A DNA stretch of 64,000 nt from an uncultured Muribaculaceae bacterium. GTDB lineage: Bacteria; Bacteroidota; Bacteroidia; Bacteroidales; Muribaculaceae. Positions within the stretch are counted from its first letter, which is position 1. Each line of letters opens with the position of its first letter. The translations under genes and the position numbers were made by a program. The stretch covers positions 37,597 to 101,596 of the forward strand of contig CAMWJS010000003.1 in assembly GCA_947174635.1 (NCBI GenBank), written 5' to 3'. This document shows, piece after piece, positions 1 to 64,000 of this stretch. The notes beneath the pieces are model-generated. The model had not been told where the DNA came from and did no database searches. It saw only the letters and a list, made by a program, of their open reading frames with translations.

Positions 1-591
1 TATCAGGCCGAGAATGCCGGATACGAATAGCTGCCAATATGTGTATTGAAAAGGAGAGCCTTCACCTTCTAACGTAAAGAAGAAGCTGCCGTCGGTATTG
101 AATGACGCACAGTTTACGAACCACATTGCGGCGATAAAACCGACTGTCCCGAATACGCGTATCGGAGGGAATGCCTTGACGGTATCTTGTCCGTCGGCAC
201 GCAATGCGGAAAATGCGACCGTATTGGAAAGAGCGATTGTAGGCATGTAGAAGGCTACACTGATGGTATATAGTGTAAGGAATAACCCATGAGATACGGA
301 TTCACCCGATACGTTTGCCTGATATCCTAATGTGAAACAGCCGAGCATGAATGCCGCTGCAATAAGCTGACATCCGCCAAGTACTTTCTGCGGTTGTATC
401 CACCTGTCGGCTATTATGCCCATTAAAGTGGGCATGAAAATCGATACAATTCCCTGTATTGCGTATGCCCAAGGGATAAGATTCCCCATTCCGGCGCGTC
501 CGAGATAATTGCCGATGCATGTCAGATAGGCTCCCCACACTGCAAATTGCAGGAAGTTCATAATAATGAGCTTGGACTTTAGATTTTTCAT
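1..591 (-). CDS. Nucleoside permease-like MFS transporter (NupG/XapB type), C-terminal part cut by window edge
   Basis: Not in the ORF track because it runs off the window. Manual translation from ATG at 591-589 gives MKNLKSKLIIMNFLQFAVWGAYLTCIGNYLGRAGMGNLIPWAYAIQGIVSIFMPTLMGIIADRW...KAFPPIRVFGTVGFIAAMWFVN and stays open for all 197 codons to base 1. The TM-helix pattern and the FPPIR-x-GT-x-GFI motif are typical of NupG-family nucleoside:H+ symporters. Confidence 0.7.
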   Translation of the reverse strand, partial: MKNLKSKLIIMNFLQFAVWGAYLTCIGNYLGRAGMGNLIPWAYAIQGIVSIFMPTLMGIIADRWIQPQKVLGGCQLIAAAFMLGCFTLGYQANVSGESVSHGLFLTLYTISVAFYMPTIALSNTVAFSALRADGQDTVKAFPPIRVFGTVGFIAAMWFVNCASFNTDGSFFFTLEGEGSPFQYTYWQLFVSGILGLI

Positions 592-608
592 GATTATTAA
601 ATTTATGT

Positions 609-1223
609 TTATTTGTTTGATGAGTTGCGTTTGCGGTTTATAATTTCTTGAATGACAGCCGCCTCCTCGTACTCCTCGTTGTCAATATGTTTTGCAAGGA
701 GAGATTCAAGCTCTTCGATGGCGTAATTCTCGAGTTTGGGCTGCGCGTTCATTTCGGAATCTTCATCGTGGTCCGAACGCAGGGTGGCAACATTGTCAGA
801 ATCGAGCACAAAACCGGTAGTGGTTAATATTTCTGTGGTTGTGAATATCGGCGACTTCGTACGGATAGCTATGGCAATCGCATCAGACGTACGTGCATCA
901 AGAACAATCTGACGGTCACCGTCGCTGAATGTAAGTTCCGAATAAAATATGCCGTCTTCAAATTTATAAATATACACTTGAAGCAACTTTATGCCGAATG
1001 CATGTGTAAAGCTTTCAAACAGGTCATGCGTCATCGGACGTGGCGGAATAATGCCTTCAATCTCAATAGCTATAGACTGGGCTTCAGGGGCGCCTATTAC
1101 AACCGGGATGCGGTAGGGTCCGTCGACCTGACCGAGAATCAGCGCATAGGCCCCCGACTGTATTTGCGAGTATGTGAGCCCCACTACTTTAAGCTTTATT
1201 CTTTCATTTATTTCCATATTCAT
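609..1223 (-). CDS. Bifunctional nuclease family protein (BFN/DUF151-type domain with acidic UVR-like tail)
   Basis: 204-aa ORF. The N-terminal ~130 aa (VVGLTYSQIQSGAYALILGQVDGPYRIPVVIGAPEAQSIAIEIEG..RPMTHDL) fit the conserved bifunctional-nuclease domain. The C-terminus has an EEYEEAAVIQEII UVR-type helix. Confidence 0.8.
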   Translation of the reverse strand: MNMEINERIKLKVVGLTYSQIQSGAYALILGQVDGPYRIPVVIGAPEAQSIAIEIEGIIPPRPMTHDLFESFTHAFGIKLLQVYIYKFEDGIFYSELTFSDGDRQIVLDARTSDAIAIAIRTKSPIFTTTEILTTTGFVLDSDNVATLRSDHDEDSEMNAQPKLENYAIEELESLLAKHIDNEEYEEAAVIQEIINRKRNSSNK

Positions 1224-1263
1224 GAAACGCCATTGGGCGTGTCTGTGTTGACGCTATATGCAT

Positions 1264-2340
1264 TTATGTAAAACTCTGACCGGTGATTATTCCGCTTCCA
1301 TAACAGATTTTGCTGTCGGGAGAATATATGACGCCAAACTGCCCGGGAGCGATGCCTTGTACTTTTCTTTCCGATTTCAAAAGATATTCGTCATCATTGA
1401 TACGGTGCAATGTCGCATTGAAAAATTCCGGCATGTGGCGGTTTTTGAATGTGACTGCAACTTCGTCGATGTCGTCGCTCCATGGCTTGCCCGATATGAA
1501 ATGCATCTGATTCATATGTATGCTGTTGCCATATTGCTTTTCGGTATCATATCCGTTGCTGACATATATCACGTTGTCGCGGATGTTCTTTTTCACCACA
1601 TACCAAGGACCGCCGCTAAGTCCAAGACCTTTGCGCTGTCCTATGGTGTGGAACCAGTATCCGCGGTGAGTGCCTATTTTACGCCCGGTTTCAAGTTCGA
1701 CTATAGCGCCGGGCTTTTCTCCGAGATGACGGCGAATGAAATCGTTATAATCGATTTTGCCGAGGAAACATATGCCCTGAGAGTCTTTACGGTATGCGTT
1801 AGGCATCTTGGTCTCGACCGCGATTTCACGCACGCGCGATTTAGGCATGTCGCCTATAGGAAATATGACATGCTCAAGTTGCTTGTAGGTGATGCGGGCG
1901 AGGAAATCGGTCTGGTCTTTTACCGGGTCAATGGCTGTTGCAAGCCATTTTTTCCCGTCACGCATGGTCGTGGTGGCATAATGACCGGTTGCGGTAAGGT
2001 CAAACTCATGTCCCCACCGTTCTTCAAAGAACCCGAATTTTATCATTTTGTTACACATGATATCGGGATTTGGTGTCAGCCCGTCGCGCACGGCGTTGAT
2101 GGCATATTCCATTACATTCTCCCAATATTCATTGTGAAGTGAGACCACGTCAAACGGCAGATTGTATTTCCGGGCAATGTACCGGCACATCTCTATATCC
2201 TCTTCTGCCGAACAGTCTCCCTCTCCGTTGTCAAGACCGATGCGTATGTAAAACAGATGCAGGTCGTGCCCCTGCTCAAGAAGAGTGTGGACGGCTACCG
2301 CACTGTCAACACCTCCGGAAATCAATACGGCTATATTCAT
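1264..2340 (-). CDS. mnmA: tRNA 2-thiouridine(34) synthase MnmA
   Basis: 358 aa. Has the PP-loop SGGVDS at the N-terminus and full-length resemblance to MnmA (..DQTDFL.., ..GICFLG..). The antisense 294-aa ORF 1258..2142 is a shadow. Confidence 0.93.
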   Translation of the reverse strand: MNIAVLISGGVDSAVAVHTLLEQGHDLHLFYIRIGLDNGEGDCSAEEDIEMCRYIARKYNLPFDVVSLHNEYWENVMEYAINAVRDGLTPNPDIMCNKMIKFGFFEERWGHEFDLTATGHYATTTMRDGKKWLATAIDPVKDQTDFLARITYKQLEHVIFPIGDMPKSRVREIAVETKMPNAYRKDSQGICFLGKIDYNDFIRRHLGEKPGAIVELETGRKIGTHRGYWFHTIGQRKGLGLSGGPWYVVKKNIRDNVIYVSNGYDTEKQYGNSIHMNQMHFISGKPWSDDIDEVAVTFKNRHMPEFFNATLHRINDDEYLLKSERKVQGIAPGQFGVIYSPDSKICYGSGIITGQSFT

Positions 2341-2341
2341 G

Positions 2342-3247
2342 TCAGCGGTTCATTTTTGAATTAACTACATGGAAAGCTTCAAGGAGATTATTCGGTTCGA
2401 GCGTTTTCGACAAAATCACTCCTTCAGGATTGAGATAATACAGGGTAGGGGCGGTGCGAAGGTCGTAGATGTCGTCGATATCGGGAGCTGCACCTACAAT
2501 CCAGCGTGGATTGTAATTGGCCACACTTTGCACCCACTCTTCAGTGTATGTGTCGGGGTATATGCTGACGATGCGCAACAGTCCATCGTCAAGAAGCTGG
2601 TTGATGTTATGGTCGGCCGAAAGGCGTATGCGTGTCATACGGCAATCGTCACAATCAGGGTCGTTTACAAACAATAGCACATGGGCTCCCCGTGTGTCGC
2701 TCAACTGTGATGTGCTGCCGTCGCGTAAGGTAATTTTAAGTTCAGGCGCGACCATGCCTACCTGGGTCTGTTCCAAAATCTTTGCCTCGTGGGCGAGTCT
2801 CGCTTTTTTAGCCTTGGAGATTTTTTTGTTTTCTACGACAGCCTTGGCAAAGGGAAGGAAAATTTCATCGGACATAAACTCAGCTTCGCCGTTATAGACG
2901 GCATCTTCTGCAATTTCGGCGAGAGTCAACAGATGTTCCGGCGATTTTTCATATGCTGATATGAGGCGGTCAATTGACTCATATACGTCAGTAGCTTTGG
3001 CATATGGCATGAAAGATACATAATCCATAAACGCACCTTTAAAAGCTTCACGGTTCAGTATCGCACTCTGCAGATTGCATTTATCCCAGAAGTGCGTCAC
3101 GAGATAAGAAGTCCGGTCCTGAAGCGTCACAAGCTCTTCCGGAGGTTCCGGATAAGAGAACAGCCGACCTGACACGGTATTGGTTTGTGCCTGACATATA
3201 ATACTGCCAAAAAGGCAGAGAGAAATTATTGTTTTGCGAAATTTCAT
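2342..3247 (-). CDS. Secreted thioredoxin-fold protein (DUF5106-like)
   Basis: 301 aa. Has a signal peptide MKFRKTIISLCLFGSIICQA and a C-terminal thioredoxin-like segment (HVLLFVNDPDCDDC). It sits 1 bp from the mnmA stop, so it is probably in the same operon. Confidence 0.65.
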   Translation of the reverse strand: MKFRKTIISLCLFGSIICQAQTNTVSGRLFSYPEPPEELVTLQDRTSYLVTHFWDKCNLQSAILNREAFKGAFMDYVSFMPYAKATDVYESIDRLISAYEKSPEHLLTLAEIAEDAVYNGEAEFMSDEIFLPFAKAVVENKKISKAKKARLAHEAKILEQTQVGMVAPELKITLRDGSTSQLSDTRGAHVLLFVNDPDCDDCRMTRIRLSADHNINQLLDDGLLRIVSIYPDTYTEEWVQSVANYNPRWIVGAAPDIDDIYDLRTAPTLYYLNPEGVILSKTLEPNNLLEAFHVVNSKMNR

Positions 3248-3443
3248 ATTTTAATAGAAATAGCTGTCAATGATGTTGCCAATAAAGAGATTGCCTCTTT
3301 TTGGGGGTAAAGTCATATGCAAAGTTAATGCAAGTTTGGTTGACTTCAAAACATTACGGCATATAGTTTGTTAAAGAAATAAAAGAGGATTACAATATAA
3401 TGCTGTTTTATTTGATGTAATAACTAAATATAATTAATCACAT

Positions 3444-6032
3444 ATGAATTTCAACAGTTTCACTATCAAGTCACAGGAAGCCATACAAAAGGCGGTGGAG
3501 ATGACTCGTGCTGCCGGACAGCAGCAGATTGAGCCGGTGCACCTGCTGAAAGGGATTATGACCGAGGGTGAGTCGCTCATCAACTTCATATTCCAGAAAA
3601 TAGGCGCAAATCCTGTTGTTGTGTCGCGGCAGGTTGACGATGAAATAGCCCGTCAGCCCAAAGTAAGTGGGGGAGAACCTTATCTGAGCCGCACTTCTAA
3701 CGATGTGTTGCAGAAATCGCTTGACATCGCCAAGAAACAGGGCGATGAGTATGTCACCCTGGAAGCGATGTTGCTGGCTCTGTTTCTGATTAGCTCTGCC
3801 GCATCTACTATACTAAAAGACGCAGGTCTGACAGAAAAAGAACTTGAAGCCGCCGTTGCGGAATTGCGTAAAGGAAAAAAGGCTACCGACCAGAGCGCGG
3901 AAGATACATACAATGCATTGAGCAAATATGCAATCAATCTTAATGAACGTGCACGTGCCGGCAAGCTTGACCCGGTTATCGGCCGCGATGATGAAATCAG
4001 ACGCGTGCTTCAGATTCTGTCGCGCCGAACCAAGAACAATCCGATGCTTATCGGAGAACCCGGTACCGGTAAAACGGCTATTGCGGAAGGACTGGCTCAG
4101 CGTATCGTGCGCGGTGATGTCCCCGAAAATCTGCGCTCGAAGCAGATTTTTTCCCTCGACATGGGCGCGCTCGTCGCCGGAGCCAAATATAAGGGCGAAT
4201 TTGAGGAACGATTGAAGGCCATTGTCAATGAGGTGACTCAAAGCGATGGAGAAATCATTCTGTTTATTGATGAAATCCATACGCTTGTCGGCGCTGGCAA
4301 GGGTGAGGGCGCCATGGATGCTGCCAATATCCTTAAGCCGGCATTGGCCCGTGGCGAACTCCGTTCGATTGGTGCGACAACTCTTGATGAATACCAGAAA
4401 TATTTTGAAAAGGACAAGGCTCTCGAACGCCGTTTCCAGAAAGTAATGGTCAACGAACCTGACGAGATGAGTGCCATCTCGATATTGCGAGGATTGAAAG
4501 AGCGTTACGAAAACCATCACCATGTACGTATCCGTGATGAAGCTGTCGTTGCCGCAGTGCAGTTGTCAGAGCGATATATCACCGACCGATTCCTTCCCGA
4601 CAAGGCTATCGACCTCGTCGACGAGGCTGCCTCAAAACTTAGACTCGAAATTGATTCCGTTCCGCAGGCACTTGACGAAATCACACGCATGATAGCGCAG
4701 AAAGAAATCGAGCGTGAGGCAATCAAACGCGAGGGCGACAAAGCCAAAGTAAAAGATATCGAGAAAGAAATAGCCACTCTGAAGGAGGAGGAAAAGGAAT
4801 ACACGGCCAAATGGAAAGCTGAAAAGGATTTGATTAACCGTATTCAGCAGAACAAGGTTGACATTGAGCAGCTGAATTTTGAAGCCGACAGAGCTGAACG
4901 GGAAGGGGATTATGCTAAAGTTGCTGAAATCCGTTATTCCAAAGTCCAGCAGAAAGAACAGGAAAACAAGGATATTCAGGAGCAGCTGAAAATGATGCAG
5001 GGCGAAAAAGCTCTAATCAAGGAAGAGGTGGATGCGGAGGATATCGCCGACGTGGTGTCTCGTTGGACTGGTATACCGGTCAACAAGATGGTACAGAGTG
5101 AAAAGGAAAAGCTCCTGCATCTTGAAGAGGAATTGCACAACCGCGTAGTAGGGCAGAACGAGGCGATTCAGGCGATAGCTGATGCCGTGCGCCGCTCGCG
5201 TGCAGGCCTGAATGACCCGAGACGACCTATCGGCTCGTTTATCTTCCTCGGCACCACAGGTGTAGGTAAAACCGAACTTGCCAAAGCTCTTGCCGAATAT
5301 CTGTTTGACGACGAGAATATGATGACCCGTATTGATATGAGCGAATATCAGGAAAAACATGCTGTATCGAGACTCGTAGGAGCGCCTCCCGGATATGTCG
5401 GATATGATGAAGGCGGCCAACTCACCGAGGCGGTTCGTCGCAAGCCGTATTCAGTAGTGCTTTTCGATGAGATTGAGAAAGCCCATCCCGATGTGTTCAA
5501 CATTCTGCTGCAGGTGCTTGACGACGGACGACTGACGGACAATAAAGGTCGTATGGTCAATTTCAAGAACACTATAATCATCATGACCTCCAATATGGGT
5601 TCGCATGTCATTCGCGACAATTTTGCCAAGATGACGCCTGAAAATAAAGAGGAGACTGTCGAGAAAACGAAAGAGGAAGTGCTTGAAATGCTCAAACAGA
5701 CCATCCGTCCCGAGTTTCTCAACCGTATCGATGAGATTATAATGTTCACGCCCCTTAATGAAAATGAAATTGAGGAAATCGTCGGACTCCAGATCAAGTC
5801 TATACAAAAAATGCTTGCGACTTCCGGCATTACTCTTGAGGTTACACCCAAAGCCCTGCATTATCTTGCAGAGGAGGGCTACGACCCGGAATTTGGCGCC
5901 CGTCCTGTGAAGCGAGTTATTCACCGTGTTGTCCTTAACCGGTTGTCTAAAGATATCCTCGCACAGAAAGTCGACAAGGACAAGCCTATAGTCATTGACG
6001 TCGAGGATGACGAGCTCGTATTCAAAAACTAA
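3444..6032 (+). CDS. clpB: ATP-dependent chaperone ClpB
   Basis: 862 aa with two AAA+ modules (Walker A GEPGTGKT and GTTGVGKT), a long coiled-coil middle domain and an N-terminal Clp_N repeat. Confidence 0.96.
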
Positions 6033-6052
6033 TAGAGCGCATCAGATTAAGT

Positions 6053-6100
6053 AGTAGAAGAGGTGCACTCTTTCAGTGACCTCTTCTACTGCATTTTTAT
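6053..6100 (+). terminator. Rho-independent terminator of clpB
   Basis: Perfect 12-bp stem agtagaagaggt (6053-6064) / acctcttctact (6079-6090), followed by gcattttta. Confidence 0.7.
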
Positions 6101-6125
6101 TTAACCATAACATAATGTAACGACT

Positions 6126-6608
6126 ATGAAAAAACTTTTTTATTTATTAATGTTGGCATTGCCTGTTGTCGGAATGAGTTCATGCGATGATGACGATGAT
6201 GTGCCTGACGTCTCGCTGTCAGCTACTATAGACGGAGCCACACGAGTAGATAATACGCTTTATGTCGTATCGGGAGATACCCTTGATATCGAATCGATCA
6301 ACCTCGTTGATAATACAAAAAAAGGAGCTGTAATCGGTTCGGCAAGTTATTTCTGGGACTACTACCGTATTGGCGGAACGATTGTTGCGCCTTATGGAAT
6401 GGACATTGACACCGATGGCGTTCCGCTGGGCAACCATCTGCTCCAGGTCAAGGTGAGCATATATGCGGTGGATTATTCGCCATGTATATGGTATATGGAA
6501 TATCCGGTCAAGATTGTCGCTTCTGAAAACGACATACCTGCCGATGGTGATATCGAACAGTCTCCGACATTGGCACTTATGATAAAGACCTGTGAAGACT
6601 CTGACTGA
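6126..6608 (+). CDS. Hypothetical lipoprotein
   Basis: 160 aa with a lipoprotein signal MKKLFYLLMLALPVVGMSSC followed by an acidic DDDDD linker. No recognisable family. Confidence 0.6.
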   Translation: MKKLFYLLMLALPVVGMSSCDDDDDVPDVSLSATIDGATRVDNTLYVVSGDTLDIESINLVDNTKKGAVIGSASYFWDYYRIGGTIVAPYGMDIDTDGVPLGNHLLQVKVSIYAVDYSPCIWYMEYPVKIVASENDIPADGDIEQSPTLALMIKTCEDSD

Positions 6609-6687
6609 AAAAAAGAGGGCTGATCAATAGCCCGACGAATTCCCATAATTTAAATTTTTCGGTATTTTCAAAAAAAATGCCGAAAAA

Positions 6688-6719
6688 TTTTGTCAGAATA
6701 AAAATTGTTATTACCTTTG
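6688..6719 (+). promoter_or_regulatory. Bacteroidota-type promoter (-33 TTTG / -7 TAccTTTG) for tRNA-Glu
   Basis: TTTG at 6688-6691 and TACCTTTG at 6712-6719, 20 bp apart, about 30 bp upstream of the tRNA 5' end. This matches the TAnnTTTG -7 consensus of Bacteroides sigma-A promoters. Confidence 0.55.
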
Positions 6720-6748
6720 TGGTGTCGAAAGCGAAGGCTTATCTAAAT

Positions 6749-6821
6749 GGCGATTTAGTGTAGTGGCCTAGCACGCCACCCTCTCACGGTGGAGACCCGG
6801 GTTCGATTCCCGGATTCGCTA
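6749..6821 (+). tRNA. tRNA-Glu (anticodon CUC)
   Basis: Cloverleaf folded by hand. Acceptor stem is ggcgatt/attcgct (one T-T mismatch). D-arm is gtgt-agtggccta-gcac. Anticodon stem ccacc/ggtgg has loop ct-CTC-ac. The variable loop is 4 nt and the T-arm is ccggg-ttcgatt-cccgg. No encoded CCA. Confidence 0.8.
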
Positions 6822-6829
6822 CTCGGCAG

Positions 6830-6861
6830 GCAGTTGTCAATTTTGACAACTGCTTTTTTTT
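6830..6861 (+). terminator. Rho-independent terminator after tRNA-Glu
   Basis: gcagttgtcaa (6830-6840) pairs with ttgacaactgc (6843-6853), followed by an 8-T run (6854-6861). Confidence 0.75.
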
Positions 6862-6942
6862 ATTTACACCAGTTTATACATATCGGTGTATGTATGACAT
6901 AAATAACATTCTCATTATTTACTGATTAAAAACAGATAGGTT

Positions 6943-8808
6943 ATGGCGGTGCTGTTGCAAATTGATCGGCTTACTAAAAGTGTTGGAGACAGACTGCTCT
7001 TCGGCGATGTCACTTTTGGTGTTAACGAAGGAGATAAGATTGGCATTATCGCCAAAAACGGGACAGGCAAATCGACTCTGTTGCGCATAATTGCCGGAAA
7101 AGAATCTGCCGATTCGGGCAATGTCGTGGCCCGAACGAGCATTAATGTCGCAATGCTTGAGCAGACGCCCGCATTTGAAGGAGACCCGACGGCAATTGAA
7201 GCGTGCATTGACCATTCCACAACTCGTGGGAGTCTCATCTTGAAATATGAAAAAGCCCTTGCCGAAGATGACGCTGACAAATTGCAGGAACTAATACCAC
7301 AAATCGACCAGCTTCAGGCATGGGATTTGGAGGATAATGTCAGACAGATGCTGACCCAATTGCAGATTACTGATTTCGACCAACGTATTTCGACTATGTC
7401 GGGAGGGCAGCGTAAACGCGTGGCATTATGCCGCCTTTTGCTTGACAAGCCCGATGTCATCATACTTGACGAGCCGACAAATCATCTTGACATAACCACA
7501 ATCGAATGGCTCGAGGGCTATCTTCGGCATCAGCGCGTGACACTGGTAATGGTCACTCACGACCGCTATTTTCTTGACCGTATTTGCGATAAAATAATTG
7601 AAATCGACAGGCAGCAGATTTTTACTTATGAAGGGAATTATGACTATTACCTGCGTCGTCGTCAGGAACGTATCGATGCAATGGCTGCCGAGCTGGCAAA
7701 AGTAAAGAACACTCTGCGTCGCGAGACAGAATGGATGAGACGACAGCCCCAGGCACGTGCCGGAAAAGCCAAATATCGCATCGATGCATATCATGACCTG
7801 AAAGAACGTTCACGTATCAATCTCAACGAACGGCAGGTAAATCTTAATGTCAACTCCTCATATATCGGCTCAAAAATATTTGAGGCCGTAGGGGTGTCTA
7901 AAAGATTTGGAGAAAAGATAATACTTGATAATTTCAACTACACGTTCGCCCGCTATGAAAAGGTTGGCATAATAGGGGAGAACGGTGTCGGCAAATCTAC
8001 TTTTATCAAAATGCTGCAGGGGATTGTCGCTCCCGACAAAGGGCATTTTGACATAGGCGAAACAGTCCGATTCGGCTATTACAGTCAGGACGGCATATCA
8101 TTCAATCCCGAGAAGAAAGTGATTGACGCCGTGACCGAGATTGCCGAAGATGTTGTGGTCAACAATCAACTTCATTTCTCTCCGATGCAGTTTTTGCAGC
8201 ACTTCCTTTTCTCTCCCGCCGACCAGCAGAAATACATACACACTCTTTCGGGCGGCGAACGTGCCCGGTTGCATCTTGCTGTAGTGCTGATGAAGTCACC
8301 TAATTTCCTCATTCTTGACGAGCCGACAAATGACCTTGATATTGTGACTCTCGGTATTCTTGAGAATTATCTTGAGCAGTTCGGCGGATGCCTTATAATT
8401 GTGTCGCACGACCGTTTCTTCCTTGATTCGACGGTCGACCATATTTTTGTAATGGAAGGCAACGGCGTGGTAAAAGATTTCCCCGGAACATATAATGAAT
8501 ACCGTCAACAGAAAGAGAAACAGCGCCAGGAGTCTGCCGAACAGAAGAAACTTGCATCAGAGACTTCAGGCACGGCACAAAGGCAACGCAGCGAACGTCC
8601 GCGAAAACTCACATTTAAGGAGAGACGCGAACTTGAAGCCCTGACTGCGGAAATAGAGAAACTTGAGGAAGAGAAGCTCCATCTTGAAAAAATATTTACG
8701 GGCGAAGCTGCCGGTGATATAAACGAAGCATCTCGCCGATATGATGAAGTCAAAAATATAATTGATGAAAAAGAGATACGTTGGCTCGAACTGTCCGAAA
8801 TGGAGTAA
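6943..8808 (+). CDS. ABC-F family ATPase (Uup-like, two ABC domains plus C-terminal coiled coil)
   Basis: 621 aa with two Walker A motifs (AKNGTGKST, GENGVGKST), two LSGG signatures (MSGGQRKRV, LSGGERARL), no TM domain and a charged coiled-coil tail. Confidence 0.9.
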   Translation: MAVLLQIDRLTKSVGDRLLFGDVTFGVNEGDKIGIIAKNGTGKSTLLRIIAGKESADSGNVVARTSINVAMLEQTPAFEGDPTAIEACIDHSTTRGSLILKYEKALAEDDADKLQELIPQIDQLQAWDLEDNVRQMLTQLQITDFDQRISTMSGGQRKRVALCRLLLDKPDVIILDEPTNHLDITTIEWLEGYLRHQRVTLVMVTHDRYFLDRICDKIIEIDRQQIFTYEGNYDYYLRRRQERIDAMAAELAKVKNTLRRETEWMRRQPQARAGKAKYRIDAYHDLKERSRINLNERQVNLNVNSSYIGSKIFEAVGVSKRFGEKIILDNFNYTFARYEKVGIIGENGVGKSTFIKMLQGIVAPDKGHFDIGETVRFGYYSQDGISFNPEKKVIDAVTEIAEDVVVNNQLHFSPMQFLQHFLFSPADQQKYIHTLSGGERARLHLAVVLMKSPNFLILDEPTNDLDIVTLGILENYLEQFGGCLIIVSHDRFFLDSTVDHIFVMEGNGVVKDFPGTYNEYRQQKEKQRQESAEQKKLASETSGTAQRQRSERPRKLTFKERRELEALTAEIEKLEEEKLHLEKIFTGEAAGDINEASRRYDEVKNIIDEKEIRWLELSEME

Positions 8809-8907
8809 TGTCAATGCGCAATCTCAATTGGCGGGTTCGACGAAGTGCCCGTCTCCGATTTTAAACAATGGCATGACGTGGAGCTGAGATTGAGTTCCGT
8901 CACATAA

Positions 8908-8960
8908 TTAGCGACAAGAGTGCGTTTGTCTTTATCCAACAAACGCACTCTTGTCGCTAA
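8908..8960. terminator. Bidirectional terminator hairpin between convergent ABC-F and prs
   Basis: Perfect 21-bp inverted repeat ttagcgacaagagtgcgtttg (8908-8928) / caaacgcactcttgtcgctaa (8940-8960) with an 11-nt loop. Confidence 0.7.
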
Positions 8961-8982
8961 TTTCGTTGATTAAGGGAGTTCC

Positions 8983-9930
8983 TTATTTTATAAGATACTG
9001 TGACGAAATCGATTTGTATTCATGCACACGACGGATTGTGTCGGCAAACATTCGGGCAACAGAAAGAACTGTGACCTTGCTGCAATCTTTGTTGAACGGG
9101 ATTGAATTGGTGAATATCATTTCCGAAAGACCGCTTTCATTTACACGCTGGCTTGCAGGATCGCTCATGATTGCATGTGAGGCGAGTGCGCGTACAGATT
9201 TGGCACCTTCCGACAGCATCAGGTCGGCAGCCTTTGTTATTGTTCCGGCCGTGTCAACCATATCATCGACAAGGATTACATTTTTGTCCTTGACGTCGCC
9301 GATTACAGTCATTGTGGCTACCACGTTGGCCTTTGCGCGCTGTTTGTGGCAAAGCACCAGAGGCACGTTGAGATATTTGGCATAGTTGTTGGCTCGTTTT
9401 GCTCCGCCCACATCCGGAGTGGCAATGACCATATCCTCGAGGTTGAGCGACTGTATATAAGGAATGAATACCGACGAACCGTAGAGATGGTCGACAGGCA
9501 CATCAAAAAATCCTTGAATCTGGTCGGCGTGAAGATCCATGGTGATGACACGGTTTACTCCGGCAGCAGTCAGAAGGTTGGCCACAAGTTTGGCTGCGAT
9601 TGACACACGCGGCTTGTCTTTGCGGTCCTGACGCGCCCAGCCGAAATAAGGCATTACTGCAATCACCGAGCGGGCCGACGCACGCTTTGCAGCGTCAATC
9701 ATGAGCAGAAGCTCCATAAGATTGTCGCTGTTGGGGAATGTTGACTGCACAAGATAGACTTCATGACCGCGAATTGACTCTTCAAACGATACTTCAAATT
9801 CACCGTCGGCAAAGTGCTGAATGTTCATTTGTCCGAGTTCTACTCCGAGTTCCTTGCAGATTTCTTCTGCCATGTAACGTGAGTTGGTTCCCGAAAAAAC
9901 TTTGAACGGGGGAAGTGATGTTGTACTCAT
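8983..9930 (-). CDS. prs: Ribose-phosphate pyrophosphokinase
   Basis: 315 aa with motifs DLHADQIQGFF and the PRPP-binding loop VILVDDMVDTAGT. Confidence 0.95.
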   Translation of the reverse strand: MSTTSLPPFKVFSGTNSRYMAEEICKELGVELGQMNIQHFADGEFEVSFEESIRGHEVYLVQSTFPNSDNLMELLLMIDAAKRASARSVIAVMPYFGWARQDRKDKPRVSIAAKLVANLLTAAGVNRVITMDLHADQIQGFFDVPVDHLYGSSVFIPYIQSLNLEDMVIATPDVGGAKRANNYAKYLNVPLVLCHKQRAKANVVATMTVIGDVKDKNVILVDDMVDTAGTITKAADLMLSEGAKSVRALASHAIMSDPASQRVNESGLSEMIFTNSIPFNKDCSKVTVLSVARMFADTIRRVHEYKSISSQYLIK

Positions 9931-9981
9931 TGGATTTTTATTGAGAATAATTGGTTTATATAGTCTGAAAATCAGTCATTT

Positions 9982-11718
9982 TTATTTTGTTTTACTCTGC
10001 GATTTCCGCTTTTTCAATCGTGACGTCACATTTTTATGTTCGATTTTCCATACCACGGCATTGTAAGGCGCCCCCAGGTAGGTCTTGAACGGAGTGTCGG
10101 AAGCAAAAGCTTTTTCTATCGAAATGCCGGAAAGCAACTCTGTCGCTTTGGCAGTGCCCTGAGGCAGATCGAGCAGATCAAATGCATGTTGCGGTATATT
10201 GATTTCAAGCTCGGCAGGATGCTGGTCAAAATTGACGACAACGAAAAGCGTGACATCGTCATAGCTGCGCAGGAATGCATAATGGCGGTGGGGATTGAAT
10301 TTCGGATTGTTGTAATTGACATACGTAACGTCAAAAAAACGCCCCGAACTTATCGCTTTTTCATTATTGCACAGGCGGAGAATCTTGCGATAATTTTCGC
10401 GCAATTGCTTTTCGTCGTCAGTGAGCATTCGGCCGTCACATTTGCCCCTGTTGCGCCAGCGGCGAAGCGTCGACAGCGACCAGAAGTCAAAGATGGTGGT
10501 ACGTCCGTCCTGTCCGCTATAACCTTCGGCGTCAAGCGCTTTTTCACCGAGCTCCTGTCCCATATATACCATGTATGGCCCGGTCGACAGCATGGTGCTG
10601 ACTATCAATGACGGGAACACAGCTTTTGCATCATTAGCATATTGAGGAGATGCAAAGCGTTGCTCATCATGGTTTTCCTGGAAATTGAGCATTTTGTCAG
10701 AAATACCCTCCACAGTCTGCCAGCATGAGGTTATATTGGCTGCCGATACATTGTGACATTGGATGCCGCGCAAAGTATCATAAAGATTAACCTTGTCGTA
10801 AAGATAGTCGAAGCCTCCGATATTGATGAAGTCGCGATAAAGATGTATATCGTAGATTTCAGCGATAAAAATAATGTCGGGATAGCGCTCCTTGACATTG
10901 GCTATGGCCCAGTTCCAGAATTCTATAGGAACCATGTGGGCCATGTCGCATCTGAAGCCGTCGACTCCCTTTGACGCCCAATATCGCAAGATATGGAGCA
11001 TTTTGAACCATACCGGAGGGATGGGCTCAAGATGACGTGTATGGTCTCCGTAGTCTATTCCATAGTTGAGCTTTATTGTCTCGTACCAGTCGTACTGGTT
11101 GGGAAATGCGTTGAAGCAGTCGTTGCCCGATGCTTTGGCCGGAAATTCCACATAAGCGTCTTCTCCTTCTCCGAGATCGATTGACGGGGAGAACTGCTGA
11201 CGTGTTATATAATAGAAATCATTGGTCGGAGAGAAAAACATTGTGGGGTCGTCATCCGCACCAAGATCTTTGATGCCGGCCGGCTTTACATCCGAATGAT
11301 ACTGGCGTCCTACATGGTTGGGCACAAAGTCTATTATGACTTTCAGTCCGGTGTCATGAGTGCGTTTCACGAGTGCGTCGAATTCATCAAGACGTTGTTC
11401 GACATTGACCGCGATGTCGGGGTCTATATCATAATAGTCGGTGATGGCATAAGGCGAACCCGCTTTGCCTTTTATGACATGACGGTTATGACGGGGAATT
11501 CCGTAGGCGGTGTAATCCACGTCGTGGGCATGTTCGATGACCCCCGTATACCATACATGGGTAACTCCGAGGTCCTTTATGGCTCTCAGCGTAGTGGGGG
11601 TGATATCATTCATCTTTCCCGACCCGTTTTGCTCGATTGTTCCGTTTGGTATACAGTCGGCATTGTTGTTTGCAAACAGTCGGGGAAGCAGTTGATATAT
11701 GATTGGCTTGGTTTTCAT
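9982..11718 (-). CDS. Alpha-amylase family glycoside hydrolase (GH13)
   Basis: 578 aa with GH13 conserved regions DFVPNH, GFRCDMAHMVP, IFIAEIYD and FQENHDEQR. Confidence 0.88.
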   Translation of the reverse strand: MKTKPIIYQLLPRLFANNNADCIPNGTIEQNGSGKMNDITPTTLRAIKDLGVTHVWYTGVIEHAHDVDYTAYGIPRHNRHVIKGKAGSPYAITDYYDIDPDIAVNVEQRLDEFDALVKRTHDTGLKVIIDFVPNHVGRQYHSDVKPAGIKDLGADDDPTMFFSPTNDFYYITRQQFSPSIDLGEGEDAYVEFPAKASGNDCFNAFPNQYDWYETIKLNYGIDYGDHTRHLEPIPPVWFKMLHILRYWASKGVDGFRCDMAHMVPIEFWNWAIANVKERYPDIIFIAEIYDIHLYRDFINIGGFDYLYDKVNLYDTLRGIQCHNVSAANITSCWQTVEGISDKMLNFQENHDEQRFASPQYANDAKAVFPSLIVSTMLSTGPYMVYMGQELGEKALDAEGYSGQDGRTTIFDFWSLSTLRRWRNRGKCDGRMLTDDEKQLRENYRKILRLCNNEKAISSGRFFDVTYVNYNNPKFNPHRHYAFLRSYDDVTLFVVVNFDQHPAELEINIPQHAFDLLDLPQGTAKATELLSGISIEKAFASDTPFKTYLGAPYNAVVWKIEHKNVTSRLKKRKSQSKTK

Positions 11719-12524
11719 TTGGTGATCTGATTTGATTTATAGCGGTCAGCCAGAGGCCATGATTTTAACGCGCTTTTCATTGCGGCGTACCCTCTGATAT
11801 ATACCTGCTGTATTTCTTTTAGGTTAAAGACTTTGTATGATGCAATCTCAGGCGTTTCCACTGCGAGGTCGCAGAGGGTCATGTCATCCTTGACATTGGC
11901 TTTGAGCATAAGTTGATATGTGCGCAATGCGATGTCGATGACACTGTTTTTCTGATTGTTGTCGGGCAGAGGGCTGCAATTGATACCGATAAGGCACTCG
12001 CATTTGTCTCGCAGTATCCAAGATGGCATATTGCGCAAAACGCCTCCGTCCACATATCTTACACCGTCGATTTCCACCGGCCGGAACAATATGGGTATGC
12101 TGCATGATGCTGCCACGGTTTCCACTATATCACCTTTGTCGAAAACTTTCGCTACGCCGTGATCCAGATCGGTAGCGCCGATATACACGGGTATTGGAAG
12201 TTCGCACACATCGTTATAGTTTCCTATCGATTGCCTTAAAAAAGTTTTGAATTTGTCAATTTTAAAAAATCCGCCTCCTTTGACTGTAAGTTCGCAAAAG
12301 TCGCGGAACCTTGCGTCGGTAAATGATTTTATCATTTTAGTCAGAGGGACACCGGCCGCATATAGAGCCGCCACTACAGCCCCGGCGCTGACCCCCGCTA
12401 TTGCGTCAGGCCTGATGCCGCTTTCTTCCAGGGCCTTAAGCGCGCCAACATGGGCAAACCCTTTTGCTCCACCTCCGCTTAATGCTATGCCTATCCGATA
12501 AGGTTTTGGACTGGTTGATGTCAT
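11715..12524 (-). CDS. Patatin-like phospholipase
   Basis: 269 aa with the oxyanion GGGAKG, the nucleophile elbow GVSAGA and the DGG catalytic Asp motif. Its stop overlaps the GH13 start by 4 bp. Confidence 0.88.
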   Translation of the reverse strand: MTSTSPKPYRIGIALSGGGAKGFAHVGALKALEESGIRPDAIAGVSAGAVVAALYAAGVPLTKMIKSFTDARFRDFCELTVKGGGFFKIDKFKTFLRQSIGNYNDVCELPIPVYIGATDLDHGVAKVFDKGDIVETVAASCSIPILFRPVEIDGVRYVDGGVLRNMPSWILRDKCECLIGINCSPLPDNNQKNSVIDIALRTYQLMLKANVKDDMTLCDLAVETPEIASYKVFNLKEIQQVYIRGYAAMKSALKSWPLADRYKSNQITK

Positions 12525-12735
12525 CGGTCTCTGATATTTTTTGCAAATTTACATTTTTATTTTCATATTTTCAGCTAATATTCCGATAAAATGGTCGATA
12601 TTCATTGCAAATATTTTTGTAAATTTGCGGGCGGATAGCATTATTCCTGTTATCTGACGTCGTTTCCCCTGTTTACCGCTATGTCTGCAGAGGCCGACTT
12701 TCAAAATCAATTTTATACACCGATATTTAACAGTA

Positions 12736-15357
12736 ATGGAAGAATTAGCCACAAAGTATAATCCTTCAGAAGTAGAGGATAAATGGTATGCCTATTGGAT
12801 GGAGCATGATTTGTTCCGTTCGGTTCCTGACGCCCGCGAACCTTATACTATAGTCATCCCGCCGCCTAATGTCACCGGCGTGCTTCACATGGGGCATATG
12901 CTCAACAACACTATCCAGGATATCCTTACACGCCGTGCGCGCATGGAAGGTAAAAATGCCTTATGGGTGCCCGGAACAGACCATGCTTCCATTGCTACCG
13001 AAGCAAAGGTTGTCGCAAAACTTGCTTCCGAGGGCATCAGGAAAAGCGACCTCACCCGCGAGGAATTTCTAAAACACGCCTGGGCGTGGACCGAAAAGCA
13101 TGGAGGCATCATATTGAAGCAGCTGCGCAAACTGGGCGCATCGTGCGACTGGAGCCGTACAGCTTTTACAATGGACGAACCTCGCTCAAAGAGCGTAATA
13201 AAAGTATTCGTCGACTTGTTCAACAAAGGCTTGATATATCGCGGTGTACGCATGGTAAACTGGGACCCTGCCGCGCAGACGGCTCTTTCGGATGAGGAAG
13301 TCGTTTATCAGGATGAGCACTCCAAACTCTTCTATCTTCGCTATAAAGTAGTAGGAGAGGAAAACAAATATATTATTGTAGCCACCACACGTCCCGAGAC
13401 TATTCTCGGCGATACAGCCGTATGCGTCAACCCCAACGACGAGCGCTATACGTGGCTCAAAGGAAAACGCGTCATCGTACCGCTTGTAGGCCGCGAAGTT
13501 CCAATCATCATGGACGATTACGTCGAAATGGAATTCGGTACAGGATGTCTGAAAGTAACTCCCGCCCACGATGTCAACGACTACATGCTCGGAGAGAAAT
13601 ACAATCTTCCGACCATTGATATCTTTAATGACAACGGAACAATCTCCGAAGCAGGAGGAATGTATGTCGGCAAAGACAGGTTCGACGTGCGTAAGGAGAT
13701 TATCGAAGACCTAAAGAATGCTGACCTTGTCGAAAAAATCGAAGACTACGACAATAAAGTCGGATATTCCGAACGCACCAAGGTTGTTATCGAGCCAAAG
13801 CTCTCCATGCAATGGTTCCTGAAAATGGACCGTCTGACCGTACCTGCGCTCAACGCTGTTATGGACGACGACATCAAGTTCTTCCCTCCGAAATTCAAGA
13901 ACACCTACCGCCACTGGATGACTGATACAAAAGACTGGTGCATTTCCCGTCAGCTCTGGTGGGGACATAATATCCCCGCATGGTATCTGCCTGAGGGTGG
14001 CTACGTAGTGGCCGAGACGGAGGAAGATGCATTGAAACTCGCCCGTGAGAAAACTGGCAATGACACCCTGCAGCTCAGCGACCTTCGCCGCGATGAGGAT
14101 TGTCTCGACACATGGTTCAGCTCATGGCTTTGGCCTATTACGCTTTTCGACGGCATCTTGAATCCCGACAACGAGGAAATCAGATATTACTATCCGACGT
14201 CCGACCTTGTAACCGGTCCTGACATCATATTCTTCTGGGTGGCACGTATGATAATCGCGGGATACGAATACATCAATGACAAACCGTTTAAAAACGTATA
14301 TTTTACCGGAATCGTACGCGATAAGATCGGCCGCAAAATGTCAAAGCAGCTGGGCAACTCTCCCGACCCTCTTGACCTGATTGCAACTTATGGCGCCGAC
14401 GGTGTGCGTATGGGTATGATGATGTCGGCTCCTGCCGGCAACGACATCATGTTTGATGACAAATTATGTGAAAACGGACGTAACTTCTGTAATAAGATTT
14501 GGAATGCGTTCCGTCTTATCAAAGGCTGGGATGTCAAAGATGGCGAGCAGCCCGAAAGTTCCCGCATCGCTGCCGAGTGGTTTGAGGCTAAATTGTCTGC
14601 TACAATAGAGGAAGTCAACGACCTGTTTGGCAAATTCCGCTTGTCGGAGGCCTTGACCGCAATCTATAAACTGTTCTGGGATGAGTTCTCTTCCTGGTAT
14701 CTCGAAATGATCAAGCCTGCCTACGGACAACCGGTCGACAAGGCTACATATGAGACTACTCTTGGATTCTTCGACTCGTTGCTGCGTCTGCTTCATCCGT
14801 TCATGCCGTTCATCACCGAAGAGCTTTGGCAACACCTTGCTCCCCGTCGCGAAGGAGAGTCGATAATGTATGCTGCTATGCCGAAGGCGAAGTCTTTCGA
14901 CGAAAAGATTCTTGCCGGAATGGAAGTTACCAAAGAGGTAATTACTGGAGTCCGCGGTGTGCGCGCCTCCAAAAATATACCGCTGAAAGATATGCTCTCG
15001 CTCAATGTTATGAAAGAGAGCGCAGGCATGGCCGATGGTCTTGTAATGAAACTCGCCAATGTAGAGGCGGTCAATTACAATGCCGCTAAAGATGCTTCTG
15101 CGGTAAGTTTCATGGTCGGTACCATAGAATTCAATATCCCTCTTTCAGGTAAGATTGATACATCGGCTGAACTTGAGCGCCTGCGCAAAGAAGAGTCTTA
15201 TCTTGAAGGCTTCCTTGCAAGCGTCATGAAAAAGCTTTCCAACGAGCGCTTCGTAAACAATGCTCCTGCAGCAGTAGTCGAAGGCGAGAAGAAAAAGCAG
15301 GCCGATGCCGAAAGCAAGCTCGCCAACATACGTGCTTCTATAGCGGCCTTGTCATAA
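12736..15357 (+). CDS. valS: Valine--tRNA ligase
   Basis: 873 aa with a HIGH-type motif (LHMGHML), KMSKQLGN (KMSKS) and a C-terminal coiled coil. Confidence 0.96.
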
Positions 15358-15375
15358 AACATATATAATACTGCA

Positions 15376-15436
15376 TAATAAATAAAGATGGGAAAAGGAG
15401 TCCGGAGGACAAACTTTTCCCATCTTTATTTATTAT
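15376..15436. terminator. Bidirectional terminator hairpin between valS and the convergent SBP gene
   Basis: 23-bp stem ataataaataaagatgggaaaag (15376-15398) / cttttcccatctttatttattat (15414-15436). Confidence 0.7.
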
Positions 15437-15447
15437 GAGTATATCGT

Positions 15448-16287
15448 TTACATCTTGACAGGCTTTTCATTGAAATACCGGTCAACCAGTTTCTCAAATT
15501 GCGGTGTGGATTTAAAGCGGGCAATCCATACATTCAGGCTGTCAAGCAACCTTGGCTTCTCAGGTGCTACTGCCCATGATTGGAACTGATTGAATGAAAG
15601 GGTTACCGATATGTCGAGCTGCGGATAATCTTTAGCTATATTGCGGGCGGTCTGTTCGTTTACAACAACATTTTTAAGCTGTCCGATAGCCGTAAGCAAC
15701 ATCATCTGTTCCGGTCCATAATGCCTGTCCTGAAATACATATATTGTATCGCCAAGCTCACGTGAGAGATTTCTGAGCCGGGACAAAAATGGCGATTGAG
15801 CTGCGATATAGACCGTATCACCGCGCAAATCAGATTGCGTGCGTATCGGCGGTAAGCCGGTGACAGAATCAGCAAGTTGCACAAGCGTCTGCCTGTCAGC
15901 ATATATCGGATTGGTAAACAGATATCTGTCGCGCAATTCTGACGTAATTGGGATATCAGATATCACAATATCATATTTTCCGTTTTCAAGATTGTCAAGA
16001 GCGTTTGTCACTTGAGTGAAGCCCTCGATCTTCAATGCCAGATGTTCCCGGGCGGCCATCTGGCGTATCATGTCATAATAAAATCCGCCGAGAGTGTCGC
16101 CATGTGTCGATACTCCTATCGGAGAAATCTGTATTGCAACTTTCAAAGAATCTGCGACATGGGGCGAACCTGCTTCTGCAAATCCCTTCCTTGAAAGGTT
16201 ACGCGTAAAAAACATGATTACGAAAACTCCGGCCAATAAAGCCAGATATAATATGATATGCCCTTTTTTCAACTTCAAACGTTCCAT
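15448..16287 (-). CDS. Membrane-anchored solute-binding (SBP family 3 / MltF-N-like) domain protein
   Basis: 279 aa with an N-terminal TM anchor (IILYLALLAGVFVIMFF) followed by a periplasmic-binding-protein type II pattern (GFYYDMIRQMA..KYDIVISDIPIT..R). Confidence 0.65.
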   Translation of the reverse strand: MERLKLKKGHIILYLALLAGVFVIMFFTRNLSRKGFAEAGSPHVADSLKVAIQISPIGVSTHGDTLGGFYYDMIRQMAAREHLALKIEGFTQVTNALDNLENGKYDIVISDIPITSELRDRYLFTNPIYADRQTLVQLADSVTGLPPIRTQSDLRGDTVYIAAQSPFLSRLRNLSRELGDTIYVFQDRHYGPEQMMLLTAIGQLKNVVVNEQTARNIAKDYPQLDISVTLSFNQFQSWAVAPEKPRLLDSLNVWIARFKSTPQFEKLVDRYFNEKPVKM

Positions 16288-16355
16288 ATATCATACGTGT
16301 TTCATGGGGCTCCGATTTGCGCAGCCTCTTTATTGACAACAAATCAGACGTGGCA

Positions 16356-18335
16356 TTAGTTGGCGAAATCGATTGACAGTCCCAGCTGGAAACGGCGTGG
16401 ATTAAGCGGATATCCGGGCATCGAGAACCAGTTGTTTCCGCCGAAAACTCCCTGGTTGACATGCGAAAACAGGATATAAAAACGGGTTTTGCTCAGTTTG
16501 AAATTCATGTAAGCGTTGACAAACGGATAGTTGCCACACTCTGCTTCACGCTGATTGTAGAACGACATTGTTGCCGGCTGATAGGCGACGCTCTTGTATT
16601 TCGTATAGTAATCGCAATCAATGCCGAACTGTACGTCGAGCACCCGTGCCACCTTGAACTTTATAAACATGTTTGAATACACCGCCAGTTTAGGCATAGG
16701 TATCACCGCATCATCCGACGATGTCTGATACGTCAGGCGATTCTGCCAGTTGAATATCCCGAATTTGAAATCCTGTTGAAGCGACGCACTGAACACCTGT
16801 ACGCTTGAACCGCATTGGGTCGGAAGCGCAGACCCATTGAAATATACAAGATTTTGTACATTTTCCACGCCGGCACTGATTGTTGTGGATGTGCGTGGCA
16901 GGCTTATTTGTCCTCCGGCACGCAAACGGCGCGTCATCCCGAAGTCGTTGTCCCATGCGAAGTGATTGCTTACGTAATGCTGAAGCAAGTACGGTACATT
17001 CGTATTTGAAAAGGCTCCGTAGGCGCTTACGTTAAGAGTATCACCCCTTATAGGTATATGTGTATAGATGTTTCCTCGCACGTCGACTTCTCCGGCTGCC
17101 TCTCCGATGATACCGATGCGTCCGGTAGCGTCATAATTGAGTATTCGCCCCTGTCGGCGCAGTAGTTGCGCTCCTGCCCATACGTAGTTTTCTCCTTTTG
17201 TTGTGGGTATGTTTGCGAAGGGCAGAGGGGTGAGCATTTCCGGGAGCGGCTCGGCACGGTTTATCGTGTCCTCCGGCTGCGTGTAGTGTCGGTATTCATG
17301 TGTCAGGAATACGGCCAGCCCGGCTTTCGCATATTTGTGAAATCCTTCAAGCAGACTTACTCCGAATGTATTTCTGATACTGTAGTAACTTGACTTGTCG
17401 TTTGTCTGAAGAGGATTAAGATAAGTATTCCCCCAGAACTCCTGCGCCTCGTTTGCATTCTCGTTTCTGAATGTGTGACGCGCGTCTTTATAGTCAAGCG
17501 TCCATATGAAACTCGACACCGGCACATATTCCTGTTTAACACTGTCGCCGTCAAGAACATCTTTGTAAAAACCGACCTTATACTTTGAGTTGAGATACAG
17601 TTGCGTCCCTGCCACACGGTTGTGCGCGCTGCTCAGCCGCGTCGGTATGGTCTTGTAATCTACAGATGTCGAACCACCCTGGATTTCTGCCGGATTGGTA
17701 ATATAACGGTCATCCGAAATTCCTCCATTCTCTTTATTTACGGCATTGTAATGCTGTAAGAATCCTTGAAACTCAAATCTGTCACCGATATATGAACCGG
17801 ACAGTCCCCATGACAGATGCTTTGTCGCCTGATAATTGAATGACCCCTTGGAATACAGATAGTCAAGCATCGCACCAACTTGAGCGCGTGAATTGATATT
17901 GCCCGAGAAATCCGCCTTAAGCCGGTCCTGAGCTGTTTCCTTGCCACCTCCGAAATTGTAAGATGCCAACGTCATGGGAATACGGGTATTATAGAACCGT
18001 TGGGTCTCTAAAGACGGTAGCCACGCCTGCAATGCATCCCTGAAAAAGAAATCTGATGCACCGGGGCGCTCAAAATATATGAGATTATATCCTTCTCCTC
18101 CGAGATTACCCGTCGTGGCGTATGCTATGCTGCGTGCCGAGGGGACTGATTGCTGGGCGTAATTCAGAAAATTGGTGTCGACGGGAGCCGCTTCGCGTTC
18201 GCCAAGAGGCGAGACTATGCGCCATGCCGATGCTTTTTGGACTATCTCTGGCGCTTTTTTTGTCTCATTATCCTGAGCCTGAACCGCAGCAGTTCCTATT
18301 AAGCCCGAAAGTAATATGATTGTGGTTCGTTTCAT
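16356..18335 (-). CDS. Outer-membrane beta-barrel 'putative porin' family protein
   Basis: The track ORF 16356..18470 is over-extended. A signal peptide MKRTTIILLSGLIGTAAVQAQ starts at the ATG at 18335. The protein has alternating beta-strand periodicity, is rich in aromatics and Gly, and ends in the barrel-closing ..GLSIDFAN. Confidence 0.75.
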   Translation of the reverse strand: MKRTTIILLSGLIGTAAVQAQDNETKKAPEIVQKASAWRIVSPLGEREAAPVDTNFLNYAQQSVPSARSIAYATTGNLGGEGYNLIYFERPGASDFFFRDALQAWLPSLETQRFYNTRIPMTLASYNFGGGKETAQDRLKADFSGNINSRAQVGAMLDYLYSKGSFNYQATKHLSWGLSGSYIGDRFEFQGFLQHYNAVNKENGGISDDRYITNPAEIQGGSTSVDYKTIPTRLSSAHNRVAGTQLYLNSKYKVGFYKDVLDGDSVKQEYVPVSSFIWTLDYKDARHTFRNENANEAQEFWGNTYLNPLQTNDKSSYYSIRNTFGVSLLEGFHKYAKAGLAVFLTHEYRHYTQPEDTINRAEPLPEMLTPLPFANIPTTKGENYVWAGAQLLRRQGRILNYDATGRIGIIGEAAGEVDVRGNIYTHIPIRGDTLNVSAYGAFSNTNVPYLLQHYVSNHFAWDNDFGMTRRLRAGGQISLPRTSTTISAGVENVQNLVYFNGSALPTQCGSSVQVFSASLQQDFKFGIFNWQNRLTYQTSSDDAVIPMPKLAVYSNMFIKFKVARVLDVQFGIDCDYYTKYKSVAYQPATMSFYNQREAECGNYPFVNAYMNFKLSKTRFYILFSHVNQGVFGGNNWFSMPGYPLNPRRFQLGLSIDFAN

Positions 18336-18345
18336 CGCTTTGTTT

Positions 18346-18870
18346 CTATATCCTTTTGCTGTCCACATAGTCCTGACATTCCTCTGAAATTCTGTCCTTA
18401 AAACTCCTGCCTCCCGGCATTCCGTATCCTGTTCGGCTGCCTGTATATTCCAAGGCGACATCAAGTTCATTATTGCTGTCGGACAATATGAGATAATTCC
18501 TGACTATGCCGCAGATACCGTTGTACAACGTTTCCGAGTAATAATACCGGTCTTCATATTGAAGCGCAAGAGTGATTATATACTGGTATAGTCTGTAACG
18601 GTATTGAATGTCGGGATGGAAACTTTCAAATCCCTTGATAAGTTTTTTTATTACCGATATACGGGTCTTCGACCTGTTCCATTTTGATTTGGCAAACTCT
18701 TTGTCAAGAGCTTTCTGGTACTTCTCAAAAAGCTTTTTCGAGTCCGGATTAAGGAAGAAATTGAAATAATCTTTCACTTCCGGCCGCGAATCATACAAGT
18801 CCAGAACTACTTCGATAATCTGTTCCTTGGTGTAGCCTGACAATTCTTTTTTGAGAGCGGTTTTCGACAT
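18346..18870 (-). CDS. Conserved hypothetical protein (DUF6155-like)
   Basis: 174-aa helical protein MSKTALKKELSGYTKEQIIEVVLDLYDSRPEVKDYFNFFLNP.., ending 10 bp upstream of the corrected porin start. Confidence 0.6.
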   Translation of the reverse strand: MSKTALKKELSGYTKEQIIEVVLDLYDSRPEVKDYFNFFLNPDSKKLFEKYQKALDKEFAKSKWNRSKTRISVIKKLIKGFESFHPDIQYRYRLYQYIITLALQYEDRYYYSETLYNGICGIVRNYLILSDSNNELDVALEYTGSRTGYGMPGGRSFKDRISEECQDYVDSKRI

Positions 18871-18925
18871 AAAAATGCATTATAGCCATTTACATCACAA
18901 AATAACGAAAAGTTAGCCACATATA

Positions 18926-18963
18926 CAAAAAAGCTACCGTCTTTTGCCGTGCGACGGTAGCTT
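18926..18963 (-). terminator. Rho-independent terminator of the S9 peptidase/ygiQ transcription unit
   Basis: Stem aagctaccgtc (18931-18941) / gacggtagctt (18953-18963). On the minus strand it is followed by a T-run (complement of aaaaaa at 18926-18931). Confidence 0.7.
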
Positions 18964-19020
18964 TCCTGATTATTTATGCCGACAAATCGGCTTGGTCGGA
19001 TGAATACATCATCTGTCGTT

Positions 19021-21192
19021 TCATTTTGTCTGCGCTGCGTCCTCTTGATTTTCTGAGGTGGCCAGCAACGCCGGATTGGTGTAGTCTACGCCTTTGAGCC
19101 ATTTGTCGAGCCAGCGGAAGAATACACGCTGCCACAGGATTGCATTCTGGGGCTTAAGTATCCAGTGGTTTTCATCGGGGAAGACAACCATTTCGGCGGG
19201 AATGCCACGCAACCTTGCGGCATTGAATGCCATCATGCCCTGCGATGCAAGTATACGGAAATCATATTCTCCGTGCGTTACCAGTATCGGGGTATCCCAT
19301 TTGTCGACAAATTTATGGGGCGATGCTGCGAATGTGCGCTGTGCGGCCGCATTGTCTTTGTCCCAGAACGCGCCACCCATATCCCAGTTGGCGAACCACA
19401 TCTCTTCCGTCTCGAGATACTGCGACTCCATGTTGAATATGCCGGCATGTGCGATAAGGCAGGCGAAACGGCCGTCGTGATTGCCTGCCAGCCAGTAAAC
19501 GGAGAATCCGCCGTAGCTTGCACCTACAGCACCGATATGATCGGCATCGACATACGGTTTTTCTTTCATGAAGTCAACAGCCGACAGATAGTCCTTCATG
19601 TTCTGGCCGGGATAGTCTTTTGATATCTGCGCGTTCCATTCCGTTCCGAAGCCGGGGAGTCCGCGACGGTTAGGTGCGATTACGATATAACCGTTGGCAG
19701 CCATGAGGGCGAGGTTCCAGCGGTAGCTCCAGAACTGGCTGATAGCCTGCTGAGGACCGCCCTGACAGTAAAGTATCGCGGGATATTTTTTGTTCGGGTC
19801 GAAGTTCTGGGGATATACAACCCATGTCGTCATCTCTTTTCCGTCAGTTGTTGGCACCATGACTTTCTCTACGGTAGGCATGGTCAGCTGTCCGAATATA
19901 TCTTTGTTTACTTCGGTGAGCTGACGCACCTGGCCGTTCTCGACAACACAAAGTTCATTTGGCTGAAGCATTGAATGGCGCATGGTCACAAGTGTGGTTT
20001 CATTGACGGGACACAATGCCGCATAGTCGAACAGTCCGGCGTTATCCATCACCGGATTTATCTCTTTTGTAGCAATGTTGACATTGAAAATGGGCTCTTC
20101 TCCAAGATAAGGAGCGGTAAAGTAGATGCTCTTGCCATCCTTAGCCCATGCGATAAGGTCGGCGGTGAAATCCCAGTCTGAAGTCAGGTCGGTTTTTTCG
20201 CCGGTGGTTGTGTCGAGAATGAAGATGCGGTTTTTGTCGCTCTCGTATCCGTCATGCTCCATGCTGAGCCATGCTACATAGCGGCCGTCAGGAGAGTAGG
20301 CAGGAGCCGTGTCATAACCCATCATGCCCTCGGTGATATTCTCGGTTTTCTTGCTTTCGAGGTCATAGAGATAGAGGTCGCTGTTGGTCGACAGAGAGTA
20401 TTCCATGCCGGTCTTTTTGCGGCTCACATAGATAAGTTGCTTGCCGTCGGGCGACCAAGTAAACGACTCTGCGCCTCCGAACGGACGCATCGGTGCCTCG
20501 AACGGCTCGTCCTGCATGATGTCGGTTACATTGGTGATTTTGTTGCCGTCGAAATCTGCTACAAAGGGGTGGGGGATTTCAGTAACCCATTCATCCCAGT
20601 GCTTGTACATAAGGTCATCGACGATATAAGCGTTGGCCTTAGTCAGATCAGGATAGACATCGGCGGGCGTGCGGTTGTATTTCACACGTCCGATTATCAC
20701 TACCTTTTTCTCATCTGCGGAAAAGAGAAAACCTTCAATACCGCCTTCGATATTGCTTATCTTTGTTTTCCCTTTGCCGTCGGCGCTCATCACGTAGAGT
20801 TGTGTCGATGTGCCGTCCGATGCGAGATAGGCAATTTTATTGCCGTTGTCAATCCACACAGCTGAATTTTCTGATTCTGCCGTACGGGTCAGACGCTGCG
20901 GTTCTCCACCCTTGATGTCTACTACATAAAGTTCGTTGTTGCTTTTGTTTTGCTCTACGCTCTCATAAGAGATGCCGAACAGTACCTTACTGCCGTCGGG
21001 CGATACCTGCGGATTGCTCACTCTACCCAATGCCTCGAGTGCGTCGATTGAGAATATACCGTCGGCTGAATGGAATTCCGGCCGTTCGATGATATTCTCA
21101 TCGTTCGAGTTGCAACCTGTCGCTCCTACAATCATAGCAGTCATTGCAATTGTTGTTAATGTTTTGTTCATAAATAAAAACTTTTGGTTCAA
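19021..21192 (-). CDS. S9 family serine peptidase (prolyl oligopeptidase/dipeptidyl-peptidase type) lipoprotein
   Basis: 723 aa with a lipobox ..IVGATGC, an N-terminal beta-propeller region and a C-terminal hydrolase domain with GASYGG (GxSxGG). The alternative start is the ATG at 21171. Confidence 0.88.
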   Translation of the reverse strand: MNQKFLFMNKTLTTIAMTAMIVGATGCNSNDENIIERPEFHSADGIFSIDALEALGRVSNPQVSPDGSKVLFGISYESVEQNKSNNELYVVDIKGGEPQRLTRTAESENSAVWIDNGNKIAYLASDGTSTQLYVMSADGKGKTKISNIEGGIEGFLFSADEKKVVIIGRVKYNRTPADVYPDLTKANAYIVDDLMYKHWDEWVTEIPHPFVADFDGNKITNVTDIMQDEPFEAPMRPFGGAESFTWSPDGKQLIYVSRKKTGMEYSLSTNSDLYLYDLESKKTENITEGMMGYDTAPAYSPDGRYVAWLSMEHDGYESDKNRIFILDTTTGEKTDLTSDWDFTADLIAWAKDGKSIYFTAPYLGEEPIFNVNIATKEINPVMDNAGLFDYAALCPVNETTLVTMRHSMLQPNELCVVENGQVRQLTEVNKDIFGQLTMPTVEKVMVPTTDGKEMTTWVVYPQNFDPNKKYPAILYCQGGPQQAISQFWSYRWNLALMAANGYIVIAPNRRGLPGFGTEWNAQISKDYPGQNMKDYLSAVDFMKEKPYVDADHIGAVGASYGGFSVYWLAGNHDGRFACLIAHAGIFNMESQYLETEEMWFANWDMGGAFWDKDNAAAQRTFAASPHKFVDKWDTPILVTHGEYDFRILASQGMMAFNAARLRGIPAEMVVFPDENHWILKPQNAILWQRVFFRWLDKWLKGVDYTNPALLATSENQEDAAQTK

Positions 21193-23124
21193 TTATTTTT
21201 TGTTACGTTTGTTTCTGTTATTTCTGTCATGTCCGCCCCCCGGCCTATTGTGCGATAATCGGGAAGCGCTGTTGACAGCTTTGGAAAAACCGTGCGGGAA
21301 AAGCATTGCCAGCAGATCCTCGCGGTGCATCGATTTAAGCGAATTGATTATTTCGCGGTGATAGTTGCTGTCATACCAGAAGAAATACTTGCGTTGGGCG
21401 AGTTTTTGCTCCTGCGTATGTGCCGTAAACACTTTTTCGCCCGTATAGGGATGTATGCCCGTGTAATATATTTCGGTCGACAGCGTCATGGGGGTCGGAG
21501 TGAAATCCTGCACTTGCTCCAGATGCATGTTCATGCGCTGCGTCTTTACTGCAAGCTCCGCCATATCCACCTCCCTGCATCCTGGGTGAGATGATATGAA
21601 ATACGGTATCAGCTGTTGGTTGAGCCCATGCTTTGCATTGACTCGATGGAATATATCGCGGAATGCATGGAATTGTTCAAATTCCGGTTTCCTCATCAAA
21701 TTGAGCACATGCGGCTCCGTATGCTCCGGAGCCACCTTAAGCCGCCCGGAGACATGTCGGGCAATAAGTTCTTCATTATATCGGGAATTGGCGCTGTCGA
21801 TGCGCTTGTTGCCAGTGACATGCATAGACAAATCGTAACGTACGCCGCTCCCGATAAAGCTCTTCTTCATGCCCGGTAGAGCATCGACTGCATGGTATAC
21901 GTCAAGTAGTCTTGTGTGGTCTGTATTCAGATTGGGGCAGACTTTGGGATGAAGGCATGACGGTCGAAGACACTTCTCGCAGATGCCCTCATCATTGCCG
22001 CGCATGCCGTACATATTGGCCGACGGACCGCCCAAATCGCTTATATATCCTTTGAAATCAGCCATGTTTATCACCGCTTTGGCCTCTCGGATTATCGACT
22101 CTTTGGACCGCGAGGCAATGAATTTGCCCTGATGTGCAGAAATTGTGCAGAACGCACATCCGCCGAAGCAGCCGCGGTGCATATTGATGGAATGCTTTAT
22201 CATCTCGTAGGCCGGGATAGTCTTGCCCCGATAACGCGGGTGGGGCAGACGGGTGTACGGCAGGTCAAAAGACGCATCGATTTCTTCCGTTGTCATCGGT
22301 GGATACATCGGGGTGACCTTTACTGCCCGTCCTTCATCTATCTGCTGCCAGAGCGTGGCTCCGTGCCGGCGGTTGCTCTGCTGCTCGATATGCTTGAAAT
22401 TCTCGGCCTGGCACCGCTTCGATTTCTTGACCTCCATCCACGAATGCAATATAATATTGTTCGCGTCGGCTTCCGGCATCTCGCTTACCGGAACGATACG
22501 CGCGGTCTGAGGCAAATCTTTAAGTGATGTGATGTCTGCTCCTGCAGCAAGACTGTCGGCAAGTTCTATAATGCCCTTTTCCCCCATGCCGTACATAAGC
22601 AGATCGGCGGGCGCGTCGACAAGTATCGACTGGCGTAATGTGTCCTGCCAGTAATCATAATGTGACAGACGGCGCATAGATGCCTCTATTCCACCTATTA
22701 TTACAGGAACCGAGTCGCCATAAAGTTCACGAAGTATTCTTGTATATACAATTGTCGGATAGTCCGGACGCATCCCGGCTTTTCCGCCCGGAGTATAGGC
22801 GTCGTCTGACCGACGGCGGCGGTTGGCGGTGTAATGATTTACCATCGAGTCCATTGCACCCGCCGAAACTCCAAAAAACAGACGTGGCTTGCCAAGTTTG
22901 CGGAAATCGCGCAAATCGTCACGCCAGTTTGGTTGCGGCACTATTGCCACTCTGTAGCCATGCGATTGGAGTACACGTCCGAGCACTGCCGCTCCGAACG
23001 AAGGATGGTCGACATAGGCATCCCCTGAAAAGAGAATGACATCAATGTAATCCCATCCTAAAGCCTCCACTTCTTTTGCCGAAGTGGGCAGAAAACCAGC
23101 TCCGCCATTCGTCATATATTGCAT
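21193..23124 (-). CDS. ygiQ: YgiQ family radical SAM protein
   Basis: 643 aa with the N-terminal UPF0313 signature (DVILFSGDAYVDHPSFG), the cluster motif CFGGCAFC and a basic C-terminal tail. The stop abuts the peptidase start. Confidence 0.88.
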   Translation of the reverse strand: MQYMTNGGAGFLPTSAKEVEALGWDYIDVILFSGDAYVDHPSFGAAVLGRVLQSHGYRVAIVPQPNWRDDLRDFRKLGKPRLFFGVSAGAMDSMVNHYTANRRRRSDDAYTPGGKAGMRPDYPTIVYTRILRELYGDSVPVIIGGIEASMRRLSHYDYWQDTLRQSILVDAPADLLMYGMGEKGIIELADSLAAGADITSLKDLPQTARIVPVSEMPEADANNIILHSWMEVKKSKRCQAENFKHIEQQSNRRHGATLWQQIDEGRAVKVTPMYPPMTTEEIDASFDLPYTRLPHPRYRGKTIPAYEMIKHSINMHRGCFGGCAFCTISAHQGKFIASRSKESIIREAKAVINMADFKGYISDLGGPSANMYGMRGNDEGICEKCLRPSCLHPKVCPNLNTDHTRLLDVYHAVDALPGMKKSFIGSGVRYDLSMHVTGNKRIDSANSRYNEELIARHVSGRLKVAPEHTEPHVLNLMRKPEFEQFHAFRDIFHRVNAKHGLNQQLIPYFISSHPGCREVDMAELAVKTQRMNMHLEQVQDFTPTPMTLSTEIYYTGIHPYTGEKVFTAHTQEQKLAQRKYFFWYDSNYHREIINSLKSMHREDLLAMLFPHGFSKAVNSASRLSHNRPGGGHDRNNRNKRNKK

Positions 23125-23150
23125 TTGTAGATTATTCAGTTATAAATATG

Positions 23151-25208
23151 TTACTTGTTTGCACTGTCGGCAAGCATTTCCTCCAGTTTGATGATTTCAT
23201 CGCGCAGACGCGCAGCTTCAATAAATTCCATATTCTTTGCGGCCTTGCGCATGGCTGCCCGCTGTCGTTCGATATGTGCTTGTAAATCTTTGTCCGACAT
23301 GTAGGGAAGCACGGGGTCTGCGGCGATATTTGCAGTAGCCGTCTTGTATTCGCTGGCATAAGGGATTGGCTGAGCCTTTTTTGTCATCGACGGCGCTATG
23401 TCGGCTTCGTCAGCCTCAAATCCGATCAATGCATTGCGAGCCTTGACAATAGCTTTTGGCGTGATGCCGTGCTTTTCGTTATACGCGAGCTGCAGTGAGC
23501 GGCGTCTGTTGGTCTCGTCTATGGTGAGTTGCATTGAGTCGGTTACTTTGTCGGCATACATGATTACGGCGCCGTTGAGATTTCTTGCCGCGCGGCCCAC
23601 AGTCTGGGTCAACGAGCGGTGCGACCTCAGAAAACCTTCTTTGTCGGCATCAAGGATTGCGACAAGCGATACCTCGGGCAAGTCAAGTCCCTCGCGAAGA
23701 AGATTGACACCAATCAGCACATCGTAAACTCCGGCACGCAAATCGTCCAATATCTTTATTCTGTCCATGGTGTCGACATCCGAATGTATATATGCCGCTT
23801 TTATGTCGAGTTTTCCAAGATAATCGTTAAGTTCCTCCGCCATGCGTTTGGTAAGAGTTGTAACGAGAACACGCTCATGCACCTCACGGCGCCTGTCGAT
23901 CTCCATAATAAGGTCGTCGATCTGATTTAGTGTCGGACGTACCGATATTGTAGGATCGAGCAAACCGGTCGGACGTATTATCTGTTCTACGACAACACCC
24001 TCGCTCCGTATCAGCTCATAATCTGCGGGTGTTGCACTTACATAGACCACCTGAGGGGTCAATGCCTCGAATTCCTCGAAACGCAGCGGGCGGTTGTCAA
24101 TCGCCGACGGCAACCTGAAACCATAGTCTACAAGTGTACATTTGCGCGAAAGGTCACCTCCCGCCATGGCGCGTATCTGCGGAAGCGTGACATGGCTTTC
24201 ATCTATTACAGTCAGGAAATCATCGGGGAAATAATCAAGCAGGCAGAAGGGGCGAACTCCCGGCTCGCGCCCGTCGAAATAACGGCTGTAATTCTCGATG
24301 CCGGGACAATGTCCCACCTCGCGTATCATTTCAATGTCATAGCTCGTGCGTTCATAGAGACGTTTGGCTTCAAGTGGTTTTCCTTCCTGATTGAACATGT
24401 CGACACATCTCCCGAGGTCAATCTCCATATTGGCCAGCGCCGAAGCCTGGCGCTCTTTGGTTGTGACGAATATGTTGGCAGGGTAGATTTTAAAGCTGTC
24501 ATATACCCCGAGCGACACACCGTCCATCGGATGCAGTGTCTGGATTGATTCTATCTCATCGCCCCAGAATACAATGCGCAACACAATTTCCTCATACGCC
24601 AGACGTATGTCGACAGTGTCGCCTTTCACCCGGAAAGTGCCACGCGCAAGTTCGACTTCATTTCGCGAATACAGCGCTTCCGTCAGTCGGCGCAAAAACG
24701 CATTGCGTGCTATTTTTTGTCCGACATTCACGTCAATCACATTACTGTGAAAATCCTCGGGATTGCCGATGCCATAAAGACATGATACGGACGACACCAC
24801 AATGACATCACGGCGTCCTGAGAGAAGGGCAGAGGTAGTGGCAAGCCTCAACCGGTCAATCTCATCATTTATCATCAGGTCCTTTTCGATATACTTGTCG
24901 ACGGATGGAATATAGGCCTCCGGCTGATAATAATCATAATATGACACAAAATATTGGACGGAATTTTCGGGAAAGAATGATTTGAACTCACTGTATAACT
25001 GAGCGGCAAGAGTCTTGTTGTGGCTCAATATAAGGGTGGGGCGGTTCACCCGCTCAATGAGATTCGCAATGGTAAACGTCTTGCCGGAACCGGTTACGCC
25101 AAGAAGTGTCTGCGCAGGCAGATTGTCAATGACACCTTTGGCCAGTTGCTCGATGGCCTCAGGCTGGTCGCCGGTCGGTTTATATTGGGAATTCAGCTTG
25201 AAATTCAT
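23151..25208 (-). CDS. uvrB: Excinuclease ABC subunit B
   Basis: 685 aa with Walker A GVTGSGKT, helicase motifs and the C-terminal UVR domain (FIEAARLRDEIIKLEE). Confidence 0.96.
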   Translation of the reverse strand: MNFKLNSQYKPTGDQPEAIEQLAKGVIDNLPAQTLLGVTGSGKTFTIANLIERVNRPTLILSHNKTLAAQLYSEFKSFFPENSVQYFVSYYDYYQPEAYIPSVDKYIEKDLMINDEIDRLRLATTSALLSGRRDVIVVSSVSCLYGIGNPEDFHSNVIDVNVGQKIARNAFLRRLTEALYSRNEVELARGTFRVKGDTVDIRLAYEEIVLRIVFWGDEIESIQTLHPMDGVSLGVYDSFKIYPANIFVTTKERQASALANMEIDLGRCVDMFNQEGKPLEAKRLYERTSYDIEMIREVGHCPGIENYSRYFDGREPGVRPFCLLDYFPDDFLTVIDESHVTLPQIRAMAGGDLSRKCTLVDYGFRLPSAIDNRPLRFEEFEALTPQVVYVSATPADYELIRSEGVVVEQIIRPTGLLDPTISVRPTLNQIDDLIMEIDRRREVHERVLVTTLTKRMAEELNDYLGKLDIKAAYIHSDVDTMDRIKILDDLRAGVYDVLIGVNLLREGLDLPEVSLVAILDADKEGFLRSHRSLTQTVGRAARNLNGAVIMYADKVTDSMQLTIDETNRRRSLQLAYNEKHGITPKAIVKARNALIGFEADEADIAPSMTKKAQPIPYASEYKTATANIAADPVLPYMSDKDLQAHIERQRAAMRKAAKNMEFIEAARLRDEIIKLEEMLADSANK

Positions 25209-25470
25209 TGTAAAAAAGGAAATAAATCAACTTACAAATATACAAAATTTTTAGGCCGAATCCAAACAAAAATGCCGACGCCTTGATTGTTTCGCGATTA
25301 TTAACATTGCCGCCAAAACGAACCAATGCTCATTTATAAATGTTAAAATGATGAAAGATTAAATAGCTAAAATTAACATCAAAATTCACATTTACAACGT
25401 TTTTATTATATAACTTTGTAAATACTATGCAATACGGAATAATAATAACACATAAATAAAACTCGCCAAT

Positions 25471-26478
25471 ATGAGCACAATGCCAACTAACATGGTCAAC
25501 ATTCGTGATTTAAACGATTTGGTCGCAAGTAAAAACGATTTCGTCAAGTTGATTACAAAGGGGATGGACCAGACAATAGTCGGTCAGAAACATCTTATAG
25601 AATCTCTTCTCATTGCAATGCTTTCCAACGGGCATGTCCTTCTTGAAGGTGTCCCTGGCCTTGCAAAGACTCTGGCTATAAAAACCCTCGCACAGATTAT
25701 CGATGCCAAATACAGCCGTATTCAGTTTACTCCCGATTTGCTCCCTGCCGATGTGCTCGGTACAATGATTTATTCTGTACAGAAAGAGACTTTCCAGATT
25801 AAACGAGGCCCTATCTTTGCCAACTTCGTGCTTGCCGACGAAATAAACCGCGCCCCGGCCAAAGTTCAGTCTGCACTTCTGGAGGCAATGCAGGAGCGTC
25901 AGGTGACAATCGGCGACACGACATTCGCCCTTGATGACCCATTCCTGGTGATGGCGACACAAAACCCGATAGAGCAGGAAGGTACTTATCCGCTTCCCGA
26001 AGCTCAGGTCGACCGTTTCCTTCTTAAAGTTGTCATCGGCTATCCTTCACGCGAAGAAGAGCGCCTGATTATCCGTCAGAACATCTCAAACGAAAAGCCC
26101 AATATCGTTCCGTTGATAAGACCGCAGGAGATTATCGAGGCGCAGAAGATTGTCGAGATGATCTACATCGATGAAAAGATTGAGAAATATATCATTGATA
26201 TAGTTTTTGCAACCCGTTATCCCAAAGAGGCGGGGCTGGCCGACCTTACCAATATCATCGCCTTTGGAGCGTCGCCACGTGCATCTATCTCGTTGGCAAA
26301 AGCAGCGCGTGCCTATGCGTTCCTGCACAATCGCGGATATGTCATCCCCGAAGATGTACGTGCCGTGTGTCACGATGTCATGCGTCACCGCATCGGTCTG
26401 ACTTATGAAGCAGAGGCCAACAATATCACGGCCGATGAAATCATATCCAACATCCTTGACAAAGTGGAAGTGCCCTGA
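25471..26478 (+). CDS. MoxR-type AAA+ ATPase (first gene of the Bat/aerotolerance operon)
   Basis: 335 aa with Walker A GVPGLAKT, Walker B LADEINRA and an ATQNPIE sensor segment. Confidence 0.92.
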   Translation: MSTMPTNMVNIRDLNDLVASKNDFVKLITKGMDQTIVGQKHLIESLLIAMLSNGHVLLEGVPGLAKTLAIKTLAQIIDAKYSRIQFTPDLLPADVLGTMIYSVQKETFQIKRGPIFANFVLADEINRAPAKVQSALLEAMQERQVTIGDTTFALDDPFLVMATQNPIEQEGTYPLPEAQVDRFLLKVVIGYPSREEERLIIRQNISNEKPNIVPLIRPQEIIEAQKIVEMIYIDEKIEKYIIDIVFATRYPKEAGLADLTNIIAFGASPRASISLAKAARAYAFLHNRGYVIPEDVRAVCHDVMRHRIGLTYEAEANNITADEIISNILDKVEVP

Positions 26479-26605
26479 TGCATATCCTTAATCTTTAGCT
26501 GAATTATCGCGTGAGGCACATATGCATCCACGCTTAAACTGACACTATAGAACGGGACGGCGGGAACCGTACTGACACCACCGCCATCCTTATGACAATA
26601 CAATT

Positions 26606-27481
26606 ATGGACGCTAACGAACTCCTTAAAAAAGTAAGACGCATCGAGATAAAGACCCGAGGGCTCTCCCGCAATATTTTTGCGGGAGAATACCACTCTGC
26701 ATTCAAGGGCAGGGGTATGACTTTCTCAGAAGTAAGGGAATATCAGTATGGCGACGACATCCGCGACATCGACTGGAATGTCACGGCAAGACACAATCAC
26801 CCTTATGTAAAAGTCTACGAAGAGGAACGCGAGATGACAGTCATGCTTCTTATTGATGTGTCGTCGAGCCGTTACTTTGGAGCGGTAGGCGAAGAAAAAC
26901 GCCAGATGATTGCTGAAATTGCGGCCACTGTTGCATTTTCGGCAATTCAAAACAACGACAAGGCCGGCGTCATATTCTTCTCGGACAAAATTGAAAAATT
27001 CATACCGCCAAAGAAGGGTCGTAAGCATATTCTTCTTATAATACGAGAACTTCTTGATTTTACTCCCGATAGTCAGGGCACGGATCTCTCGGTTGTCTTG
27101 AAATACTTCTCCGACGCATTGAAAAAGCGTTGCACTACATTCCTCATTTCGGACTATATCGACGAGCATGACTATTCGCGGGCGTTAAGTATCGCAGCCA
27201 ACCGCCATGACATATACGGCATCCAGGTTTACGACAAGCGTGACAGCAAACTTCCAAATGTAGGGCTGATGCGGGTATCCGACCTCGAGACCGGAGCTGA
27301 CCGATGGATCAACACTTCGTCGAAAAAAGTCAGACGTACATTTGAAAAATGGTGGTATGAGCGTCAGCAGACAATGATGGAAACTCTCCGAAAAAGCAGG
27401 GTTGATTTCGTCTCGGTCTCCACTGACGAAGATTATGTCGCGCCCTTGATGAGTCTCTTCAAAAAGCGTACGGTAAGATAG
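26606..27481 (+). CDS. DUF58 domain protein (MoxR partner)
   Basis: 291 aa with the motif REYQYGDDIRDIDW typical of DUF58, in the conserved position after moxR. Confidence 0.88.
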   Translation: MDANELLKKVRRIEIKTRGLSRNIFAGEYHSAFKGRGMTFSEVREYQYGDDIRDIDWNVTARHNHPYVKVYEEEREMTVMLLIDVSSSRYFGAVGEEKRQMIAEIAATVAFSAIQNNDKAGVIFFSDKIEKFIPPKKGRKHILLIIRELLDFTPDSQGTDLSVVLKYFSDALKKRCTTFLISDYIDEHDYSRALSIAANRHDIYGIQVYDKRDSKLPNVGLMRVSDLETGADRWINTSSKKVRRTFEKWWYERQQTMMETLRKSRVDFVSVSTDEDYVAPLMSLFKKRTVR

Positions 27482-27534
27482 TTTGCCTCCTTGCCAATCC
27501 TATTTCAGGTATTTTTTCTTATTATTACCATCCT

Positions 27535-28641
27535 ATGCGATTTATTACGATAAAAAAGCAAGCCATTGCATCAGTTGCATTATTGGCATTGACCGCAGTC
27601 TCGATGTCGGCACGTCGTCCGGTTGTGAAGATGAGCGTTGATTCATCAGCCATCCTTATGGGCTATACTGTCGACTTGCATCTGACTGTCGACGATGCCA
27701 ATGCATCGGACTTGTCTAAATTTATCATACAGCCCGACTCTGCCGCAACTGCAGCCGGAAACAAAACCGACTCCGGTATTCTTCAGTTGACCCCGGGGGT
27801 AGAAGTGGCAGAAGGCTATGAAACCCCGTCGGTAACCCGTACGACAAAAGCCGACGGTACAAGCCTGCTCCAGTCAATAATCAAGATTCAATCTTTTGAT
27901 TCGGGAGACTATATCATACCGCCGGTTCTGTACACCAACGGACATGATACGGTTTTATCCAACAGCGTGGCGCTCAGAGTATATCCGGTCGATACCATAA
28001 CGGCTCAAAGCGACCTTATGCCATTGAACTCGGTCATGCCGCCCTACAACCGTAAATTCATTGACTATTTGCCCGACTGGCTTGTTGACAATTGGCTTTA
28101 CATCGTAATCGCATTGGTAATTGTCGCCGGTGGAATATGCGCGTACCTGTTGCTCACCCATAAGGTCAAAATCAACATTTTGCCGCAGAAGAAGCCCGAG
28201 CCTCCGTATGATGTCGCAATTGCGAAACTGTCACGGTTGCGCGAAGAGCAATTGTGCGAGCAAGGCCTGCAAAAGGAATTTTATACTCGTCTGACAGATA
28301 TTTTGCGAGAATATCTTGACCGACGGTTCGGCATCAATGCCATGGAGATGACATCCACGCAGATACGTCATGCCCTGAATAGCTCCCGCGACGAAATCAT
28401 GTCGAAAGAACTTGTCGAACAAGTCCTTGAAATAGCTGACTTTGTCAAATTTGCAAAAGCCAAGCCTCACGGCGACGATAACATCAAGGCATTTGATGCC
28501 GCATGCCGTTTCGTCGAAGACACTCGCCCGGTCGAGACTGATGACAATGCGCCGTCTTCAGATGACGGTCAGGCTAAAAATCCAAATTCAGCTTCAGGGA
28601 CGAAAACGTCTGATGTTAAAACCGGGGCCAAAGGAGCTTAA
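27535..28641 (+). CDS. Bat-operon membrane protein (BatD-like N-terminal domain plus TM plus DUF4381-like helical region)
   Basis: 368 aa with a signal peptide, a central TM helix (WLYIVIALVIVAGGICAYLLL) followed by PPYDVAIAKLSRLREE, and a low-complexity C-terminus. It is located between DUF58 and batA. Confidence 0.6.
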   Translation: MRFITIKKQAIASVALLALTAVSMSARRPVVKMSVDSSAILMGYTVDLHLTVDDANASDLSKFIIQPDSAATAAGNKTDSGILQLTPGVEVAEGYETPSVTRTTKADGTSLLQSIIKIQSFDSGDYIIPPVLYTNGHDTVLSNSVALRVYPVDTITAQSDLMPLNSVMPPYNRKFIDYLPDWLVDNWLYIVIALVIVAGGICAYLLLTHKVKINILPQKKPEPPYDVAIAKLSRLREEQLCEQGLQKEFYTRLTDILREYLDRRFGINAMEMTSTQIRHALNSSRDEIMSKELVEQVLEIADFVKFAKAKPHGDDNIKAFDAACRFVEDTRPVETDDNAPSSDDGQAKNPNSASGTKTSDVKTGAKGA

Positions 28642-28693
28642 CGCAGTAAGAGACAACGTTTGTTACTTGTAAAATGAATATAAAAAATAAGAC

Positions 28694-29698
28694 ATGCAGT
28701 TAGCTTATCCCAAAATATTATGGTTGTTTCTGGTGTACATACCGCTTATCGCATGGTACATTGTCAAGCAACGCAACTCATATCCGGCGATGAAGATATC
28801 ATCGCTGTCACCGTTTGCTAAACTGCCGGGGTCATTCAAAGCATCGTGCCGCCACCTGCTTTTTGTGCTTCAGCTTCTTGCCTTGGGGTGCATAATTGTA
28901 GCCCTGGCGCGTCCGCAGACCCACGACAGCTGGCGTAAATCATCGGTCGACGGTACGGATATAGTCCTGGCTATGGATATTTCCGGCTCAATGCTTGCCC
29001 ACGACTATTACAATGGCAAGCCTGAGAAGAAAAATCGTATGGAATCGGCAAAAGAAGTAGCTACACGCTTCATTTCTAACCGGCAGAATGACAATATCGG
29101 TATTGTGATATTTGCAGGCGAAGCCCTGACCGGAGTGCCGATGACAGTAGATAAAGCTACATTGGTAAACTATCTGACCACCGTGCGTGAAGGTATGCTT
29201 GCCGACGGTACGGCAATCGGCGACGGCCTCGCAACCTCCATCAACCGTATTATTTCCGGGAAAGCCAAAAGCAAGAGTATAATCCTGCTTACCGACGGCA
29301 CCAACAATTCCGGCATGGTGGCGCCGCTTACCGCTGCTGAAATAGCCAAGGAGCATGGAATAAAAGTATACACCATCGGAATCGGTGCCAACGGCACTGC
29401 CGACTTCCCTCAGGTTGACTACTTCGGACGCATTTCTTATGTACCATCCCAGGTAGTTATTGATGAAGCCACACTGCAGCAGATTGCGAATATTACCGAT
29501 GGAAAATATTTCCGTGCCACCGACCGTCAGATGCTTGACAATATTTTTGATGAGATAGACCGTCTTGAGACGACAAGCATCGATGTCAACCACTTCACAC
29601 ACACTGAAGACAATTACGAATTGCTGGTGTGGATAGCACTGGGACTTATTCTGGCGCAAGTGCTCCTCCGCCACACATATCTGCGTACAATCCCCTAA
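28694..29698 (+). CDS. batA: VWA domain protein BatA
   Basis: 334 aa with N- and C-terminal TM helices flanking a VWA domain that has the MIDAS motif DISGSM. Confidence 0.85.
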   Translation: MQLAYPKILWLFLVYIPLIAWYIVKQRNSYPAMKISSLSPFAKLPGSFKASCRHLLFVLQLLALGCIIVALARPQTHDSWRKSSVDGTDIVLAMDISGSMLAHDYYNGKPEKKNRMESAKEVATRFISNRQNDNIGIVIFAGEALTGVPMTVDKATLVNYLTTVREGMLADGTAIGDGLATSINRIISGKAKSKSIILLTDGTNNSGMVAPLTAAEIAKEHGIKVYTIGIGANGTADFPQVDYFGRISYVPSQVVIDEATLQQIANITDGKYFRATDRQMLDNIFDEIDRLETTSIDVNHFTHTEDNYELLVWIALGLILAQVLLRHTYLRTIP

Positions 29699-29714
29699 TA
29701 AATATTATCTAATC

Positions 29715-30755
29715 ATGGATTTTGCCCACCCTGAAATATTATACCTGCTGGCCATATTGCCCGTTATGCTGGCAATGTATTGGCTTGCCCGTTTCGCCAG
29801 GAAACGCAAACTGGAACGTTACGGCAGACTGGAAACAATCTCGCCACTGATGCCGGAAGCCTCAAAGTATAAGCCGGCAATCAAAATCACTCTCATGATG
29901 CTTGTCGTGGCATCTCTGATAATTGCTTTGGCAAGACCACGGCACGGCGAGCGCGAAGTGGCTGAAACACGTGAAGGCATCGAGATAATGATTGCAGTCG
30001 ACGTGTCGCGTTCGATGCTTGCTTCATCAACCGACGATGCAAGAGGCATTTCCCGCCTTGACCGTGCAAAGTTCCTGTTTACAAAACTGATTAACAGTCT
30101 TGAAAATGATAAAATAGGACTTGTCGTTTTCGCAGGTAACTCCTCGTTGCAGCTGCCGATTACCAATGATTTTGTTTCCGCTAAAATCTACATCAACGAC
30201 CTGTCTACATCAATGATCAACGAGCAGGGTACGGATATCGGTGCTGCGATAGATATGGCACTCCAGGGTTTCTCATCTGATGAAGACGTCAATAAGGCCA
30301 TCATATTGCTGACTGATGCGGAAGACCATGAGGAGCAGGCAGTAGCCATGGCCGACAAAGCCCGTCAGGCCGGCGTACAGGTTAACGTTATCGGAGTCGG
30401 AACCGCCAAGGGTGCCCTGATACCTGTAGATGGCAGCAACTCCGAATTCCTTAAAGACGAGACCGGCACACCTGTCACTACCCGATTTAATGCTGAGTCT
30501 GCAAAAATGATAGCACAAAGCGGAAACGGAAATTATATCAACGGAAACGATTCCGATGCAGACCGACAGATGATAAAATTGCTTGACCAAATCGACAAGG
30601 CAAATCTCGGCTCTGTAAAATATAAAGCATCCGCCGAACGGTTCTATATATTCCTGTGGATAGCGTTCGCCTTTATAATTATTGATATTTTTGTTCTCGA
30701 CCGCAAAATCGGTTGGCTGAGCAAAATCAACTTTTTTAGCAAGCCTGTAAAATGA
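29715..30755 (+). CDS. batB: VWA domain protein BatB
   Basis: 346 aa with TM helices and a VWA domain with MIDAS DVSRSM. Confidence 0.85.
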   Translation: MDFAHPEILYLLAILPVMLAMYWLARFARKRKLERYGRLETISPLMPEASKYKPAIKITLMMLVVASLIIALARPRHGEREVAETREGIEIMIAVDVSRSMLASSTDDARGISRLDRAKFLFTKLINSLENDKIGLVVFAGNSSLQLPITNDFVSAKIYINDLSTSMINEQGTDIGAAIDMALQGFSSDEDVNKAIILLTDAEDHEEQAVAMADKARQAGVQVNVIGVGTAKGALIPVDGSNSEFLKDETGTPVTTRFNAESAKMIAQSGNGNYINGNDSDADRQMIKLLDQIDKANLGSVKYKASAERFYIFLWIAFAFIIIDIFVLDRKIGWLSKINFFSKPVK

Positions 30756-31537
30756 AACACCGTTTTATTACTATTATAATACTATTGCTGAGCGTCTCCG
30801 CCGTTGCTGAAATAGCGGCAGCCGAGCCTATGACAACACGTAAGGAACGTAACTATATATTGAAAGCAAATGAAGCTTTCAATGAAAAAGATTACGAAAA
30901 AGCCATCGAGTTGTATAATATGGCACTGGGGATAAATCCCGCCAGTGAGCGGGCGAAGTTCAATCTTGCCGTTTCAATGGTGAAACGCGCCGATGAAATA
31001 GGTGGAGCCGGTGGCAATGACCATAATATAAGTCCTGCCGCCCCAAATGCTGCCGATTCATTAAGCCTCGGAATGAAACAAAGTGCCAATAAAATATTCA
31101 ATGAGCTTTATGAGGGGAGCACTGATAAACTGACCAGAGAAAACTCGGCCTACAATTCCGGGAATCTGTTTTTCAGCGAAAACGAACTCTCTCAAAGTAT
31201 AGAACAGTATAAAAAAGCGCTCCGTCTCAATCCTGCAAACGACAACGCAAGGCATAACCTGAGAGTCGCCCAGCTCAGACTGCAGCAACAGCAGAATCAG
31301 GACGATAATGAAGACCAGCAGGACAAACAAGATGAGCAGCAACAAAAAGAGCAACAGGAGCAAGAGCAGCAACAACAGCAACAGCAGCCTCAGCCTCAGC
31401 CACAAGCGCCGCAACCCAAGCAGTCAAACTCCGAGAACATACTGAATGCCGCCCAGCAGAACGAGTCGAAAACCCGACAGCGTCTGGAAAAGCAGCAGGT
31501 GCCGGTTGCTCCACGTTACCATAATAAGCCCTGGTAA
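30752..31537 (+). CDS. batC: TPR protein BatC with Gln-rich tail
   Basis: 261 aa with a signal peptide, TPR repeats (YEKAIELYNMALGINP, QSIEQYKKALRLNP) and a Q/E/D-rich low-complexity tail. The start overlaps the batB stop. Confidence 0.8.
   Translation: MKHRFITIIILLLSVSAVAEIAAAEPMTTRKERNYILKANEAFNEKDYEKAIELYNMALGINPASERAKFNLAVSMVKRADEIGGAGGNDHNISPAAPNAADSLSLGMKQSANKIFNELYEGSTDKLTRENSAYNSGNLFFSENELSQSIEQYKKALRLNPANDNARHNLRVAQLRLQQQQNQDDNEDQQDKQDEQQQKEQQEQEQQQQQQQPQPQPQAPQPKQSNSENILNAAQQNESKTRQRLEKQQVPVAPRYHNKPW
31280..31425 (+). repeat. CAG/CAA-rich low-complexity coding tract (poly-Gln region of BatC)
   Basis: The translated stretch is QQQQNQDDNEDQQDKQDEQQQKEQQEQEQQQQQQQPQPQPQAPQPKQ. Confidence 0.9.
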
Positions 31538-31589
31538 CGGTCCGTATATTATCTCCCAATGTATCTACTAACATGTCATCGATGTGATA

Positions 31590-33398
31590 ATGAAACGTTT
31601 TAGCTTTTTATTACTTAATATATGCCTGATTGCGCTCAGTGCAGCAGCACAAGTGTCATTCACTGCAATCCCGCCCCGCAATGTCATTGCCGGACAGCGC
31701 TTTCAGGTCGTGTTTCGACTCTCTAATGCGCAGGCCGGAAATCCTACGGTAGGGGATATCAAGGGATGTCAGCTTCTTTATGGCCCGTCACGTTCCACAA
31801 CCCAGTCATATCAGGTAATCAATGGTGTTTCCACGTCCAACTCAACAGTAGACTACACATACGTATACCGTGCTGACAACGCCGGGACATACACTATTCC
31901 GGCTGCCACAATTGATGTCGACGGAAAAAAAATGCACACAAATGAGACATCTTTTACGATATTGCCTGCCGACAGCAACTCTGCCGGACAGTCTTCGGCA
32001 CGTCCCGGCGACATTTCGACCCAGACGCCCGACCGGAAAATTACCGGAAACGACATTTTTGTAAGAGCATCGCTCAATAAATCGTCGGTCTATGAGCAGG
32101 AAGCGGTGGAGTGTACATTGAAACTTTATACCAAGTATGACGGCATATCGTCATTTGCTCAGACTACACCTGAATCTTACGAAGGCTTCCTTATCGAAGA
32201 AGTCAACTTAAAAGACAATCCGGTTGATATCGAACACTACAACGGACAGAACTATCGGGTCGTCGTACTTCGCAAATATATCATATTCCCCCAGAAGTCG
32301 GGACGACTGACTCTTAAAACAGGTGCGTATGACGTAGTCGTTCAGCAATACGAACGCATTGACAATGGCTATTTCTATATGACCCGTCCCGTTGAGCGCA
32401 ATGTGAAACTGGCATCAAGCGATGTTGTAATCAACGTGAAACCGCTTCCTTCTCCGGCTCCGGTCGACTTTGACGGGGCGGTAGGCAAATTTGATGTGAC
32501 AAGCAGTCTGACTTCGCAGGACTTGCGAACAAATGAAGCTGCCTCACTCAAATATGTAATCACCGGAACCGGCAACATAAAATACATCAAAGCGCCTAAG
32601 GTTATATTCCCTGAAGAGTTTCAGCAATACTCTCCCAGTCAGAATGTAGAGTCACGTATCGCCGGCTCTAATGTCACCGGCAAGATGGATGTGGAATACA
32701 CATTTGTTCCCGATGCTGTCGGTGATTTTGAAATAACGGCATCACCGTTTGTATATTTCGACCCGTCAAAAAATGAATATGTGACAATTGAATTGCCATC
32801 CTACAATATAAATGTGAAAAAGGGTGTGGGTGCCGGCAGTCAGGAATCTGACCCTAAAGCTGTCAAAGTAAAGAATACAGATATACGTCATATCAAGACC
32901 GGCGACAAATCCCAGTCACATACCCATGTCCTGTATACAAAAACCATCTGGTACTGGATGATATATCCGGCTTTGGCATTGATACTTGCCGGCGTAACGT
33001 TCCTGGCAGTCAAACGTCATAAAGCGAATGCAGATGTAACGGCCATGCGTAGGTCCAAGGCCGGGAAGATGGCTAAGAAGCGTCTTGCCGTAGCCGCCAC
33101 CCTGATGGGTAAAAACGACAGCGCTGCATTTTACGACGCGGTTCTAAAGGCGTTGTGGGGATATATCGGTGACAAACTCAGCATACCGGCTTCAGCTCTG
33201 ACTCGCAGCAATGTAAGTGAAGAGCTGACCCGATATGGCGCCGACGAGACGACAATTGCAAATATCATCAATGTACTCGATGAATGCGAAATGGCAAGAT
33301 ACACGCCTGAATCGCTCAACCGGCCTTTGAAAGATGTGTATGACTCTGCCTTTGAGGCAATGAACGCACTCCAGACAGTAAGTAAATCGGCAAAATAA
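31590..33398 (+). CDS. batD: BatD (oxygen-tolerance protein)
   Basis: About 602 aa. The preferred start is ATG 31590 (MKRFSFLLLNICLIALSAAAQ signal peptide); the track starts at GTG 31584. A late TM helix (WYWMIYPALALILAGVTFLAV) matches BatD topology. Confidence 0.82.
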   Translation: MKRFSFLLLNICLIALSAAAQVSFTAIPPRNVIAGQRFQVVFRLSNAQAGNPTVGDIKGCQLLYGPSRSTTQSYQVINGVSTSNSTVDYTYVYRADNAGTYTIPAATIDVDGKKMHTNETSFTILPADSNSAGQSSARPGDISTQTPDRKITGNDIFVRASLNKSSVYEQEAVECTLKLYTKYDGISSFAQTTPESYEGFLIEEVNLKDNPVDIEHYNGQNYRVVVLRKYIIFPQKSGRLTLKTGAYDVVVQQYERIDNGYFYMTRPVERNVKLASSDVVINVKPLPSPAPVDFDGAVGKFDVTSSLTSQDLRTNEAASLKYVITGTGNIKYIKAPKVIFPEEFQQYSPSQNVESRIAGSNVTGKMDVEYTFVPDAVGDFEITASPFVYFDPSKNEYVTIELPSYNINVKKGVGAGSQESDPKAVKVKNTDIRHIKTGDKSQSHTHVLYTKTIWYWMIYPALALILAGVTFLAVKRHKANADVTAMRRSKAGKMAKKRLAVAATLMGKNDSAAFYDAVLKALWGYIGDKLSIPASALTRSNVSEELTRYGADETTIANIINVLDECEMARYTPESLNRPLKDVYDSAFEAMNALQTVSKSAK

Positions 33399-33402
33399 AC
33401 TA

Positions 33403-34281
33403 ATGACAATGAAATCGATATACAAAATATTTTTATTATTGCTGTCAGTGACAGCACTCCCTGCCATTGCACAGAACTCTGAGCCCGCAACTCCAGCTGA
33501 CGATAGTTCTGCAATCCATGAAGAGACAGCAGATATGGTTTCGGGAGCCGATGCGGTACAGCTCGACCTGGCCGCTGACGAGGCATATATGCGCGGCACT
33601 CCGCAGGATTATCTTGACGCAATAAAACTATATCGGAGAGCTATCGAGAAAGACGGCAGTTCGGCCGCCATATACTACAATCTTGGCAATGCCTATTTCA
33701 GGACCGACTCTCTTGCAAAAGCCATAATTTGCTACGAAAGAGCATTGCGGCTTGACCCGACAGACAAAGACATCAGAGCCAACCTCAATTTTGTCAATAG
33801 CAAAATTATTGACGCACAGCCCGCCGACCGGATTAGCAATATACTCGTTGAGAAATCGATGCTTATGTTTTCTCCCAACGGCTGGGCGATAGTGTCGGTT
33901 GTGATTTTTATCGGTGTGCTGTTGCTTACTGCCGGATACATTTTCAGCAGCAATGTCCGCCTGCGCAAGATGTATTTCTTTATTGCACTCATCCTGCTTT
34001 TTGTCAATATAGTCAGCGTTATTGTCGCGATAAACGCAGCTTCAGTCGTCTCCGGCAATAACGAAGCTGTGGTGATTGTACCGTCGACGCAATTGTCTAC
34101 ATCTCCATCCACGCCGCTCAACGAGTCTCAGAAAGCTATGCTGCTGCATGAGGGGAGCAAGGTGAAAGTGATACGTGAGCTTGCCACTCCCAACGACCCT
34201 CGGGTAAAGAAATGGATGGAGGTGGAAGCTGCCGGTGACAACCGCGCATGGATTGATGCCGAAGCTATAGAAATAATATGA
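33403..34281 (+). CDS. batE: BatE (TPR plus TM plus SH3-like C-terminus)
   Basis: 292 aa with TPR repeats (AIYYNLGNAYFRTDSLAKAIICYERALRLDP), two TM helices and a C-terminal SH3b-like segment (KWMEVEAAGDNRAWIDAEAIE). Confidence 0.8.
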   Translation: MTMKSIYKIFLLLLSVTALPAIAQNSEPATPADDSSAIHEETADMVSGADAVQLDLAADEAYMRGTPQDYLDAIKLYRRAIEKDGSSAAIYYNLGNAYFRTDSLAKAIICYERALRLDPTDKDIRANLNFVNSKIIDAQPADRISNILVEKSMLMFSPNGWAIVSVVIFIGVLLLTAGYIFSSNVRLRKMYFFIALILLFVNIVSVIVAINAASVVSGNNEAVVIVPSTQLSTSPSTPLNESQKAMLLHEGSKVKVIRELATPNDPRVKKWMEVEAAGDNRAWIDAEAIEII

Positions 34282-34288
34282 TGAATAG

Positions 34289-34331
34289 CATTAAAGAGTA
34301 AAATTCCAGTGCGGGATTTTGCTCTTTAATG
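34289..34331 (+). terminator. Terminator of the Bat operon
   Basis: 16-bp stem cattaaagagtaaaat (34289-34304) / attttgctctttaatg (34316-34331) with one mismatch. Confidence 0.6.
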
Positions 34332-34535
34332 TATATCGCACAGCTTGATAATTAGGGATTAACAATGGCCCGTGTTTCAAAATATGCCGTAAAACATAAA
34401 AATCTATATCAACTTTTTTTGGCAAATTCAGATTATATTAATAATTTAGAGCGGAATAAAAAAACAATATTTACTTTATCGTATTATTCTTACGTTAAAG
34501 CAATAGAAATATTCACTAATTAAAATTTAAATATC

Positions 34536-34793
34536 ATGACTAAAACGATCACATTCAATGAACTTCGCCGTCTCAAAGACAGTTTGCCTGACGGCGCGAC
34601 ACATCGTATTGCTGATAAACTCAATATTACGGTCCAGACCGTCAGGAATTATTTCGGTGGTGTAAACTACGAATTTGGCAAAAACTGCGGAGTACATATC
34701 GAGCCGGGCCCCGACGGAGGTATTGTAGTGCTCGACGATACGACTATATATGACATGGCAGTAGAAATACTGCAGGAACAGGAAAATAATTAA
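34536..34793 (+). CDS. Small putative DNA-binding protein (HTH)
   Basis: 85 aa. The segment THRIADKLNITVQTVRNYFGG looks like a helix-turn-helix. It lies in an AT-rich intergenic context upstream of the usp gene. Confidence 0.5.
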   Translation: MTKTITFNELRRLKDSLPDGATHRIADKLNITVQTVRNYFGGVNYEFGKNCGVHIEPGPDGGIVVLDDTTIYDMAVEILQEQENN

Positions 34794-34855
34794 ACCACTA
34801 CGTAATAATTTATCGTAACTTAGATTAAGAGACTGTTGCAGTCTCATCTGCCGAT

Positions 34856-35983
34856 ATGGAAGAGGACAGATTAATCACCGTAGCAATACATACATACGAT
34901 CACGCTGTCGCGCTCAAAAATCTTCTTGAGCGCGAAGGCGTGGCCGCTGTTTTACACAATGTCAATCTGTCTACTCCGGTAGTATCATCGGGTGTACGTG
35001 TAAGAATAAAGGAGTCCGACTTGCCTCAGGCGCTCCGTATAATAGAGAATTCGGAAATTTTTGCCCCGGCAAAAGATTGCGTTGAGTCGTCAGATAATTC
35101 CGAACCGGTAATACTTGTCCCGGTGGATTTTTCCGATTATTCGATGAAAGCCACCCTCATGGCATTTGACGTGGCATACCGGCACAAGGCGCACATAATG
35201 CTGTTGCACTCCTTTATAAATCCGGCATTATCGAAACGGGTGCAACTTACTGATTCATTCTCATTCGAGCTCGCGGAGAGTCAGGAAGTAGAGAATGCAT
35301 TGATGCGTGCGGCTCGCATCACAATGGATCTTTTCGAGACACAGTTGAGACAGCACATCAAGAACGGAGAGATTCCCCCGGTAAAATTCAGTAATCTTAT
35401 CACAGAAGGGGTTCCGGAAGATGTCATCAACGAGACTGCAAAAAATCTTTCGCCGATATTGATAGTAATGGGTACGCGTGGAGCTGAGCGCAAGGAAGAA
35501 GAACTCATAGGCAGCGTCACTGCAGAGGTGCTTGATTCATGTAAATTCCCCGTATTCAGTATCCCGGAAAATGTCACGCTCGAGCGGATGGCCGATATAT
35601 CCCACATCCTGTTTTTCAGCAATCTCGAGCAGGAAGACCTCTTGGCCATTGAAGCCATATACCGACTTTTCAAACATCTGCCGATAGAGGTTACAATCGT
35701 ACATATCCCCGGCAAAAAAGAATTATCATCCAGCGACCGCAAGGCAATCAAATCTCTTGTGGAGTATTGCCGGAATCATTATCAGTCGTTCACTTTCAAC
35801 TCTGATGAAATAGCACTCGGCAATCTTGGGGATGACTATCGCCGTATAGCGCGGGAACACAAAGTCAACCTTGTGGCCTTGCCTAATAAGAAGAGGAATG
35901 TGTTTTTCAGATTCTTCAACCCGAGTCTTGCCCACAAGCTGCTTCTGCATGCCGACATATCAATGCTTGTTATTCCGGTATAA
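34856..35983 (+). CDS. Universal stress protein, tandem Usp domains with N-terminal DUF2007-like domain
   Basis: 375 aa. The N-terminal ~70 aa (ITVAIHTYDHAVALKNLLEREGVAAVLHN..VRVRIKESDLPQALRI) resemble the small putative signalling domain DUF2007. Two Usp-like alpha/beta domains follow (ILVPVDFSDYS.., ..LIVMGTRG..). Confidence 0.75.
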   Translation: MEEDRLITVAIHTYDHAVALKNLLEREGVAAVLHNVNLSTPVVSSGVRVRIKESDLPQALRIIENSEIFAPAKDCVESSDNSEPVILVPVDFSDYSMKATLMAFDVAYRHKAHIMLLHSFINPALSKRVQLTDSFSFELAESQEVENALMRAARITMDLFETQLRQHIKNGEIPPVKFSNLITEGVPEDVINETAKNLSPILIVMGTRGAERKEEELIGSVTAEVLDSCKFPVFSIPENVTLERMADISHILFFSNLEQEDLLAIEAIYRLFKHLPIEVTIVHIPGKKELSSSDRKAIKSLVEYCRNHYQSFTFNSDEIALGNLGDDYRRIAREHKVNLVALPNKKRNVFFRFFNPSLAHKLLLHADISMLVIPV

Positions 35984-35989
35984 CCAGCC

Positions 35990-36015
35990 GTTACCGTCAC
36001 ACAAATGACGGTAAC
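35990..36015. terminator. Hairpin between convergent usp and HU-like genes
   Basis: 10-bp stem gttaccgtca (35990-35999) / tgacggtaac (36006-36015). There is no clear T-run. Confidence 0.4.
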
Positions 36016-36067
36016 ATGCAGATTGTTTATCGGAACACATTTCAGACAGATTGATTTCTCTGATTTA

Positions 36068-37162
36068 TCATCGTTTGTTCTGACGAGTTATTTCCCGGGA
36101 TTTTTTCAGCGCGTTATTTATGCTGGCTCTGTTGTTGGCATCAATGCCATATTTCTCAGCATCGGGAATGCGCACGCGGGTGTCTGGCTCTACGCGGTCG
36201 GGATCGGAAATCACATCTTTGTTTTCTTCATATATATATACCCAGAATTCATACGAGCCATAATGTTTGCGGGAAAGCTGGGCAAGCGTTGTGGTTACAG
36301 TATCGTATATAACCGTATCAGATGAGCATACACTATCTATGCTCTGCTCTGGAGTCACTGCCGGGAGTTGATTTGTGCTGTCTCTGTCAGCCGTCGTATT
36401 TTCGACATCAAGCACTTCTGCCTCCTGCTGCTCGCCGAGGATGATTTGCTCCTCTGACTCTGGGCCGGCTCCCGAGACTAAAACCATATATGTAACAGCG
36501 GCGCCGACAATAGCTCCGCATGCTGTTCCACATAGAAAAGCCCATACCGATGACCGGCGCTTCGATTTTTCTCTGCCATCCCCTTCAGGATAGTCATCAG
36601 GCACGACAGGTGTTTGCTCTATTCGCTCTGTCTCCGGAGTCTCGTCTGCTTTATGCGCTAAGCTCTGCTCTCCGGATTCAACCATGATGTCTGATTCATT
36701 TTCATTCCCTTCATCAGAAGTGTTTTCCTTCATCGGGCAATCATCAATGATTGTTTCTGCGACTTCATTACATTCAGGATTCGACGGAGCATCGGAAATA
36801 TCTTCGGGCGCAATTTCTTCATCCGTATCGTCAATTCCTTCGACAGTTTCCGCATTGTTCAAAGTGTCGTCCATCGACAACATTTCATCGGTAACGTCAT
36901 CATCAAGTGGCTCTGGCTCAAAACAGTCAAAAGGAGCGTTCACATCTGTGGCGAATGAGCTGTCCGGAATAAAACCGACATTACCAGAGTCATCGACGGT
37001 GAAAGTTCCCAATCCCTTGACAGACACAGCTGATGCTTCCTTGAGAGAGTCAGCAATCGTCTTGAACATTTCCACGACAAAGTGTTCGCAAAAATCAGAA
37101 GTATATCCTGATTGGCGGGCAAGCATTTCGGCAAATGCAGATATGGCGATGGTCTGTTTCAT
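36068..37162 (-). CDS. HU-like N-terminal domain / acidic linker / TM helix / LysM-like C-terminal domain protein
   Basis: 364 aa. The N-terminus (FAEMLARQSGYTSDFCEHFVVEMFKTIADSLKEASAVSVKGLGTF) is HU/IHF-like. It is followed by a long D/E-rich region, a TM helix (VWAFLCGTACGAIVGAAVTYMVLV) and a C-terminus (TLAQLSRKHYGSYEFWVYIYEENKDVISDPDRVEPDTRVRIP) that is LysM-like. Confidence 0.6.
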   Translation of the reverse strand: MKQTIAISAFAEMLARQSGYTSDFCEHFVVEMFKTIADSLKEASAVSVKGLGTFTVDDSGNVGFIPDSSFATDVNAPFDCFEPEPLDDDVTDEMLSMDDTLNNAETVEGIDDTDEEIAPEDISDAPSNPECNEVAETIIDDCPMKENTSDEGNENESDIMVESGEQSLAHKADETPETERIEQTPVVPDDYPEGDGREKSKRRSSVWAFLCGTACGAIVGAAVTYMVLVSGAGPESEEQIILGEQQEAEVLDVENTTADRDSTNQLPAVTPEQSIDSVCSSDTVIYDTVTTTLAQLSRKHYGSYEFWVYIYEENKDVISDPDRVEPDTRVRIPDAEKYGIDANNRASINNALKKSREITRQNKR

Positions 37163-37440
37163 TGCTGATTGCTGATTGATTTAGTTAGAATTGTGCCCGG
37201 AGTGAACTTTGCAATGACCGACGGCGGATACAGCATACGCTGCCCCGAATTCTCATCTACGGCAATATATTCATCCTTTTTTTCTGTTTCAAAAGTCCCG
37301 AATGCGGGGATGGCAAGCAAATCGTCCTGCGCAAGGACTTCTGTAATCATCGTAATAGCCGATGACACAAGCTGCTGGGTCTCTTTATAGTTTAATGTGG
37401 CACGACGCGATAATCGTGTTATATATTGCTTATTGTCCAT
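37159..37440 (-). CDS. HU family DNA-binding protein
   Basis: 93 aa with an HU/IHF fold pattern (..QLVSSAITMITEVLAQDDLLAIPAFGTFETEKKDE...PPSVIAKFTPG). It overlaps the downstream HU-like gene by 4 bp. Confidence 0.75.
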   Translation of the reverse strand: MDNKQYITRLSRRATLNYKETQQLVSSAITMITEVLAQDDLLAIPAFGTFETEKKDEYIAVDENSGQRMLYPPSVIAKFTPGTILTKSISNQQ

Positions 37441-37500
37441 AATCCTGTCTAAAATTTTACAAAATTAAACAGAATATTTCGTTTATATGGCAAAAAAGTA

Positions 37501-37508
37501 TACCTTTG
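37501..37508 (+). promoter_or_regulatory. -7 promoter box TACCTTTG upstream of the TPP riboswitch
   Basis: Exact TAnnTTTG match about 20 bp upstream of the riboswitch 5' end. Confidence 0.5.
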
Positions 37509-37527
37509 TGGTGCAGTTAACATATTT

Positions 37528-37598
37528 TATAGGGGTGCTCCTTTACGGGCTGAGATCATACCCTTTGAACCTGATCCGGGTAATACCGGCGTAGAGAA
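37528..37598 (+). ncRNA. TPP (THI-box) riboswitch
   Basis: Contains the hallmark elements in the canonical order: aggggtgc...ctgaga...accctttgaacctgatccgggtaataccggcgtag. It lies 10 bp upstream of the TonB-dependent receptor start. Confidence 0.92.
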
Positions 37599-37607
37599 AT
37601 AAAACAA

Positions 37608-39884
37608 ATGGAAAAATTGTCAGTCATGACGATTGCTGCAATAGCCGGCTGCATGCCGGTATTGGCAGCAAATGAGACGACTGTTGCGGTAATCGATACC
37701 GATACAGTCCAGTCAGTCAACCTCGCCGAGGTTGCAGTAGTGGCCCAGCGGGCCGATTCAAAGACTCCGGTCGCATTTACCAATGTCACCGGTAAGGAAA
37801 TCGAACGAATCAACCAAGGCGTCGATATTCCTTACCTGCTGTCTATGACGCCATCGGTAGTGACAACATCTGATGCCGGAGCCGGAATAGGGTATAGTTC
37901 CATACGCATCCGCGGCACAGACGGTTCGCGTATCAATGTCACCACTAATGGTGTGCCCGTCAATGATTCGGAGAGCCACAATGTCTATTGGGTCAATCTC
38001 CCGGATATCGCATCATCGGTAAAGGATTTTCAGGTACAGCGCGGAGCCGGTACGTCGACTAATGGAGCCGGCGCATTCGGCGGCTCAATCAATATGGTCA
38101 CCGACGCGCCGTCGCGTGAGCCGTATGCCTCATTCAGCGGTTCATACGGAATGTATAATACGCATAAGGAGACTATAAAAGTCGGCACCGGAATTATGGG
38201 CGGTCATTGGGCTGCCGAAGCCCGTCTGTCAAATATCGGAACGGACGGATATATCGACCGGGCCACGGCAGATATGTATTCATATTTCGCCCAGGTTGGA
38301 TATTATGCAGGAGCATCGTCCATACGCCTTCTGGCTTTCGGAGGGAAGCAGCGCACATACATGGCCTGGGACTATGCGACAAAAGAGCAGATGGAAAAAT
38401 ATGGCCGTCGCTATAACCCTTGTGGAGAATATACCGACAAAGACGGCAACGTAGCCTACTATCCAAATCAGTACGACAACTACATACTTCATAATTTCCA
38501 GTTGCTTGCCCGACACCGGTTTACATCGGCGCTCTCTCTTGACGTCGCTTTGCACTACACAAAAGGTGACGGATACTATGAACAGTATAAGACCAAGCGT
38601 TCTCTTGTGGAATACGGGTTGTCGCCATTTGAAATTACTGTGACAAATCCTGATGGGTCGCAGTCTGTCCAGACAGTAAAAAAGACCGATCTCGTGCGTC
38701 TCAAAAAAATGGACAACGGATTCGGGGGCGGCCTTTTCAACCTGTCATATACATCAGGACGAGTGAGTGCTGTTGTCGGGGGAGCATTAAACGCATATCA
38801 CGGACGTCATTTCGGACAGGTCGCGTGGTTGCGCAATTACGTCGGTGAAATCAATCCTCTTCAGGAATATTACCGAAACACCGGCCATAAAATCGACGGC
38901 AATATATATGCGCGTGCCAAAGTAAGCCTCTATGACGGACTTTCGGCGTATGCCGACCTCCAGTACCGTCACATTTATTATACCATAAAAGGCATTTCTG
39001 ACACGTACAATTATAACACCGGCGAGATGGACCGGATTGCCATAGACAGAACATTTGATTTTTTCAATCCTAAAATTGGCGTAAATTATCTGTTCGACAG
39101 TAAGCACCGCGCGTTTGCATCGTGGTCGGTAGCGCATAAAGAGCCTACCCGCAACAACTTCATTGACTGCGCTCCCGGACGTCCTCCGAAGGCAGAGCGA
39201 TTGTTCGATTACGAAATAGGGTACAACTATATCGGCAATATTCTGACAGCCGGCATTAATCTCTACTACATGGATTACAAGGACCAGCTTGTTGCTACAG
39301 GACAATTGTCCGATACCGGAAATTCAGTTTCGGAGAATGTCCCGGCAAGTTATCGTGCCGGCATTGAGCTTCAGTTCGGATTAAAACCTTGCAGATGGTT
39401 TGATTGGAGCGTCAATGCTACCCTTTCCCGCAACCGTATAAAGGATTTTGTCGAATATATCTATGATGACAACGACTATACAAGCCATATCACTGTCAAT
39501 CATGGCTCGACCCGCATATCGTTCTCTCCCGATTTCATTCTCAACAATGCATTCAATTTTGAATGGCGTGGATTTGACGCATCTTTACAGTCGCACTATG
39601 TGTCACGTCAGTATATGACAAATTCCGAACAGAAAGACCAGTCGCTTGATGCCTATTTCGTCAGCAATCTCCTGCTTGGATACACATTCCGTATGCAAGG
39701 CTTAAAAAATGTAAGAGTCGGACTCTCTGTCAACAACCTGTTCAGCGAGAAATATGAGAACAACGGTTACGCCGGCTCGGGATATTATGTCGACGATGCA
39801 GGAGACAAGGTAATATATCACTACTCGGGTTATTCCGCACAGGCACCCGTGAATGTGATTGGTTCGGTCTCCGTCAATTTCTAA
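37608..39884 (+). CDS. TonB-dependent receptor (thiamine-regulated outer-membrane transporter)
   Basis: 758 aa with a signal peptide, a plug domain (..IRIRGTDGSRINVTTNGVPVND..), a long beta-barrel and a terminal ..SVSVNF. It is directly controlled by the TPP riboswitch. Confidence 0.9.
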   Translation: MEKLSVMTIAAIAGCMPVLAANETTVAVIDTDTVQSVNLAEVAVVAQRADSKTPVAFTNVTGKEIERINQGVDIPYLLSMTPSVVTTSDAGAGIGYSSIRIRGTDGSRINVTTNGVPVNDSESHNVYWVNLPDIASSVKDFQVQRGAGTSTNGAGAFGGSINMVTDAPSREPYASFSGSYGMYNTHKETIKVGTGIMGGHWAAEARLSNIGTDGYIDRATADMYSYFAQVGYYAGASSIRLLAFGGKQRTYMAWDYATKEQMEKYGRRYNPCGEYTDKDGNVAYYPNQYDNYILHNFQLLARHRFTSALSLDVALHYTKGDGYYEQYKTKRSLVEYGLSPFEITVTNPDGSQSVQTVKKTDLVRLKKMDNGFGGGLFNLSYTSGRVSAVVGGALNAYHGRHFGQVAWLRNYVGEINPLQEYYRNTGHKIDGNIYARAKVSLYDGLSAYADLQYRHIYYTIKGISDTYNYNTGEMDRIAIDRTFDFFNPKIGVNYLFDSKHRAFASWSVAHKEPTRNNFIDCAPGRPPKAERLFDYEIGYNYIGNILTAGINLYYMDYKDQLVATGQLSDTGNSVSENVPASYRAGIELQFGLKPCRWFDWSVNATLSRNRIKDFVEYIYDDNDYTSHITVNHGSTRISFSPDFILNNAFNFEWRGFDASLQSHYVSRQYMTNSEQKDQSLDAYFVSNLLLGYTFRMQGLKNVRVGLSVNNLFSEKYENNGYAGSGYYVDDAGDKVIYHYSGYSAQAPVNVIGSVSVNF

Positions 39885-39922
39885 ACAGATAATGCTGTTA
39901 TACTCTCAACGTGGATACAATA

Positions 39923-40498
39923 ATGACATTTTTAGCCGGGCATGCAATCGAGATAGTCGGTCTTGTGCTCGGCTTGTTTTATCTTTATTTTGAATATCAT
40001 GCAAGTACCTGGGTGTGGCTGTTCAGCCTGCTGATGCCTATGGTATCGATGGTAGTATATTTCGATGCCGGATTATATGCCGATTTTTCAATCAACATAT
40101 ATTATCTGCTGGCGTCGGCCTACGGGCTTGTCAAATGGCGAGGTACAAAACGTAAAAAAGGAGTGGAGATATCTCATATCTCCACTCCGACAGCGTTATG
40201 CTCGACAGGCGTTATGCTTATTATCTGGCTTGCGATATACGTCCTGCTTCATAATTTTACCAATTCGACGGTTCCTGTAATGGATGCGCTGACCACAGCC
40301 GTAAGCATTGTCGGCACGTGGATGCTCGCACGTAAATATATCGAGCAGTGGATTGCATGGATATTGGTCGATGCCGTATGTGTAGGATTGTACATCTACA
40401 AGGATATTCCATTCTATGCGGCGCTTTATGCCATATATACCGTTGTGGCAATCTTCGGCTACAGGAAGTGGCGCAGGCTGATGTCAGCGCAGGCTTAG
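39923..40498 (+). CDS. PnuC-family transporter (probable thiamine transporter PnuT type)
   Basis: About 191 aa from ATG 39923; the track uses GTG 39911. It has seven hydrophobic helices and the PnuC-like W..W..D pattern (IEQWIAWILVDAVCVGLY). It sits downstream of the TPP-regulated receptor. Confidence 0.8.
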   Translation: MTFLAGHAIEIVGLVLGLFYLYFEYHASTWVWLFSLLMPMVSMVVYFDAGLYADFSINIYYLLASAYGLVKWRGTKRKKGVEISHISTPTALCSTGVMLIIWLAIYVLLHNFTNSTVPVMDALTTAVSIVGTWMLARKYIEQWIAWILVDAVCVGLYIYKDIPFYAALYAIYTVVAIFGYRKWRRLMSAQA

Positions 40499-41893
40499 TC
40501 TGACAACGTTTTCCACATGATGAGTGTGGGGGAACATGTCGACAGGCTGCACGGCTTCCACCTTATAAGCCTCATCGAGCAACTGCAAATCACGGGCCTG
40601 AGTGGCGGGGTTGCAGCTTACGTAAACAATACGCTTCGGACGGGCTCTCAGTATCACGTCAACTACATCCTGATGCATTCCCGCACGAGGCGGATCGACA
40701 ATCATGACGTCGGGATGCCCGTGTTCGGTTATGAACTCATCGGTAAGCACTTCTTTCATATCGCCGGCATAGAATTCAGTATTGGTGATACCGTTTGCTT
40801 CCGAATTGATTATCGCGTCGTCAATCGCTTCTTTCACATACTCGATGCCTATGACATGGCTCGCGCGCGAACTTACGAAATTGGCGATGGTGCCGGTGCC
40901 TGTATAAAGGTCGTATACGAGTTCGTCACCTTTTAATTCCGCGAAATCCCTGACTACTTTATATAGCTCGTAAGCCTGCAGGGAGTTGGTCTGATAGAAC
41001 GACTTGGGCCCCACTCGGAATTTAAGGCCTTCCATTTCCTCCTCAATGTACGGTTTGCCTGAGAAGTGGACTACATTCTGGTCGGCGATAGAGTCGTTGA
41101 CCTTAAGGTTTACCACATAATGCAATGATGTGATTTCCGGGAATTCCTTGCTGAGCGCATTGAGCATAGATTCGATTACCGGCACTTCGTCACTGCCTGT
41201 GACAGCCACTACCATGACCTCTCCGGTGGAGGCGATACGTATCATCAGGGTACGCATAAATCCGTGCTGGGCTCTGAGGTCGTAGAATGGCAGGCTGTTG
41301 TCCTTGCAATATTTTTTCACAAAGAGGCGTATGCGGTTGCCAAGGTCGTCCTGAAGATGACATTGTTTTATGTCAAGGACTTTGTCGAATGCTCCGGGGA
41401 TATGAAATCCGGCTGCATCGCGGTCGGGGAATTCTTCGCCTGAACGCATCTGCTCGAATGTCAGCCAGCAACGGTTGGAAAAGGTGTATTCCATCTTGTT
41501 GCGGTAGCCGTAGATTGTTTTTGACCCGAGAATAGGCATTATTCCCGGATATTCGATTTTTGCGATACGGTCGAGAGCATCCTTGACCTGGCGTTGCTTG
41601 GCTTCTATCTGAAACTGATAGGGGAGATGCTGCCATCTGCATCCTCCGCATGTGCCGAAATGCTCGCAACGGGGCTCTACTCTGATAGTTGACGGTTCAA
41701 TCAATGAGTCGATATGTCCCTCGGCATAAGAATGCTTTTTACGGTCTATCTTGATGTTTGCGATATCTCCCGGTGCGCCATAAGGAATGAAGACAACCAG
41801 ATTGTCTATGCGCGCTATGGCATTTCCTTCGGCGGCCACATCTGTTATTTTTATCCCCTCAAGCAAGGGGAGTTCTTTCTTTTTACGTGCCAA
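40484..41893 (-). CDS. rlmD: 23S rRNA (uracil-C5)-methyltransferase RlmD/RumA family
   Basis: 469 aa with an N-terminal TRAM domain, the Fe-S motif CEHFGTCGGCRWQH, the SAM motif DLYTGTGTI and a catalytic ..VYVSCNP. Confidence 0.88.
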   Translation of the reverse strand: MARKKKELPLLEGIKITDVAAEGNAIARIDNLVVFIPYGAPGDIANIKIDRKKHSYAEGHIDSLIEPSTIRVEPRCEHFGTCGGCRWQHLPYQFQIEAKQRQVKDALDRIAKIEYPGIMPILGSKTIYGYRNKMEYTFSNRCWLTFEQMRSGEEFPDRDAAGFHIPGAFDKVLDIKQCHLQDDLGNRIRLFVKKYCKDNSLPFYDLRAQHGFMRTLMIRIASTGEVMVVAVTGSDEVPVIESMLNALSKEFPEITSLHYVVNLKVNDSIADQNVVHFSGKPYIEEEMEGLKFRVGPKSFYQTNSLQAYELYKVVRDFAELKGDELVYDLYTGTGTIANFVSSRASHVIGIEYVKEAIDDAIINSEANGITNTEFYAGDMKEVLTDEFITEHGHPDVMIVDPPRAGMHQDVVDVILRARPKRIVYVSCNPATQARDLQLLDEAYKVEAVQPVDMFPHTHHVENVVRLSLR

Positions 41894-42012
41894 TGTTATG
41901 TGATTTTATATTAATGATTGTCGCAAAATTAGTTATAAATTATGGAATAGCATCTATAATTTGATGTCAAAGCAAATAAAAATTTAAAAATTTTACTAAA
42001 ATGCAGAATTGT

Positions 42013-42043
42013 TTTGCGATTGGCAACATAATCATTATATTTG
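42013..42043 (+). promoter_or_regulatory. Bacteroidota-type promoter of ppdK (-33 TTTG, -7 TATATTTG)
   Basis: TTTG at 42013-42016 and TATATTTG at 42036-42043 with a 19-bp spacer. This leaves a ~140-nt leader before ATG 42189. Confidence 0.5.
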
Positions 42044-42188
42044 CACATAAGAAATGCTGACCGACAAGTCTGATTAACCGGAATTTCACCCTCCTATTAC
42101 CAAACAAAACCTCTCTTGCAGGCATCTCTTATCGAAATACGAGAATCAACAAATATTTAATAATATTTAAACACAAACAAAATTCACA

Positions 42189-44903
42189 ATGAAAAGAGTT
42201 TATACTTTTGGCGACGGAAAAGCTGAAGGCAATGCCGGAATGAGAAACATTCTCGGAGGCAAAGGCGCCAACCTCGCTGAGATGAATTTGTTGGGCATGC
42301 CGGTCCCTCCCGGTTTTACCATCACTACCGAAGTGTGCAATGAGTACACCCAATATGGCAAAGACGAAGTCGTAAAACGCATCAAAGACGATGTAGAGAA
42401 GGCGATCGCACACGTAGAGAGCCTCACCGGCAAAAAATTTGATGACTCTACAAATCCGCTGCTCGTATCTGTTCGCTCGGGCGCACGTGCCTCAATGCCC
42501 GGCATGATGGACACCGTGCTCAACCTCGGTATGAACGACGCTACTGTGGCTTCTCTCGCAGAAAAAAGCGGCAATCCCCGCTTCGCATGGGACAGCTACC
42601 GTCGTTTCGTACAGATGTATGGCGACGTGGTACTCGGCATGAAGCCCAAGAGCAAAGCCGACATCGATCCGTTCGAAGCCATTATGGAGAAAGTCAAAGA
42701 AGAAAAAGGTGTAAAACTTGACACCGAGCTCGATGTTGAAGACCTCCAGGCTCTCGTTCGTCTATTCAAAGCCGCAGTAAAAGATTTCACAGGCAAAGAC
42801 TTCCCCGACAGCGCATGGGAACAGCTCTGGGGCGGCATCTGCGCCGTGTTCGACAGCTGGATGAACGAACGCGCCATCATCTACCGCCGCATGAACCAGA
42901 TACCCGAAGAGTGGGGTACTGCTGTCAACGTTCAGGCTATGGTATATGGCAACATGGGCAACAATTCAGCTACCGGTGTTGCATTCTCTCGTGACGCAGC
43001 AACAGGCGAAAACATATTCAACGGCGAATATCTTATCAATGCACAGGGAGAAGACGTCGTTGCCGGTATCCGCACTCCGCAGCAGATCACCGTTGAAGGC
43101 TCACGCCGCTGGGCTGCCCTTCAGGGTATATCTGAAGAAGAACGTGCTGCCAAATATCCTTCACTCGAAGAGTCGATGCCCGTATGCGCAGCTGAACTTA
43201 TCGCTATCGCAAACCGTCTTGAAGACTACTATCGCGATATGCAGGATATGGAATTCACCATTCAGGACGGCAAGCTCTGGATGCTCCAGACCCGTAACGG
43301 CAAACGTACCGGTGCTGCTATGGTCAAAATCGCCATGGACCTCCTCCGCGAAGATAAAATTGACGAAAAGACAACCCTCATGCGCATGGAGCCCCAGAAA
43401 CTCGACGAGTTGCTCCACCCCGTATTCGACAAGGCTGCTCTCAAGCGTGCGAAAGTAATGGCCAAAGGTCTTCCCGCATCTCCGGGTGCAGCTACCGGCC
43501 AGATTGTATTCTTCGCCGATGAAGCAGAAGCTTGGGCAGAAAAGAAGAAAAAAGTTGTTCTTGTACGTATAGAGACTTCACCTGAGGACCTCCGCGGTAT
43601 GGCCGTGGCTCAGGGTATCCTTACCATGCGTGGCGGTATGACCTCACACGCAGCCGTTGTTGCCCGCGGTATGGGTAAATGCTGCGTATCAGGTGCAGGT
43701 GAAATCAAGGTTGACTATGAGCAGAAAACCGTTGAAATGGGAGGCAAAGTCTATAAGGAAGGTGACTGGATTTCGCTCAACGGTTCGACCGGTGAAGTTT
43801 ACGACGGTCAGGTTCCGACTGCTGAACCCGAACTCGACGGCGACTTCGGCGCAATCATGAACCTCGCTGCAAAATATACAAAAACACTCGTCCGCACCAA
43901 CGCCGACACTCCCCGCGATGCCAAACAGGCACGTCACTTCGGCGCCCAGGGTATCGGTCTGTGCCGCACCGAGCACATGTTCTTCGAAGGCGACCGTATC
44001 AAGGCCGTGCGTGAAATGATTCTTGCATCTGATGAGGAAGGCCGTCGTCACGCACTCGACAAACTCCTTCCCATGCAGCGCGGCGACTTCGAAGGTATCT
44101 TCGAGGCAATGAACGGCTACGGTGTAACTATCCGTCTCCTCGATCCCCCGTTGCACGAATTCGTACCCCACCAGACTGCCACTCAGAAAGAACTGGCCGA
44201 CGAAATGGGCATCACACTTGCCGAAGTCAAAGCCAAAGTTGACTCGCTCGAAGAATTCAACCCCATGCTCGGTCACCGTGGTTGCCGTCTCGGTATCACA
44301 TTCCCCGAAATCACCGAGATGCAGACACGTGCCATCATCGAGGCAGCTCTCGCATGTAAAGCACGCGGCATCGACGTTCACCCCGAAATCATGATACCTT
44401 TGGTAGGTTCACTCAAGGAAATCCAGAACCAGGCAGATATCATCAATATCACTGCAGCCAAGGTATTTGAGGAAAAAGGACAGAGCCTGCCTTACCTCGT
44501 AGGTACAATGATTGAAGTACCCCGCGCAGCTCTCACCGCCGACCAGATCGCAACCGTTGCCGACTTCTTCTCGTTCGGTACCAACGACTTGACCCAGATG
44601 ACATTCGGCTTCTCACGCGATGACGCGCCCAAGTTCCTCAAATTCTACAAAGAGCACGGCATCATCAAGACCGATCCGTTCGAAGTTCTCGATCAGGAAG
44701 GCGTAGGCCAGCTCGTAGAAATGGGTGTCAAGAAAGGCCGTTCGACCAAACCCGAACTCAAAGTAGGTATCTGCGGCGAGCACGGCGGCGAACCCTCGTC
44801 AGTCAAGTTCTGCGCTAAACTCGGCATGAACTACGTAAGCTGCTCACCCTTCCGCGTGCCCATCGCCCGCGTAGCCGCGGCGCAGGCAGCGATTGAAGAG
44901 TAA
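42189..44903 (+). CDS. ppdK: Pyruvate, phosphate dikinase
   Basis: 904 aa with an ATP-grasp N-terminus, the phospho-histidine motif GGMTSHAAVVARG and a PEP-utilising C-terminal TIM barrel (GICGEHGG). Confidence 0.96.
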   Translation: MKRVYTFGDGKAEGNAGMRNILGGKGANLAEMNLLGMPVPPGFTITTEVCNEYTQYGKDEVVKRIKDDVEKAIAHVESLTGKKFDDSTNPLLVSVRSGARASMPGMMDTVLNLGMNDATVASLAEKSGNPRFAWDSYRRFVQMYGDVVLGMKPKSKADIDPFEAIMEKVKEEKGVKLDTELDVEDLQALVRLFKAAVKDFTGKDFPDSAWEQLWGGICAVFDSWMNERAIIYRRMNQIPEEWGTAVNVQAMVYGNMGNNSATGVAFSRDAATGENIFNGEYLINAQGEDVVAGIRTPQQITVEGSRRWAALQGISEEERAAKYPSLEESMPVCAAELIAIANRLEDYYRDMQDMEFTIQDGKLWMLQTRNGKRTGAAMVKIAMDLLREDKIDEKTTLMRMEPQKLDELLHPVFDKAALKRAKVMAKGLPASPGAATGQIVFFADEAEAWAEKKKKVVLVRIETSPEDLRGMAVAQGILTMRGGMTSHAAVVARGMGKCCVSGAGEIKVDYEQKTVEMGGKVYKEGDWISLNGSTGEVYDGQVPTAEPELDGDFGAIMNLAAKYTKTLVRTNADTPRDAKQARHFGAQGIGLCRTEHMFFEGDRIKAVREMILASDEEGRRHALDKLLPMQRGDFEGIFEAMNGYGVTIRLLDPPLHEFVPHQTATQKELADEMGITLAEVKAKVDSLEEFNPMLGHRGCRLGITFPEITEMQTRAIIEAALACKARGIDVHPEIMIPLVGSLKEIQNQADIINITAAKVFEEKGQSLPYLVGTMIEVPRAALTADQIATVADFFSFGTNDLTQMTFGFSRDDAPKFLKFYKEHGIIKTDPFEVLDQEGVGQLVEMGVKKGRSTKPELKVGICGEHGGEPSSVKFCAKLGMNYVSCSPFRVPIARVAAAQAAIEE

Positions 44904-44927
44904 GAGATAATAACTGAAAATCAACGC

Positions 44928-44969
44928 CATAGGCGGTATGTCCTGATAATAAAGGATATACCGCCTATG
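44928..44969 (+). terminator. ppdK terminator hairpin (last recognisable host feature before the mobile element)
   Basis: cataggcggtatgtcc (44928-44943) pairs with ggatataccgcctatg (44954-44969) with one mismatch. Confidence 0.65.
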
Positions 44970-45118
44970 TTAGTCTTAAAGGAATTGTGCATTTGTACAC
45001 GATAGTTTGCACTAATGAACAGTAAAAATTCAACAAAATCTGCACGTTTCTCAACAGGCCAATTCAACATGAATTAAACAATAAACAAACATGATAAATA
45101 ACTAATACAATACAAGAT

Positions 45119-46615
45119 ATGGCAATACTGACTGTCTGCGTAAACAAGCAGCGCAAAAGAAAGGATGGTTGCTACTCGGTTTATATCCGGGTAGCCCACA
45201 ATGGCAAATCTGTCTATATACCCACCGACAAGGTTGTAGGTACTAAGGGGCTGTCCTCCTCAATGGAGGTAATAGACCCGTTCGTCTTGAAACCTCTGTC
45301 ATCGCAAATCGTGACATGGCTCGATACCTTGAACCGGCATGACATCTCAGCGTGGACAGCACGACAGGTCGCGGATTTTCTAAAAAACCAGAATGAGGAT
45401 TTGATATTCTCGGACTATGCCCGCAAACACATTGACCGACTAATCGACAACGGACAGGAGCGCAGCGCGAAGAATTACAAACTTGCACTTCAGCACATGG
45501 AGCGTTACTTTGGTACCACCAACGTGAAATTTGCGCAGCTCACATCCGTGAACGTCAACAAGTGGTTAGCCACGTTGAGCGGGACGGCGAGGGCAAAGGA
45601 GATGTATCCTGTGTGCATCCGTCAGATATTCCGTGCCGCCATAGACGAGTTGAACGACTACGACAACGGCATTATCCGGGTAAAGACTAATCCGTGGGGA
45701 AAGGTCAAGATACCTGCCGCCGACCGCCCCAATAAGAAAGCAATCACCGCCGAGGCTTGCAGGGCTTTCTTCGCGGCCCCGTTGCCTGAAAGCAAGATGA
45801 CCGACCCTCTGCCGGAGTTGGGACGTGATGTTGCAATGATGTCATTGTGTCTGGCCGGTATGAATACAGTTGACATTTACAACCTGCGCAAAGAGGACTA
45901 CCACGGAGGCATCATCCACTACAAGCGGGCCAAGACCACCAGAAGCCGCCGCGATGACGCATACATCGAAATGCGGGTGCCGGAGGTGATAAAGCCTTTG
46001 TTCGACAAATACAGAGCTGATTACCATACCGACCGCCTGTTTCGTTTCTGCGACCGCTTTTCGACCTCGGACAGTTTTTGCGCCAATGTCAACACAGGCA
46101 TCAAGAAAATCTGTGAGGAAATGGGAATGACCGACCCGAAAAAACGTTACTGTGTCTATACGTTCCGTCACACATGGGCGACCACAGCGCAGAATGACTG
46201 CGGGGCCACACTCGCGGAGGTTGGCTTTGCGATGAACCACTCGCACGGTTACACAATCACTCGCGGATATGTGCGCCCCGACTTCACACCGGCATGGGAG
46301 TTGAACGAGAAAGTGATTGATTTTATCTTCTTCAGCGATGCGACCTCGCGGCGCGTGGCGCAGGAGAAGCCGGAGGAAGAAGGGCTGTTCCGTCTTTCGC
46401 CAAAGATGCTCATCCGTGCGGCGGCATTTTTTCAAGGCAAGTGTCTGGCCAACTTTGAGGACATCGGCTATTCAAACATCGAGGAAGTGACAAAGGCTCT
46501 TGTTGCACAATTCCCTGTTGATATTCCCGACCGCTCGATGGTACAGTTCAAAATCGTGAACCTCGACAATGGCAAGGTTCACGTTTATGAGCATCAGAAG
46601 GGCAAGGGATTTTAG
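45119..46615 (+). CDS. Tyrosine-type site-specific integrase (Bacteroidota phage-integrase family) with ~90-aa C-terminal extension
   Basis: 498 aa. The N-terminal arm-binding-like region (CVNKQRKRKDGCYSVYIRVAHNGKSVYIPT) and the catalytic box YTFRHTWATTAQ ... HSHGYTITRGYV fit the family. 114 aa follow the putative catalytic Tyr. Confidence 0.88.
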   Translation: MAILTVCVNKQRKRKDGCYSVYIRVAHNGKSVYIPTDKVVGTKGLSSSMEVIDPFVLKPLSSQIVTWLDTLNRHDISAWTARQVADFLKNQNEDLIFSDYARKHIDRLIDNGQERSAKNYKLALQHMERYFGTTNVKFAQLTSVNVNKWLATLSGTARAKEMYPVCIRQIFRAAIDELNDYDNGIIRVKTNPWGKVKIPAADRPNKKAITAEACRAFFAAPLPESKMTDPLPELGRDVAMMSLCLAGMNTVDIYNLRKEDYHGGIIHYKRAKTTRSRRDDAYIEMRVPEVIKPLFDKYRADYHTDRLFRFCDRFSTSDSFCANVNTGIKKICEEMGMTDPKKRYCVYTFRHTWATTAQNDCGATLAEVGFAMNHSHGYTITRGYVRPDFTPAWELNEKVIDFIFFSDATSRRVAQEKPEEEGLFRLSPKMLIRAAAFFQGKCLANFEDIGYSNIEEVTKALVAQFPVDIPDRSMVQFKIVNLDNGKVHVYEHQKGKGF

Positions 46616-46833
46616 AGTTTTGTCAAGTCAATGGAAACGAAGCGACCGCCGGCCGATGCCAAAGAGTTGATTTCACCGTATGTGAGGGTGCCGCTTTCTA
46701 CAATGATTGTCAGCACCCCATTTTCCATAGCCCTTGCCTTATTGACAAGCGAGAGAAGCTCGGAGTATCGCAGAGCGGAGCCGATAGTGACGTTTGCAAC
46801 GCCGGCAATGTTTTTGAGTTCTGAGAATGTCAT
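46612..46833 (-). CDS. Small hypothetical protein, paralog A
   Basis: 73 aa, convergent with the integrase and overlapping it by 4 bp. It aligns without gaps to the neighbouring ORF (shared ..LTxxEIxxLxxxGGxxV....K). Confidence 0.5.
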   Translation of the reverse strand: MTFSELKNIAGVANVTIGSALRYSELLSLVNKARAMENGVLTIIVESGTLTYGEINSLASAGGRFVSIDLTKL

Positions 46834-46853
46834 GATTTATTTTGATTTTGGAT

Positions 46854-47081
46854 TCAGTCGGAAAATTTCATGTCGGGGAACGCAACATGTGGGCCTCCTT
46901 TTTCACAGAGCAATTGAATTTCCGCTACTGTAAGGCGTTCTGTTTTCAGCAGACTTATTTTGCCACCGCCTTTGCAGGCTGCTTCAACGAACGATTGCGC
47001 CTGACCGAATGGCATGTGGTCGACCTCGAGATTGAACTCCCCGCCCATTGAGAGGGCGTACTTCATTTGTTCTTTTGTCAT
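46854..47081 (-). CDS. Small hypothetical protein, paralog B
   Basis: About 75 aa from ATG 47081 (MTKEQMKY..); the track ORF extends to 47111. A TAtcTTTG -7 box on the minus strand (complement of 47109-47116) lies 28 nt upstream of this ATG. Confidence 0.5.
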   Translation of the reverse strand: MTKEQMKYALSMGGEFNLEVDHMPFGQAQSFVEAACKGGGKISLLKTERLTVAEIQLLCEKGGPHVAFPDMKFSD

Positions 47082-47108
47082 GAACTGTTGTATTTGAATT
47101 TTCAATTG

Positions 47109-47116
47109 CAAAGATA
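47109..47116 (-). promoter_or_regulatory. -7 promoter box (TATCTTTG on minus strand) for the small-paralog genes
   Basis: caaagata on the plus strand is TATCTTTG on the minus strand, an exact TAnnTTTG match. Confidence 0.45.
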
Positions 47117-47353
47117 ATCCGCAGTTCCGTCTTTAAAACGTTATCTTTTGAGCCATACCAAATCGGCGTGGCTCTTTTTCTTTTTCGCGCAACTTTTTCT
47201 TTTTCTCCCTCCTTCCATCTGATTGGCGAAGCCTCAAAAAAAAGAAAAATTTTCCTCGCGTGTGTACGTACGCGCGCATCGACGAGAATAATAACTCTTT
47301 AGAGTTATTTTCTTTTATAGAAATACGTTAGTATTTCTTTTTATCAAAAGAAA

Positions 47354-47484
47354 GGTTTCGGAAGAAATGCCCTTTTCTTCCGAAGTTTTCCGAATTTATA
47401 GCAATAACTTCCGAAATAATTGGAATAACTTCGGAAGAAATAGCAATAACTTCGGAAGTTATTCTAATAAATGGGGAAGGAATT
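47354..47484. repeat. Iteron array 1: six TTC(S)GAA palindromic cores phased 21-10-21-21-21 bp
   Basis: Cores start at 47357 (TTCGGAA), 47378, 47388, 47409 (TTCCGAA), 47430 and 47451 (TTCGGAA). The array ends with ataaatggggaaggaatt. It is homologous position-by-position to array 2, which lies 223 bp downstream. Confidence 0.9.
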
Positions 47485-47576
47485 TTACGCGAAATTTGCC
47501 CGAAAACAGCCATTTTTGAGGGGTAAAAATGACTCTGTTTTTACAATAAAAAATCAAAAAGGGAATTTATGCCCTT

Positions 47577-47707
47577 AATTTCGGAAGAAATAGGGATTAT
47601 TTCGGAAGTTTTCGGAATTTATTCGCATAATTTCGGAAAGAATAGCAATAACTTCGGAAAGAATCGGCATAACTTCGGAAGTTATTGCTATAAATGGGGA
47701 AGGAATT
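47577..47707. repeat. Iteron array 2: six TTCGGAA cores with identical 21-10-21-21-21 bp phasing
   Basis: Cores start at 47580, 47601, 47611, 47632, 47653 and 47674. The 21-bp unit consensus is TTCSGAARNAATNGCAATAAC. The array ends with the same ataaatggggaaggaatt tail. Confidence 0.9.
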
Positions 47708-47720
47708 CCGAGAATGAAAA

Positions 47721-47745
47721 ATGCCGAGCGAGATGCCCGGCATGT
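47721..47745 (-). terminator. Terminator-like hairpin downstream of the 133-aa gene
   Basis: atgccg (47721-47726) / cggcat (47740-47745). On the minus strand the hairpin is followed by ttttcatt. Confidence 0.45.
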
Positions 47746-47775
47746 GGTCTAAAAGTAGAGAAAAATAGACTGAGG

Positions 47776-48177
47776 TTATTTGTCGTTTTCGGCGGCGAGC
47801 TGCGCAAGGCGCTGCTCTATTGTGGTGGTGATGTCGCCCGACAACGACACCTCGGCTGACACGGACTGCATCTGTGGTGTGTGGTAGCGCAGCAGTTTTT
47901 CGTGGATGGTTGCGCGGTCTTTGGCTTCCATCATCATCATATCAACTTCGAAATCGGAAACGACAAGCGGATTGCCGTCGGCGTCTTGCAGCATGACGGT
48001 GTTGTATAGTTCGCCCTCTTTGGTCCTAAGCTCTAATGTGCGTGGTGTGCCGTCCCCATTCGTCTGTGGCCGTGGTGCAAAGTAGGCCATGGAATGGGCG
48101 CGTAAATGCTCTTTGAGGGGACTGGGTTTGTTGGGAGTGCCTTTTTGTCGGCCTCCGGTTTTTCTTCCTTGTGCCAT
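47776..48177 (-). CDS. Hypothetical small basic-N-terminus protein (candidate DNA-binding/regulatory protein of the element)
   Basis: 133 aa. The N-terminal motif MAQGRKTGGRQKGTPNK is a basic GRxKGxxNK-type motif common in phage and mobile-element DNA-binding proteins. A TAccTTTG -7 box lies 27 nt upstream on the minus strand. Confidence 0.6.
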   Translation of the reverse strand: MAQGRKTGGRQKGTPNKPSPLKEHLRAHSMAYFAPRPQTNGDGTPRTLELRTKEGELYNTVMLQDADGNPLVVSDFEVDMMMMEAKDRATIHEKLLRYHTPQMQSVSAEVSLSGDITTTIEQRLAQLAAENDK

Positions 48178-48203
48178 GTGACTAAAAAGTTAAAGATATG
48201 AAG

Positions 48204-48225
48204 CAAAGGTAGGGGTTTATCTTTG
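48204..48225. promoter_or_regulatory. Back-to-back divergent -7 promoter boxes
   Basis: caaaggta (48204-48211, which is TACCTTTG on the minus strand, serving 47776..48177) and tatctttg (48218-48225 on the plus strand, serving the 48259 operon). Together they form the inverted repeat gcaaag..ctttgc. Confidence 0.55.
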
Positions 48226-48258
48226 CTCCGTAATTATAACTTTTTAATTCCTTAAGAC

Positions 48259-48801
48259 ATGATCGGCAGCATAATCGGCGGAGCGATGCAGGTGGGCGGC
48301 GCAATCTTTGGCGGCATATCGGCGAGCAAAGCCATGAAGAAAGTGAAAAAGAACATACAGGAGCAGCAGCGCAAAAACCAGGACTGGTACGACCGCCGCT
48401 ACAACGAGGATGCGACCCAGCGTGCGGATGCCCAACGCATATTGGCAAAGACCGAGGAATCAATCCGCAACCGCAACCGTCAGGCGGCGGGAGCTCAGGC
48501 TGTCATGGGCGGCACGGAGGAGAGTGTTGCGGCGGCTAAGGCAGCCAACAATCAAGCTCTTGCGGATGCCACATCTCAGATTGCAGTCGCCGGAGAACGG
48601 CGCAAGGATGCCATCGAGCAACAATATCTGTCGACTGACCAGCAGCTTCAGGCGCAATTGAACAACCTTGAAGTCAATAAGGCAAGCGCCATATCCCAGG
48701 CCGTGCAGGGCGTGGCGAAAGCCGGAGCCGGCATGGCGCAGCCGATTGATGGCGCTTATTATGCATATCCGGACGGCAAGAAAGGAGGGGGCAATGCCTA
48801 A
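48259..48801 (+). CDS. Hypothetical protein with N-terminal glycine-zipper membrane segment and Q/A-rich coiled coil
   Basis: 180 aa: MIGSIIGGAMQVGGAIFGGISASKAMKK, then NQDWYDRRYNEDATQRADAQ and Ala/Gln-rich helices. It is the first gene of the plus-strand operon. Confidence 0.65.
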   Translation: MIGSIIGGAMQVGGAIFGGISASKAMKKVKKNIQEQQRKNQDWYDRRYNEDATQRADAQRILAKTEESIRNRNRQAAGAQAVMGGTEESVAAAKAANNQALADATSQIAVAGERRKDAIEQQYLSTDQQLQAQLNNLEVNKASAISQAVQGVAKAGAGMAQPIDGAYYAYPDGKKGGGNA

Positions 48802-49867
48802 CAACAATCAGCAGTCAATAGTAGAGCGGCCTCAGGCGGAGAGGATGCAGGCTCCGGTTACAGAGTCCGAGGCTCATATTGTGCCGTCTCCGACAAATAC
48901 CGGGCAGCATGCGCAGAGAGACGAACCTACCGGAGTAGAAAATGTGTCGGTCGACAATCAGCCGCAGGTGAGAAACCCGGAAAATTGGCAGGAGGCGGTC
49001 GACGAACATTTTTCAGACTGGAAAGAGACTCCTCGGGCTGGAAGCATGCAGGATGTCGTGGATTATCTGGAAGGGCGTATGAGCGCAATACACATCCCGA
49101 CAAAGGAGGAACTTGAAAAGGAGCGCCGCCGCAAGCGTGCCGAGGGTTTAATCTCGGCTATTGCGGACGGGGCGAGCGCTATTTCCAATCTCGCGTTCAC
49201 CACTCAATATGCCCCCAATATGTACAAGCATGAAAACTCAATGACCGCAAAGTGGCAGGAGCGCTACGACAAGTTGAAGAAGGAGCGCGAGGCAGATGCC
49301 GACCGATATTACAACTATGCGCTGACAGTAGGCAAAATCAAGGAGGCTCAGGAAGCCAAAGAGTATCAGCGTGGCCGCGATGCGCTTAAGGACAGCATAA
49401 CCGCCGCAAAGGCCGAACACGATGCAAGACTTGCGGATATCAGGTATAAAGTAGTGGCTCAGAAATTGAGCGCGGCCGAAGCGGCCGAAGCCGAACGCGC
49501 TGCGACACGGGAGCTTGACAGAAAAATCAAGGAGGCGAAACTGGAGGAAATACAATCGCGGACAAACAAGAATAATCGTTGGCAACCCTCGGGTGGCAAA
49601 ACGGGGCAGTTCACTGTGTCGCGCATTAATCCACAAACGGGCGAGAAAGAATACAAGAGTGACTTCAGGTCAGAACCATCGGCAAAGAACTTCGCTGCGA
49701 CGCATTCGGATGATGGATGGGTATATGAAACCATACCCACGACAAGCACAACCACGAAGCCTAATAAATGGGGTAGGACACAGACAACCACAACCGTAAG
49801 GGATACATCGACACCCCGCAATGAAAATAACTCAGAAAAGAAGAAAAAACCCAATCCAATGGATTAA
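48794..49867 (+). CDS. Hypothetical coiled-coil protein
   Basis: 357 aa from the ATG at 48794, which overlaps the upstream stop (aATGccTAA). The track ORF starts at 48668 inside the upstream gene. The protein has a charged helical core (KEELEKERRRKRAEG.., EAAEAERAATRELDRKIKEAKLEEIQ) and a Thr-rich, basic C-terminus. Confidence 0.6.
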   Translation: MPNNNQQSIVERPQAERMQAPVTESEAHIVPSPTNTGQHAQRDEPTGVENVSVDNQPQVRNPENWQEAVDEHFSDWKETPRAGSMQDVVDYLEGRMSAIHIPTKEELEKERRRKRAEGLISAIADGASAISNLAFTTQYAPNMYKHENSMTAKWQERYDKLKKEREADADRYYNYALTVGKIKEAQEAKEYQRGRDALKDSITAAKAEHDARLADIRYKVVAQKLSAAEAAEAERAATRELDRKIKEAKLEEIQSRTNKNNRWQPSGGKTGQFTVSRINPQTGEKEYKSDFRSEPSAKNFAATHSDDGWVYETIPTTSTTTKPNKWGRTQTTTTVRDTSTPRNENNSEKKKKPNPMD

Positions 49868-49870
49868 GTG

Positions 49871-52800
49871 ATGACAAACGACAACAAGCAAAAACTATAT
49901 AACGCCCTTTCTCGGGATTATGAGTTGGGGACATTCGAGAAATTCTGTACGGATATCGATGACAGTGTAAAGCGACGTAAATTATTTGATGCTGCTTCAC
50001 AGGACTACGAACTGGGCTCTTGGGAAAGCTTTTCCAAGCAGTTAGGTTATACCGATTCAACACAGGAGGCTCCTCTAATTTCATCAATAGTCAGAAAAGT
50101 GGAGGAACAGGCAAAGCAGCATGTCAGTGTTACGTCGGCCGCTTCGGGGAATGCCGGCGCCAACGTATCGGCCGAGGCTTCCGAGCAAGCCGCGCCTGCA
50201 GAGGCCGCGCCGGTTGATCGGGGGCAACAGTCCTGGATGCCGTCCGTGCAGGATAGGGTCCGTGCATCATATCAGATGCAGACAGTTGCGGACGGGTTGA
50301 GCCACCGTGCGGATGAAGGCGCAGCAAAAGTGGGGCGTATCAATGAACCGTTGACCGCCGAGGGCAGGGAGCACAGGAAGCAGAAAGAGATGGAAGCGCG
50401 GATGGCCGGAGCGCCAACAACGTTGCTGGGTCTGACGGGACCGTCTAAAGCGAAAGCGGATGAAGAAAAGAGCTCTGCGCCGACCGAGAAAGCGGAGTTG
50501 CGTCCTGATGTCATGTCGCCTGTGCCGTATGGCGTGGAGTATGTCGACGGCAAGGCTGTTACCAAATGGCTGATGCCCGACGGCAGCGTGACAACGAATA
50601 TGGCTGAGGCCGACGCAGTTGAATATACCGCAAGGCAGCAACGACTTCATGACACCTATCTGAAGAATACAAAAGATATAAGCATAGACATCCCGAAGGA
50701 GAAGTCTATACGTGTAGGCGTATCTGAGTCTTACGGCAAACCTGTTATAATTTGGCGGTTGCCGGATGGTAGTCTTAAAAAAAGCTATGCAACGCCCGAT
50801 GATGAGAAATTCATTAAGGAAAATCAGGAAAAGTTTGATGAATTTGGCGGAAATTTAATCTCTTATAAATTTAATCAGGAGGCAGCAGATATCGTACAAC
50901 CCAAAGCGAAAGAAGCAGCGGAACAAGCGTGGAAAGCAGCAGAAGCAGCTTACGGAGAGAAGATGGAGTACAATCGAAGGAATTCGAACATCTGGTTGAG
51001 TTCAGCGGGAAATAGTACGGATGCCGCCTCAATTAAGCAGCTGGAGACTATTGATAATTTCACTGACAGGCTTACCACTCATGATCTGGATGCTCTGATG
51101 GATGCGGCATGGTCCAACCTCGGTGAGGCAGGGCAAAAATCTCTCATCGATGATTGCTATAAGATATTGCAACGTCAAAATCCTGAAACAGACAAGATTG
51201 CTTTATACAATCTTGCTAAAGATTATGCCCGTCAACAGTCTGATAAATCGCTATATAATCTTGCCGTAGAGAAAAACATGCCGAAAAATGGTCTTGACTA
51301 TTTTATGCGTAAAATTAGTGACATGAATTTTGTTACCAATTTAGGCAAGGGAATTGCTGTCAATCGTGTGAAGAAAACCGGCGACATGGCAGCTTACGAA
51401 GCAGCCAACGAACAATACCGACAGGACGGTCACAAGATACTTGACGTGACCGGCATGGTTGCAGGTTTCGCTTTCGACCCTACGACATGGTTGTCGGCAG
51501 GTGTCGGCGGTGCTGCGACGCGCGGCACAATGTGGCTCGGCGGTCGTTGGATGGCAGGACGCGGCGCAAGTACAGCCGTTAAACAAGCCGCCACGCGTCA
51601 ATTTGCAAACACAATGACAGGTCGCCTTGTCGGTGGTGTTGTCGGAGGCTCTGTCAACTTCGGCACCTTTGAAGGTACCAAGGAATTGGAGAACCAATTT
51701 GCACATGGCGGCCATATAGTCGGGCAGGATGAAACAGGTCGATATATCAACGAAGGCTATTCTGCATCAGCTGTAGGAGGTCAGGTGCTTCACGGTCTCG
51801 GCATGGGTGCAGCCATCGGTTGGCTCGGTCCCGTTACAGGCAACGTATCCGACAAACTTGTCAGAGCGACAACAAGCACATTGGGCAAGGTCGCCACTCG
51901 CGCGGGTATCTATACGGGTGCCACAATTGCTGAGGGTACAATTTTCTCTATCCCCGAATGGATAGAGGGTGGGCGTGACGGCTTCGATGTGTGGACTGAC
52001 AACATGGCCATGATGGCCGGTTTCAAAGCTAAGCACATGGTAAAGAGTGCCGGTGGTATCCTGAGAGACCTCAAAGCATCTTTTGAAAGCCCCTCCAACG
52101 GAAGCAAGAACCGCTTGAACTTTGAGAGCTGCCTGCGGCAGCGCATGGATGCGCCATCTGACGGAGGTCTTGCACTGACAAAGGATGAGCAGGCCGAGCT
52201 GCAGCGTTATGGCTATGACCTGCGCGACCTTGTGGAGAGTGCAGAGCGCACCGGCAACGCCAAAGAGGGCGGTATTATCGCACAGAACGCGCCCGAAATC
52301 GTCAGCCGACTTACTGATATGGTAACCGATCCGCGTGTCAGCGAAGCGGCAAGAGCTAAGATGTATTACTACGCTACAGGCCGTAAGCTCCCGATGTCAA
52401 CCGTGATGCGTGGCGAACTGTTTGAGGACGGCAACGGAGGCTTCGTTGTAGAATCGCTGGGTGCCAACGGTGTCATCACCTCACGCTCATTTACGAATCG
52501 CAAAGCCGCCGACCTCGAATTGGAGCGCATCAGACGACAGTCAGAACTCAATCAACTTGAACTTGGTGAGCGGTATCAGCCCATTGCAGACTTTGAGAGC
52601 CGCATGATGGAGGCGAGCCGCAGAGTGGCCGCAAATCATGGTTGGAATCCTGTTGATGTATATAAGACCTGTGAAGATGTCCTTGATTCATATGTGCGTG
52701 GCAACAATAAAGAGTTGTCGGACGTGCAAAAGAATATATACAACAAGATACTTGCCGAGTTGGATAAAATCGAGGTATCAGATTTAGCGACCGAGAAGCG

Positions 52801-55800
52801 CACAAGAATCAACGCCAAATATGATGTTGATATTGACAAAGCAATACGGAAAGAGCCTAATAGACGCACTGAGGCAGAGCAGAAAGCAATTGATGAGTAT
52901 ATTGCCGAGCTGATGCCCCGTCGAAATTCGGGGAACGGAATGTTTGACGAAGCGGGACAGCGACTATTGCCCGCAGAAGGAGAGCCACGGGATGTAGAGG
53001 ATGTCAATTACAGAGAGGCGGATGAAACCGGACAGACAATAGAGCATCGTTTTAAGGATGATTATGATTTTGTAGGAGTAGAACCCCACAAGTCCGCAGA
53101 GCAGCCATTAGGCCGTGCGGTGATGAAATACCAAGACCGTCAGGTCGAGGTGTTGGACGGTCGTGTGGTGATGACAGGTGACGGTACTATGATTGACTGC
53201 GAGCGCAGCGAGAAAACCATCGTCGTTCGCGATATTGCCACCGGCAAGGTCGAGATGGTTTCGCCTGAGGCGATACTGTCGTATGAGGGGTATGCAGACG
53301 AAGGAGAATTGCTGGACGCTCCGATTTCTCCAGAAAGTCCTTCCGTGGGAGAGTCAGTAGGGGCAGAGTCAACAGGGGCAATCTCCGCTGCGCCCAATTA
53401 TGATCTATACGATACATTCAGCGTGAATATAGAGGGGCGCGACCGTCCGTTGCCGGCTGCAGTAGTGGAACGCGACGGCAATACCATCACTATATGGACA
53501 CCTGAGGCAGTCAATCAGGCGAGTGCCAAAAGTCGCACAATGCGCGGTTATCTTACAGACTTGACATCTGCAGACCTTGATGCAATTTTACAGCGTGACG
53601 CAGAGGGTAACCCCGTGGGGTATGTTTCCGCCAATCCTCCGCAAGAGACAGAGGCCCGGACGGACCTTTCCCATACTCCTGTTGACGGGCAGGGACAGCC
53701 TAAGCATGAAGAAGCCGGTTCTGATGCAGCACCGGATGTCATTGCAGGACAGGCGCAGGTGGACGAGGCGACGGCGACCGCCGACACAGCCGAATATGAC
53801 CGGGGCTATGAGCAGGGATTGGAAGACGCTGCAAAGGCTGATGACGCATGGATTGCGAACCTTATCAAGATATACAGCCAAAACACGCCCGAATCAATGC
53901 CCGAGATCATGAAAGGTCGGTTGGATGCATTCCTCTATGAGCAACAGCGCAGGGCAATGGAAGCGCAGAGCGTTCCCAATCCCGCCGCTCCAGTAGAAAA
54001 CGGACAGCAAACGGCCGATGATGGCTTCATCTCCATTGACCCTGCAATCAAGCCTGATGAGAATGGGAATATAAATATACCTGCCCCCGAAGCACAGGCG
54101 GAGCCGACCCCCCTGCAGCGTATCCCGCGTGATGAGCAGGGGGAGCCGATATTGACGCATGAGAGTGTCGATGCGGATACCGCGTGGGGCGGTGCTGTCG
54201 AATTCTTCGGTAGCGAAGACGACGCACGTTCGTATGTTGACGCTCAGGTAAAAAGTTCAGAGGCGGCCATAACAGCAGCGGAAAAGGCGGTCGGAAAAGT
54301 AAAGCCGACGGCCGGAATGACAAAATATCGCGAAGATCTAAAGAATGCGCGCGTAGCTGTAGATGCCGCCAAGTCGACTCTTGCCAGATGGAAGGAGATT
54401 GCAGAGGTGCATGACCGGCAGAAAGCGGAGGTCGAGGAAGCCAAGGCTGCGGAGAATGCATTCAAGGCGTCGATAACCCAAGGAAAGGCCGAGCTTGAGC
54501 ATGCATACGAGGAGGTGAAAGATGTGCCTGAGGCTGTCGAGATACTCCGGAATATGGAGCCGCAGAGCATAGACGAGGTTGCGGCGATGCTGCTTACCGG
54601 AAGCAAGGTGCTATGGAATGACGAGGGTGTGAAGCGTGGAATGAAGAGCATGCTGGGATATGGCGAGGGTGAACGGAAAGGATTGTTCGGTCTGTTCGCT
54701 GCGTCGAAAAACGGAGGTGAGACGCTGGAGCGCCTTGCTGAGGATAAGATGAAAGAGTTATGTGAAGCATACGGCATCGAGTACGACAACTACGATGCGT
54801 TGACGGCATTGACCGATGTGCTTGGAGCCTGCAGGACACGGGGCGACTTGCATAAGTACATACAGAACCGTCGTATCGCACAGGCGCTGCAGATGAAAGA
54901 TGACTTTGTACGTCATGTGGAAAAAGAGGCGGAAAGGATGTCGCAGGAGGCATACCATATGTCGGTTGCCGACCGGGAGGCATACGAGAGTCAGTTGCCG
55001 GACGAGATGAAGAAAATAGATATGAAAGATGCGGATATAGTGGAAATGAATGCTATATTTGCAGATGAAATCATAGAAAGGCAGAGATATGAAGAAAATA
55101 TCAGAAATGAGCAAGGACGAGCTGATAGCGTATTACCGGCAGGCTCAGACGTATTGCATGGAGAACAGGCTGATTACGGCGGAGGAATTCCGGAAACTTC
55201 GGCAGGAGAAAGGCGAATTGGGGGCGATGGCGGCGTTGATAGGCAGAATGGAGCTGCACCGGAAAGCACACCCGACAGAGAGCAAGGGAATGTAATAGAG
55301 GAAGCATATCAGAGAAATGTAACGAGATATGACCGGACTGTGCCTGCTACCCCTGAGGCACAGCGCTCGGCTATTTCCCGCATCATAGACTTTGCTAAAA
55401 ACGTAAGGAATCGCGTTGAGCGTGCCGTTATTGGCGGTATAACCAAGCGGCAGGCCAAAGATTTTGCGGATAATGGCATAGATGTGGATGAAACGTGGGT
55501 GCACTCATTCGAGTCCTCGGCGGTTGTTCATAATCAAGGTCGGCATGGAGACTCTCGTACCGAAGAACGCGCAGGCCAGATTGCCATTACTTCCGAAGAT
55601 TATGCGCGTATACCCGAAATACTTGAAGCCTATGACCGAGTGACAAAATCGCCGAACCGCTCACGCAGTACTGGTAATGAGGTCATTATTTATGAAAAGG
55701 ACTTTGATGATGGCTATATCTACTATTTGGAAGAGAAAAGGGATAAGCGTAAATCCTTATCATTCCAAACAATGTACAAAAAGAAAAAAGGAACTGATAG

Positions 55801-58800
55801 TTCCGACGGGTTGATGCCTGTTGCCTCTCCCTCTACGCCCACAGCGCCTCCGGACAATCTCAGTTCCAGTTCTGAGGGCAAAGGTATAAACTTTGCGTCA
55901 GATAAACAAACGGACGGCGTAGGAAGTTATGTACAACCTGCTGACAACAAGGGTGCGCAGACCATTCAGACCGCTGTTGAGGCTGCATCTTCCGAGGTAA
56001 ACACCGAACCTACCGAGGCACAGAAAGCCGCAGGCAACTACAAGATGAAACACCGCCGTGTTGACGGCTACAACATCAGTATCGAGAATGCCAAAGGCAG
56101 TGTGCGCCGTGGTACCGGAGCAGACGGAAAGCCGTGGGAAACCACGATGCAGAATGACTACGGCTATATACGAGGAACCGAGGGTGTGGACGGCGACCAC
56201 ATTGATGTTTTCCTGTCGGACACCCCCGAAAAGGGAGATGTGTTTGTCGTCGACCAGGTTAACGAGGACGGCTCTTTTGACGAGCATAAGGTAATGTATG
56301 GCTTTCCCTCGGAGGAGGCCGCACGCGCAGCGTATCTTTCCAACTATGAACCAGGATGGACGGGACTCGGCGAAATAACTCATGTCAGCAAGGATGAGTT
56401 TAAAAAATGGATTAATTCGAGTAGACGCAAGACTAAGCCCTTTGCTGACTACAAAAGCGTTCGTGACATCACTAATAATGTAAAGCAGGCTATTCAGGAG
56501 ATATTAGTCTCAGACAATTACAGAGCAGTCGTAGTTACCGACTCGTCGGGAAAAGAGACCTATAGAGTTCTATTAAACAAAGGGGCTCGTAAAAAAGAGT
56601 GGCAGATAAAGTCGGAGTTACATAACGGCCACTATAGTTCTGATGGTTATGGAACTCTCATATTCTCAAGTCGAAATGACATGGAGGCATGTCTTGACGA
56701 TAGGGATGCAGACATTGATATCCTGAATAAACGTTTGCTCAGAAAGGATGATGAAAATCGCCGTAAGAAGAGAACAGAGTGGAAGGCCTCAATGCTTGAG
56801 AAAATAAAAGGAATGTCGACTGAAGACCTTCGACATAACATTGAACTTTACGACAAAGCACCAGACCGCCGACATGATGAGGAAAAGGAGGTAATCGATG
56901 CCGCTCGCCAAGAGTTGAGGCTTCGCGATGCCGCGGTGAAAGATGCGACGGATGATTCAGCCGAAATCACGCGACTGAGTAAGAAATACCGGTCAGCACC
57001 TATAAAGGTTGTCAAATCAATTGAGGATATTAAATCAGATGATCTCTCGGAAGATACATTGGAAGAGATTGCCGGAGCTATGGAAGAGGCAGAAACTCAG
57101 GCAATCTACTGCAAAGAGAATAAAAAAATATATATCTTTGCGGGTAAGTATCAGGATGGCGAGCTCGATTACATTGTAGCTCATGAAAGTGTGCACGCAG
57201 CAGTGGACAAACTTGGGCTAAGAAATGGAGAAGAGCTAAATTATTACCGTAAATCTATTGCAGGTATTTTCGACAATGAAGCTCCAGCGGAATTAAACAA
57301 GATCATCTCAGAGAAATATGCACCAGAAGATGAGGATGAGGAGTTTTTGGCTTATACTCTCCCATGGATTAGCCGAAACAAAAAGCGTATGCGTAAGGTA
57401 CTTGAACACGGTGAGGGCAGACTGGTAGATTTTATAAATCAATTAAACGAAGAGATATATGGAAAAGAAGAGATACAATCAATGCTCTCCGCCACTGAGG
57501 AGAGAACTCCTACTAATGTTCATGGGGGACGAGGAGGACAGGTTCGAGGACGAAGAGGAACAGCCGGAACCATCACAGGAGACGACTCAGGAGGAGACGC
57601 CGACACCGGAAACCGACAGATAGAAGATTTCGGGGAGAAGATAGCGGGGGCGCGCAAAGATGCACTTAGTGCATTTGCCAAGACGATAGAGAATGTGTCG
57701 GTGCAGTCATTGATAGAGCTTCCGATGTCAAAGGCCTTTACCCGTCCTAATCTTCGAAAGATGGTGGAGACGGGCGCTATCAGCGACGAAGATGCCATTC
57801 TTGCTGAGGCTATACTTCAGGGGCAGATTTATGCGCATCGGAAGCCTGCGCTCACCAAGCGGCAGAGCAGCAAAAAAGCCGTAGAGGAATGGGCGAGAGC
57901 CACCTATGGCGGCATATCAATGCTCGGCGAGATATTGAGCGGAGACCCTTCACGTCGTGAGGCGGCTATCTTGCAGTATAATGAAAGGCTTGCGGCAGAG
58001 CTCGAAGCTGCCAATGCCCATGTGGCCAAGATGCGCGAGTGGAATCCAGGCAAAAAAATTGAGGATGTCAAAGCGATACCCAATCCCATCGATATAACGC
58101 GAAGGGTGCTTGAGGGTATCGGTTATCATGTGGGAGATGCAGTTAAACTGCCTCTGACAAATATCGAGCTAAGTTCTAACAAACAATACTACATAGTCGG
58201 AAGTGCCGGCAAGCAGGGCGCATTATGGTTCAAGATGCACCATGACACACTTGATGGGGCGGTAGACACAATGATAATGGCGGCCAAGCTTGCACGTGGA
58301 GACCGCGATGTGGAGCTGCCGTTGCGACAGTTTGTGACAAAAGGCGTAGGGACCCCGCATAAAGAGCTGACCGGCAAATATGAGGTGTTGTATTTTGCCA
58401 AAGATGGCAAGACTGTCAAGAGCCGAGTGTTTGACGGTAAGGACAAAGCCGAGGTATTTGCCGCTGACAGCAAGGGATTGATGAGGGAGTTGGTGAAATA
58501 CACCAATGACTTTGACGCATACGCTATTGAAGCAATCAATCCATTGACAGGAGAACGGCATACGTTGCGCGACGATTTCGGCAGCCGAGCCGAAGCATCG
58601 ACGTGGATAGATGAGTCGTATGAGGAAGCCAATAATCTTGCTCTTGATGCGCTGTACAAAGAGATGAATGTCGAATCGACGCCACGCAGTCATTACTATG
58701 TGGAGTCCGTGTTCCGTCACGGCAAGATGGTTGGAAGGGTAGTCGAGGACGACAAGAAAAATCCGTGGCGCCTCACCAAGTATTTTGAGAGTCGCAAAGA

Positions 58801-61800
58801 GGCCGATGAATGGCTTGCTGCCAATGCAGAACGACTGGAGACAGAGCGCAAGGCTCATCTTGATCAGAAGCGCAAAGTAGTATATTTTAAAAACACCGAC
58901 GGAGAACGTCAAGGTGTAGACTACCGAGGCGGAGAGGATGCGACGCCGGAGATGTTTGGCGAGACATTCGGGTTCAGGGGAGTGCAGTTTGGCAACTGGA
59001 CTAACAATGCAGACCGTCAGGCGGCATTAAACCAGGCGTATGATGCGCTGATGGATTTATCAAATGAATTGGGTATCACACCGCGAGCGGTGTCGCTTGA
59101 CGGAGAGCTTGGGCTGGCGTTTGGAGCTCGAGGGACTGGGGGAGCGACAGCGCATTATGAACCGGTGGAGGTTGTAATTAACCTAACCAAAACAAAGGGA
59201 GCCGGAGCGTTGGCGCATGAATGGTGGCATGCTGTTGATAACTTTTTGTCGCGCAAGGCCGGTGTGGCCATGGGATATGCTACAGCACGAAACGGATTGG
59301 AAGGCATGCGTCCTGAAATAAGGGAAGCAGTGGCTGAACTGATGGACGCTTTAGATAATTCCGCCTATGCCCGTCGCAGCCGTGACAAAGGAGATTATTG
59401 GGGGCGACCTACCGAGCTTGGTGCGCGACTGTTTGCAGCATGGCTTGCGGAGCGGATGAAAGAACGGGGTGTTGAAAGCCCGTTCCTCACTACAGGACTG
59501 AGCGAAGCGGCATGTGACATGTATCAGCGCTTCAACTATATTATGTATGAGATGCGCGAACGTGATAAGGCAGAGATAGAAAATCGGGAGCCTGGCATTA
59601 TGTCGCGTGAAGAATTCAACAAGTTGCCGGAGTCACTGCATGGATATCCATATCCTACAGCTCAGGAGATAGAAGATTTCGGCGGTCATCTTAGCACTTT
59701 GTTTGGCGCCATGTCAGAGAGGGAGAAGGAGAGCGGCAGCATTGCGAATGAGCGAGGCGGCAGATACAAGAAGCTGCGGTCGACAACTGCCGGCATGAGT
59801 CTTTTTGACTGGGCGGATGCCGAGGAAATCCGACACCGACATAGTAAGTCGGCTGATGAGAAGGCATTGACGGCAGAGGTAGCCAATAATGCGCTCGACG
59901 AATATGCCGAGGCTTACAATAATTATCTCGACCGATGGGAAGATCTTGAAAGGCGCAAAGCGGAGGTCGATAAGGACAGCATGGAGGCACAGGGATTGCA
60001 GGAAGCCATAGAGCAGGAAGAGAGAATGGCAATCGAGGCGCGCGAGCGGCTTATTGAAGCGTTGAGCGATTATTATTTGCGGGACAATACACCCGAAGAT
60101 ACCCGACGAATAGCCCGCGACATGGCGGCACGAGTACAGGCTGAGGTCGAGATACGTCGTGACCGCAACCATATATTAAGTGATATATTAACCGGAGGAG
60201 GTGGAGTTGAACCGATTGACGGAAAGCCGGAGCAGGCAGAAGCAAAGCAGGTAAAGACAGCAGGGGGCAATATCAGTTATAATGCTCTTGGACATTTGCC
60301 TGATGCCAAAGCAGGAGAGTTTGCGTATGTAGAGCGACAGTTCAGCCGCACGGGAGACTTTTTGTTTACCGGTAACGGAGTCATCAAAGATCGAGGCGAT
60401 GTGGCGTATCTGTTCAAGGCGCTGGAGGATTATTCGATTGAGCATGTGTTTGCAGCATTCGTCAAGGATGGCAAAGTCAAGGTGTTGCATATAGGGATGG
60501 GCGGACCGACATCGAGTTTTGCCGATCTCGGAGCGATAAGAGCAGGTTATGATGCCTTTGGTGCGGATGCAGTTTATCTGGTGCATAACCATCCGTCGGG
60601 AAACCTGTCGGCCAGTGTGCCTGACATGAGGCTGATGAAAACGCTTGAGGCTGCGTTTGGTGACGAAGTGGCAGTAGGCGGTATCATCATAGACACAACG
60701 TCGGGGCGCTACACTACTTTTGGTGGCACAGGTGAGACCGGTCGATATGATATGAAGCAGAACGGAGGTGAAGATGCGGTTGACGTCATGCGGTTTGATG
60801 GCGTTGACCGAAGCGCCGGCAGAAGCGAAAGCGTTATAATAGCCAACTCGGCCGATATTGCCCGATACGTATCAGAGCGTCGACTTGGGGCAGGTGACAA
60901 GATAAGTTACCTTGTATTATCAAACAGGAATGAGATTGTAGGCAATTTCCATACTGACTATGATAAACTTGATGCTTCGGGGCTTGCGGAGGAGATAGCG
61001 AGTGTTACCACCAAGTACGGAGGTACGCGTGCTGTGGTTTATGGTAATGTCAAAATCAATAAGGCTCGTGAACTGAGTGCGGAGGTATCGAGACTGAGTC
61101 TTGGTGCCATCAAGATGCTTGACGCTATAGAGGTGACGAATGGCATCAACCGCAGCGCCAATGATGACGGCCTGTTGTATGAGCCGGGCAGCGAGTTCTC
61201 AGATACGCAGAATGGAGAGAAGCGCTACCGCGAACTTGAAAATGACGCCCGCCAGCAGGAAATGGCGCAGACCTCGCCGGAGGCCAAAGGTGCCCACGTA
61301 GAAAAGCTGGCGAATAAATTCAATACTCCTATTCGGATTGTCAATGACATCAACGAGCTGAGGAGCGAGAATGCCGAGCAGCAGGAGCGCATGCGACGCA
61401 GCAAAGCTTTCTATGTATCGGAGACCGGAGAGATTACGGTCGTACTACCCAACAACACAACTGTGGAGGATGTAGCAGAATCCGTGCTTCATGAGGTCGT
61501 GGCGCACAAGGGACTGCGGGAAATGATTGGAGAGGAAAACTACGATGCTTTCTGCGATGAAGTTTATAAACACCTCAAGGGTATTTTAAAGCGGCAGATC
61601 GATAAGGAAACTGCACGTAGCTTCATGCGAGAGCCGGAGAAAGGCTACGAATATCATCGCCGTGTAGCTGTAGATGAATTGTTCGGACGCTTGAGTGAAA
61701 AGGGGTTTGAGGATTTCACCGAGCCTGAGCGTGGCATCTGGAAGAAACTCAAAGCAAAAGTGCTGGAGGCAATCAACAAGTTCCTCGGTTCGCTGAAACT

Positions 61801-64000
61801 GCCCAAGTGGGTGAAACTCGGTGATAACGAACTTCGCTATATACTGTGGCGCAGCCACGAGCGATTGCGCAACAAGGATTATGTCGATATGGCCCGCGAT
61901 ATAGCCAAACGCGAGGAGTTGGGGTTGAGAAGCAATGAGGCGGTCAGAGAGCGGAAGAGTGCAGAGGAGGTGACGGCAGACAGAATAGTGAAGACGTTTG
62001 ATGAGGCAATCTCGGGAGACTTAAAAGGTAAGCCTGTAGAAGTGGGCCGGTTGACAAAAGAAGGAAAAGAGTATCTTGAAAAACTGTCGGGAATAAGGAT
62101 GAAAGAGGATGTTTCGTTCGTTCTCAATCCGTCAGACCTGGTTCATATATACCGTCGCCACTACGGTGATAATGAAAAGGATGTGCGCAATATACCATTG
62201 ACCAAAGAAGATATCAGACAGATGTCTGAAATTGTGTCAACACCCGACCGCATTGTATATGGAAAAGAAGCAGATGGTAATCAGCGTAATATGTTCTTCT
62301 TTCTAAAAGAAGCCGTAGACGGAAGCTACAATCTCATGGAGGTCTATTCCGACAGAAAAGGGAATCTGACAGCAAAAAGCTTCTTTAAAAGCAAAGAGGG
62401 CGTATCCCAACGTGTAATGCTACTCAATGAGTCCTCTACACTTACGTCCGTAACGGATGGGGCAACCCTCTCAGATGCAGCAAAGTTACCAAAATTCTTT
62501 GAGAATCCAACAATTGCAGAGGAAGAAAGTTTTGAATATCGTTTCCGCGATGGTGAGACCGGCGACATCTGGAAGGATCAGAGCGTGGGATTGGAAGAGC
62601 GTATTACCAATGCCGCCATACGACTGAGCAACAATCATAGCGGCGACCTGAGCCTGCGCAATGACGCTCAGAAGGCCGTTATTGACAATCTGCAAAGCCT
62701 GTTGCATGAAATGCGTAACCGCCGGGGCACCGCCCGAAGTTTTGTCGGTGCCGACCGCAAGGTAGAAAGTGGCGTTGTCGACGCGATGAACGCGCAGGCG
62801 ATGTTTGACCGCGCCACCGTCAAGCGAGTTTCCAACCTCGCGCGTATCCTCCTGCAGAACGGCTACCTCTCGGATATGACTTCCGGAGAAATGCAGAGGT
62901 TGTTGTCGGCGGTCAAGAACTCTACCGCCATGCACGATATAGCCGACAGTGTGCAGAAGATTATGGACATCATGGTCAATAATCAACTCCGCAATGCCGA
63001 GGGCGCACTGCGTCAACTCCTGTCAATACGTGGCAGCAAGGTTGATGCGAGAGGTGTAGAGGTGCAGGGAGTGCTTGACGTAGAGGGTCAGCGCACAATG
63101 GAGGTGGTGAAGGACGCAATCTCACTCACCGAGGATGACATCACCGACCGCATTGATGAGGCGCTGAACAGAATGAGTGATCCCAACCAAACCATAGCCG
63201 ACAATGCTGCCATTGAGTATGTCGGCCTCAACATGGCACTCGACTACGTTCAGAACATTGCGAACAGTAAAACAGAGGAGAAAACACTTCGTGATGGGCT
63301 CAAGCGAGCCAAAGAAGACAGGGATGCAGGACGCATGACCGATGATGCCTACAAGCAGTTTGTTGAAACCGCCGAGGATGCAATCCGCAAGAATAAGATT
63401 GAACGTGCTGAGGCATATTTCAATCTTGTCGGCAGGTTGTCTGATTCATTACGCGGCAGCATTGAGAATGCCAAGGCTTTCCGCGAGGCGGAGAAAGCCC
63501 GCGTGAATGAGATTCACCACAATGCCAACTCCGACATGGAGGGTAGACCTGCAAACGAGCACCATAAGGATGATTGGAAAGACAAGTTTGCCAACAATGG
63601 TTTCGTTCAGTTCTTTTTTGCGCCCCTCGGTACCTTCGACCAGATACTCCGCGTGTTCGGCAACAAGAGTGCCAATGGCGAGGGTTATCTGTGGAACCGC
63701 TTCATGCGCGGTTGGGTAGATTGCCGCAACAAGGAGTTGCTCGGTGTGAAAGAGAAATACGCGCGTCTGGACGAAAAGGCCGCAGAGCTGTTTGGCAAGG
63801 GCAAGACTTGGGGCAACCTCATCAGAATGGAGGCGAAGATGCCGAAGGCTACCGTTTCATTCTGGGACGGGGATGAAATGCGCGACCATGAACTGACACA
63901 GGGTAACCTGCTCTACATCTACATGGTAGACAAAATGACGGACGGACGCATGAAACTGCGACGCATGGGTATCACAGAGAACGATATTGCCAAAATTGAA
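49871..64000 (+). CDS. Giant polyvalent-type multidomain protein, 5' 4,710 codons (3' end beyond window)
   Basis: ATG at 49871 is preceded by an in-frame TAA (49865-49867) and GTG (49868). I translated this frame manually from 49871 to 64000 and met no stop codon; frame phase was spot-checked by coordinate arithmetic at about ten positions (49913, 55082, 55529, 56189, 57182, 59216, 60584, 61490, 62144 and the final codon ending at 64000). It is absent from the supplied ORF track, apparently because it has no in-window stop. Only short antisense or off-frame ORFs are listed across this 14.1 kb. Confidence 0.9.
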   Translation, partial: MTNDNKQKLYNALSRDYELGTFEKFCTDIDDSVKRRKLFDAASQDYELGSWESFSKQLGYTDSTQEAPLISSIVRKVEEQAKQHVSVTSAASGNAGANVSAEASEQAAPAEAAPVDRGQQSWMPSVQDRVRASYQMQTVADGLSHRADEGAAKVGRINEPLTAEGREHRKQKEMEARMAGAPTTLLGLTGPSKAKADEEKSSAPTEKAELRPDVMSPVPYGVEYVDGKAVTKWLMPDGSVTTNMAEADAVEYTARQQRLHDTYLKNTKDISIDIPKEKSIRVGVSESYGKPVIIWRLPDGSLKKSYATPDDEKFIKENQEKFDEFGGNLISYKFNQEAADIVQPKAKEAAEQAWKAAEAAYGEKMEYNRRNSNIWLSSAGNSTDAASIKQLETIDNFTDRLTTHDLDALMDAAWSNLGEAGQKSLIDDCYKILQRQNPETDKIALYNLAKDYARQQSDKSLYNLAVEKNMPKNGLDYFMRKISDMNFVTNLGKGIAVNRVKKTGDMAAYEAANEQYRQDGHKILDVTGMVAGFAFDPTTWLSAGVGGAATRGTMWLGGRWMAGRGASTAVKQAATRQFANTMTGRLVGGVVGGSVNFGTFEGTKELENQFAHGGHIVGQDETGRYINEGYSASAVGGQVLHGLGMGAAIGWLGPVTGNVSDKLVRATTSTLGKVATRAGIYTGATIAEGTIFSIPEWIEGGRDGFDVWTDNMAMMAGFKAKHMVKSAGGILRDLKASFESPSNGSKNRLNFESCLRQRMDAPSDGGLALTKDEQAELQRYGYDLRDLVESAERTGNAKEGGIIAQNAPEIVSRLTDMVTDPRVSEAARAKMYYYATGRKLPMSTVMRGELFEDGNGGFVVESLGANGVITSRSFTNRKAADLELERIRRQSELNQLELGERYQPIADFESRMMEASRRVAANHGWNPVDVYKTCEDVLDSYVRGNNKELSDVQKNIYNKILAELDKIEVSDLATEKRTRINAKYDVDIDKAIRKEPNRRTEAEQKAIDEYIAELMPRRNSGNGMFDEAGQRLLPAEGEPRDVEDVNYREADETGQTIEHRFKDDYDFVGVEPHKSAEQPLGRAVMKYQDRQVEVLDGRVVMTGDGTMIDCERSEKTIVVRDIATGKVEMVSPEAILSYEGYADEGELLDAPISPESPSVGESVGAESTGAISAAPNYDLYDTFSVNIEGRDRPLPAAVVERDGNTITIWTPEAVNQASAKSRTMRGYLTDLTSADLDAILQRDAEGNPVGYVSANPPQETEARTDLSHTPVDGQGQPKHEEAGSDAAPDVIAGQAQVDEATATADTAEYDRGYEQGLEDAAKADDAWIANLIKIYSQNTPESMPEIMKGRLDAFLYEQQRRAMEAQSVPNPAAPVENGQQTADDGFISIDPAIKPDENGNINIPAPEAQAEPTPLQRIPRDEQGEPILTHESVDADTAWGGAVEFFGSEDDARSYVDAQVKSSEAAITAAEKAVGKVKPTAGMTKYREDLKNARVAVDAAKSTLARWKEIAEVHDRQKAEVEEAKAAENAFKASITQGKAELEHAYEEVKDVPEAVEILRNMEPQSIDEVAAMLLTGSKVLWNDEGVKRGMKSMLGYGEGERKGLFGLFAASKNGGETLERLAEDKMKELCEAYGIEYDNYDALTALTDVLGACRTRGDLHKYIQNRRIAQALQMKDDFVRHVEKEAERMSQEAYHMSVADREAYESQLPDEMKKIDMKDADIVEMNAIFADEIIERQRYEENIRNEQGRADSVLPAGSDVLHGEQADYGGGIPETSAGERRIGGDGGVDRQNGAAPESTPDREQGNVIEEAYQRNVTRYDRTVPATPEAQRSAISRIIDFAKNVRNRVERAVIGGITKRQAKDFADNGIDVDETWVHSFESSAVVHNQGRHGDSRTEERAGQIAITSEDYARIPEILEAYDRVTKSPNRSRSTGNEVIIYEKDFDDGYIYYLEEKRDKRKSLSFQTMYKKKKGTDSSDGLMPVASPSTPTAPPDNLSSSSEGKGINFASDKQTDGVGSYVQPADNKGAQTIQTAVEAASSEVNTEPTEAQKAAGNYKMKHRRVDGYNISIENAKGSVRRGTGADGKPWETTMQNDYGYIRGTEGVDGDHIDVFLSDTPEKGDVFVVDQVNEDGSFDEHKVMYGFPSEEAARAAYLSNYEPGWTGLGEITHVSKDEFKKWINSSRRKTKPFADYKSVRDITNNVKQAIQEILVSDNYRAVVVTDSSGKETYRVLLNKGARKKEWQIKSELHNGHYSSDGYGTLIFSSRNDMEACLDDRDADIDILNKRLLRKDDENRRKKRTEWKASMLEKIKGMSTEDLRHNIELYDKAPDRRHDEEKEVIDAARQELRLRDAAVKDATDDSAEITRLSKKYRSAPIKVVKSIEDIKSDDLSEDTLEEIAGAMEEAETQAIYCKENKKIYIFAGKYQDGELDYIVAHESVHAAVDKLGLRNGEELNYYRKSIAGIFDNEAPAELNKIISEKYAPEDEDEEFLAYTLPWISRNKKRMRKVLEHGEGRLVDFINQLNEEIYGKEEIQSMLSATEERTPTNVHGGRGGQVRGRRGTAGTITGDDSGGDADTGNRQIEDFGEKIAGARKDALSAFAKTIENVSVQSLIELPMSKAFTRPNLRKMVETGAISDEDAILAEAILQGQIYAHRKPALTKRQSSKKAVEEWARATYGGISMLGEILSGDPSRREAAILQYNERLAAELEAANAHVAKMREWNPGKKIEDVKAIPNPIDITRRVLEGIGYHVGDAVKLPLTNIELSSNKQYYIVGSAGKQGALWFKMHHDTLDGAVDTMIMAAKLARGDRDVELPLRQFVTKGVGTPHKELTGKYEVLYFAKDGKTVKSRVFDGKDKAEVFAADSKGLMRELVKYTNDFDAYAIEAINPLTGERHTLRDDFGSRAEASTWIDESYEEANNLALDALYKEMNVESTPRSHYYVESVFRHGKMVGRVVEDDKKNPWRLTKYFESRKEADEWLAANAERLETERKAHLDQKRKVVYFKNTDGERQGVDYRGGEDATPEMFGETFGFRGVQFGNWTNNADRQAALNQAYDALMDLSNELGITPRAVSLDGELGLAFGARGTGGATAHYEPVEVVINLTKTKGAGALAHEWWHAVDNFLSRKAGVAMGYATARNGLEGMRPEIREAVAELMDALDNSAYARRSRDKGDYWGRPTELGARLFAAWLAERMKERGVESPFLTTGLSEAACDMYQRFNYIMYEMRERDKAEIENREPGIMSREEFNKLPESLHGYPYPTAQEIEDFGGHLSTLFGAMSEREKESGSIANERGGRYKKLRSTTAGMSLFDWADAEEIRHRHSKSADEKALTAEVANNALDEYAEAYNNYLDRWEDLERRKAEVDKDSMEAQGLQEAIEQEERMAIEARERLIEALSDYYLRDNTPEDTRRIARDMAARVQAEVEIRRDRNHILSDILTGGGGVEPIDGKPEQAEAKQVKTAGGNISYNALGHLPDAKAGEFAYVERQFSRTGDFLFTGNGVIKDRGDVAYLFKALEDYSIEHVFAAFVKDGKVKVLHIGMGGPTSSFADLGAIRAGYDAFGADAVYLVHNHPSGNLSASVPDMRLMKTLEAAFGDEVAVGGIIIDTTSGRYTTFGGTGETGRYDMKQNGGEDAVDVMRFDGVDRSAGRSESVIIANSADIARYVSERRLGAGDKISYLVLSNRNEIVGNFHTDYDKLDASGLAEEIASVTTKYGGTRAVVYGNVKINKARELSAEVSRLSLGAIKMLDAIEVTNGINRSANDDGLLYEPGSEFSDTQNGEKRYRELENDARQQEMAQTSPEAKGAHVEKLANKFNTPIRIVNDINELRSENAEQQERMRRSKAFYVSETGEITVVLPNNTTVEDVAESVLHEVVAHKGLREMIGEENYDAFCDEVYKHLKGILKRQIDKETARSFMREPEKGYEYHRRVAVDELFGRLSEKGFEDFTEPERGIWKKLKAKVLEAINKFLGSLKLPKWVKLGDNELRYILWRSHERLRNKDYVDMARDIAKREELGLRSNEAVRERKSAEEVTADRIVKTFDEAISGDLKGKPVEVGRLTKEGKEYLEKLSGIRMKEDVSFVLNPSDLVHIYRRHYGDNEKDVRNIPLTKEDIRQMSEIVSTPDRIVYGKEADGNQRNMFFFLKEAVDGSYNLMEVYSDRKGNLTAKSFFKSKEGVSQRVMLLNESSTLTSVTDGATLSDAAKLPKFFENPTIAEEESFEYRFRDGETGDIWKDQSVGLEERITNAAIRLSNNHSGDLSLRNDAQKAVIDNLQSLLHEMRNRRGTARSFVGADRKVESGVVDAMNAQAMFDRATVKRVSNLARILLQNGYLSDMTSGEMQRLLSAVKNSTAMHDIADSVQKIMDIMVNNQLRNAEGALRQLLSIRGSKVDARGVEVQGVLDVEGQRTMEVVKDAISLTEDDITDRIDEALNRMSDPNQTIADNAAIEYVGLNMALDYVQNIANSKTEEKTLRDGLKRAKEDRDAGRMTDDAYKQFVETAEDAIRKNKIERAEAYFNLVGRLSDSLRGSIENAKAFREAEKARVNEIHHNANSDMEGRPANEHHKDDWKDKFANNGFVQFFFAPLGTFDQILRVFGNKSANGEGYLWNRFMRGWVDCRNKELLGVKEKYARLDEKAAELFGKGKTWGNLIRMEAKMPKATVSFWDGDEMRDHELTQGNLLYIYMVDKMTDGRMKLRRMGITENDIAKIE
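51440..52040 (+). other. Gly/Ala-rich hydrophobic (glycine-zipper / TM-like) block inside the giant ORF
   Basis: Translated: VTGMVAGFAFDPTTWLSAGVGGAATRGTMWLGGRW..GRLVGGVVGGSVNFGTF..AVGGQVLHGLGMGAAIGWLGPVTG..AGIYTGATIAEGTIFSIPEWI..NMAMMAGF. Confidence 0.6.
55355..55790 (+). other. Barnase/EndoU/ColicinE5-D/RelE-like (PBECR-type) nuclease-like module 1
   Basis: Translated: ..TWVHSFESSAVVHNQGRHGDSRTEERAGQIAITSEDYARIPEILEAYDRVTKSP..GNEVIIYEKDFDDGYIYYLEE. The H..(G)RHG motif (55529-55549) followed by 'ITxEDyxxIPEIL..xD.V' is the pattern I associate with PBECR domains of polyvalent proteins. Confidence 0.5.
56030..56420 (+). other. Inorganic-pyrophosphatase-like module
   Basis: Translated: GNYKMKHRRVDGYNISIENAKGSVRRG...NDYGYIRGTEGVDGDHIDVFL (DGDHIDV = 56189-56209)...VNEDGSFDEHKVM. 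This parallels the family-I PPase core NYGYI..T...DGDPvDVLV ... DExGExDxK. Confidence 0.5.
57100..57420 (+). other. HEXXH (zincin-like) motif region 1
   Basis: Translated: YIFAGKYQDGELDYIVAHESVHAAVDKLG, with HESVH at 57182-57196. Downstream acidic residues (PEDEDEEFLAY) are possible third ligands. Confidence 0.4.
58950..59500 (+). other. HEXXH (zincin-like) motif region 2
   Basis: Translated: FGFRGVQFGNWTNNADRQAALNQAYDALMDLSNELGI...ATAHYEPVEVVINLTKTKGAGALAHEWWHAVDNF, with HEWWH at 59216-59230. Confidence 0.5.
60350..60700 (+). other. RadC-like JAB/JAMM domain
   Basis: Translated: ..AVYLVHNHPSGNLSASVPDMRLMKTLEAAFGDEVAVGGIIID. HNHPSG-x5-S-x-PD (60584-60625) is the canonical RadC/JAMM metal-binding signature. 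Confidence 0.75.
61400..61860 (+). other. HExxxH-containing conserved module (possible divergent metallopeptidase)
   Basis: Translated: VEDVAESVLHEVVAHKGLREMIGEENYDAF.. (LHEVVAHKGLREMIG = 61487-61531). The spacing is HExxxH, not the canonical HEXXH. Confidence 0.35.
62050..62410 (+). other. Barnase/EndoU/ColicinE5-D/RelE-like (PBECR-type) nuclease-like module 2
   Basis: Translated: VLNPSDLVHIYRRHYGDNEKDVRNIPLTKEDIRQMSEIVSTPDRIVYGKEADGNQRNMFFFLKE (HIYRRHYG = 62144-62167). It has the same H..RHG + LTxEDI..xxEIV..PD.I pattern as module 1. Confidence 0.5.

Follow-up and report, generated by a model that had tools for sequence, protein, structure and literature searches.

A giant polyvalent-protein gene in the left arm of a ppdK-integrated Muribaculaceae prophage related to Bacteroides phages BKO1-TP3 and BS-TP4

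Sequence comparison identified positions 44877-64000 of the window (the whole 64,000-nt stretch of Muribaculaceae DNA analyzed here) as the left arm of a temperate tailed prophage of approximately 64 kb that belongs to the group of BKO1-TP3 and BS-TP4. The best overall explanation, in which we have high confidence, is a tailed prophage of that size integrated at ppdK (pyruvate phosphate dikinase) and encoding a giant protein predicted to be packaged and ejected. The prophage is a new member of a known and abundant group of Bacteroidales temperate phages with a known class of giant polyvalent protein. The main value of this result is corrective, as an apparent new class of mobile element turned out to be an ordinary, widespread and under-annotated Bacteroidales prophage family. 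Its lasting interest lies in the size and placement of the giant protein, one mosaic polyvalent protein to which these phages give about 25% of their genome, and in a module made of iterons and the gene of a conserved 133-aa protein (o133).

Downstream of the integrase, positions 44970-64000 contain six further ORFs, five small (73, 85, 133, 180 and 357 aa) and one giant, as counted in the initial annotation. Searches of this interval against Pfam, PHROGs, NCBIfam and PADLOC identified no excisionase, repressor, helicase or primase, terminase, portal protein, relaxase or coupling protein. The remark that nothing there was recognizable was correct for these functions but not for the 180-aa protein, which matched Pfam T7_gp14. 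A stretch with no recognizable replication, packaging or transfer gene is what would be expected of the element then proposed, neither phage nor ICE, in which an integrase and an iteron origin accompany one giant effector gene. The sequence beyond position 64000, which was to decide the matter, was read from a Muribaculaceae MAG (GCA_029059545.1, contig JAIDVS010000006.1 of 116,418 nt, locus L218) that is 100% identical, without a mismatch, to the final 7,586 nt of the window. On this contig, the giant ORF closed at 5,478 aa (5,479 residues in the gene call), 2,310 nt past the window end, and was directly followed by a portal gene (Pfam P22_portal; PHROG 156, E 1.5e-97) from a family with over 6,800 members at E values below 1e-30. 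A large terminase gene (TerL) came next on the minus strand (PHROG 2, E 3e-17; also terminase PHROGs 24361 and 5989), then a 155-aa gene, a 510-aa capsid protein gene and more conserved phage genes, and the contig stopped about 12.5 kb after the giant gene. The capsid protein scored 24.1 bits with Pfam SU10_MCP, exactly at the cut-off, and was homologous to BKO1-TP3 gp47 (DUF5309).

The terminase, portal and capsid genes, all marks of a tailed phage, were thus present in one element. Because they lie just past the window, the proposal of a novel integrative element is refuted, and we now regard it as highly improbable; what follows the giant gene is the conventional prophage sequence that the initial annotation had itself named as the finding against its proposal. 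A misassembled join beyond position 64000 is very unlikely, given the colinear arrangement of independent relatives. The second possibility raised at the time, that the cargo end of a larger ICE or prophage faces the integrase, was right about the end of a prophage but wrong about cargo. The region to the right of the iterons and o133 is the start of a rightward operon, and its recognizable products (the gp14-like, giant and portal proteins) are virion components.

A tblastn search of GenBank phages with the 180-aa protein returned two records, Bacteroides phages BKO1-TP3 (PQ571269; 64,956 nt, complete) and BS-TP4 (PQ571277; 64,274 nt). Both are cultured temperate gut phages, and their giant gene goes unmentioned in the isolation paper (Gut Microbes 2025, PMC12694917). 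The giant proteins comprise 5,553 aa in BKO1-TP3 (gp55) and 5,391 aa in BS-TP4 (gp3). As in the present prophage, the integrase gene in both phages is followed by a small divergent gene, a gp14-like gene, a gene of 371-393 aa, the giant gene and the portal gene, past which TerL lies on the opposite strand, followed by the capsid gene. Protein identity to BKO1-TP3 was 57% for the integrase (gp59), 67% for the gp14-like protein, 69% for the portal protein, 66% for TerL (gp51), 60% for gp45, 47% for gp48 and 45% for gp49, and every gene compared, in the window or on the L218 contig, had the same order and orientation. This kinship was visible at the protein level only, as megablast of the 19 kb against GenBank phages gave no match. 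The phages differ in their hosts, which are Bacteroides for the two cultured phages and Muribaculaceae here, and in the accessory ORFs beside the integrase. As a by-product of the comparison, BKO1-TP3 gp51 and BS-TP4 gp7, both annotated as "tail spike", were re-identified by PHROG matches as the large terminase, a result with which the depositors' secondary annotation of BS-TP4 gp7 concurs.

Relatives were also numerous among uncultivated viruses. In IMG/VR, relatives of the gp14-like protein were found in at least 259 stretches, and the order ppdK, integrase, (o73), o133, gp14-like gene, 357-aa gene and giant gene recurs across the 80 loci examined. MAGs with related prophages were labeled Muribaculaceae, Duncaniella, Bacteroides, Prevotella, Alistipes, Rikenellaceae and Porphyromonadaceae. 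Pairs of a related integrase and a giant ORF, which the initial annotation had suggested looking for in Bacteroidales and viral sequences, exist both in IMG/VR and in the two cultured phages. That the layout equals that of cultured phages of 64-65 kb, and that so many viral contigs share the gp14-like protein, further speaks against a new kind of element. Quimbyviridae was considered as the family and rejected: the features described for it (Myoviridae-related TerL, DnaG/DnaB) are out of keeping with this phage, and the gp14-like protein had no match among its records.

Several IMG/VR contigs, some with an integrase 85-93% identical to the present one, had no ppdK upstream of the integrase. 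Instead, homologues of BKO1-TP3 gp1, gp4, RecT, gp6, exonuclease VIII, NinB, helicase and repressor were found there. Judged by this arrangement, these contigs are excised, circular genomes in the attP form. Since the early genes lie upstream of the integrase in attP forms, in an integrated genome they are placed at the far right end, beside attR. The early region of BKO1-TP3 also contains a replication initiator, methyltransferases and other genes, and its late region contains a DGR reverse transcriptase with a 2,638-aa target gene as well as lysis genes. When the window was aligned with four attP-form contigs, similarity began at GCGGCGCAGGC (position 44877), 24 nt before the ppdK stop codon, and the sequences upstream of this point were unrelated. 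The border of the element, which had been put at 44970, accordingly lies at about 44877, in the last codons of ppdK, where attP similarity begins.

The attL core region begins with the 27 nt that end ppdK (8 codons and the stop), and the core block as a whole is also present in free-phage attP forms. In BKO1-TP3, the same ppdK tail is found in attP: the last codons (…AAAQAAIEE stop) and the hairpin stand upstream of the integrase. In relatives whose host flank is visible, the target is again the ppdK 3′ end. In 15 of them, a conserved terminator hairpin (TAGGCGG...CCGCCTA) comes after the ppdK stop, then a GTGCA-N3-5-TGCAC motif, three to four direct repeats of a lineage-specific octamer and the integrase start. 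Taken together, the alignments establish that the phage inserts within the ppdK 3′ end and brings along a replacement tail and terminator, a property of the family that is a further by-product of this work. Because attP holds the 3′ tail and the terminator, integration restores ppdK; recombination inside the shared block inserts the phage into the 3′ end of the gene and leaves ppdK intact.

The integrase scored 27.5 bits with Pfam Phage_int_SAM_5, above the cut-off, and 21.7 bits with Arm-DNA-bind_5, a weak match below the Pfam cut-off of 22.6. The repeats of the P′ arm are presumably the binding sites of an N-terminal arm-binding domain of the integrase. The arrangement resembles lambda-type integration at host-gene 3′ ends: there is a tyrosine integrase with a weak arm-binding-domain match, and attP has an inverted repeat in its core, direct arm-type repeats on either arm and a duplicate of the target-gene 3′ end. 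It differs in the target, which is protein-coding ppdK with its terminator rather than a tRNA gene. An exact-pattern search of IMG/VR for a second copy of the att core (attR) returned one attP-form contig only; attR and the early region lie outside the sequence seen for this prophage copy.

The end of the contig 12.5 kb past the giant gene, before attR and the early genes, would also fit a defective or domesticated remnant whose left arm is intact but which has lost excision or particle formation. However, every gene seen is intact, including the 16.4-kb ORF without a stop, and the contig break is more simply explained as a limit of MAG assembly. The integrase and an att site are both present at the element border, and the excised attP form is known from close relatives and from BKO1-TP3; the relatives are represented by attP-form genomes as well as cultured phages. 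We therefore consider a remnant unlikely. The features of the prophage left arm are listed in Table 1.

Table 1. Features at the ppdK-side border and in the left arm of the prophage. Positions are those of the 64,000-nt window; residues of the giant protein are counted from the Met at 49874.
Feature	Position (nt)	Strand	Giant-protein residues	Basis or remark
ppdK (pyruvate phosphate dikinase)	42189-44903			Host gene
attL core region	44877-45000	+		Alignment with attP-form contigs
ppdK terminator hairpin	44928-44969			Within attL core region
Core-type inverted repeat GTGCATTTGTACAC	44987-45000			
P′ arm, four direct arm-type repeats ATTCAACA, TCTCAACA, ATTCAACA, ATTAAACA	45028-45080	+		Read from sequence
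Tyrosine integrase, 498 aa	45119-46615	+		PHROG 1 integrase, E 1e-22
Small ORF o73, 73 aa	46612-46833	-		
Small ORF o85, 85 aa	46854-47111	-		75 aa in the source record's call
Non-coding region with polypyrimidine tract and two iteron blocks	47174-47728			
CTTTTT polypyrimidine tract	47174-47211			
Iteron blocks, 21-nt units with TTCGGAA core	47356-47484 and 47558-47728			Flanking an AT-rich spacer
Terminator-like hairpin of 133-aa gene	47743-47721	-		Terminator scan
Conserved 133-aa protein (o133)	47776-48177	-		
T7_gp14-family protein, 180 aa	48259-48801	+		Pfam
357-aa protein	48794-49867	+		Between gp14-like and giant genes
Giant polyvalent-protein gene	49871/49874-64000	+		Runs off the window
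PBECR3 (first)	55433-55798		1854-1975	
InPase	56015-56416		2048-2181	
HExxH motifs			2437 and 3115	
LPD5	58706-58966		2945-3031	
LPD1	59381-59713		3170-3280	
RadC/JAB	60407-60655		3512-3594	
PBECR3 (second)	62075-62401		4068-4176	

The giant ORF runs for at least 4,708 codons without a stop inside the window and for 16.4 kb in full. A segment scan with Pfam gave 69.7 and 46.7 bits for the two PBECR3 domains, 199 for InPase, 36 for LPD5, 38 for LPD1 and 28.7 for RadC, all above the cut-offs. The protein contains more than the two unrelated conflict-type domains, including LPD, PBECR or InPase, by which a polyvalent protein was defined, and the name polyvalent given to it in the initial annotation agrees with this domain set. 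Pfam recognized no domain in the first approximately 1,850 or the last approximately 1,300 residues, and no gp16-like or lytic transglycosylase domain in the protein. No strongly hydrophobic segment was present, and an AF2 model of residues 3710-4708 (pLDDT 66, pTM 0.33) had no significant match in the PDB. The InPase region matched the C-terminal domain of a phage portal protein of solved structure (9b41_L, E 1.4e-28).

Conservation was uneven along the protein. Compared with the 6,628-aa orthologue of a close relative, residues 348-1520 were 50% identical and the last 1,260 residues 85% identical, whereas the middle was largely replaced. This pattern indicates conserved ends and a variable center. 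The alignment with the giant protein of BKO1-TP3 was limited to the InPase region and a few short stretches.

According to Iyer, Burroughs, Anand, de Souza and Aravind (2017, PMC5512222), InPase, like PBECR2, occurs in phage-type polyvalent proteins only. The same study tied PBECR-containing polyvalent proteins to virion gene neighborhoods, noted that these domains also occur fused to MuF and portal proteins, and argued for packaging of such proteins in the head followed by injection (Iyer et al. 2017, PMC5512222). Conjugative elements, however, account for about 40% of polyvalent proteins, and RadC was found in that class only (PMC5512222). The RadC domain means that the domain set of the giant protein is not purely phage-type, and it would suit the cargo end of a conjugative transposon or ICE with a conjugative-type polyvalent protein. 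We consider this extremely improbable, because no relaxase, type IV coupling protein or T4SS gene was found in 44877-64000 or in the following 14 kb, the InPase is phage-type, and the giant gene lies between a virion-protein gene and the portal gene. The prophage protein shares with phage-type polyvalent proteins the many-domain make-up and a place among the virion genes of a portal-terminase phage; what sets it apart is its size, since the gene for its 5,478 aa occupies about one quarter of the approximately 64-kb genome.

DarB of phage P1, a packaged antirestriction protein that has been studied experimentally, has N6-adenine methyltransferase and helicase domains. Neither domain had a Pfam match in the 4,708 residues of the giant protein inside the window or in its last 769 residues. 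The match to PHROG 10089, which is named "DarB-like", spanned the InPase region only (residues 2020-2205). In the absence of a DarB-type methylase or helicase domain, the "DarB-like" label of BKO1-TP3 gp55 can be read as an analogy only.

The 180-aa protein encoded upstream of the giant gene matched Pfam T7_gp14, a family of internal virion proteins, from end to end (E 3.5e-8, 34 bits against a cut-off of 27). T7_gp14 was also among the precomputed hits of the source gene, and a weak match to the internal virion protein PHROG 805 was obtained. Its N-terminus is glycine-rich and hydrophobic. The gp14 assignment is a matter of the Pfam profile, since hhalign of the family alignment against T7 gp14 gave no similarity (probability 0.1). 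The sole NCBIfam match among the small ORFs, that of this protein to the T3SS translocon protein SctB, was below threshold. The 357-aa protein was found in 76 loci, always between the gp14-like and giant genes. It is mostly low-complexity or coiled, and the family alignment contains one conserved hydrophobic block, ...DGISALSNLYFTTQYAPNMY. It matched nothing in Pfam, PHROGs, NCBIfam or the PDB, its family alignment showed no similarity to T7 gp15 with hhalign, and phmmer searches of the PDB with the 180-aa and 357-aa proteins returned nothing meaningful. Programmed readthrough of the in-frame stop between the 357-aa and giant ORFs was rejected, because in BKO1-TP3 and BS-TP4 the two corresponding genes do not share a reading frame.

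The three genes recall gp14, gp15 and gp16 of T7 in being consecutive, in the rising size of their products and in the whole-length match of the first to T7_gp14. A P22-type portal protein and an SU10-like capsid protein suggest a podovirus-type head, and together with the absence of a tape-measure gene they predict podovirus morphology. Unlike the T7 core genes, they lie upstream of the portal gene and not after the tail genes, and the third protein is four times the size of gp16, with no gp16-like or transglycosylase domain.

From this gene order and domain content, we consider it fairly probable that the 180-aa, 357-aa and giant proteins are head-internal and ejected, and that the giant protein delivers anti-defense activities. 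The giant protein would be assembled in the capsid near the portal, together with the two smaller proteins, and would be ejected along with the DNA at infection. Its PBECR3 (RNase-like), InPase (pyrophosphatase), JAB/RadC and metallopeptidase-like modules could then act on host defenses or nucleotide signals, and the HExxH sites might cut the polyprotein into active pieces. The conserved ends would serve as a fixed packaging scaffold and the variable middle as a set of swappable effector cassettes.

The giant protein might instead stay in the producing cell or the lysogen as a scaffold, an assembly factor, or a defense or toxin protein. [quoted passage not shown] We therefore judge a function inside the producing cell rather unlikely. 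The cultured phages BKO1-TP3 and BS-TP4 would allow a direct test, in an abundant group of gut phages, of the long-standing prediction of packaging and injection for phage polyvalent proteins.

A further, more speculative possibility is that in this phage family the giant protein has replaced the large ejection or internal-core proteins in their function. If packaging and ejection apply, its N- and C-terminal regions may anchor at the portal or form a conduit, with the central cassettes delivered ahead of the DNA. The protein may then be a self-processing delivery scaffold of about 600 kDa for which a quarter of the genome is used.

The iteron arrays noted in the initial annotation do exist, as 21-nt units in two blocks, within a non-coding stretch of 660 nt between o85 and the 133-aa ORF. 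This non-coding region holds 12 of the 22 TTCGGAA/TTCCGAA sites of the 64-kb window. In relatives, the position of the array just past the o133 terminator is kept, whereas its motif and period are lineage-specific: the window and seven relatives have 21-nt units with TTCGGAAG, L015 and L020 have 11-nt units of TTTGGTT, L062 has 11-nt units of TTCCGGAATGT, and yet other motifs occur in L011 and L064. BKO1-TP3 has no iteron array at the corresponding position, and its annotated replication initiator (gp19) and helicase (gp10) sit in the distant early region. These two observations argue against an essential, family-wide origin at the iterons, and their role as a candidate origin is doubtful. Among the 80 IMG/VR contigs, 27 stop within approximately 1 kb upstream of the gp14-like gene and lack the integrase; these ends could be assembly breaks at repeats or, alternatively, true termini of the DNA, for example a pac site.

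The 133-aa gene is divergent from the operon that begins at 48259, and its product, which corresponds to BKO1-TP3 gp58, has a basic N-terminal GRKTGGRQKGTPNK tail. Its homologues form 334 clusters, none of them with a Pfam domain. At L018, where no integrase was detected, the gene still adjoins the gp14-like gene, suggesting that it is tied to the late operon and not to integration. Excisionase, small terminase and regulator were considered as labels for the protein and found unsupported, as its AF2 model (pLDDT 74) had no fold match in the PDB (best E 0.28). Together, the lineage-specific iterons and o133 may make up a specificity module not described before, with a part in the initiation of packaging, in control of the late operon or in incompatibility. 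The combination of such a separate module with a giant protein that works as an ejection scaffold is a speculative picture that we put forward only tentatively.

An Rfam scan of 44800-50000 gave only noise below threshold, and NCBIfam and PADLOC searches with the small ORFs gave nothing above it. The two ORFs beside the integrase, o73 and o85, matched no family in Pfam, PHROGs, NCBIfam or PADLOC and are not paralogues of each other. These accessory ORFs vary between relatives, o73 being present in 8 loci and o85 in 1.

Sequence comparison placed short-period repeat arrays 3′ of the homologue of o133, a 133-aa minus-strand gene, at a position common to many relatives of the prophage. The array motifs differed by lineage, with periods of 21, 11 or 45 nt, and a conserved CTTTTT polypyrimidine tract was present near the arrays. 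No array was found at this position in the cultured Bacteroides phage BKO1-TP3. The arrays may represent a candidate origin, pac site or operator array. Among the 80 related viral contigs (IMG/VR loci), 27 had no integrase and ended in or near the iteron region, no more than ~1 kb upstream from the gp14-like gene (T7_gp14 family); these included L003, L004, L005, L007, L027, L028, L030, L071, L075 and L076. Such ends reflect either breakage of the assembly at the repeats or true genome termini.

The o133 protein carried an invariant N-terminal motif, GxKTGGRxKGTPN, and a second conserved motif, LLRYHxPxM (consensus, LLRYHTPQMQSVSAEVS). Its homologue clusters numbered 334, and neither a Pfam family nor a structural match was found. 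The viral contig L018, in which an integrase was not detected, retained o133 beside the gp14-like gene, and the two genes were directly adjoined by homologues of BKO1-TP3 gp33–gp37. L018 may belong to a non-integrating or rearranged lineage.

Features of the prophage arm and its relatives
Feature	Sequence	Coordinates	Residues
Integrase C-terminal extension	window	46352-46615	412-498
Repeat-array region	window	47174-47775	
o133 (minus strand)	window	47776-48177	
Junction of 357-aa and giant ORFs	window	49865-49876	
Giant protein, N-terminus	window	49874-50050	1-58
Giant protein, InPase	window	56042-56446	2057-2191
Giant protein, RadC/JAB	window	60407-60655	3512-3594
Repeat array	L011	5087-5190	
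Repeat array	L015	5382-5517	
Repeat array	L020	5364-5524	
Repeat array	L062	9112-9203	
Contig without detected integrase	L018 (IMGVR_UViG_3300045988_111028)	1-7700	
gp51, 'tail spike protein'	PQ571269.1 (BKO1-TP3)	37872-39986	
gp7, 'tail spike protein'	PQ571277.1 (BS-TP4)	20340-22436	

The genes labelled as tail spikes in the two cultured phages, gp51 and gp7, are large terminase genes. Close homologues of both match PHROG terminase families, and gp7 carries a structure-based note by its depositor that reads 'Terminase'.

In the window, the 357-aa ORF is separated from the giant ORF by one stop codon and shares its frame, which raised programmed readthrough from the former into the latter as a candidate. 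In BKO1-TP3 and BS-TP4, however, the counterparts of the two ORFs lie in different frames, so that the shared frame appears coincidental and readthrough was rejected. At its extreme N-terminus the giant protein contains a duplicated motif, Y-E-L-G-[TS]-[FW]-E-x-F, and this region matched PHROG 24532 (E = 9.5e-10). The 130 residues at the C-terminus of a phage portal protein of solved structure (PDB 9b41 chain L, 'gp19 Portal') were matched by the InPase domain (E = 1.4e-28), indicating that at least one phage has this domain within its capsid. A RadC/JAB domain also occurs within this phage-type polyvalent protein.

The integrase extends ~90 residues beyond its match to the PHROG integrase profile, and this C-terminal extension is conserved in relatives.

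What the first reader, a model, noticed from the sequence alone, without database searches (positions are those of the whole stretch)
47354..47707. Twin 131-bp iteron arrays with helical-phase spacing flanking an AT-rich core: candidate replication origin or nucleoprotein assembly site
Each array contains six copies of the odd palindrome TTC-S-GAA embedded in a 21-bp unit (consensus TTCSGAARNAATNGCAATAAC). The core-to-core spacing is identical in both arrays at 21-10-21-21-21 bp, i.e. two helical turns, so the sites lie on one DNA face. Cores are at 47357/78/88/409/430/451 and 47580/601/611/632/653/674, with arrays offset by exactly 223 bp. In array 1 the three central cores carry the opposite central base (TTCCGAA versus TTCGGAA). 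That is the same palindromic site flipped, as expected for a dimeric binder indifferent to the central base pair. Both arrays end in the identical tail ataaatggggaaggaatt. An AT-rich stretch lies between them (gtttttacaataaaaaatcaaaaag, 47537-47561). Iterons flanking an AT-rich unwinding element is the classic architecture of plasmid and phage origins. Centromere-like (parS) or pac-type sites are alternatives. The two ORFs listed across the arrays are translation artefacts of the repeats.
Basis: seen in the sequence. Interest (0 to 1): 0.72.

Follow-up and report, generated by a model that had tools for sequence, protein, structure and literature searches.

The report
Prophage replication origin: twin iteron arrays
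The two repeat arrays are real and are most likely the replication origin of a gut Bacteroidales (Muribaculaceae-type) prophage, because related phages carry the same 21-bp-spaced motif inside their replication-initiator gene instead: an ordinary kind of element, but not previously described for this phage group.

Summary
There are 12 exact TTCSGAA cores at the stated coordinates, with spacing 21-10-21-21-21 in both arrays. Each array also has a seventh, degenerate unit in phase (TGGGGAAGGAAT).

The arrays lie in a 690-bp non-coding gap near the left end of an integrated ~64-kb temperate phage. They sit between the integrase module and the virion and ejection-protein genes. Twin or single arrays of the same motif, in 10.5/21-bp phase, occupy the same position in more than 30 related phage and prophage contigs, including Bacteroides phage BS-TP4.

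The key evidence is comparative. Related phages that lack the arrays (BKO1-TP3 and relatives) carry 1-4 copies of the same motif (ATTTCTTCSGAAGAA), 21 bp apart where repeated. These copies sit inside the Lin1244_N/DUF4373 replication-initiator gene, at the boundary between the N-domain and the linker, and are followed by an A-rich tract. This is the lambda "ori inside the O gene" layout.

In 21 genomes where both loci could be read, the two arrangements were mutually exclusive. The same A-rich element also follows the intergenic arrays of single-array relatives.

Best reading (about 0.75): this is an iteron-type origin bound by the phage initiator, relocated out of the initiator gene and duplicated. 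attP arm sites, a par centromere and a pac site each failed a defining test. No binding or origin activity was tested. It is a new member of a known kind, of moderate interest.

The parts
47354..47490 (.). Iteron array 1. Six TTCSGAA cores (47357, 47378, 47388, 47409, 47430, 47451) plus a degenerate seventh unit TGGGGAAGGAAT at 47472. Spacing 21-10-21-21-21-21.
   Evidence: Conserved in position and phase in relatives.
47577..47713 (.). Iteron array 2. Six TTCGGAA cores (47580, 47601, 47611, 47632, 47653, 47674) plus a degenerate seventh unit at 47695. It is a 223-bp-offset duplicate of array 1.
   Evidence: The twin arrangement recurs in window-type relatives and, separately, in BS-TP4.
47485..47576 (.). 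Inter-array spacer. It has A/T tracts at 47503, 47513, 47525, 47538, 47548 and 47556, spaced about 10-13 bp apart (probably bent DNA). It includes the 84% A+T stretch at 47537-47561. Its right part (aaaaatcaaaaagggaatttatgccctt) duplicates the left flank of array 1.
   Evidence: The spacer is conserved in type among relatives.
47286..47353 (.). A+T-rich flank (81% A+T) next to array 1 on the integrase side, and a candidate DNA-unwinding element. It matches, in position, the A-rich tract AAAGT(A/G)CACAAAGTAAAGTAAA that follows the iterons in single-array relatives and inside initiator genes.
   Evidence: inference from position and composition.
47257..47278 (.). Conserved alternating purine-pyrimidine tract CGCGTGTGTACGTACGCGCGCA bordering the origin region. 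Its role is unknown.
   Evidence: Present in window-type phages, BS-TP4 and single-array relatives; absent from the gene-internal origins.
47721..47743 (-). Terminator-like hairpin ending the 133-aa gene, so the arrays lie outside that transcript.
47776..48177 (-). Neighbouring 133-aa gene of unknown function (invariant N-terminal KTGGRxxGTPNK). It is a syntenic marker for the locus and is not shown to act on the arrays.
45119..46615 (+). Prophage tyrosine integrase (context). The origin lies between its 3' side and the virion-gene module.
44929..44968 (.). attL-associated hairpin (the ppdK terminator), shared with the attP region upstream of int in BS-TP4 and BKO1-TP3 (context). It shows that the arrays are not att arm sites.

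Best explanation
The twin arrays are the replication origin of an integrated temperate phage of a Muribaculaceae-type host.

**Proposed mechanism.**
- Each 21-bp unit (core TTCSGAA or TGGGGAA followed by GAAAT) is an iteron for the N-terminal DNA-binding domain of the phage's Lin1244_N/DUF4373-type initiator (replisome organizer). That gene lies at the far end of the prophage, outside the window.
- With sites every two helical turns, initiator molecules line up on one face of the DNA across about 14 sites.
- The bent, A/T-tract-rich spacer lets the two arrays form one higher-order complex.
- An adjacent A+T-rich stretch melts (47286-47353 and/or 47537-47561).
- A phage-encoded DnaC-like loader or helicase then brings in the replicative helicase.

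**Proposed history.** In this lineage the origin cassette sits outside the initiator gene, where several related lineages keep it. It lies in the int-virion gene gap and has been duplicated (223-bp unit).

**Shown versus inferred.** The anatomy, the conservation, the link between motif and initiator gene, and the exclusivity of the two locations are shown. Protein binding, DNA melting and origin firing are inferred.
For: 1. **Anatomy.** Fourteen phased units in two arrays sit beside A+T-rich DNA, in a gap with no conserved ORF. The gap is the int-133aa intergenic region; the window lineage alone has two extra small genes between int and the gap. The 133-aa gene ends at a terminator-like hairpin before the arrays.
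2. **Conservation.** The same locus in BS-TP4, 13 of 17 IMG/VR relatives, about 20 single-array relatives and 11 of 22 GTDB genomes carries the motif. 229 of 232 spacings are multiples of about 10.5 bp, while the flanks diverge.
3. **Gene-internal iterons.** BKO1-TP3 has the 133-aa homologue and the same virion module but no arrays. Its initiator gene gp19 holds two ATTTCTTCCGAAGA copies 21 bp apart, followed by an A-rich tract, in the linker-coding part. At least six further initiator lineages have 1-4 such copies at the same gene position: L222, L241, L247/L248, L257, L411/L421-433 and L434.
4. **Mutual exclusivity on matched genomes.**
   - 15 genomes have arrays and no iteron cluster in the initiator gene: BS-TP4, 6 twin-array contigs and 8 single-array contigs.
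   - 6 genomes have internal iterons and no arrays: BKO1-TP3 and contigs L205/L279, L210/L282, L213/L283, L228/L311 and L222/L314.
   - None has both or neither.
5. **Shared cassette.** The A-rich element after the intergenic single arrays (AAAAGTGCACAAAGTAAAGTAAAATAAATAAT) closely resembles the one after the gene-internal iterons (AAAGTACACAAAGTAAAGTAAAGGAAAG).
6. **Shared N-domain.** All motif-associated initiators share one N-domain type (GL(D/E)YFPFD(I/V)DFFQDI(K/R)IRKLIK..TVYALLLC). An initiator with a different N-domain but the same C-domain (L230 group) has different repeats (AATGTnnACATT, 21 bp apart) at the same gene position.
7. **No competing site.** The arrays are the only cluster of the motif in the whole BS-TP4 genome. 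No other repeat array lies near the replication genes of the one window-type relative examined, L122.
Against: - No experiment: binding, melting and origin activity are all inferred.
- The window does not contain the initiator gene, so the pairing rests on relatives at 82-92% identity in the neighbouring gene.
- The 21 matched genomes fall into few lineages (about three with arrays, one initiator lineage with internal iterons). Exclusivity is therefore only a handful of independent events.
- The covariation example (L230) rests on three imperfect repeats seen by eye.
- Variant iterons at the same locus (L015/L014 CGCGGAAA-type, L287 AAACGTAAGC) could not be matched to their initiators.
- Initiator-binding arrays can serve control (handcuffing) rather than initiation.
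- No DnaA box is present.
Confidence: 0.75

Rival explanations
1. The arrays bind the initiator but are not where replication starts. They would instead titrate or pair (handcuff) initiator molecules to control replication, like the incA iterons of P1 or the control iterons of plasmids. The true origin would lie elsewhere.
For: The twin, duplicated arrays have many more sites (14) than the 1-4 copies seen inside initiator genes. Control iteron sets of this kind are known (own knowledge).
Against: Phages with arrays have no iteron cluster anywhere else. The whole BS-TP4 genome was scanned, as were the replication regions of six window-type contigs. The arrays carry the same A-rich element that accompanies the gene-internal origins. 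An integrating phage has little need for copy-number control.
Confidence: 0.1
2. The arrays are a packaging (pac/cos or concatemer-junction) site. They would be recognised by a small terminase, possibly the adjacent 133-aa protein, with cleavage in the spacer. This resembles the P1 or SPP1 pac sites or the repeat arrays flanking the T7 terminal repeat.
For: - The site lies at the start of the virion-gene block, next to a small basic protein of unknown function.
- No small terminase is recognisable in BS-TP4.
- Three IMG/VR contigs end in or beside the arrays.
- One weak BFVD fold match is named 'terminase small subunit' (E = 0.043, TM 0.16).
Against: - BKO1-TP3 has the same portal, terminase and 133-aa homologue module but no arrays. 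Its only copies of the motif are inside the initiator gene.
- The large terminase gene is about 20 kb away.
- The three contig ends fall at three different positions, as expected for assembly breaks at repeats.
- The 133-aa protein has no significant sequence or fold match to any terminase.
- Divergence of the 133-aa protein does not track the motif: BS-TP4 is 36% identical yet has the same motif, while L015 is 73% identical yet has a different one.
Confidence: 0.07
3. The arrays are a centromere-like partition site (parC/parS type), or binding sites for some other regulator or nucleoid protein.
For: Two sets of phased short repeats flanking a central region resemble parC of plasmid R1 (own knowledge). 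The phage encodes an HU-like protein.
Against: No ParA/ParM or ParB/ParR gene is adjacent in the window or annotated anywhere in BS-TP4 or BKO1-TP3. The phage integrates. In BS-TP4 the arrays lie between convergent genes, and in the window beyond the terminator-like hairpin of the 133-aa gene, so no operator role is needed. This reading does not explain the motif inside initiator genes.
Confidence: 0.04
4. The arrays are a decaying, non-functional remnant of a duplicated initiator-gene linker (the ISSEE-coding repeats).
For: In one frame the arrays translate to LISEEIGIISE-like peptides, which resemble the ISSEE repeats of the initiator linkers.
Against: The motif and its helical phase are conserved across relatives whose flanks and neighbouring proteins have diverged to 36% identity. 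Reading frames across the arrays are not conserved. Arrays expanded separately in at least two lineages.
Confidence: 0.03

Closest known systems
ori-lambda inside the O gene of lambdoid phages (own knowledge of the system)
   Same: Phased iterons sit next to an A+T-rich region and are bound by the N-terminal domain of a phage initiator, which recruits the helicase through a loader. In relatives here the iterons lie inside the initiator gene, in the part coding for the inter-domain linker, exactly as in lambda. PHROGs gives the BS-TP4 initiator a weak 'replication initiation O-like' hit.
   Different: In this window the origin is outside the gene: about 12 kb away on the circular phage map and at the opposite end of the prophage. 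It has 14 sites in two arrays rather than four. The initiator belongs to the Lin1244_N/DUF4373 family, not the lambda O family.
SPP1 oriL / oriR with the replisome organizer G38P (own knowledge; SPP1 oriL is mentioned in PMC5737612)
   Same: The replisome-organizer type initiator has binding repeats that can lie inside its own gene (oriL) or at a distant site among late genes (oriR). PHROGs annotates the BS-TP4 protein as 'replisome organizer'.
   Different: SPP1 carries both sites in one genome. Here the two locations were mutually exclusive in the 21 genomes checked. The repeat sequence and host phylum are unrelated.
Iteron origins and control arrays of plasmids and phage-plasmids: P1 oriR incC/incA, P4 ori/crr, R6K, pPS10 (own knowledge)
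   Same: Directly repeated initiator sites of about 19-22 bp are phased on one DNA face. Duplicated blocks of sites occur too; the P4 crr consists of two 120-bp repeats that each carry initiator sites.
   Different: No adjacent rep gene, no plasmid maintenance genes, and the element integrates. No DnaA box is present.
parC centromere of plasmid R1 (own knowledge)
   Same: Two clusters of short phased repeats flank a central region.
   Different: No parM/parR-like genes, the repeat period is 21 bp rather than 11 bp, and the motif is linked to a replication-initiator gene.

Membership tests
Iteron-type phage replication origin (lambda-ori-like) | Several directly repeated sites of about 17-22 bp in helical phase | tested here: met
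   Fourteen units at 21-bp (and 10-bp) spacing. Phasing is kept in relatives: 229 of 232 spacings.
Iteron-type phage replication origin (lambda-ori-like) | Adjacent A+T-rich region that could unwind | tested here: met
   47286-47353 is 81% A+T and 47537-47561 is 84% A+T. A matching A-rich element sits next to the iterons in relatives. Melting itself was not tested.
Iteron-type phage replication origin (lambda-ori-like) | A cognate initiator is encoded by the same element | tested here: inconclusive
   The gene is not in the window, because the prophage runs off its end. It is present on the same contigs as the arrays in 14 relatives and in BS-TP4: a Lin1244_N/DUF4373 initiator.
Iteron-type phage replication origin (lambda-ori-like) | The repeat motif is tied to the initiator (same motif at the canonical in-gene origin position; specificity tracks the DNA-binding domain) | tested here: met
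   The motif lies inside initiator genes of at least seven lineages at the N-domain/linker boundary. It is mutually exclusive with the arrays in 21 genomes. An initiator with a different N-domain has different repeats (a weak single example).
Iteron-type phage replication origin (lambda-ori-like) | The initiator binds the repeats, and replication starts there | not testable with these tools
   This needs EMSA or footprinting, marker-frequency analysis or 2-D gels, and a plasmid origin assay.
attP / arm-type integrase sites | Repeats flank the crossover core and are split between attL and attR in the prophage | tested here: not met
   Both arrays are contiguous in the integrated state, 2.4 kb from the host junction. 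attL maps to the ppdK terminator hairpin at 44929-44968, which is shared with the region upstream of int in the free phages.
pac/cos packaging site | Linked to the terminase module, and present wherever that packaging module is present | tested here: not met
   The large terminase gene is about 20 kb away in BS-TP4. BKO1-TP3 shares the module but lacks the arrays. Contig ends near the arrays fall at different positions.
Plasmid/phage partition centromere (parC/parS) | Adjacent or co-resident partition ATPase and centromere-binding adaptor genes | tested here: not met
   None is adjacent in the window. None is annotated in the complete genomes of BS-TP4 or BKO1-TP3.

The most novel reading that the evidence does not exclude
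The origin cassette of this phage family is a mobile module that has moved between two homes: inside the initiator gene, or beside the integrase and attachment site. In this lineage it has been duplicated into a bipartite origin, whose two arrays pair across a bent spacer. Sitting next to attL, it could fire in situ before excision and amplify the adjacent host DNA (ppdK side), with consequences for lateral transduction in gut Bacteroidales.
Probability: 0.12. Interest if true: 0.65.

Novelty: new member of a known kind. Interest (0 to 1): 0.42.

Why it matters
- **First inferred origin for this group.** The result gives the first sequence-level inference of the origin and the initiator recognition motif (TTCSGAA-GAAAT, 21-bp phase) for the Lin1244_N/DUF4373 initiators. 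These initiators are common in gut Bacteroidales phages, and the literature held here describes no origin for them.
- **Testable hypothesis.** It turns the finding into a direct experiment: initiator N-domain plus 21-bp unit.
- **Possible tool.** It offers a candidate replicon part for genetic tools in Muribaculaceae and Bacteroides.
- **Natural experiment.** It documents one origin cassette found either inside the initiator gene or at a distant intergenic site.

Tried and rejected
1. **Stop-codon recoding.** This was suspected because the ORF listing showed no long ORF at 50-64 kb. It was rejected: one giant ORF of at least 4709 aa runs off the window end and is simply not listed.
2. **The 133-aa protein as small terminase or array binder.** There is no hit in Pfam, PHROGs or PDB sequence profiles. 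The single-sequence AF2 model was poor (pLDDT 53). The alignment-based model (pLDDT 73) gave no significant PDB or BFVD fold match. Two large homology searches returned only unnamed proteins.
3. **Arm-type att sites.** Rejected by mapping attL.
4. **Plasmid relatives.** None found.
5. **DnaA boxes.** None in 47.0-47.8 kb.
6. **Sigma-70 promoter scan.** Uninformative, since Bacteroidales promoters differ. Only the terminator hits were used.
7. **Matching variant iterons to their initiators.** Attempts for L015/L014 and L287 failed. Those contigs were not among the best 80 in three initiator or helicase scans. The iteron-pattern scans returned only the same locus or integrated prophages.
8. **Literature.** The paper describing BS-TP4 and BKO1-TP3 does not mention the repeats. 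No paper was found on DUF4373 origins.

Full report
**Observation.**
- The window holds 22 matches in all, against 11.8 +/- 3.9 in shuffles. Twelve lie within 324 bp, where the background rate predicts 0.056.
- Both arrays have core spacing 21-10-21-21-21 and are offset by 223 bp. They are 76-80% identical, and Tandem Repeats Finder reports period 21.
- The 'identical tail' is a seventh, degenerate unit in phase (TGGGGAAGGAAT at 47472 and 47695).
- Relatives alternate TTCGGAAGAAAT and TGGGGAAGAAAT units. The unit is therefore better described as a directional 21-bp iteron with a conserved GGAAGAAAT than as a pure palindrome.

**Context.**
- The window is a Bacteroidales chromosome carrying a TPP riboswitch, a TonB-dependent receptor and pyruvate phosphate dikinase at 42189-44903.
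- A prophage begins just after ppdK. Its tyrosine integrase is at 45119-46615. Two small minus-strand ORFs with no family hits follow.
- Next come the 690-bp gap holding the arrays and a 133-aa minus-strand gene (47776-48177).
- After that are a T7-gp14-like internal virion protein, a 399-aa ORF and a giant ORF from 49871 that runs off the window. The giant ORF is at least 4709 aa and has polyvalent-protein domains PBECR3, InPase, LPD1, LPD5 and RadC.
- Two isolated phages share this gene order: Bacteroides phage BS-TP4 and BKO1-TP3, both about 64-65 kb. Their paper does not mention the repeats.
- Relatives in GTDB genomes are Muribaculaceae, Duncaniella, Muribaculum and similar.
- The ppdK terminator hairpin at 44929-44968 is shared with the region upstream of int in both free phages. 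attL therefore lies there, and the arrays, contiguous and 2.4 kb away, are not att arm sites.

**Conservation.**
- Using the 133-aa gene as an anchor, the same locus in 13 of 17 IMG/VR relatives, in BS-TP4 and in 11 of 22 GTDB genomes carries TTCSGAA arrays.
- A further group of Bacteroides-type relatives has a single array of four or five 31-bp units.
- 229 of 232 neighbour spacings are 10, 21, 31/32, 42/43 or 52/53 bp.
- The flanks and the 133-aa protein diverge down to 36% identity while the motif and phase persist.
- In BS-TP4 the arrays lie between convergent genes. In the window they lie beyond a terminator-like hairpin of the 133-aa gene.
- The ORFs that cross the arrays are not conserved in frame or length.
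- All of this points to a cis-acting DNA site rather than a gene or a promoter.

**What the site is.**
- BKO1-TP3 has the 133-aa homologue and the same virion and packaging module, but nothing between int and that gene.
- Its only close pair of the motif is inside the replication-initiator gene gp19: two ATTTCTTCCGAAGA copies 21 bp apart, followed by an A-rich tract. They lie in the part of the gene that codes for the linker after the N-terminal domain. This is the layout of ori-lambda inside the O gene (own knowledge).
- The initiator carries Pfam Lin1244_N (DUF4373) and matches PHROGs 'replication initiation protein / replisome organizer / O-like' families.
- At least six further initiator lineages in IMG/VR have one to four copies at the same gene position, 21 bp apart where there is more than one, each followed by an A-rich tract. 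Variants include ATTTCCTCCGAAGAAATAGGC x4.
- The central base varies C/G/T in these coding copies, matching the S of TTCSGAA.

**Mutual exclusivity.** I matched the two loci on the same genome wherever both could be fetched.
- Fifteen genomes have the int-side arrays and no iteron cluster in the initiator gene: BS-TP4, six twin-array contigs and eight single-array contigs.
- Six genomes have gene-internal iterons and no arrays: BKO1-TP3 and contigs L205/L279, L210/L282, L213/L283, L228/L311 and L222/L314.
- None has both or neither.
- These genomes fall into few lineages, so the count overstates the number of independent events.

**Supporting observations.**
- The A-rich element after the single intergenic arrays (AAAAGTGCACAAAGTAAAGTAAAATAAATAAT) closely resembles the one after the gene-internal iterons (AAAGTACACAAAGTAAAGTAAAGGAAAG). 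The whole cassette, not only the short motif, is therefore shared.
- All motif-associated initiators share one N-domain type.
- An initiator with a different N-domain but the same C-domain (L230 group) has different 21-bp-spaced repeats (AATGTnnACATT) at the same position. This is one weak covariation example.
- The arrays are the only cluster of the motif in the whole BS-TP4 genome. No other repeat array lies near the replication genes of the one window-type relative examined, L122.

**Mechanism (inferred).** Initiator N-domains bind the phased units on one DNA face. The two arrays are separated by a spacer with A/T tracts every 10-13 bp and assemble into one complex. An adjacent A+T-rich stretch melts. 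This could be 47286-47353, which corresponds in position to the A-rich element of relatives, and/or 47537-47561. The phage DnaC-like loader or helicase, seen in relatives, then loads the replicative helicase. None of these steps was tested.

**Rivals.**
- Control or handcuffing arrays bound by the same initiator remain possible (about 0.1), but no other iteron cluster is available to serve as the origin.
- A pac or concatemer-junction site is disfavoured. BKO1-TP3 keeps the packaging module without the arrays, and the large terminase gene is about 20 kb away. The three contig ends near the arrays fall at different positions. The 133-aa protein has no terminase-like sequence or fold.
- A partition site is disfavoured because no par genes are present.
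- A decayed gene remnant is disfavoured because motif and phase are conserved while reading frames are not.

**Unexplained.**
- A conserved alternating purine-pyrimidine tract (47257-47278) borders the origin in all intergenic versions but not the gene-internal ones.
- BS-TP4 interleaves a second repeat (ATGTACATTTAT) with the iterons.
- Some relatives carry other iteron types at the same locus: the L015/L014 CGCGGAAA-type, which has the same 21/10-bp geometry, and the L287 AAACGTAAGC type. Their initiators could not be retrieved.

**Verdict.** It is an iteron-type phage origin, which is a known kind of element. It is paired with an initiator family whose origin is not described in the literature available here. 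It also sits in an unusual relocated and duplicated arrangement. Interest is moderate.

Noticed in passing
window 49871-64000 (+): A single giant ORF of at least 4709 aa runs off the window end, so the ORF listing omits it and the region looks ORF-free. It is a polyvalent protein with PBECR3, InPase, LPD5, LPD1 and RadC-JAB domains. The BKO1-TP3 homologue is 5553 aa and is annotated 'DarB-like antirestriction'.
   Followed up: partly
window 44929-44968: The hairpin downstream of ppdK (ATAGGCGGTATG...TACCGCCTAT) is shared with the region upstream of int in the free phages BS-TP4 and BKO1-TP3. This is the likely att core, meaning integration into the ppdK terminator.
   Followed up: partly
window 47257-47278: A 22-bp alternating purine-pyrimidine tract (CGCGTGTGTACGTACGCGCGCA) is conserved beside the origin in window-type, BS-TP4 and single-array relatives, but is absent from the gene-internal origins. 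It may be Z-DNA-prone; its role is unknown.
   Followed up: partly
window 46612-46833 and 46854-47084 (-): Two small ORFs lie between int and the origin region only in this lineage. In relatives such as L014 and BS-TP4, int is followed directly by the origin region. They have no Pfam or PHROG hit and look like inserted cargo ('moron') genes.
   Followed up: partly
window 47776-48177 (-): The 133-aa protein has an invariant N-terminal KTGGRxxGTPNK motif and 1331 homologues, all unnamed. The AF2 model (pLDDT 73) has no significant PDB or BFVD match. The protein is also present in phages without arrays. Its function is unknown.
   Followed up: yes
L002 5213-5616 (BS-TP4 63033-63436): The BS-TP4 twin arrays interleave a second repeat, (A)ATGTACATTTAT, with the TTCCGAAGAAAT iterons. 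They also contain a 74-nt exact duplication.
   Followed up: no
L015 4497-4692; L014 4497-4550; L287 ~3490-3740: The same int-side locus carries other iteron types in some relatives. L015/L014 have (G/A)TTTCCGCG-type units with the same 21/10-bp geometry, and L287 has AAACGTAAGC repeats. This suggests origin-module swapping. Their initiators could not be fetched.
   Followed up: partly
L005, L010, L011 (IMG/VR contig ends): Three viral contigs end just before, inside or just after the arrays, at different positions. This fits assembler breaks at the repeats rather than a fixed genome terminus.
   Followed up: partly
L017 4400-5188: In one relative the 133-aa gene is followed directly by what looks like a host gene, with no arrays or int. 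It is probably a truncated or rearranged prophage.
   Followed up: no
window 37521-37615 and 6749-6822: A TPP riboswitch (Rfam, 71.9 bits) lies upstream of a TonB-dependent receptor gene. A tRNA-Glu(CTC) gene is also present. Both are ordinary host features.
   Followed up: no

Follow-up and report, generated by a model that had tools for sequence, protein, structure and literature searches.

The window analysed here is the whole stretch of 64,000 nucleotides from contig CAMWJS010000003.1 of an uncultured Muribaculaceae bacterium, and its last part carries the left end of a prophage (features are on the + strand unless stated otherwise). The prophage starts with a gene coding a tyrosine integrase of 498 aa (45119..46615) that begins 215 nt past the host PPDK gene (stop at 44903). 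The integrase matches the Pfam families Phage_int_SAM_5 and Arm-DNA-bind_5 and the PHROG integrase family phrog_1 (E=1e-22). It is followed by a regulatory intergenic region in which Tandem Repeats Finder detected 21-bp repeats in two tandem arrays (47388-47484 and 47627-47680, no strand assigned), and by a gene coding 133 aa on the − strand (47776..48177), homologous to gp62 of phage BS-TP4 (30% identity, E=1e-14) and called as a gene on contig JAIDVS010000006.1 (see below).

Three genes then follow in close succession. The first codes a 180-aa T7-gp14-like internal virion protein (48259..48801) that matches Pfam PF24072 T7_gp14 over residues 4-172 of 180, with 34 bits for a cut-off of 27. 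Its N-terminus is glycine-rich and hydrophobic, and the protein is 62% identical to BS-TP4 gp1. The second gene, coding 357 aa (48794..49867), has its first 8 nt in common with the end of the gp14-like gene, and 3 nt separate its stop codon from the third. It is also called as a gene on JAIDVS010000006.1 and its product is in part 56% identical to BS-TP4 gp2, with no match in Pfam or PHROG. The third gene is a giant open reading frame that starts at 49871, is still open at the window edge (49871..64000) and runs on to window-equivalent position 66310. It codes a polyvalent protein of which residues 1-4710 of 5,479, the first 86%, are within the window.

The giant open reading frame

Machine translation of the segment 49871-64000, whose GC content is 50.6%, identified no stop codon in the frame of base 49871 over 4,710 codons. 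The other two frames of the + strand have 223 and 357 stops, and those of the − strand 92, 142 and 188. Stop codons represent ~2-7.6% of the codons in these five frames, a density that predicts ~90-360 stops in 4,710 codons; because none was observed, a chance origin of the frame is excluded (P far below 1e-40). The closest in-frame stop on the 5′ side is found at 49865. The ATG at 49871 is the earliest possible start of the gene, and alignments to relatives begin at residue 1-3. The 3′ end was found on JAIDVS010000006.1 (assembly GCA_029059545.1), a contig whose positions 1-24130 are identical to 39871-64000 of the window: the gene terminates with a TAA at the equivalent of position 66310, after 5,479 codons, and its product has a mass of 612 kDa. 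The last 60 nt of the window had no exact match in IMG/VR or in the JGI metagenomes.

A product of mis-assembly or of a spurious frameshift is unlikely, given that independent assemblies share the uninterrupted frame: among loci from IMG/VR viral contigs it extends without a stop to the edge of the locus in 75 of 79 and in 58 of 63 cases, and it is also present in the genome of the cultured phage BS-TP4. The only argument for an assembly or annotation artefact, or for a decaying pseudogene kept open by accident, is that the frame was absent from the list of open reading frames supplied for the initial annotation of the window. The list lacks it because the program drops frames that run off the sequence end, and its “unlisted” status is thus a property of the tool rather than of the biology. 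Set against the stop counts, the recurrence of the intact frame and the conservation of catalytic motifs in its product, such an explanation is hardly credible. The initial annotation had claimed a frame of at least 4,710 codons at this ATG, dominating the visible part of the element after an integrase and small genes, and both the frame and this arrangement were borne out.

Identification of the element as a prophage

On JAIDVS010000006.1 a P22-type portal gene starts 104 nt past the stop codon of the giant gene and is followed by the large terminase gene (TerL) and then by capsid-module genes, in a head module collinear with BS-TP4 gp4-gp14. The gene order is gp14-like internal virion protein, 357-aa protein, giant protein, portal, large terminase and capsid genes. 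Because the portal, TerL and capsid-module genes follow the giant gene on the same contig, the element is identified as a prophage of a temperate, podovirus-like phage of Bacteroidales (Muribaculaceae). This organization is widespread: a portal gene begins, at a median distance of 67 nt, after the giant-gene stop in 84 of 93 related loci, while homologs of the gp14-like gene and of the 357-aa ORF are found upstream in 60 and 61, respectively, of 63 loci recovered with the N-terminal region. The closest cultured counterpart is the temperate phage BS-TP4, whose host is Bacteroides salyersiae rather than a Muribaculaceae bacterium. Its flanking genes are collinear (integrase, gp62, gp1, gp2, gp3, portal), with identities of 59% for the integrase (BS-TP4 gp61), 68% for the portal and 65% for TerL, and the slot of the giant gene is occupied by gp3 (PQ571277.1; PMC12694917), a 5,391-aa “hypothetical protein”.

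The initial annotation had seen no capsid, terminase, relaxase or T4SS genes and left the type of the element unresolved (prophage, integrative conjugative or mobilizable element, or other). This last statement does not hold, as the head genes come directly after the giant gene on the same contig and the gp14-like gene already lies inside the window. A polyvalent protein of a conjugative element (ICE/IME) delivered by a type IV secretion system was worth considering, since conjugative elements also carry polyvalent proteins and RadC was listed as specific to the conjugative type (PMC5512222). We give this origin practically no credence in view of the portal, terminase and capsid genes on the same contig, of the collinearity with a cultured phage and of the presence of InPase and PBECR domains, which are markers of the phage type (PMC5512222). 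Genes coding a relaxase or a type IV secretion system were found in none of the loci examined; neither these nor a coupling protein gene are present in the element within the window or in its 26.4 kb seen on JAIDVS010000006.1. Membership in the Quimbyviridae, considered because of a DGR and the Bacteroides host, was rejected: these phages are myovirus-like, have genomes of ~75 kb and have other TerL relatives. JAIDVS010000006.1 terminates within the homolog of the DGR target.

Domain architecture of the giant protein

By the definition of Iyer et al. 2017 (PMC5512222), the giant protein belongs to the phage-type polyvalent proteins. The catalytic or effector content of its 5,479 aa consists of two PBECR3 domains, an inorganic pyrophosphatase (InPase), a RadC-like JAB domain and two HExxH regions, all lying between conserved helical N- and C-terminal modules. 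Recognisable catalytic motifs had been noticed in the initial annotation, which the domain matches and the intact motifs described below confirm.

The N-terminus (aa 1-62; 49871..50056) is formed by two tandem copies of a ~30-aa motif (LYxxL..GY/ELG..F) that matches phrog_24532 (E=3e-10). The tandem is found at the N-terminus of all full-length relatives and is a candidate capsid-targeting signal. It is followed by a conserved core of ~1,200 aa (aa 349-1520; 50915..54430), 32-64% identical to relatives. The core is almost wholly alpha-helical in the AF2 model (pLDDT 63) and has a glycine-rich, weakly hydrophobic segment, according to its hydropathy, at aa ~520-720. No Pfam domain was found in this core in any of 45 homologs. 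Foldseek searches of the PDB with the models of the core and of the C-terminal module, which are of moderate confidence only (pLDDT 63-64), gave best E values of 0.38 and 0.14 that are not significant, and sequence-profile searches with both were empty.

The first PBECR3 domain, a predicted RNase, is located in a variable cassette (aa 1855-1976; 55433..55798; PF18812 E=3e-19) and has the H..RHGD motif. The InPase that follows (aa 2049-2182; 56015..56416) is of the polyvalent type, covers the full length of profile PF18823 (E=5e-58), features the acidic motifs DGDHIDV and DEHKV and is conserved across the family. Among PDB sequences it matches residues 633-763 of the Pa193 portal (E=1e-28); the C-terminal part of this portal (residues 529-765), including the InPase homolog, has no density in the cryo-EM map. 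Two PHROG matches of the giant protein are to be read with this domain in mind: the top match of the InPase tile, “DarB-like antirestriction” (phrog_10089), is confined to the InPase region, and the match to “minor head protein” is through the InPase only.

A first zincin-like HExxH region was found by motif scan (HESVH at aa 2438; 57068..57430), its zincin assignment depending on the motif only because no family model matched. The second belongs to a block (57530..59710) homologous to gp47/gp71 of Stx phages, which comprises LPD5 (aa 2946-3032; E=1e-8, 35.8 bits), HEWWH (aa 3116) and LPD1 (aa 3171-3280; E=2e-9, 38 bits); both LPD matches pass the Pfam cut-off of 27. The HEWWH region matches NCBIfam CLCA_X with E=1.5e-36, a score below the curated cut-off. 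Metallopeptidase activity is predicted from the HExxH motifs alone. The RadC-like JAB domain (aa 3514-3595; 60410..60655; PF04002 E=2e-6) has an intact HNHPSG..S..D motif (aa 3572) and is conserved in relatives; its matches to NCBIfam RadC models are weak. The next segment (aa 3787-4030; 61229..61960) carries an HEVVAH motif and is 71-74% identical to relatives, in which it is LPD3-like; its homologs carry PF18798, and it is weakly collinear with residues 964-1112 of Stx-phage gp71. The second PBECR3 predicted RNase (aa 4069-4177; 62075..62401; PF18812 E=4e-12) is an insertion missing from the closest relatives (alignment gap at aa 4030-4220).

The protein ends with a helical module of ~1,260 aa (aa 4220-5479), 48-92% identical to relatives, of which the first 491 aa are coded in the window (62528..64000). 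This module has no Pfam or PDB match. Its fold matches, in BFVD, fragments of other large phage polyvalent proteins with E values down to 3.5e-26. The giant protein has no strong transmembrane segment (Kyte-Doolittle maximum 1.14), no MuF or known capsid-targeting domain (Pfam; PHROG), no single-subunit RNA polymerase domain as in N4-like vRNAP (Pfam, PHROGs, NCBIfam, PDB) and no lysozyme or transglycosylase domain (Pfam).

Abundance of the family and exchange of cassettes

The family to which the giant gene belongs was found in more than 140 loci from IMG/VR viral contigs, where it codes proteins of 6,260-7,270 aa and occupies 25-33% of genomes of ~60 kb. A homolog search with a single protein as query gave 1,250 cluster representatives for the C-terminal module. 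The portal family has 6,843 database matches at E≤1e-50, and 31.3% of 930 Chinese metaviromic datasets contain BS-TP4 (PMC12694917). Homolog searches of a database of 5.8 billion sequences were carried out by protein segment, and the sequences recovered were all fragments, none longer than ~1,400 aa. Among GenBank phages the C-terminal 800 aa have weak matches only. The label “Structural protein” in Tenacibaculum phage Gundel_1 was considered as possible experimental support; we treat it as a lead only because the term “mass spectrometry” is absent from the Gundel_1 paper.

Alignment of relatives defines a conserved scaffold (aa 349-1520, ~2000-2270, 3478-4030 and 4220 to the end) with differing cassettes in between. 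The cassettes of relatives include DdrB-ParB, SNF2 or Sno-type helicase, Kinase-PolyVal, methyltransferase, LPD13, LPD23 and LPD38. The family is common but unstudied, and the kind of protein was already known. A protein of this length had been judged exceptional for Bacteroidota mobile elements in the initial annotation, whose interpretation is supported in part only: sizes of 5,391-7,270 aa are the norm in a widespread lineage of temperate phages of gut Bacteroidales, polyvalent proteins are a described class (PMC5512222) and the C-terminal module is shared by all those cluster representatives, which makes the gene far less exceptional than claimed.

Comparison with known systems

Phage-type polyvalent proteins were described by Iyer, Burroughs, Anand, de Souza and Aravind (2017, J Bacteriol; PMC5512222) as polypeptides, usually longer than 2,000 aa, in which two or more unrelated catalytic or effector domains are joined to large polyvalent protein-associated domains (LPDs). 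According to that study, InPase and PBECR domains are typical of the phage proteins whose genes lie next to virion genes and for which injection is predicted. The giant protein shares with them the assembly of unrelated enzymatic domains (PBECR RNase, InPase, zincin-like peptidase, RadC) and LPDs in one very large polypeptide, the proximity to (pro)phage virion genes and the extensive domain shuffling between orthologs. It differs by the sizes reached in its lineage (5,391-7,270 aa, 25-33% of a ~60-kb genome), by an N-terminal core and a C-terminal module for which there is no Pfam or LPD model, by the lack of a MuF or portal fusion, and by the presence of RadC-JAB, restricted in that study to the conjugative type.

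In the phage BS-TP4 only the InPase of gp3 is well conserved (58% identity), similarity elsewhere being patchy (27-37%). BS-TP4 gp3 has DdrB-ParB, Sno-type helicase and LPD38 domains and lacks the C-terminal module of the window protein. The words “giant” and “polyvalent” are absent from the isolation paper, in which gp3 is not discussed as such (PMC12694917).

Part of the giant protein is homologous to the large LPD protein of Stx phages (phi24B gp47, 2,811 aa; gp70 plus gp71 in TL-2011c). Residues 2554-3207 are collinear with TL-2011c gp71 (38.7% identity over 274 columns, E=2e-42), with which they share the LPD5-HExxH-LPD1 arrangement, and the block has matches in 193 phage records, ~180 of which are of Stx type. 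In phi24B, gp47 is an abundant component of the virion proteome that is not visible in the cryo-EM reconstruction; packaging and a role in ejection were proposed for it (bioRxiv 10.64898/2026.04.10.717836). Stx phages are likewise temperate podoviruses of ~60 kb with a distantly related TerL (25%), and ahead of their large LPD protein come a small glycine-rich protein and one of ~400 aa; no sequence similarity was detected between the small genes upstream of the giant gene and Stx-phage gp68 and gp69. The window protein is, however, twice as long as gp47, the homology spans only ~15% of its length, and it adds two PBECR3 domains, InPase, RadC and other terminal modules, while it lacks the C-terminal LPD38 of the Stx-phage family that is present in BS-TP4 gp3.

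P1 DarB (2,255 aa, 250 kDa) is a proven precedent for a large capsid-packaged protein with an N-terminal targeting signal (PMC9024508). This antirestriction protein is similarly a multi-enzyme polypeptide; it is packaged in the head by means of that signal and presumably reaches the cell together with the DNA. The N6-adenine methyltransferase/helicase dyad of DarB is missing from the window protein, a helicase or methyltransferase being found in relatives only. P1 has the myovirus morphology, and Dar helper genes were not found. The T7 internal core (gp14, gp15 and gp16) offers another parallel, as a gp14-family gene is located two genes upstream of the giant gene in an operon-like stack with the two proteins that follow. 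These genes lie upstream of the portal, in contrast to those of T7 that come after the tail genes. Neither the 357-aa protein nor the terminal modules of the giant protein have gp15 or gp16 homologs (Pfam, PHROG, PDB-sequence and Foldseek searches), no transglycosylase domain is present, and the terminal modules have no detectable similarity to P22 gp7, gp16 or gp20 either.

Possible functions of the giant protein

On the basis of the gene and its domains with intact motifs, its synteny, the swapping of cassettes and the homology to a protein of a virion proteome, the giant protein is probably a capsid-packaged, injected multi-effector by which a temperate podovirus-like phage of Bacteroidales counters host defences. 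It would be synthesised late and loaded into the procapsid, possibly through the N-terminal tandem motif and the helical N- and C-terminal modules, and then be expelled through the portal and tail with the DNA or just ahead of it. In the new host it would be released, or may process itself into separate effectors by means of its own HExxH peptidase domains. The two PBECR3 RNases, the InPase hydrolysing pyrophosphate or nucleotide signals and the RadC-JAB domain processing nucleic acids would weaken the defences of the host and condition the cell during the first minutes of infection. Exchange among related phages of the cassettes located between the conserved modules would reflect an arms race.

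The same enzymatic domains would work equally well in a protein synthesised in the infected or lysogenic cell and never packaged, that is, a cytoplasmic multi-enzyme hub for takeover or protection of the host (e.g., anti-defence, control of nucleotide pools or superinfection exclusion through the RNase domains). Such a role agrees with the failure to detect a known capsid-targeting or MuF domain. We nevertheless regard it as unlikely: the gene sits in the head module, between the gp14-like and portal genes, in 84 of 93 loci; the protein is homologous to a component of the phi24B virion; InPase and PBECR have a virion-linked context (PMC5512222); and, to counter restriction, an anti-defence protein whose synthesis awaits the entry of the DNA would come too late. 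Somewhat less probable still is a mainly structural role in an ejectosome or internal core, equivalent to T7 gp15/gp16 or P22 gp7/gp16/gp20, that builds a conduit for DNA across the envelope and in which the enzymatic domains are secondary passengers or tools to degrade the cell wall. The gp14-like gene directly upstream, the long helical conserved terminal modules with their glycine-rich amphipathic stretch, the role proposed for phi24B gp47 and the lack of other candidate ejection proteins in the module speak in favour of this role. Against it, neither in sequence nor in fold does the protein resemble T7 gp15/gp16 or any ejection protein of solved structure, no lysozyme or transglycosylase domain was found, and most of the recognisable domains process nucleic acids or nucleotides and not components of the cell envelope. 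This role overlaps with that of a packaged effector and both could hold together. A bolder proposal, which we advance tentatively and consider possible rather than probable, is that the helical N-terminal core and the ~1,260-aa C-terminal module form a new podovirus ejection machine doubling as a chassis for swappable anti-defence cassettes.

Significance

The largest gene of phages common in the gut, taking up 25-33% of their genome, is annotated merely as “hypothetical protein”, and lists of open reading frames that omit frames truncated by the sequence edge can hide the dominant gene of an element. If packaged and injected, the giant protein would be among the largest known phage cargo proteins, and its family would provide a natural catalogue of anti-defence effectors (RNases, pyrophosphatase, kinases, helicases, methylases) directed against Bacteroidales immunity, in which the swapped cassettes mark the sites of the arms race. 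The conserved terminal modules could serve in the discovery of further proteins of this kind and possibly in the delivery of foreign proteins to gut Bacteroidales. Should they indeed form an ejection machine, a very common lineage of temperate phages of gut Bacteroidales would devote between a quarter and a third of its genome to one injected protein of 600-800 kDa whose cargo is reshuffled between phages.

Open Frame and Full-Length Gene

The initial annotation had traced by manual translation a giant forward ORF running to the window edge. A machine six-frame stop map of window positions 49871–64000 confirmed it: the frame of base 49871 has no stop in 4,710 codons, while 223 and 357 stops are found in the two remaining forward frames and 92, 142 and 188 in the three reverse ones. 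ATG 49871 is the earliest possible start because an in-frame stop lies just upstream, at 49865. Stop codons represent ~2–7.6% of codons in the other five frames so that a chance origin, already discounted in the annotation, is impossible; the translation also has, as stated there, an ordinary protein composition. The ORF was indeed missing from the supplied list, but only because the ORF tool skips frames that run off the source end.

The 48259–48801 gene upstream is also indexed on contig JAIDVS010000006.1 (GCA_029059545.1; 116,418 bp), where the giant product has 5,479 residues. Positions 1–24130 of locus L164 of this contig, which runs past the window edge, are identical to window 39871–64000. 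The full-length protein (P0310, 5,479 aa), found with a homologous C-terminal fragment as query, is identical to the window translation over residues 1–4,710. A TAA codon at window-equivalent position 66310 closes its gene. The computed mass and pI of the protein are 612 kDa and 5.2.

Domains of the Giant Protein

The catalytic motifs noticed in the translation were borne out by intact signatures of three enzyme families. Pfam identified two PBECR3 domains (aa 1855–1976 and ~4069–4177), both keeping H..RHxGD, an InPase (aa 2049–2182, E=5e-58) with DGDHIDV and DEHKV, and a RadC-JAB domain (aa 3514–3595; window 60410–60655) with HNHPSG..S..D, which is also kept in relatives. LPD5 (aa 2946–3032) and LPD1 (aa 3171–3280) flank a HEWWH motif at aa 3116 that is surrounded by a sub-threshold NCBIfam CLCA_X match; another HExxH motif (HESVH) is found at aa 2438. 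Separate segments matched DarB-like antirestriction proteins, minor head proteins and further large phage proteins in PHROGs.

Two large modules lie at the ends. The N-terminal core, for which none of 45 homologs has a Pfam domain, is nearly all helical in its AF2 model (pLDDT 63), with a poorly defined glycine-rich segment, and has no match in the PDB by fold or sequence. The C-terminal module (~1,260 aa), modelled on the 1,200-aa homologous fragment P0005, is helical (pLDDT 64) and also without a PDB match. In BFVD, its model aligned to parts of further phage proteins of very large size (E=3.5e-26 to 1e-8), labelled ART-PolyVal, LPD-containing or MuF-C-containing. Tenacibaculum phage Gundel_1, a podovirus, contributes one of them under the name “Structural protein”, which the Gundel_1 paper does not back by proteomics. 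A phmmer search of 1.84 billion cluster representatives found the module in 1,250 proteins at E≤0.001 (557 at E≤1e-30). Among the best 150 of these, 106 have at least 4,000 aa (maximum 7,091 aa) and nearly all carry it at or near the C-terminus.

The Prophage and Its Gene Order

Host genes coding a TonB-dependent receptor, PnuC, a tRNA methyltransferase and PPDK end at 44903. The first prophage gene codes a tyrosine integrase (45119–46615), separated from the PPDK stop by a 215-nt AT-rich spacer (44904–45118) that should hold the attachment site. No tRNA gene lies near the integrase, the only one of the window being a tRNA-Glu (6749–6822), so that the attachment site has no tRNA association; attR is absent from the contig. 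Named cluster members of PPDK and integrase point to a host of Muribaculaceae/Duncaniella type.

Two adjoining reverse-strand genes without family match (46612–46833 and 46854–47081; 73 and 75 aa), the first overlapping the integrase 3′ end by 4 nt, may code an excisionase or regulator. Arrays of a 21-bp tandem repeat (47388–47484 and 47627–47680; 3–4 copies each, 74–87% matching) occupy the intergenic region between these small genes and a reverse-strand gene of 133 aa. These arrays are candidate operator or iteron sites in the prophage regulatory region. A T7-gp14-family internal virion protein gene (48259–48801; PF24072, 34 bits versus a cut-off of 27) and a 357-aa gene (48794–49867) follow, the giant gene starting 3 nt past the stop of the latter.

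Where the contig extends past the window edge, a portal gene of P22 type begins 104 nt after the giant stop. Next come the large terminase gene (TerL), on the opposite strand, phrog_27246, phrog_22323 and a 510-aa gene; the equivalent of the 510-aa gene in L005 and L003, two close relatives, matches an SU10-type capsid model. Two further conserved phage genes and one coding at least 1,027 aa (L164 35108–36440) complete the series. Only ~33.7 kb of the prophage are assembled because the contig stops within this last gene, ~2.5 kb past L164; DGR template/variable repeats or population variability may have caused the break. The genes around the giant gene are collinear with those of BS-TP4 (PQ571277.1), a cultured temperate Bacteroides phage whose integrase, portal and TerL are 59%, 68% and 65% identical to their prophage counterparts. 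BS-TP4 gp14, the target of a diversity-generating retroelement (DGR) of that phage (PMC12694917), is 41% identical to the start of the ≥1,027-aa gene. The element type, left open initially, can thus be assigned from gene content: this is a prophage, neither an ICE nor an IME.

Relatives and Cassette Exchange

Relatives are encoded at 18 genome loci and at more than 140 loci of IMG/VR viral contigs; in 75 of 79 and 58 of 63 loci the frame stays open up to the edge of the locus. When overlapping loci of 18 viral contigs were joined, whole genes coding 6,260–7,270 aa were obtained, in contigs of ~57–66 kb. The giant gene occupies 30–33% of the record in three contigs of 61–65 kb, and BS-TP4 gp3 (5,391 aa) 25% of its genome. 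In a few phages it is represented by two adjoining ORFs of 2,801 and 3,796 aa (L127/L128 and L053/L071; IMG/VR contigs 3300008096_000278 and 3300045988_072574). This split, whether natural or produced by one stop codon, suggests that the two halves can work as separate polypeptides.

BLASTP defined a scaffold common to the relatives (aa 349–1520, ~2000–2270, 3478–4030 and 4220–end) and variable cassettes (aa 1520–1980, 2270–3470 and 4030–4220). PBECR3 and LPD5/LPD1 are replaced in relatives by DdrB-ParB, SNF2 or Strawberry-notch-type helicases, Kinase-PolyVal, methyltransferase, LPD13, LPD23 or LPD38. A tandem ~30-aa motif opens every full-length member. The neighbourhood is also conserved: a portal homolog lies downstream in 84/93 loci (median 67 nt after the stop), a gp14-like gene upstream in 60/63 and the 357-aa gene in 61/63. 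The layout is different in the Prevotellamassilia-type subgroup (L018, L084–L093), because in L018 the match to aa 3911–4710 is on a separate 903-aa ORF and the queries used found a portal in none of nine loci. Two relatives (L007 and L011; 44–50% identity) come from contigs whose bins are assigned to Eggerthellaceae (Actinomycetota) and to Sphaerochaetaceae (Spirochaetota); either these are mis-binned phage contigs or the host range is wider than Bacteroidales.

Comparison with Known Systems and Putative Function

Phage-type polyvalent proteins, as defined by Iyer et al. 2017 (PMC5512222), combine several enzymes in a chain of more than 2,000 aa (at most 12,242 aa); their genes neighbour virion genes, and their injection along with the DNA is predicted. 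The giant protein shares their domain vocabulary and, as it shows the testable features of the class, its gene is a member of this known class. RadC is listed there only for conjugative-type proteins, yet RadC-JAB is found here in a phage-type one.

The strongest experimental link to a mechanism is provided by Stx-converting podoviruses. Residues 365–1112 of the large LPD protein gp71 of Stx phage TL-2011c are collinear with residues 2554–3207 and 3817–3976 of the giant protein, the LPD5-HExxH-LPD1 core being 38.7% identical (E=2e-42). This segment has matches in 193 phage records, ~180 of them Stx-type; the Stx-phage terminase is a distant relative of the prophage enzyme (25% identity). Virion proteomics of phi24B detected the counterpart gp47 (2,811 aa; LPD5, LPD1, LPD38 and a metallopeptidase) in abundance, and the cryo-EM reconstruction does not show it; the authors proposed capsid packaging and an ejection-protein role (bioRxiv 10.64898/2026.04.10.717836). 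Head packaging is proven for the polyvalent protein DarB of P1 (250 kDa), which has an N-terminal 30-residue targeting signal (PMC9024508). In Pseudomonas phage Pa193 an InPase homolog forms portal residues 633–763, within a C-terminal part (529–765) lacking density in the cryo-EM map.

By analogy with these precedents we infer that the giant protein would be loaded into the procapsid and ejected together with the DNA, possibly undergoing self-processing at its HExxH domains, and that its RNase, pyrophosphatase and JAB modules would counter host defences at an early stage. A purely cytoplasmic role is unlikely. A mainly structural function in an ejectosome appears somewhat less probable still, as the protein did not resemble T7 gp15/gp16 or further solved ejection proteins in the searches; such a function is compatible with a packaged effector, and both may hold together. 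That the protein belongs to an ICE is scarcely credible given the portal, TerL and capsid-module genes collinear with BS-TP4, and an assembly or annotation artefact is equally improbable for a stop-free frame that recurs in relatives.

The giant gene is ordinary in kind and striking in scale. The words “giant” and “polyvalent” are absent from the BS-TP4 paper (PMC12694917), and no Bacteroidales-phage paper was retrieved under “polyvalent protein” in the literature searched. That literature holds no prior description of the gene's scale in this lineage, of two large conserved modules without family model, of regular cassette exchange among relatives or of RadC-JAB within a phage-type polyvalent protein. 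This phage group is very common in the gut and has cultured members, which makes the packaging hypothesis directly testable.

Follow-up and report, generated by a model that had tools for sequence, protein, structure and literature searches.

The window analysed here, a stretch of 64,000 nucleotides of DNA, comes from a Bacteroidales (Muribaculaceae-like) genome and reaches into a prophage whose insertion site lies just after the gene for pyruvate phosphate dikinase. The genes that lead from the chromosome into the prophage are the following:

42189-44903: chromosomal pyruvate phosphate dikinase gene, directly upstream of the integrase gene
45119-46615, plus strand: tyrosine integrase marking the prophage's left end (Pfam Phage_int_SAM_5 and Arm-DNA-bind_5; PHROG integrase, E 1e-22)
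47776-48177, minus strand: conserved 133-aa protein, divergent from the virion-protein genes
48259-48801, plus strand: 180-aa protein, candidate T7 gp14-family internal virion protein (Pfam PF24072 T7_gp14, E 3.5e-8)
48794-49867, plus strand: 357-aa coiled-coil, Thr-rich protein, its start overlapping the stop of the gp14-like gene
49871-64000, plus strand: giant polyvalent protein gene, an open frame truncated by the window end

Homologues of the integrase (55-89% identity) start 17 of 34 reconstructed related IMG/VR contigs. The 133-aa protein, for which Pfam/PHROG-type profile searches returned no family match, is found at the same position in 31 of these 34 relatives with 33-91% identity. 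The 180-aa protein matches PF24072 with 34 bits against a cut-off of 27, over profile positions 5-176 of 187, and the T7_gp14 family has also been precomputed for contig JAIDVS010000006.1. Proteins 58-77% identical to it occur in 32 of the 34 relatives, invariably just 5' of the giant gene; pairwise BLAST against T7 gp14 itself was negative. The gp14 assignment rests on one profile and concerns a low-complexity helical protein. The 357-aa protein had no match in Pfam, PHROG or NCBIfam, and its central segment (about aa 82-206) is kept in relatives at the same position. Its gene stops 3 nt upstream of the ATG of the giant gene. On JAIDVS010000006.1, the integrase gene is followed by the T7_gp14-family gene, the 357-aa gene and the giant gene, and then by genes for a portal (P22-like), a large terminase (TerL-like) and a capsid protein (SU10-like). 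An earlier note on this DNA had described the genetic context as minimal, which is not so: integrase, T7-gp14-family, portal, terminase and capsid genes are all present, and we therefore regard the element as a phage and not as a conjugative element.

The motifs quoted in the earlier note lie in a plus-strand frame without stops between 49868 and the window end. The giant gene starts with the ATG at 49871, directly 3' of the stop of the upstream gene, and 4,710 stop-free codons are visible within the window. Its complete product, the 5,479-aa protein P0195 (612 kDa, pI 5.2), is 100% identical over the visible part and is encoded on JAIDVS010000006.1 (GCA_029059545.1), whose DNA equals that of the window across the overlap; the identical protein is present on more than one contig. 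The interval 55355-62410 corresponds to the effector-rich middle of the giant gene and not to the whole of it. More than half of the protein, namely a conserved N-terminal block (N-block), a conserved C-terminal block (C-block) and long helical linkers, carries no enzymatic signature. The following parts were recognised within the giant gene, all on the plus strand:

50651-52933, plus strand: conserved N-block, with Gly-rich, moderately hydrophobic segments at 51437-51841 (hydropathy)
55433-55798, plus strand: PBECR3 copy 1, predicted BECR-fold RNase with HNQGRHG (PF18812, E 1.6e-20, 73.6 bits)
56015-56416, plus strand: InPase, polyvalent-type family I pyrophosphatase with DGDHIDV (PF18823, E 5e-58 to 2.7e-59)
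56894-57553, plus strand: HESVH region, weak paralogue of the LHEVVAH block (HESVH at 57182-57196)
57524-57610, plus strand: Gly/Arg-rich low-complexity linker, read from the sequence
58706-59710, plus strand: LPD5, putative CLCA_X-type zincin and LPD1, one conserved unit (Pfam, NCBIfam)
60410-60655, plus strand: RadC-like JAB domain (PF04002, E 6e-7, 29.8 bits against a cut-off of 22.1)
61229-61963, plus strand: LHEVVAH block (consensus HEVVGH), family-conserved, putative atypical zincin
62075-62401, plus strand: PBECR3 copy 2 with HIYRRHYG (PF18812, E 7.8e-13, 48.8 bits)
62471-64000, plus strand: start of the conserved C-block, which extends about 770 aa past the window end

Domains were called by Pfam hmmscan with curated gathering cut-offs, and PHROGs and NCBIfam were also searched. 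Five families scored above the Pfam gathering cut-offs, namely PBECR3 (twice), InPase, LPD5, LPD1 and RadC, so that the assignment to the polyvalent protein class (Iyer et al., 2017) proposed in the earlier note is borne out. HNQGRHG (55529-55549), DGDHIDV (56189-56209), HESVH, HEWWH (59216-59230), LHEVVAHKGLREMIG (61487-61531) and HIYRRHYG (62144-62167) all lie where the earlier note had placed them, and the RGG stretch that it put at about 57520 actually starts at 57524.

Both modules that had been called nuclease-like are PBECR3 domains by Pfam, a family of predicted RNases. The two copies exceed the cut-off of 30 bits, share 27% identity with each other and contain the motif VH-x3-RH-x0,1-G (VHNQGRHG and VHIYRRHYG) with its conserved His. 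Copy 1 is rare among relatives; copy 2 sits in a variable slot, at or near which relatives have LPD3, MuF_C, PBECR2 or nothing. The pyrophosphatase-like module is confirmed as InPase, as the PF18823 match spans the full profile (1-135) and the acidic DxDxxD motif is present; about 40 of 101 loci encode an InPase. The RadC signature lies precisely at the predicted positions, 60584-60625, with a spacing of HNHPSG-x4-S-x-PD (the JAMM motif HxHx7Sx2D) and not the x5 first given. Its JAMM site is intact (HNHPSGNLSASVPD, with an upstream IEH), and RadC occurs in 6 of 14 scanned relatives.

Two HExxH motifs are present, against 0.12 expected from composition; together with the profile scores above cut-offs, this excess indicates that the modules of the giant protein exceed chance. 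The earlier note had suggested a search for MPTase-PolyVal (PF18818), which gave no profile match in the giant protein; HEWWH instead lies in a putative CLCA_X-type zincin. This zincin lies between LPD5 (58706-58966, E 3.6e-8) and LPD1 (59381-59710, E 1e-9), and 58907-59260 match the NCBIfam model NF041907 CLCA_X with E 1.7e-34 over model positions 3-120 of 250, at 119 bits, which is below the 260-bit whole-protein cut-off. The H, E and H of the motif, and HExxHxxD as a whole, are invariant in 43 homologues. An AF2 model of the unit has a pLDDT of 84.5, and its best PDB fold matches are all zincins, none of them significant. The HESVH region has no Pfam match; blastp aligns 118 aa of it to the LHEVVAH block with 25% identity (E 0.005), the H-E motifs being in register.

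The LHEVVAH block is kept in about 93 of 101 loci. Its motif is of the form HExxxH and not HExxH, and the H, E and H are invariant across 14 diverse relatives. No Pfam model covers the domain. In its AF2 model (pLDDT 80.7), the motif helix comes after a sheet of three strands. A Foldseek search of the PDB gave no significant match (top hit, MATCAP); among the BFVD matches, those with E 7e-13 to 1e-3 come from pieces of large polyvalent proteins of phages, and weaker ones include SprT-like, IrrE-like and M34 peptidases. The invariant H/E/H, the predicted topology and the weak BFVD matches hint at an atypical HExxxH zincin, and we treat the block as a putative one.

The terminal blocks are large, about 760 aa for the N-block and about 1,280 aa for the C-block. 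The N-block is present in 66 IMG/VR loci with 31-76% identity, and phmmer and profile searches yielded no Pfam, PHROG, NCBIfam or PDB-sequence match to it. About 100 of 101 loci have the C-block, as do 510 cluster representatives (E<=1e-3); Pfam, PHROG, NCBIfam and PDB-sequence searches with it were all negative. No MuF, portal-binding or lysozyme domain was detected.

Relatives of the giant protein are encoded on 95 IMG/VR contigs and in 19 genomes, and there are 510 clusters at 50% identity. A search for homologous proteins returned fragments of less than 1,000 aa only; full-length proteins were obtained from merged IMG/VR loci and a representative library, and merging the loci reconstructed 32 independent intact ORFs of 6,260-7,423 aa. 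Three long-contig matches that were looked up (P0019, P0035 and P0040) are chromosomal relics and not intact genes. In relatives, the giant gene takes up about 30% of a genome of roughly 60 kb. Among these proteins the terminal blocks are conserved and the middle is variable: one slot is filled alternatively by PBECR3, PBECR2, MuF_C or LPD3, and the 14 scanned relatives draw on a pool of SNF2/Helicase_C (11), InPase (6), RadC (6) and MuF_C (5), as well as Kinase-PolyVal, MutS_I, ART-PolyVal and several LPDs. Judged from these alignments, the middle of the giant protein is a swappable cassette region between conserved ends. A DarB-like methylase and an SNF2 helicase occupy the same region in 30 of the 34 reconstructed relatives. 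The size of over 4,700 aa without methylase or helicase modules had been pointed out before, and the absence is real, as profile searches across the full 5,479-aa protein gave no match to the dyad, in which an N6-adenine methylase is fused to an SNF2/SF2 helicase; it is also exceptional among relatives.

Taken together, we consider it probable that the giant gene encodes a phage-type polyvalent protein of a podovirus-type temperate phage, which is packaged, ejected and directed against the host. Its most likely role is that of an internal virion protein whose ejection delivers effectors against host defences. The giant protein would be built into the capsid with the gp14-family and 357-aa proteins and would be expelled ahead of the DNA, its conserved terminal blocks serving encapsidation and passage or channel formation, and the enzyme modules would be carried into the cell with it. 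Once inside, the zincin-like modules might perhaps cleave the giant protein itself, the PBECR3 modules could cut host or defence RNAs, InPase could remove pyrophosphate or nucleotide-type signals, and RadC could process nucleic acids. That the protein enters the recipient cell with the DNA is suggested by the gene context and by the virion proteomics of phage phi24B, whose gp47 has one module in common with it.

The same gene could in principle belong to a conjugative or integrative element that delivers its polyvalent protein via a type IV secretion system, as the 2017 survey lists RadC for polyvalent proteins of the conjugative type only and an integrase adjoins. The context effectively refutes this: no relaxase, type IV secretion system gene or ArdC-N domain was found in the part of the element covered here, portal, terminase and capsid genes lie directly 3' of the giant gene, relatives are found on 58-66 kb IMG/VR viral contigs, a cultured phage has the same arrangement, and InPase is a phage-type domain. 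An origin of the giant ORF as an assembly chimera or decaying pseudogene is likewise very improbable. The sequence does derive from a metagenome-assembled genome, the longest ORF is just 3,611 aa in two reconstructed relatives, and chromosomal relics of the gene exist, but 4,710 codons run without a stop in the window, the same protein is found in identical form on more than one contig, the 32 intact orthologues come from independent assemblies and are accompanied by hundreds of clusters, and cultured phage BS-TP4 has a colinear gene of 5,391 aa.

Two further explanations concern what the protein does. It might be mainly a structural or internal-core protein (a scaffold, a pressure or DNA-spooling core, or a channel) with the enzyme-like modules as degenerate passengers devoid of any effector function in the host, and the large share without enzymatic signature, the status of the terminal blocks as the most conserved parts and a location between the gp14-like gene and the portal gene that resembles that of core proteins would all fit. 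However, the catalytic signatures are intact (JAMM, the InPase DxDxxD, the PBECR3 His and an invariant HExxH), and the variable middle consists of conflict-effector-type families and turns over between relatives, a pattern of arms-race selection rather than decay. We find this explanation unlikely. Slightly less likely again is a weapon expressed by the lysogen, such as a superinfection-exclusion factor or a MuF-type or polymorphic toxin against competitors, in place of cargo that is co-injected with DNA. Toxin systems, too, contain PBECR and MuF_C (Iyer et al., 2017), a site near the prophage end beside the integrase is a common moron location, and fragments of the gene persist in chromosomes from which the remaining phage is gone. 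Against this, in all relatives examined the gene and virion genes together form a conserved module; it is co-oriented with the overlapping gp14-like and 357-aa genes, the latter ending 3 nt before it; no gene for immunity or for a secretion system and no secretion signal was found near it; and at 16 kb it would make a very large moron.

Several points count against the ejected internal virion protein that we favour: its terminal blocks have no detectable similarity to gp15/gp16 or to solved structures, the gp14 assignment depends on a single profile, no MuF, portal-binding, lysozyme or MPTase-PolyVal domain was detected, the zincin assignment of the LHEVVAH block is weak, and a chain of 612 kDa would have to fit into the capsid and through a podovirus tail. 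Going further, the terminal blocks could form an undescribed ejection and encapsidation scaffold, that is, a podovirus ejectosome fused into one chain of 0.6-0.8 MDa, with a middle cassette bay that is reloaded with different anti-defence enzymes and a chain that is cut after delivery by its own HExxxH and CLCA_X zincins. We offer this combination tentatively, as a possibility with the odds against it. If it is true, an abundant family of gut phages would provide a natural modular platform for protein injection, and the upper size known for a protein passing a phage tail would go up.

To our knowledge, polyvalent proteins, which are predicted to lead a mobile element's attack on the defences of its host, have almost never been studied experimentally. 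The giant-protein family is abundant in gut Bacteroidales, as its 510 clusters attest; its layout separates putative delivery parts (the conserved ends) from payload (the swappable middle), and a cultured relative, BS-TP4, makes it testable. It also sharpens the question raised by phi24B of how a protein of several thousand residues is stored in a capsid and passes through a short tail. Literature searches gave no paper in which the family is connected with polyvalent proteins, with Quimbyviridae or with prophages of Bacteroides. The earlier description of this protein as uncharacterised holds in the experimental sense; the class itself has been described, and Bacteroidetes prophage examples were already noted in the 2017 survey (PMC5512222).

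Among known systems, the internal core (ejectosome) genes of T7 offer one point of comparison: as with T7 gp14, gp15 and gp16, a gp14-family gene is followed by two co-oriented genes, the last of which is the largest, in a podovirus-type genome. In contrast to T7, the N-block has no detectable homology to gp15 or gp16 (hhalign of its profile against either, probability <1%), Pfam reveals no lysozyme or lytic transglycosylase domain in the giant protein, and the third protein, at four times the size, bears effector enzymes. P1 DarB and the N4 virion RNA polymerase are very large proteins that are packaged in the capsid, delivered with the DNA and active at the start of infection, and in the N4 polymerase terminal regions for encapsidation and injection flank a catalytic middle. 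The methylase-helicase dyad of 30 of the 34 relatives resembles DarB, whereas the copy studied here has neither the dyad nor an RNA polymerase, and P1 is a myovirus.

At the level of modules, the giant protein resembles gp47 of the Stx-converting podophage phi24B. That protein was abundant in virion proteomics and not seen in the cryo-EM reconstruction, and a role in ejection has been proposed for it (bioRxiv 10.64898/2026.04.10.717836). Both gp47 and the homologous large protein of 933W/VT2-Sakai-type phages have the LPD5-zincin-LPD1 unit, at 37-38% identity (PHROG 616), and these phages, like the present one, are of the temperate podovirus type with genomes of about 60 kb. Unlike the giant protein, gp47 has 2,811 aa, about half the size, and cannot be aligned outside the unit. 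The putative zincin of this unit resembles the CLCA_X family of predicted metalloproteases, which occur chiefly in phages, prophages and plasmids, in many cases as part of very long proteins (Lenart et al., 2013, PLoS One; PMC3650047), and its protease function is likewise predicted; it differs in that only the N-terminal half of the model is aligned and in having HExxHxxD in place of the HExxHxxxD given in PMC3650047.

The closest cultured relative, Bacteroides phage BS-TP4 (PQ571277.1), has a small gene, a 393-aa gene, the 5,391-aa gp3 and a portal gene in a like arrangement, and was detected in 31% of 930 viromes. Its gp3, annotated as hypothetical and not discussed in the paper (Gut Microbes 2025, PMC12694917), shows colinear matches including an InPase with 58% identity and is also without methylase-helicase; about four short segments align (27-58% identity), and its C-terminal part is not detectably the same as the C-block.

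Polyvalent proteins were defined by Iyer, Burroughs, Anand, de Souza and Aravind (2017, J Bacteriol; PMC5512222), and the PBECR3, InPase, LPD5, LPD1 and RadC families derive from that work. Like the phage-type members, the giant protein joins unrelated catalytic domains (PBECR, InPase, LPDs, RadC and a putative zincin) in one very long chain, is encoded beside virion genes and shows mosaic domain turnover among orthologues. It differs in size (5,479 aa in the present copy and a maximum of 7,423 aa among relatives, at about 30% of the genome), in its large conserved N- and C-terminal blocks without a fold match, and in its putative zincins, which are of the CLCA_X and HExxxH types; the survey proposed that a hub zincin, MPTase, cuts the polyvalent protein into units (PMC5512222), and no MPTase-PolyVal match was obtained here. 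It also combines InPase, phage-type and virion-packaged in the survey, with RadC, conjugative-only there (PMC5512222). Because RadC does occur in phage-type polyvalent proteins, this detail of the survey is corrected. The giant protein is not a new kind of system, but a large new example of a class already described.

The plus-strand frame that carries the motifs quoted in the earlier note is open from 49868 to the window end, and the giant gene starts at the ATG at 49871, immediately 3' of the upstream gene's stop, leaving 4,710 stop-free codons visible in the window. A HMMER search of 1.84 billion cluster representatives recovered a complete version of the protein (P0195; 5,479 aa, 612 kDa, pI 5.2) with a 100% match to the window protein across the visible part; it is encoded on JAIDVS010000006.1 (GCA_029059545.1), whose DNA shows no differences from the window's across the overlap. 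The interval 55355-62410, to which the note had been confined, is the effector-rich middle only of a gene spanning 49871 to beyond 64000. The motif coordinates quoted there were right with two exceptions: the Gly/Arg linker is present but begins at 57524 rather than at about 57520, and the RadC signature is present but is spaced HNHPSG-x4-S-x-PD rather than with x5, matching the canonical JAMM HxHx7Sx2D. Two HExxH motifs are observed in the giant protein versus 0.12 expected from composition. Its first ~57 residues (window 49871-50050) carry DYELGTFEKF and DYELGSWESF as a tandem motif and are similar to PHROG 24532 (unknown function; E = 1.2e-9); the proteins of relatives begin with similar short N-termini, such as MANPNDNLRRLY and MPNPNDKVKNLY.

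Domains were called with hmmscan against Pfam, and all matches listed exceed the gathering cut-offs.

Pfam domains of the window protein
55433-55798, plus strand, PBECR3 copy 1 (E = 1.6e-20)
56015-56416, plus strand, InPase (E = 2.7e-59, whole profile)
58706-58966, plus strand, LPD5
59381-59710, plus strand, LPD1
60410-60655, plus strand, RadC
62075-62401, plus strand, PBECR3 copy 2 (E = 7.8e-13)

The PBECR, InPase, LPD and RadC polyvalent families were defined by Iyer et al. 2017 (PMC5512222), who predicted PBECR domains to be RNases and considered InPase a phage-type domain that is probably packaged in virions. These matches support the reading of the gene as encoding a polyvalent protein, and it is a new, unusually large member of the known phage-type class. 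The two PBECR3 copies share only 27% identity and are thus not a recent duplication.

MPTase-PolyVal, a family the note had proposed to look for, has no Pfam match anywhere in the window protein; despite this, the three H-E-H motifs (HEWWH, LHEVVAH and HESVH) are not noise. LPD5 and LPD1 flank HEWWH, and the stretch around it matches NCBIfam CLCA_X (E = 1.7e-34), described as a family of predicted zincins that occurs chiefly in phages, prophages and plasmids (PMC3650047); because only half of the model aligns, the score falls under the whole-protein cut-off. Across 43 aligned homologues the H, E and H never vary, and at least 90% keep the Asp after them. The LPD5-HEWWH-LPD1 unit gives a confident AlphaFold2 model (pLDDT 84.5). 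In the PDB only zincins rank as its top fold hits (anthrax lethal factor, PprI/IrrE, aminopeptidase N, selecase, abylysin and Wss1), and no hit reaches significance (best E = 0.03). Block c, the LHEVVAH domain at 61229-61963 (plus strand), is kept in about 93 of 101 related loci, with H, E and H invariant across 14 diverse relatives (consensus HEVVGH). In its model (pLDDT 80.7) a three-stranded sheet precedes the motif helix; the model has no significant fold match in the PDB, and its hits in BFVD are pieces of large phage polyvalent proteins (E = 7e-13 to 1e-3) and, more weakly, SprT-like, IrrE-like and M34 peptidases. Block c has a weak paralogue in the HESVH region (E = 0.005).

The giant protein belongs to a widespread family of Bacteroidales temperate podovirus-type phages. 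Its C-terminal 529 visible residues retrieved 95 IMG/VR contigs and 19 loci in Bacteroidales genomes, including Duncaniella, Muribaculaceae, Prevotella and Bacteroides MAGs and the Prevotellamassilia timonensis type strain, and the N-terminal 900 residues retrieved 66 IMG/VR loci, of which many fall on contigs already found; merging the two sets yielded 32 intact ORFs of 6,260-7,423 aa. The exhaustive HMMER search returned 510 cluster representatives at E<=1e-3, of which 310 pass E<=1e-30, mostly of 4,000-7,000 aa. In viral contigs that look complete (about 58-66 kb), the giant gene makes up ~30% of the genome. In IMG/VR contigs 3300045988_072574 and 3300008096_000278 (L074+L150 and L077+L135) the longest ORF, of 3,611 aa, begins within the methylase region, so at that point the gene is disrupted or has been divided into two ORFs. 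Mapping the window protein onto its relatives gave a common architecture.

Architecture of the giant protein
50651-52933, N-block, conserved, with Gly-rich, moderately hydrophobic segments
After the N-block, a semi-conserved stretch, a highly variable middle, then conserved block c
3' of block c, a variable slot, occupied by PBECR3 in the window protein
From 62471, C-block, about 1,280 aa, conserved

At or near the slot beside block c, relatives carry LPD3, MuF_C, PBECR2 or nothing. In 14 relatives, a domain census of the 3,333 residues that lead up to the C-block found SNF2 plus Helicase_C in 11, InPase and RadC in 6 each, MuF_C in 5, LPD1 and LPD3 in 3 each, Kinase-PolyVal, MutS_I, PBECR1 and LPD5 in 2 each, and LPD13, LPD23, ART-PolyVal and N6_Mtase in single members. 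The lack of a methylase or helicase remarked on previously holds, and it marks a minority variant: by BLAST, 30/34 reconstructed relatives (merged IMG/VR loci) have a methylase-helicase region, which is absent from the window protein, from gp3 of the cultured Bacteroides phage BS-TP4 and from two others. The N- and C-blocks have no match in Pfam, PHROGs, NCBIfam or PDB sequences, and an N-block profile showed no similarity to T7 gp15 or gp16, so that any role for them is suggested by position and conservation only.

The 'minimal genetic context' previously attributed to the gene is refuted by the phage genes on both sides of it.

Genes around the giant gene
42189-44903, pyruvate phosphate dikinase gene, 5' of the prophage genes
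45119-46615, plus strand, tyrosine integrase
Next, minus strand, two small ORFs
Next, TTCGGAA repeat array
Next, minus strand, conserved 133-aa gene
48259-48801, plus strand, 180-aa protein matching Pfam T7_gp14 (internal virion protein family; E = 3.5e-8, above cut-off)
Next, plus strand, 357-aa gene, overlapping the 180-aa gene and followed by the giant gene
Source contig JAIDVS010000006.1, 3' of the giant gene, P22-like portal
Source contig, opposite strand, 706-aa gene in the large terminase position
Source contig, after the 706-aa gene, 510-aa gene in the capsid gene position

The counterparts of the 706-aa and 510-aa proteins in a related locus (L005) have hits to large terminase families in PHROGs and to the SU10 major capsid protein in Pfam. 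The order integrase, 133-aa, gp14-like, 357-aa, giant gene is recurrent among the 34 relatives; in most of them the 133-aa, gp14-like and 357-aa genes immediately precede the giant gene, and the integrase is kept in 17. The gp14-like protein retains 58-77% identity among them, versus down to about 33% for the giant N-block. Because of this gene context and the matching layout of BS-TP4, the element is a podovirus-type prophage and not a conjugative element. The 180-aa protein also matches NCBIfam type III secretion translocon SctB below threshold (E = 4e-5; 23 bits, cut-off 37), which may reflect mere shared Ala/Gln-rich helical composition and an N-terminal Gly-rich hydrophobic helix.

The repeat array (47357-47680) is iteron-like, with 12 TTCGGAA/TTCCGAA cores in two clusters (47357-47451 and 47580-47674), 21-bp phasing and a background of 0.16 per kb. 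The seven closest relatives have a comparably dense cluster 5' of the giant gene, and the more distant clade lacks one; such sites could be operator, origin or arm-type sites. The window's sole tRNA gene, tRNA-Glu (CTC) at 6749-6822, is far from the prophage and was ruled out as its attachment site. Relics of the giant gene, without the rest of the phage, occur in other Bacteroidales chromosomes.

Giant-gene relics
L001, 4332-14207, ORFs of 1,890, 565, 402 and 433 aa
L171, 10001-12356, ORFs of 290 and 204 aa
L170, 10001-12283, ORF of 760 aa with PBECR2

Since the pyruvate phosphate dikinase gene adjoins two of these three relics, its 3' side looks like a recurrent attachment site of the phage family.

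Domain identities, prophage context and conserved ends around a swappable middle are shown here; from them we infer the remainder of the mechanism, the most likely reading in our analysis being that the giant protein is an ejection protein. The gp14-like, 357-aa and giant proteins would form an internal virion (ejection) set that would sit close to the portal in the particle and leave it before the DNA does. Encapsidation and crossing of the envelope would fall to the terminal blocks. Once in the cytoplasm, the middle modules would do their work within the first minutes, perhaps once the CLCA_X-type and HExxxH zincin-like modules have cut the giant protein. From their families, PBECR3 is predicted to cleave RNA, InPase to remove pyrophosphate or nucleotide-type signals, RadC to process nucleic acids, and the methylase-helicase of most relatives to give DarB-like protection to incoming DNA.

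Intact catalytic motifs and cassette turnover among relatives disfavor a purely structural core protein carrying decayed enzyme relics. A toxin or exclusion factor expressed from the lysogen is disfavored by the gene's close and conserved linkage to virion genes that point the same way. Conjugative delivery is excluded by the genetic context, and an artefact or pseudogene by dozens of independent intact orthologues. Against ejection, the window protein yielded no MuF, portal-binding or lysozyme domain, the putative gp14 identity of the 180-aa protein comes from one profile of a low-complexity protein, and storage and short-tail passage of a 0.6-0.8 MDa chain are hard to explain. This physical problem of delivery and the unassignable pair of terminal blocks are the more novel side of the protein.

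The class itself was already known in silico, and probably the lineage too, since Iyer et al. 2017 (PMC5512222) had reported kinase and MutS-I domains from polyvalent proteins of Bacteroidetes (pro)phages. Those authors confined RadC to conjugative-type proteins, a statement contradicted by its presence in 6/14 phage-type relatives. The temperate phage BS-TP4 (64 kb) has a like arrangement of gp1, gp2 (393 aa), gp3 (5,391 aa) and the gp4 portal, and the matches between the window protein and gp3, annotated 'hypothetical' and not discussed in the paper describing the phage, are colinear. A few kb 3' of the capsid gene there is another very long gene (>1,027 aa at the edge of L172, a related locus, 35108-36440); its BS-TP4 counterpart, gp14 (2,645 aa, record 26961-34898), is the target of a diversity-generating retroelement according to the BS-TP4 paper. 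Stx-converting podophages have a large protein (PHROG 616) that also contains the LPD5-zincin-LPD1 unit, at 37-38% identity; its phi24B member, gp47 (2,811 aa), is abundant in virion proteomics, missing from the cryo-EM reconstruction and a proposed ejection protein. This shared unit, together with the detection of gp47 in virions, is the best experimental support, of an indirect kind, for the giant protein being ejected.
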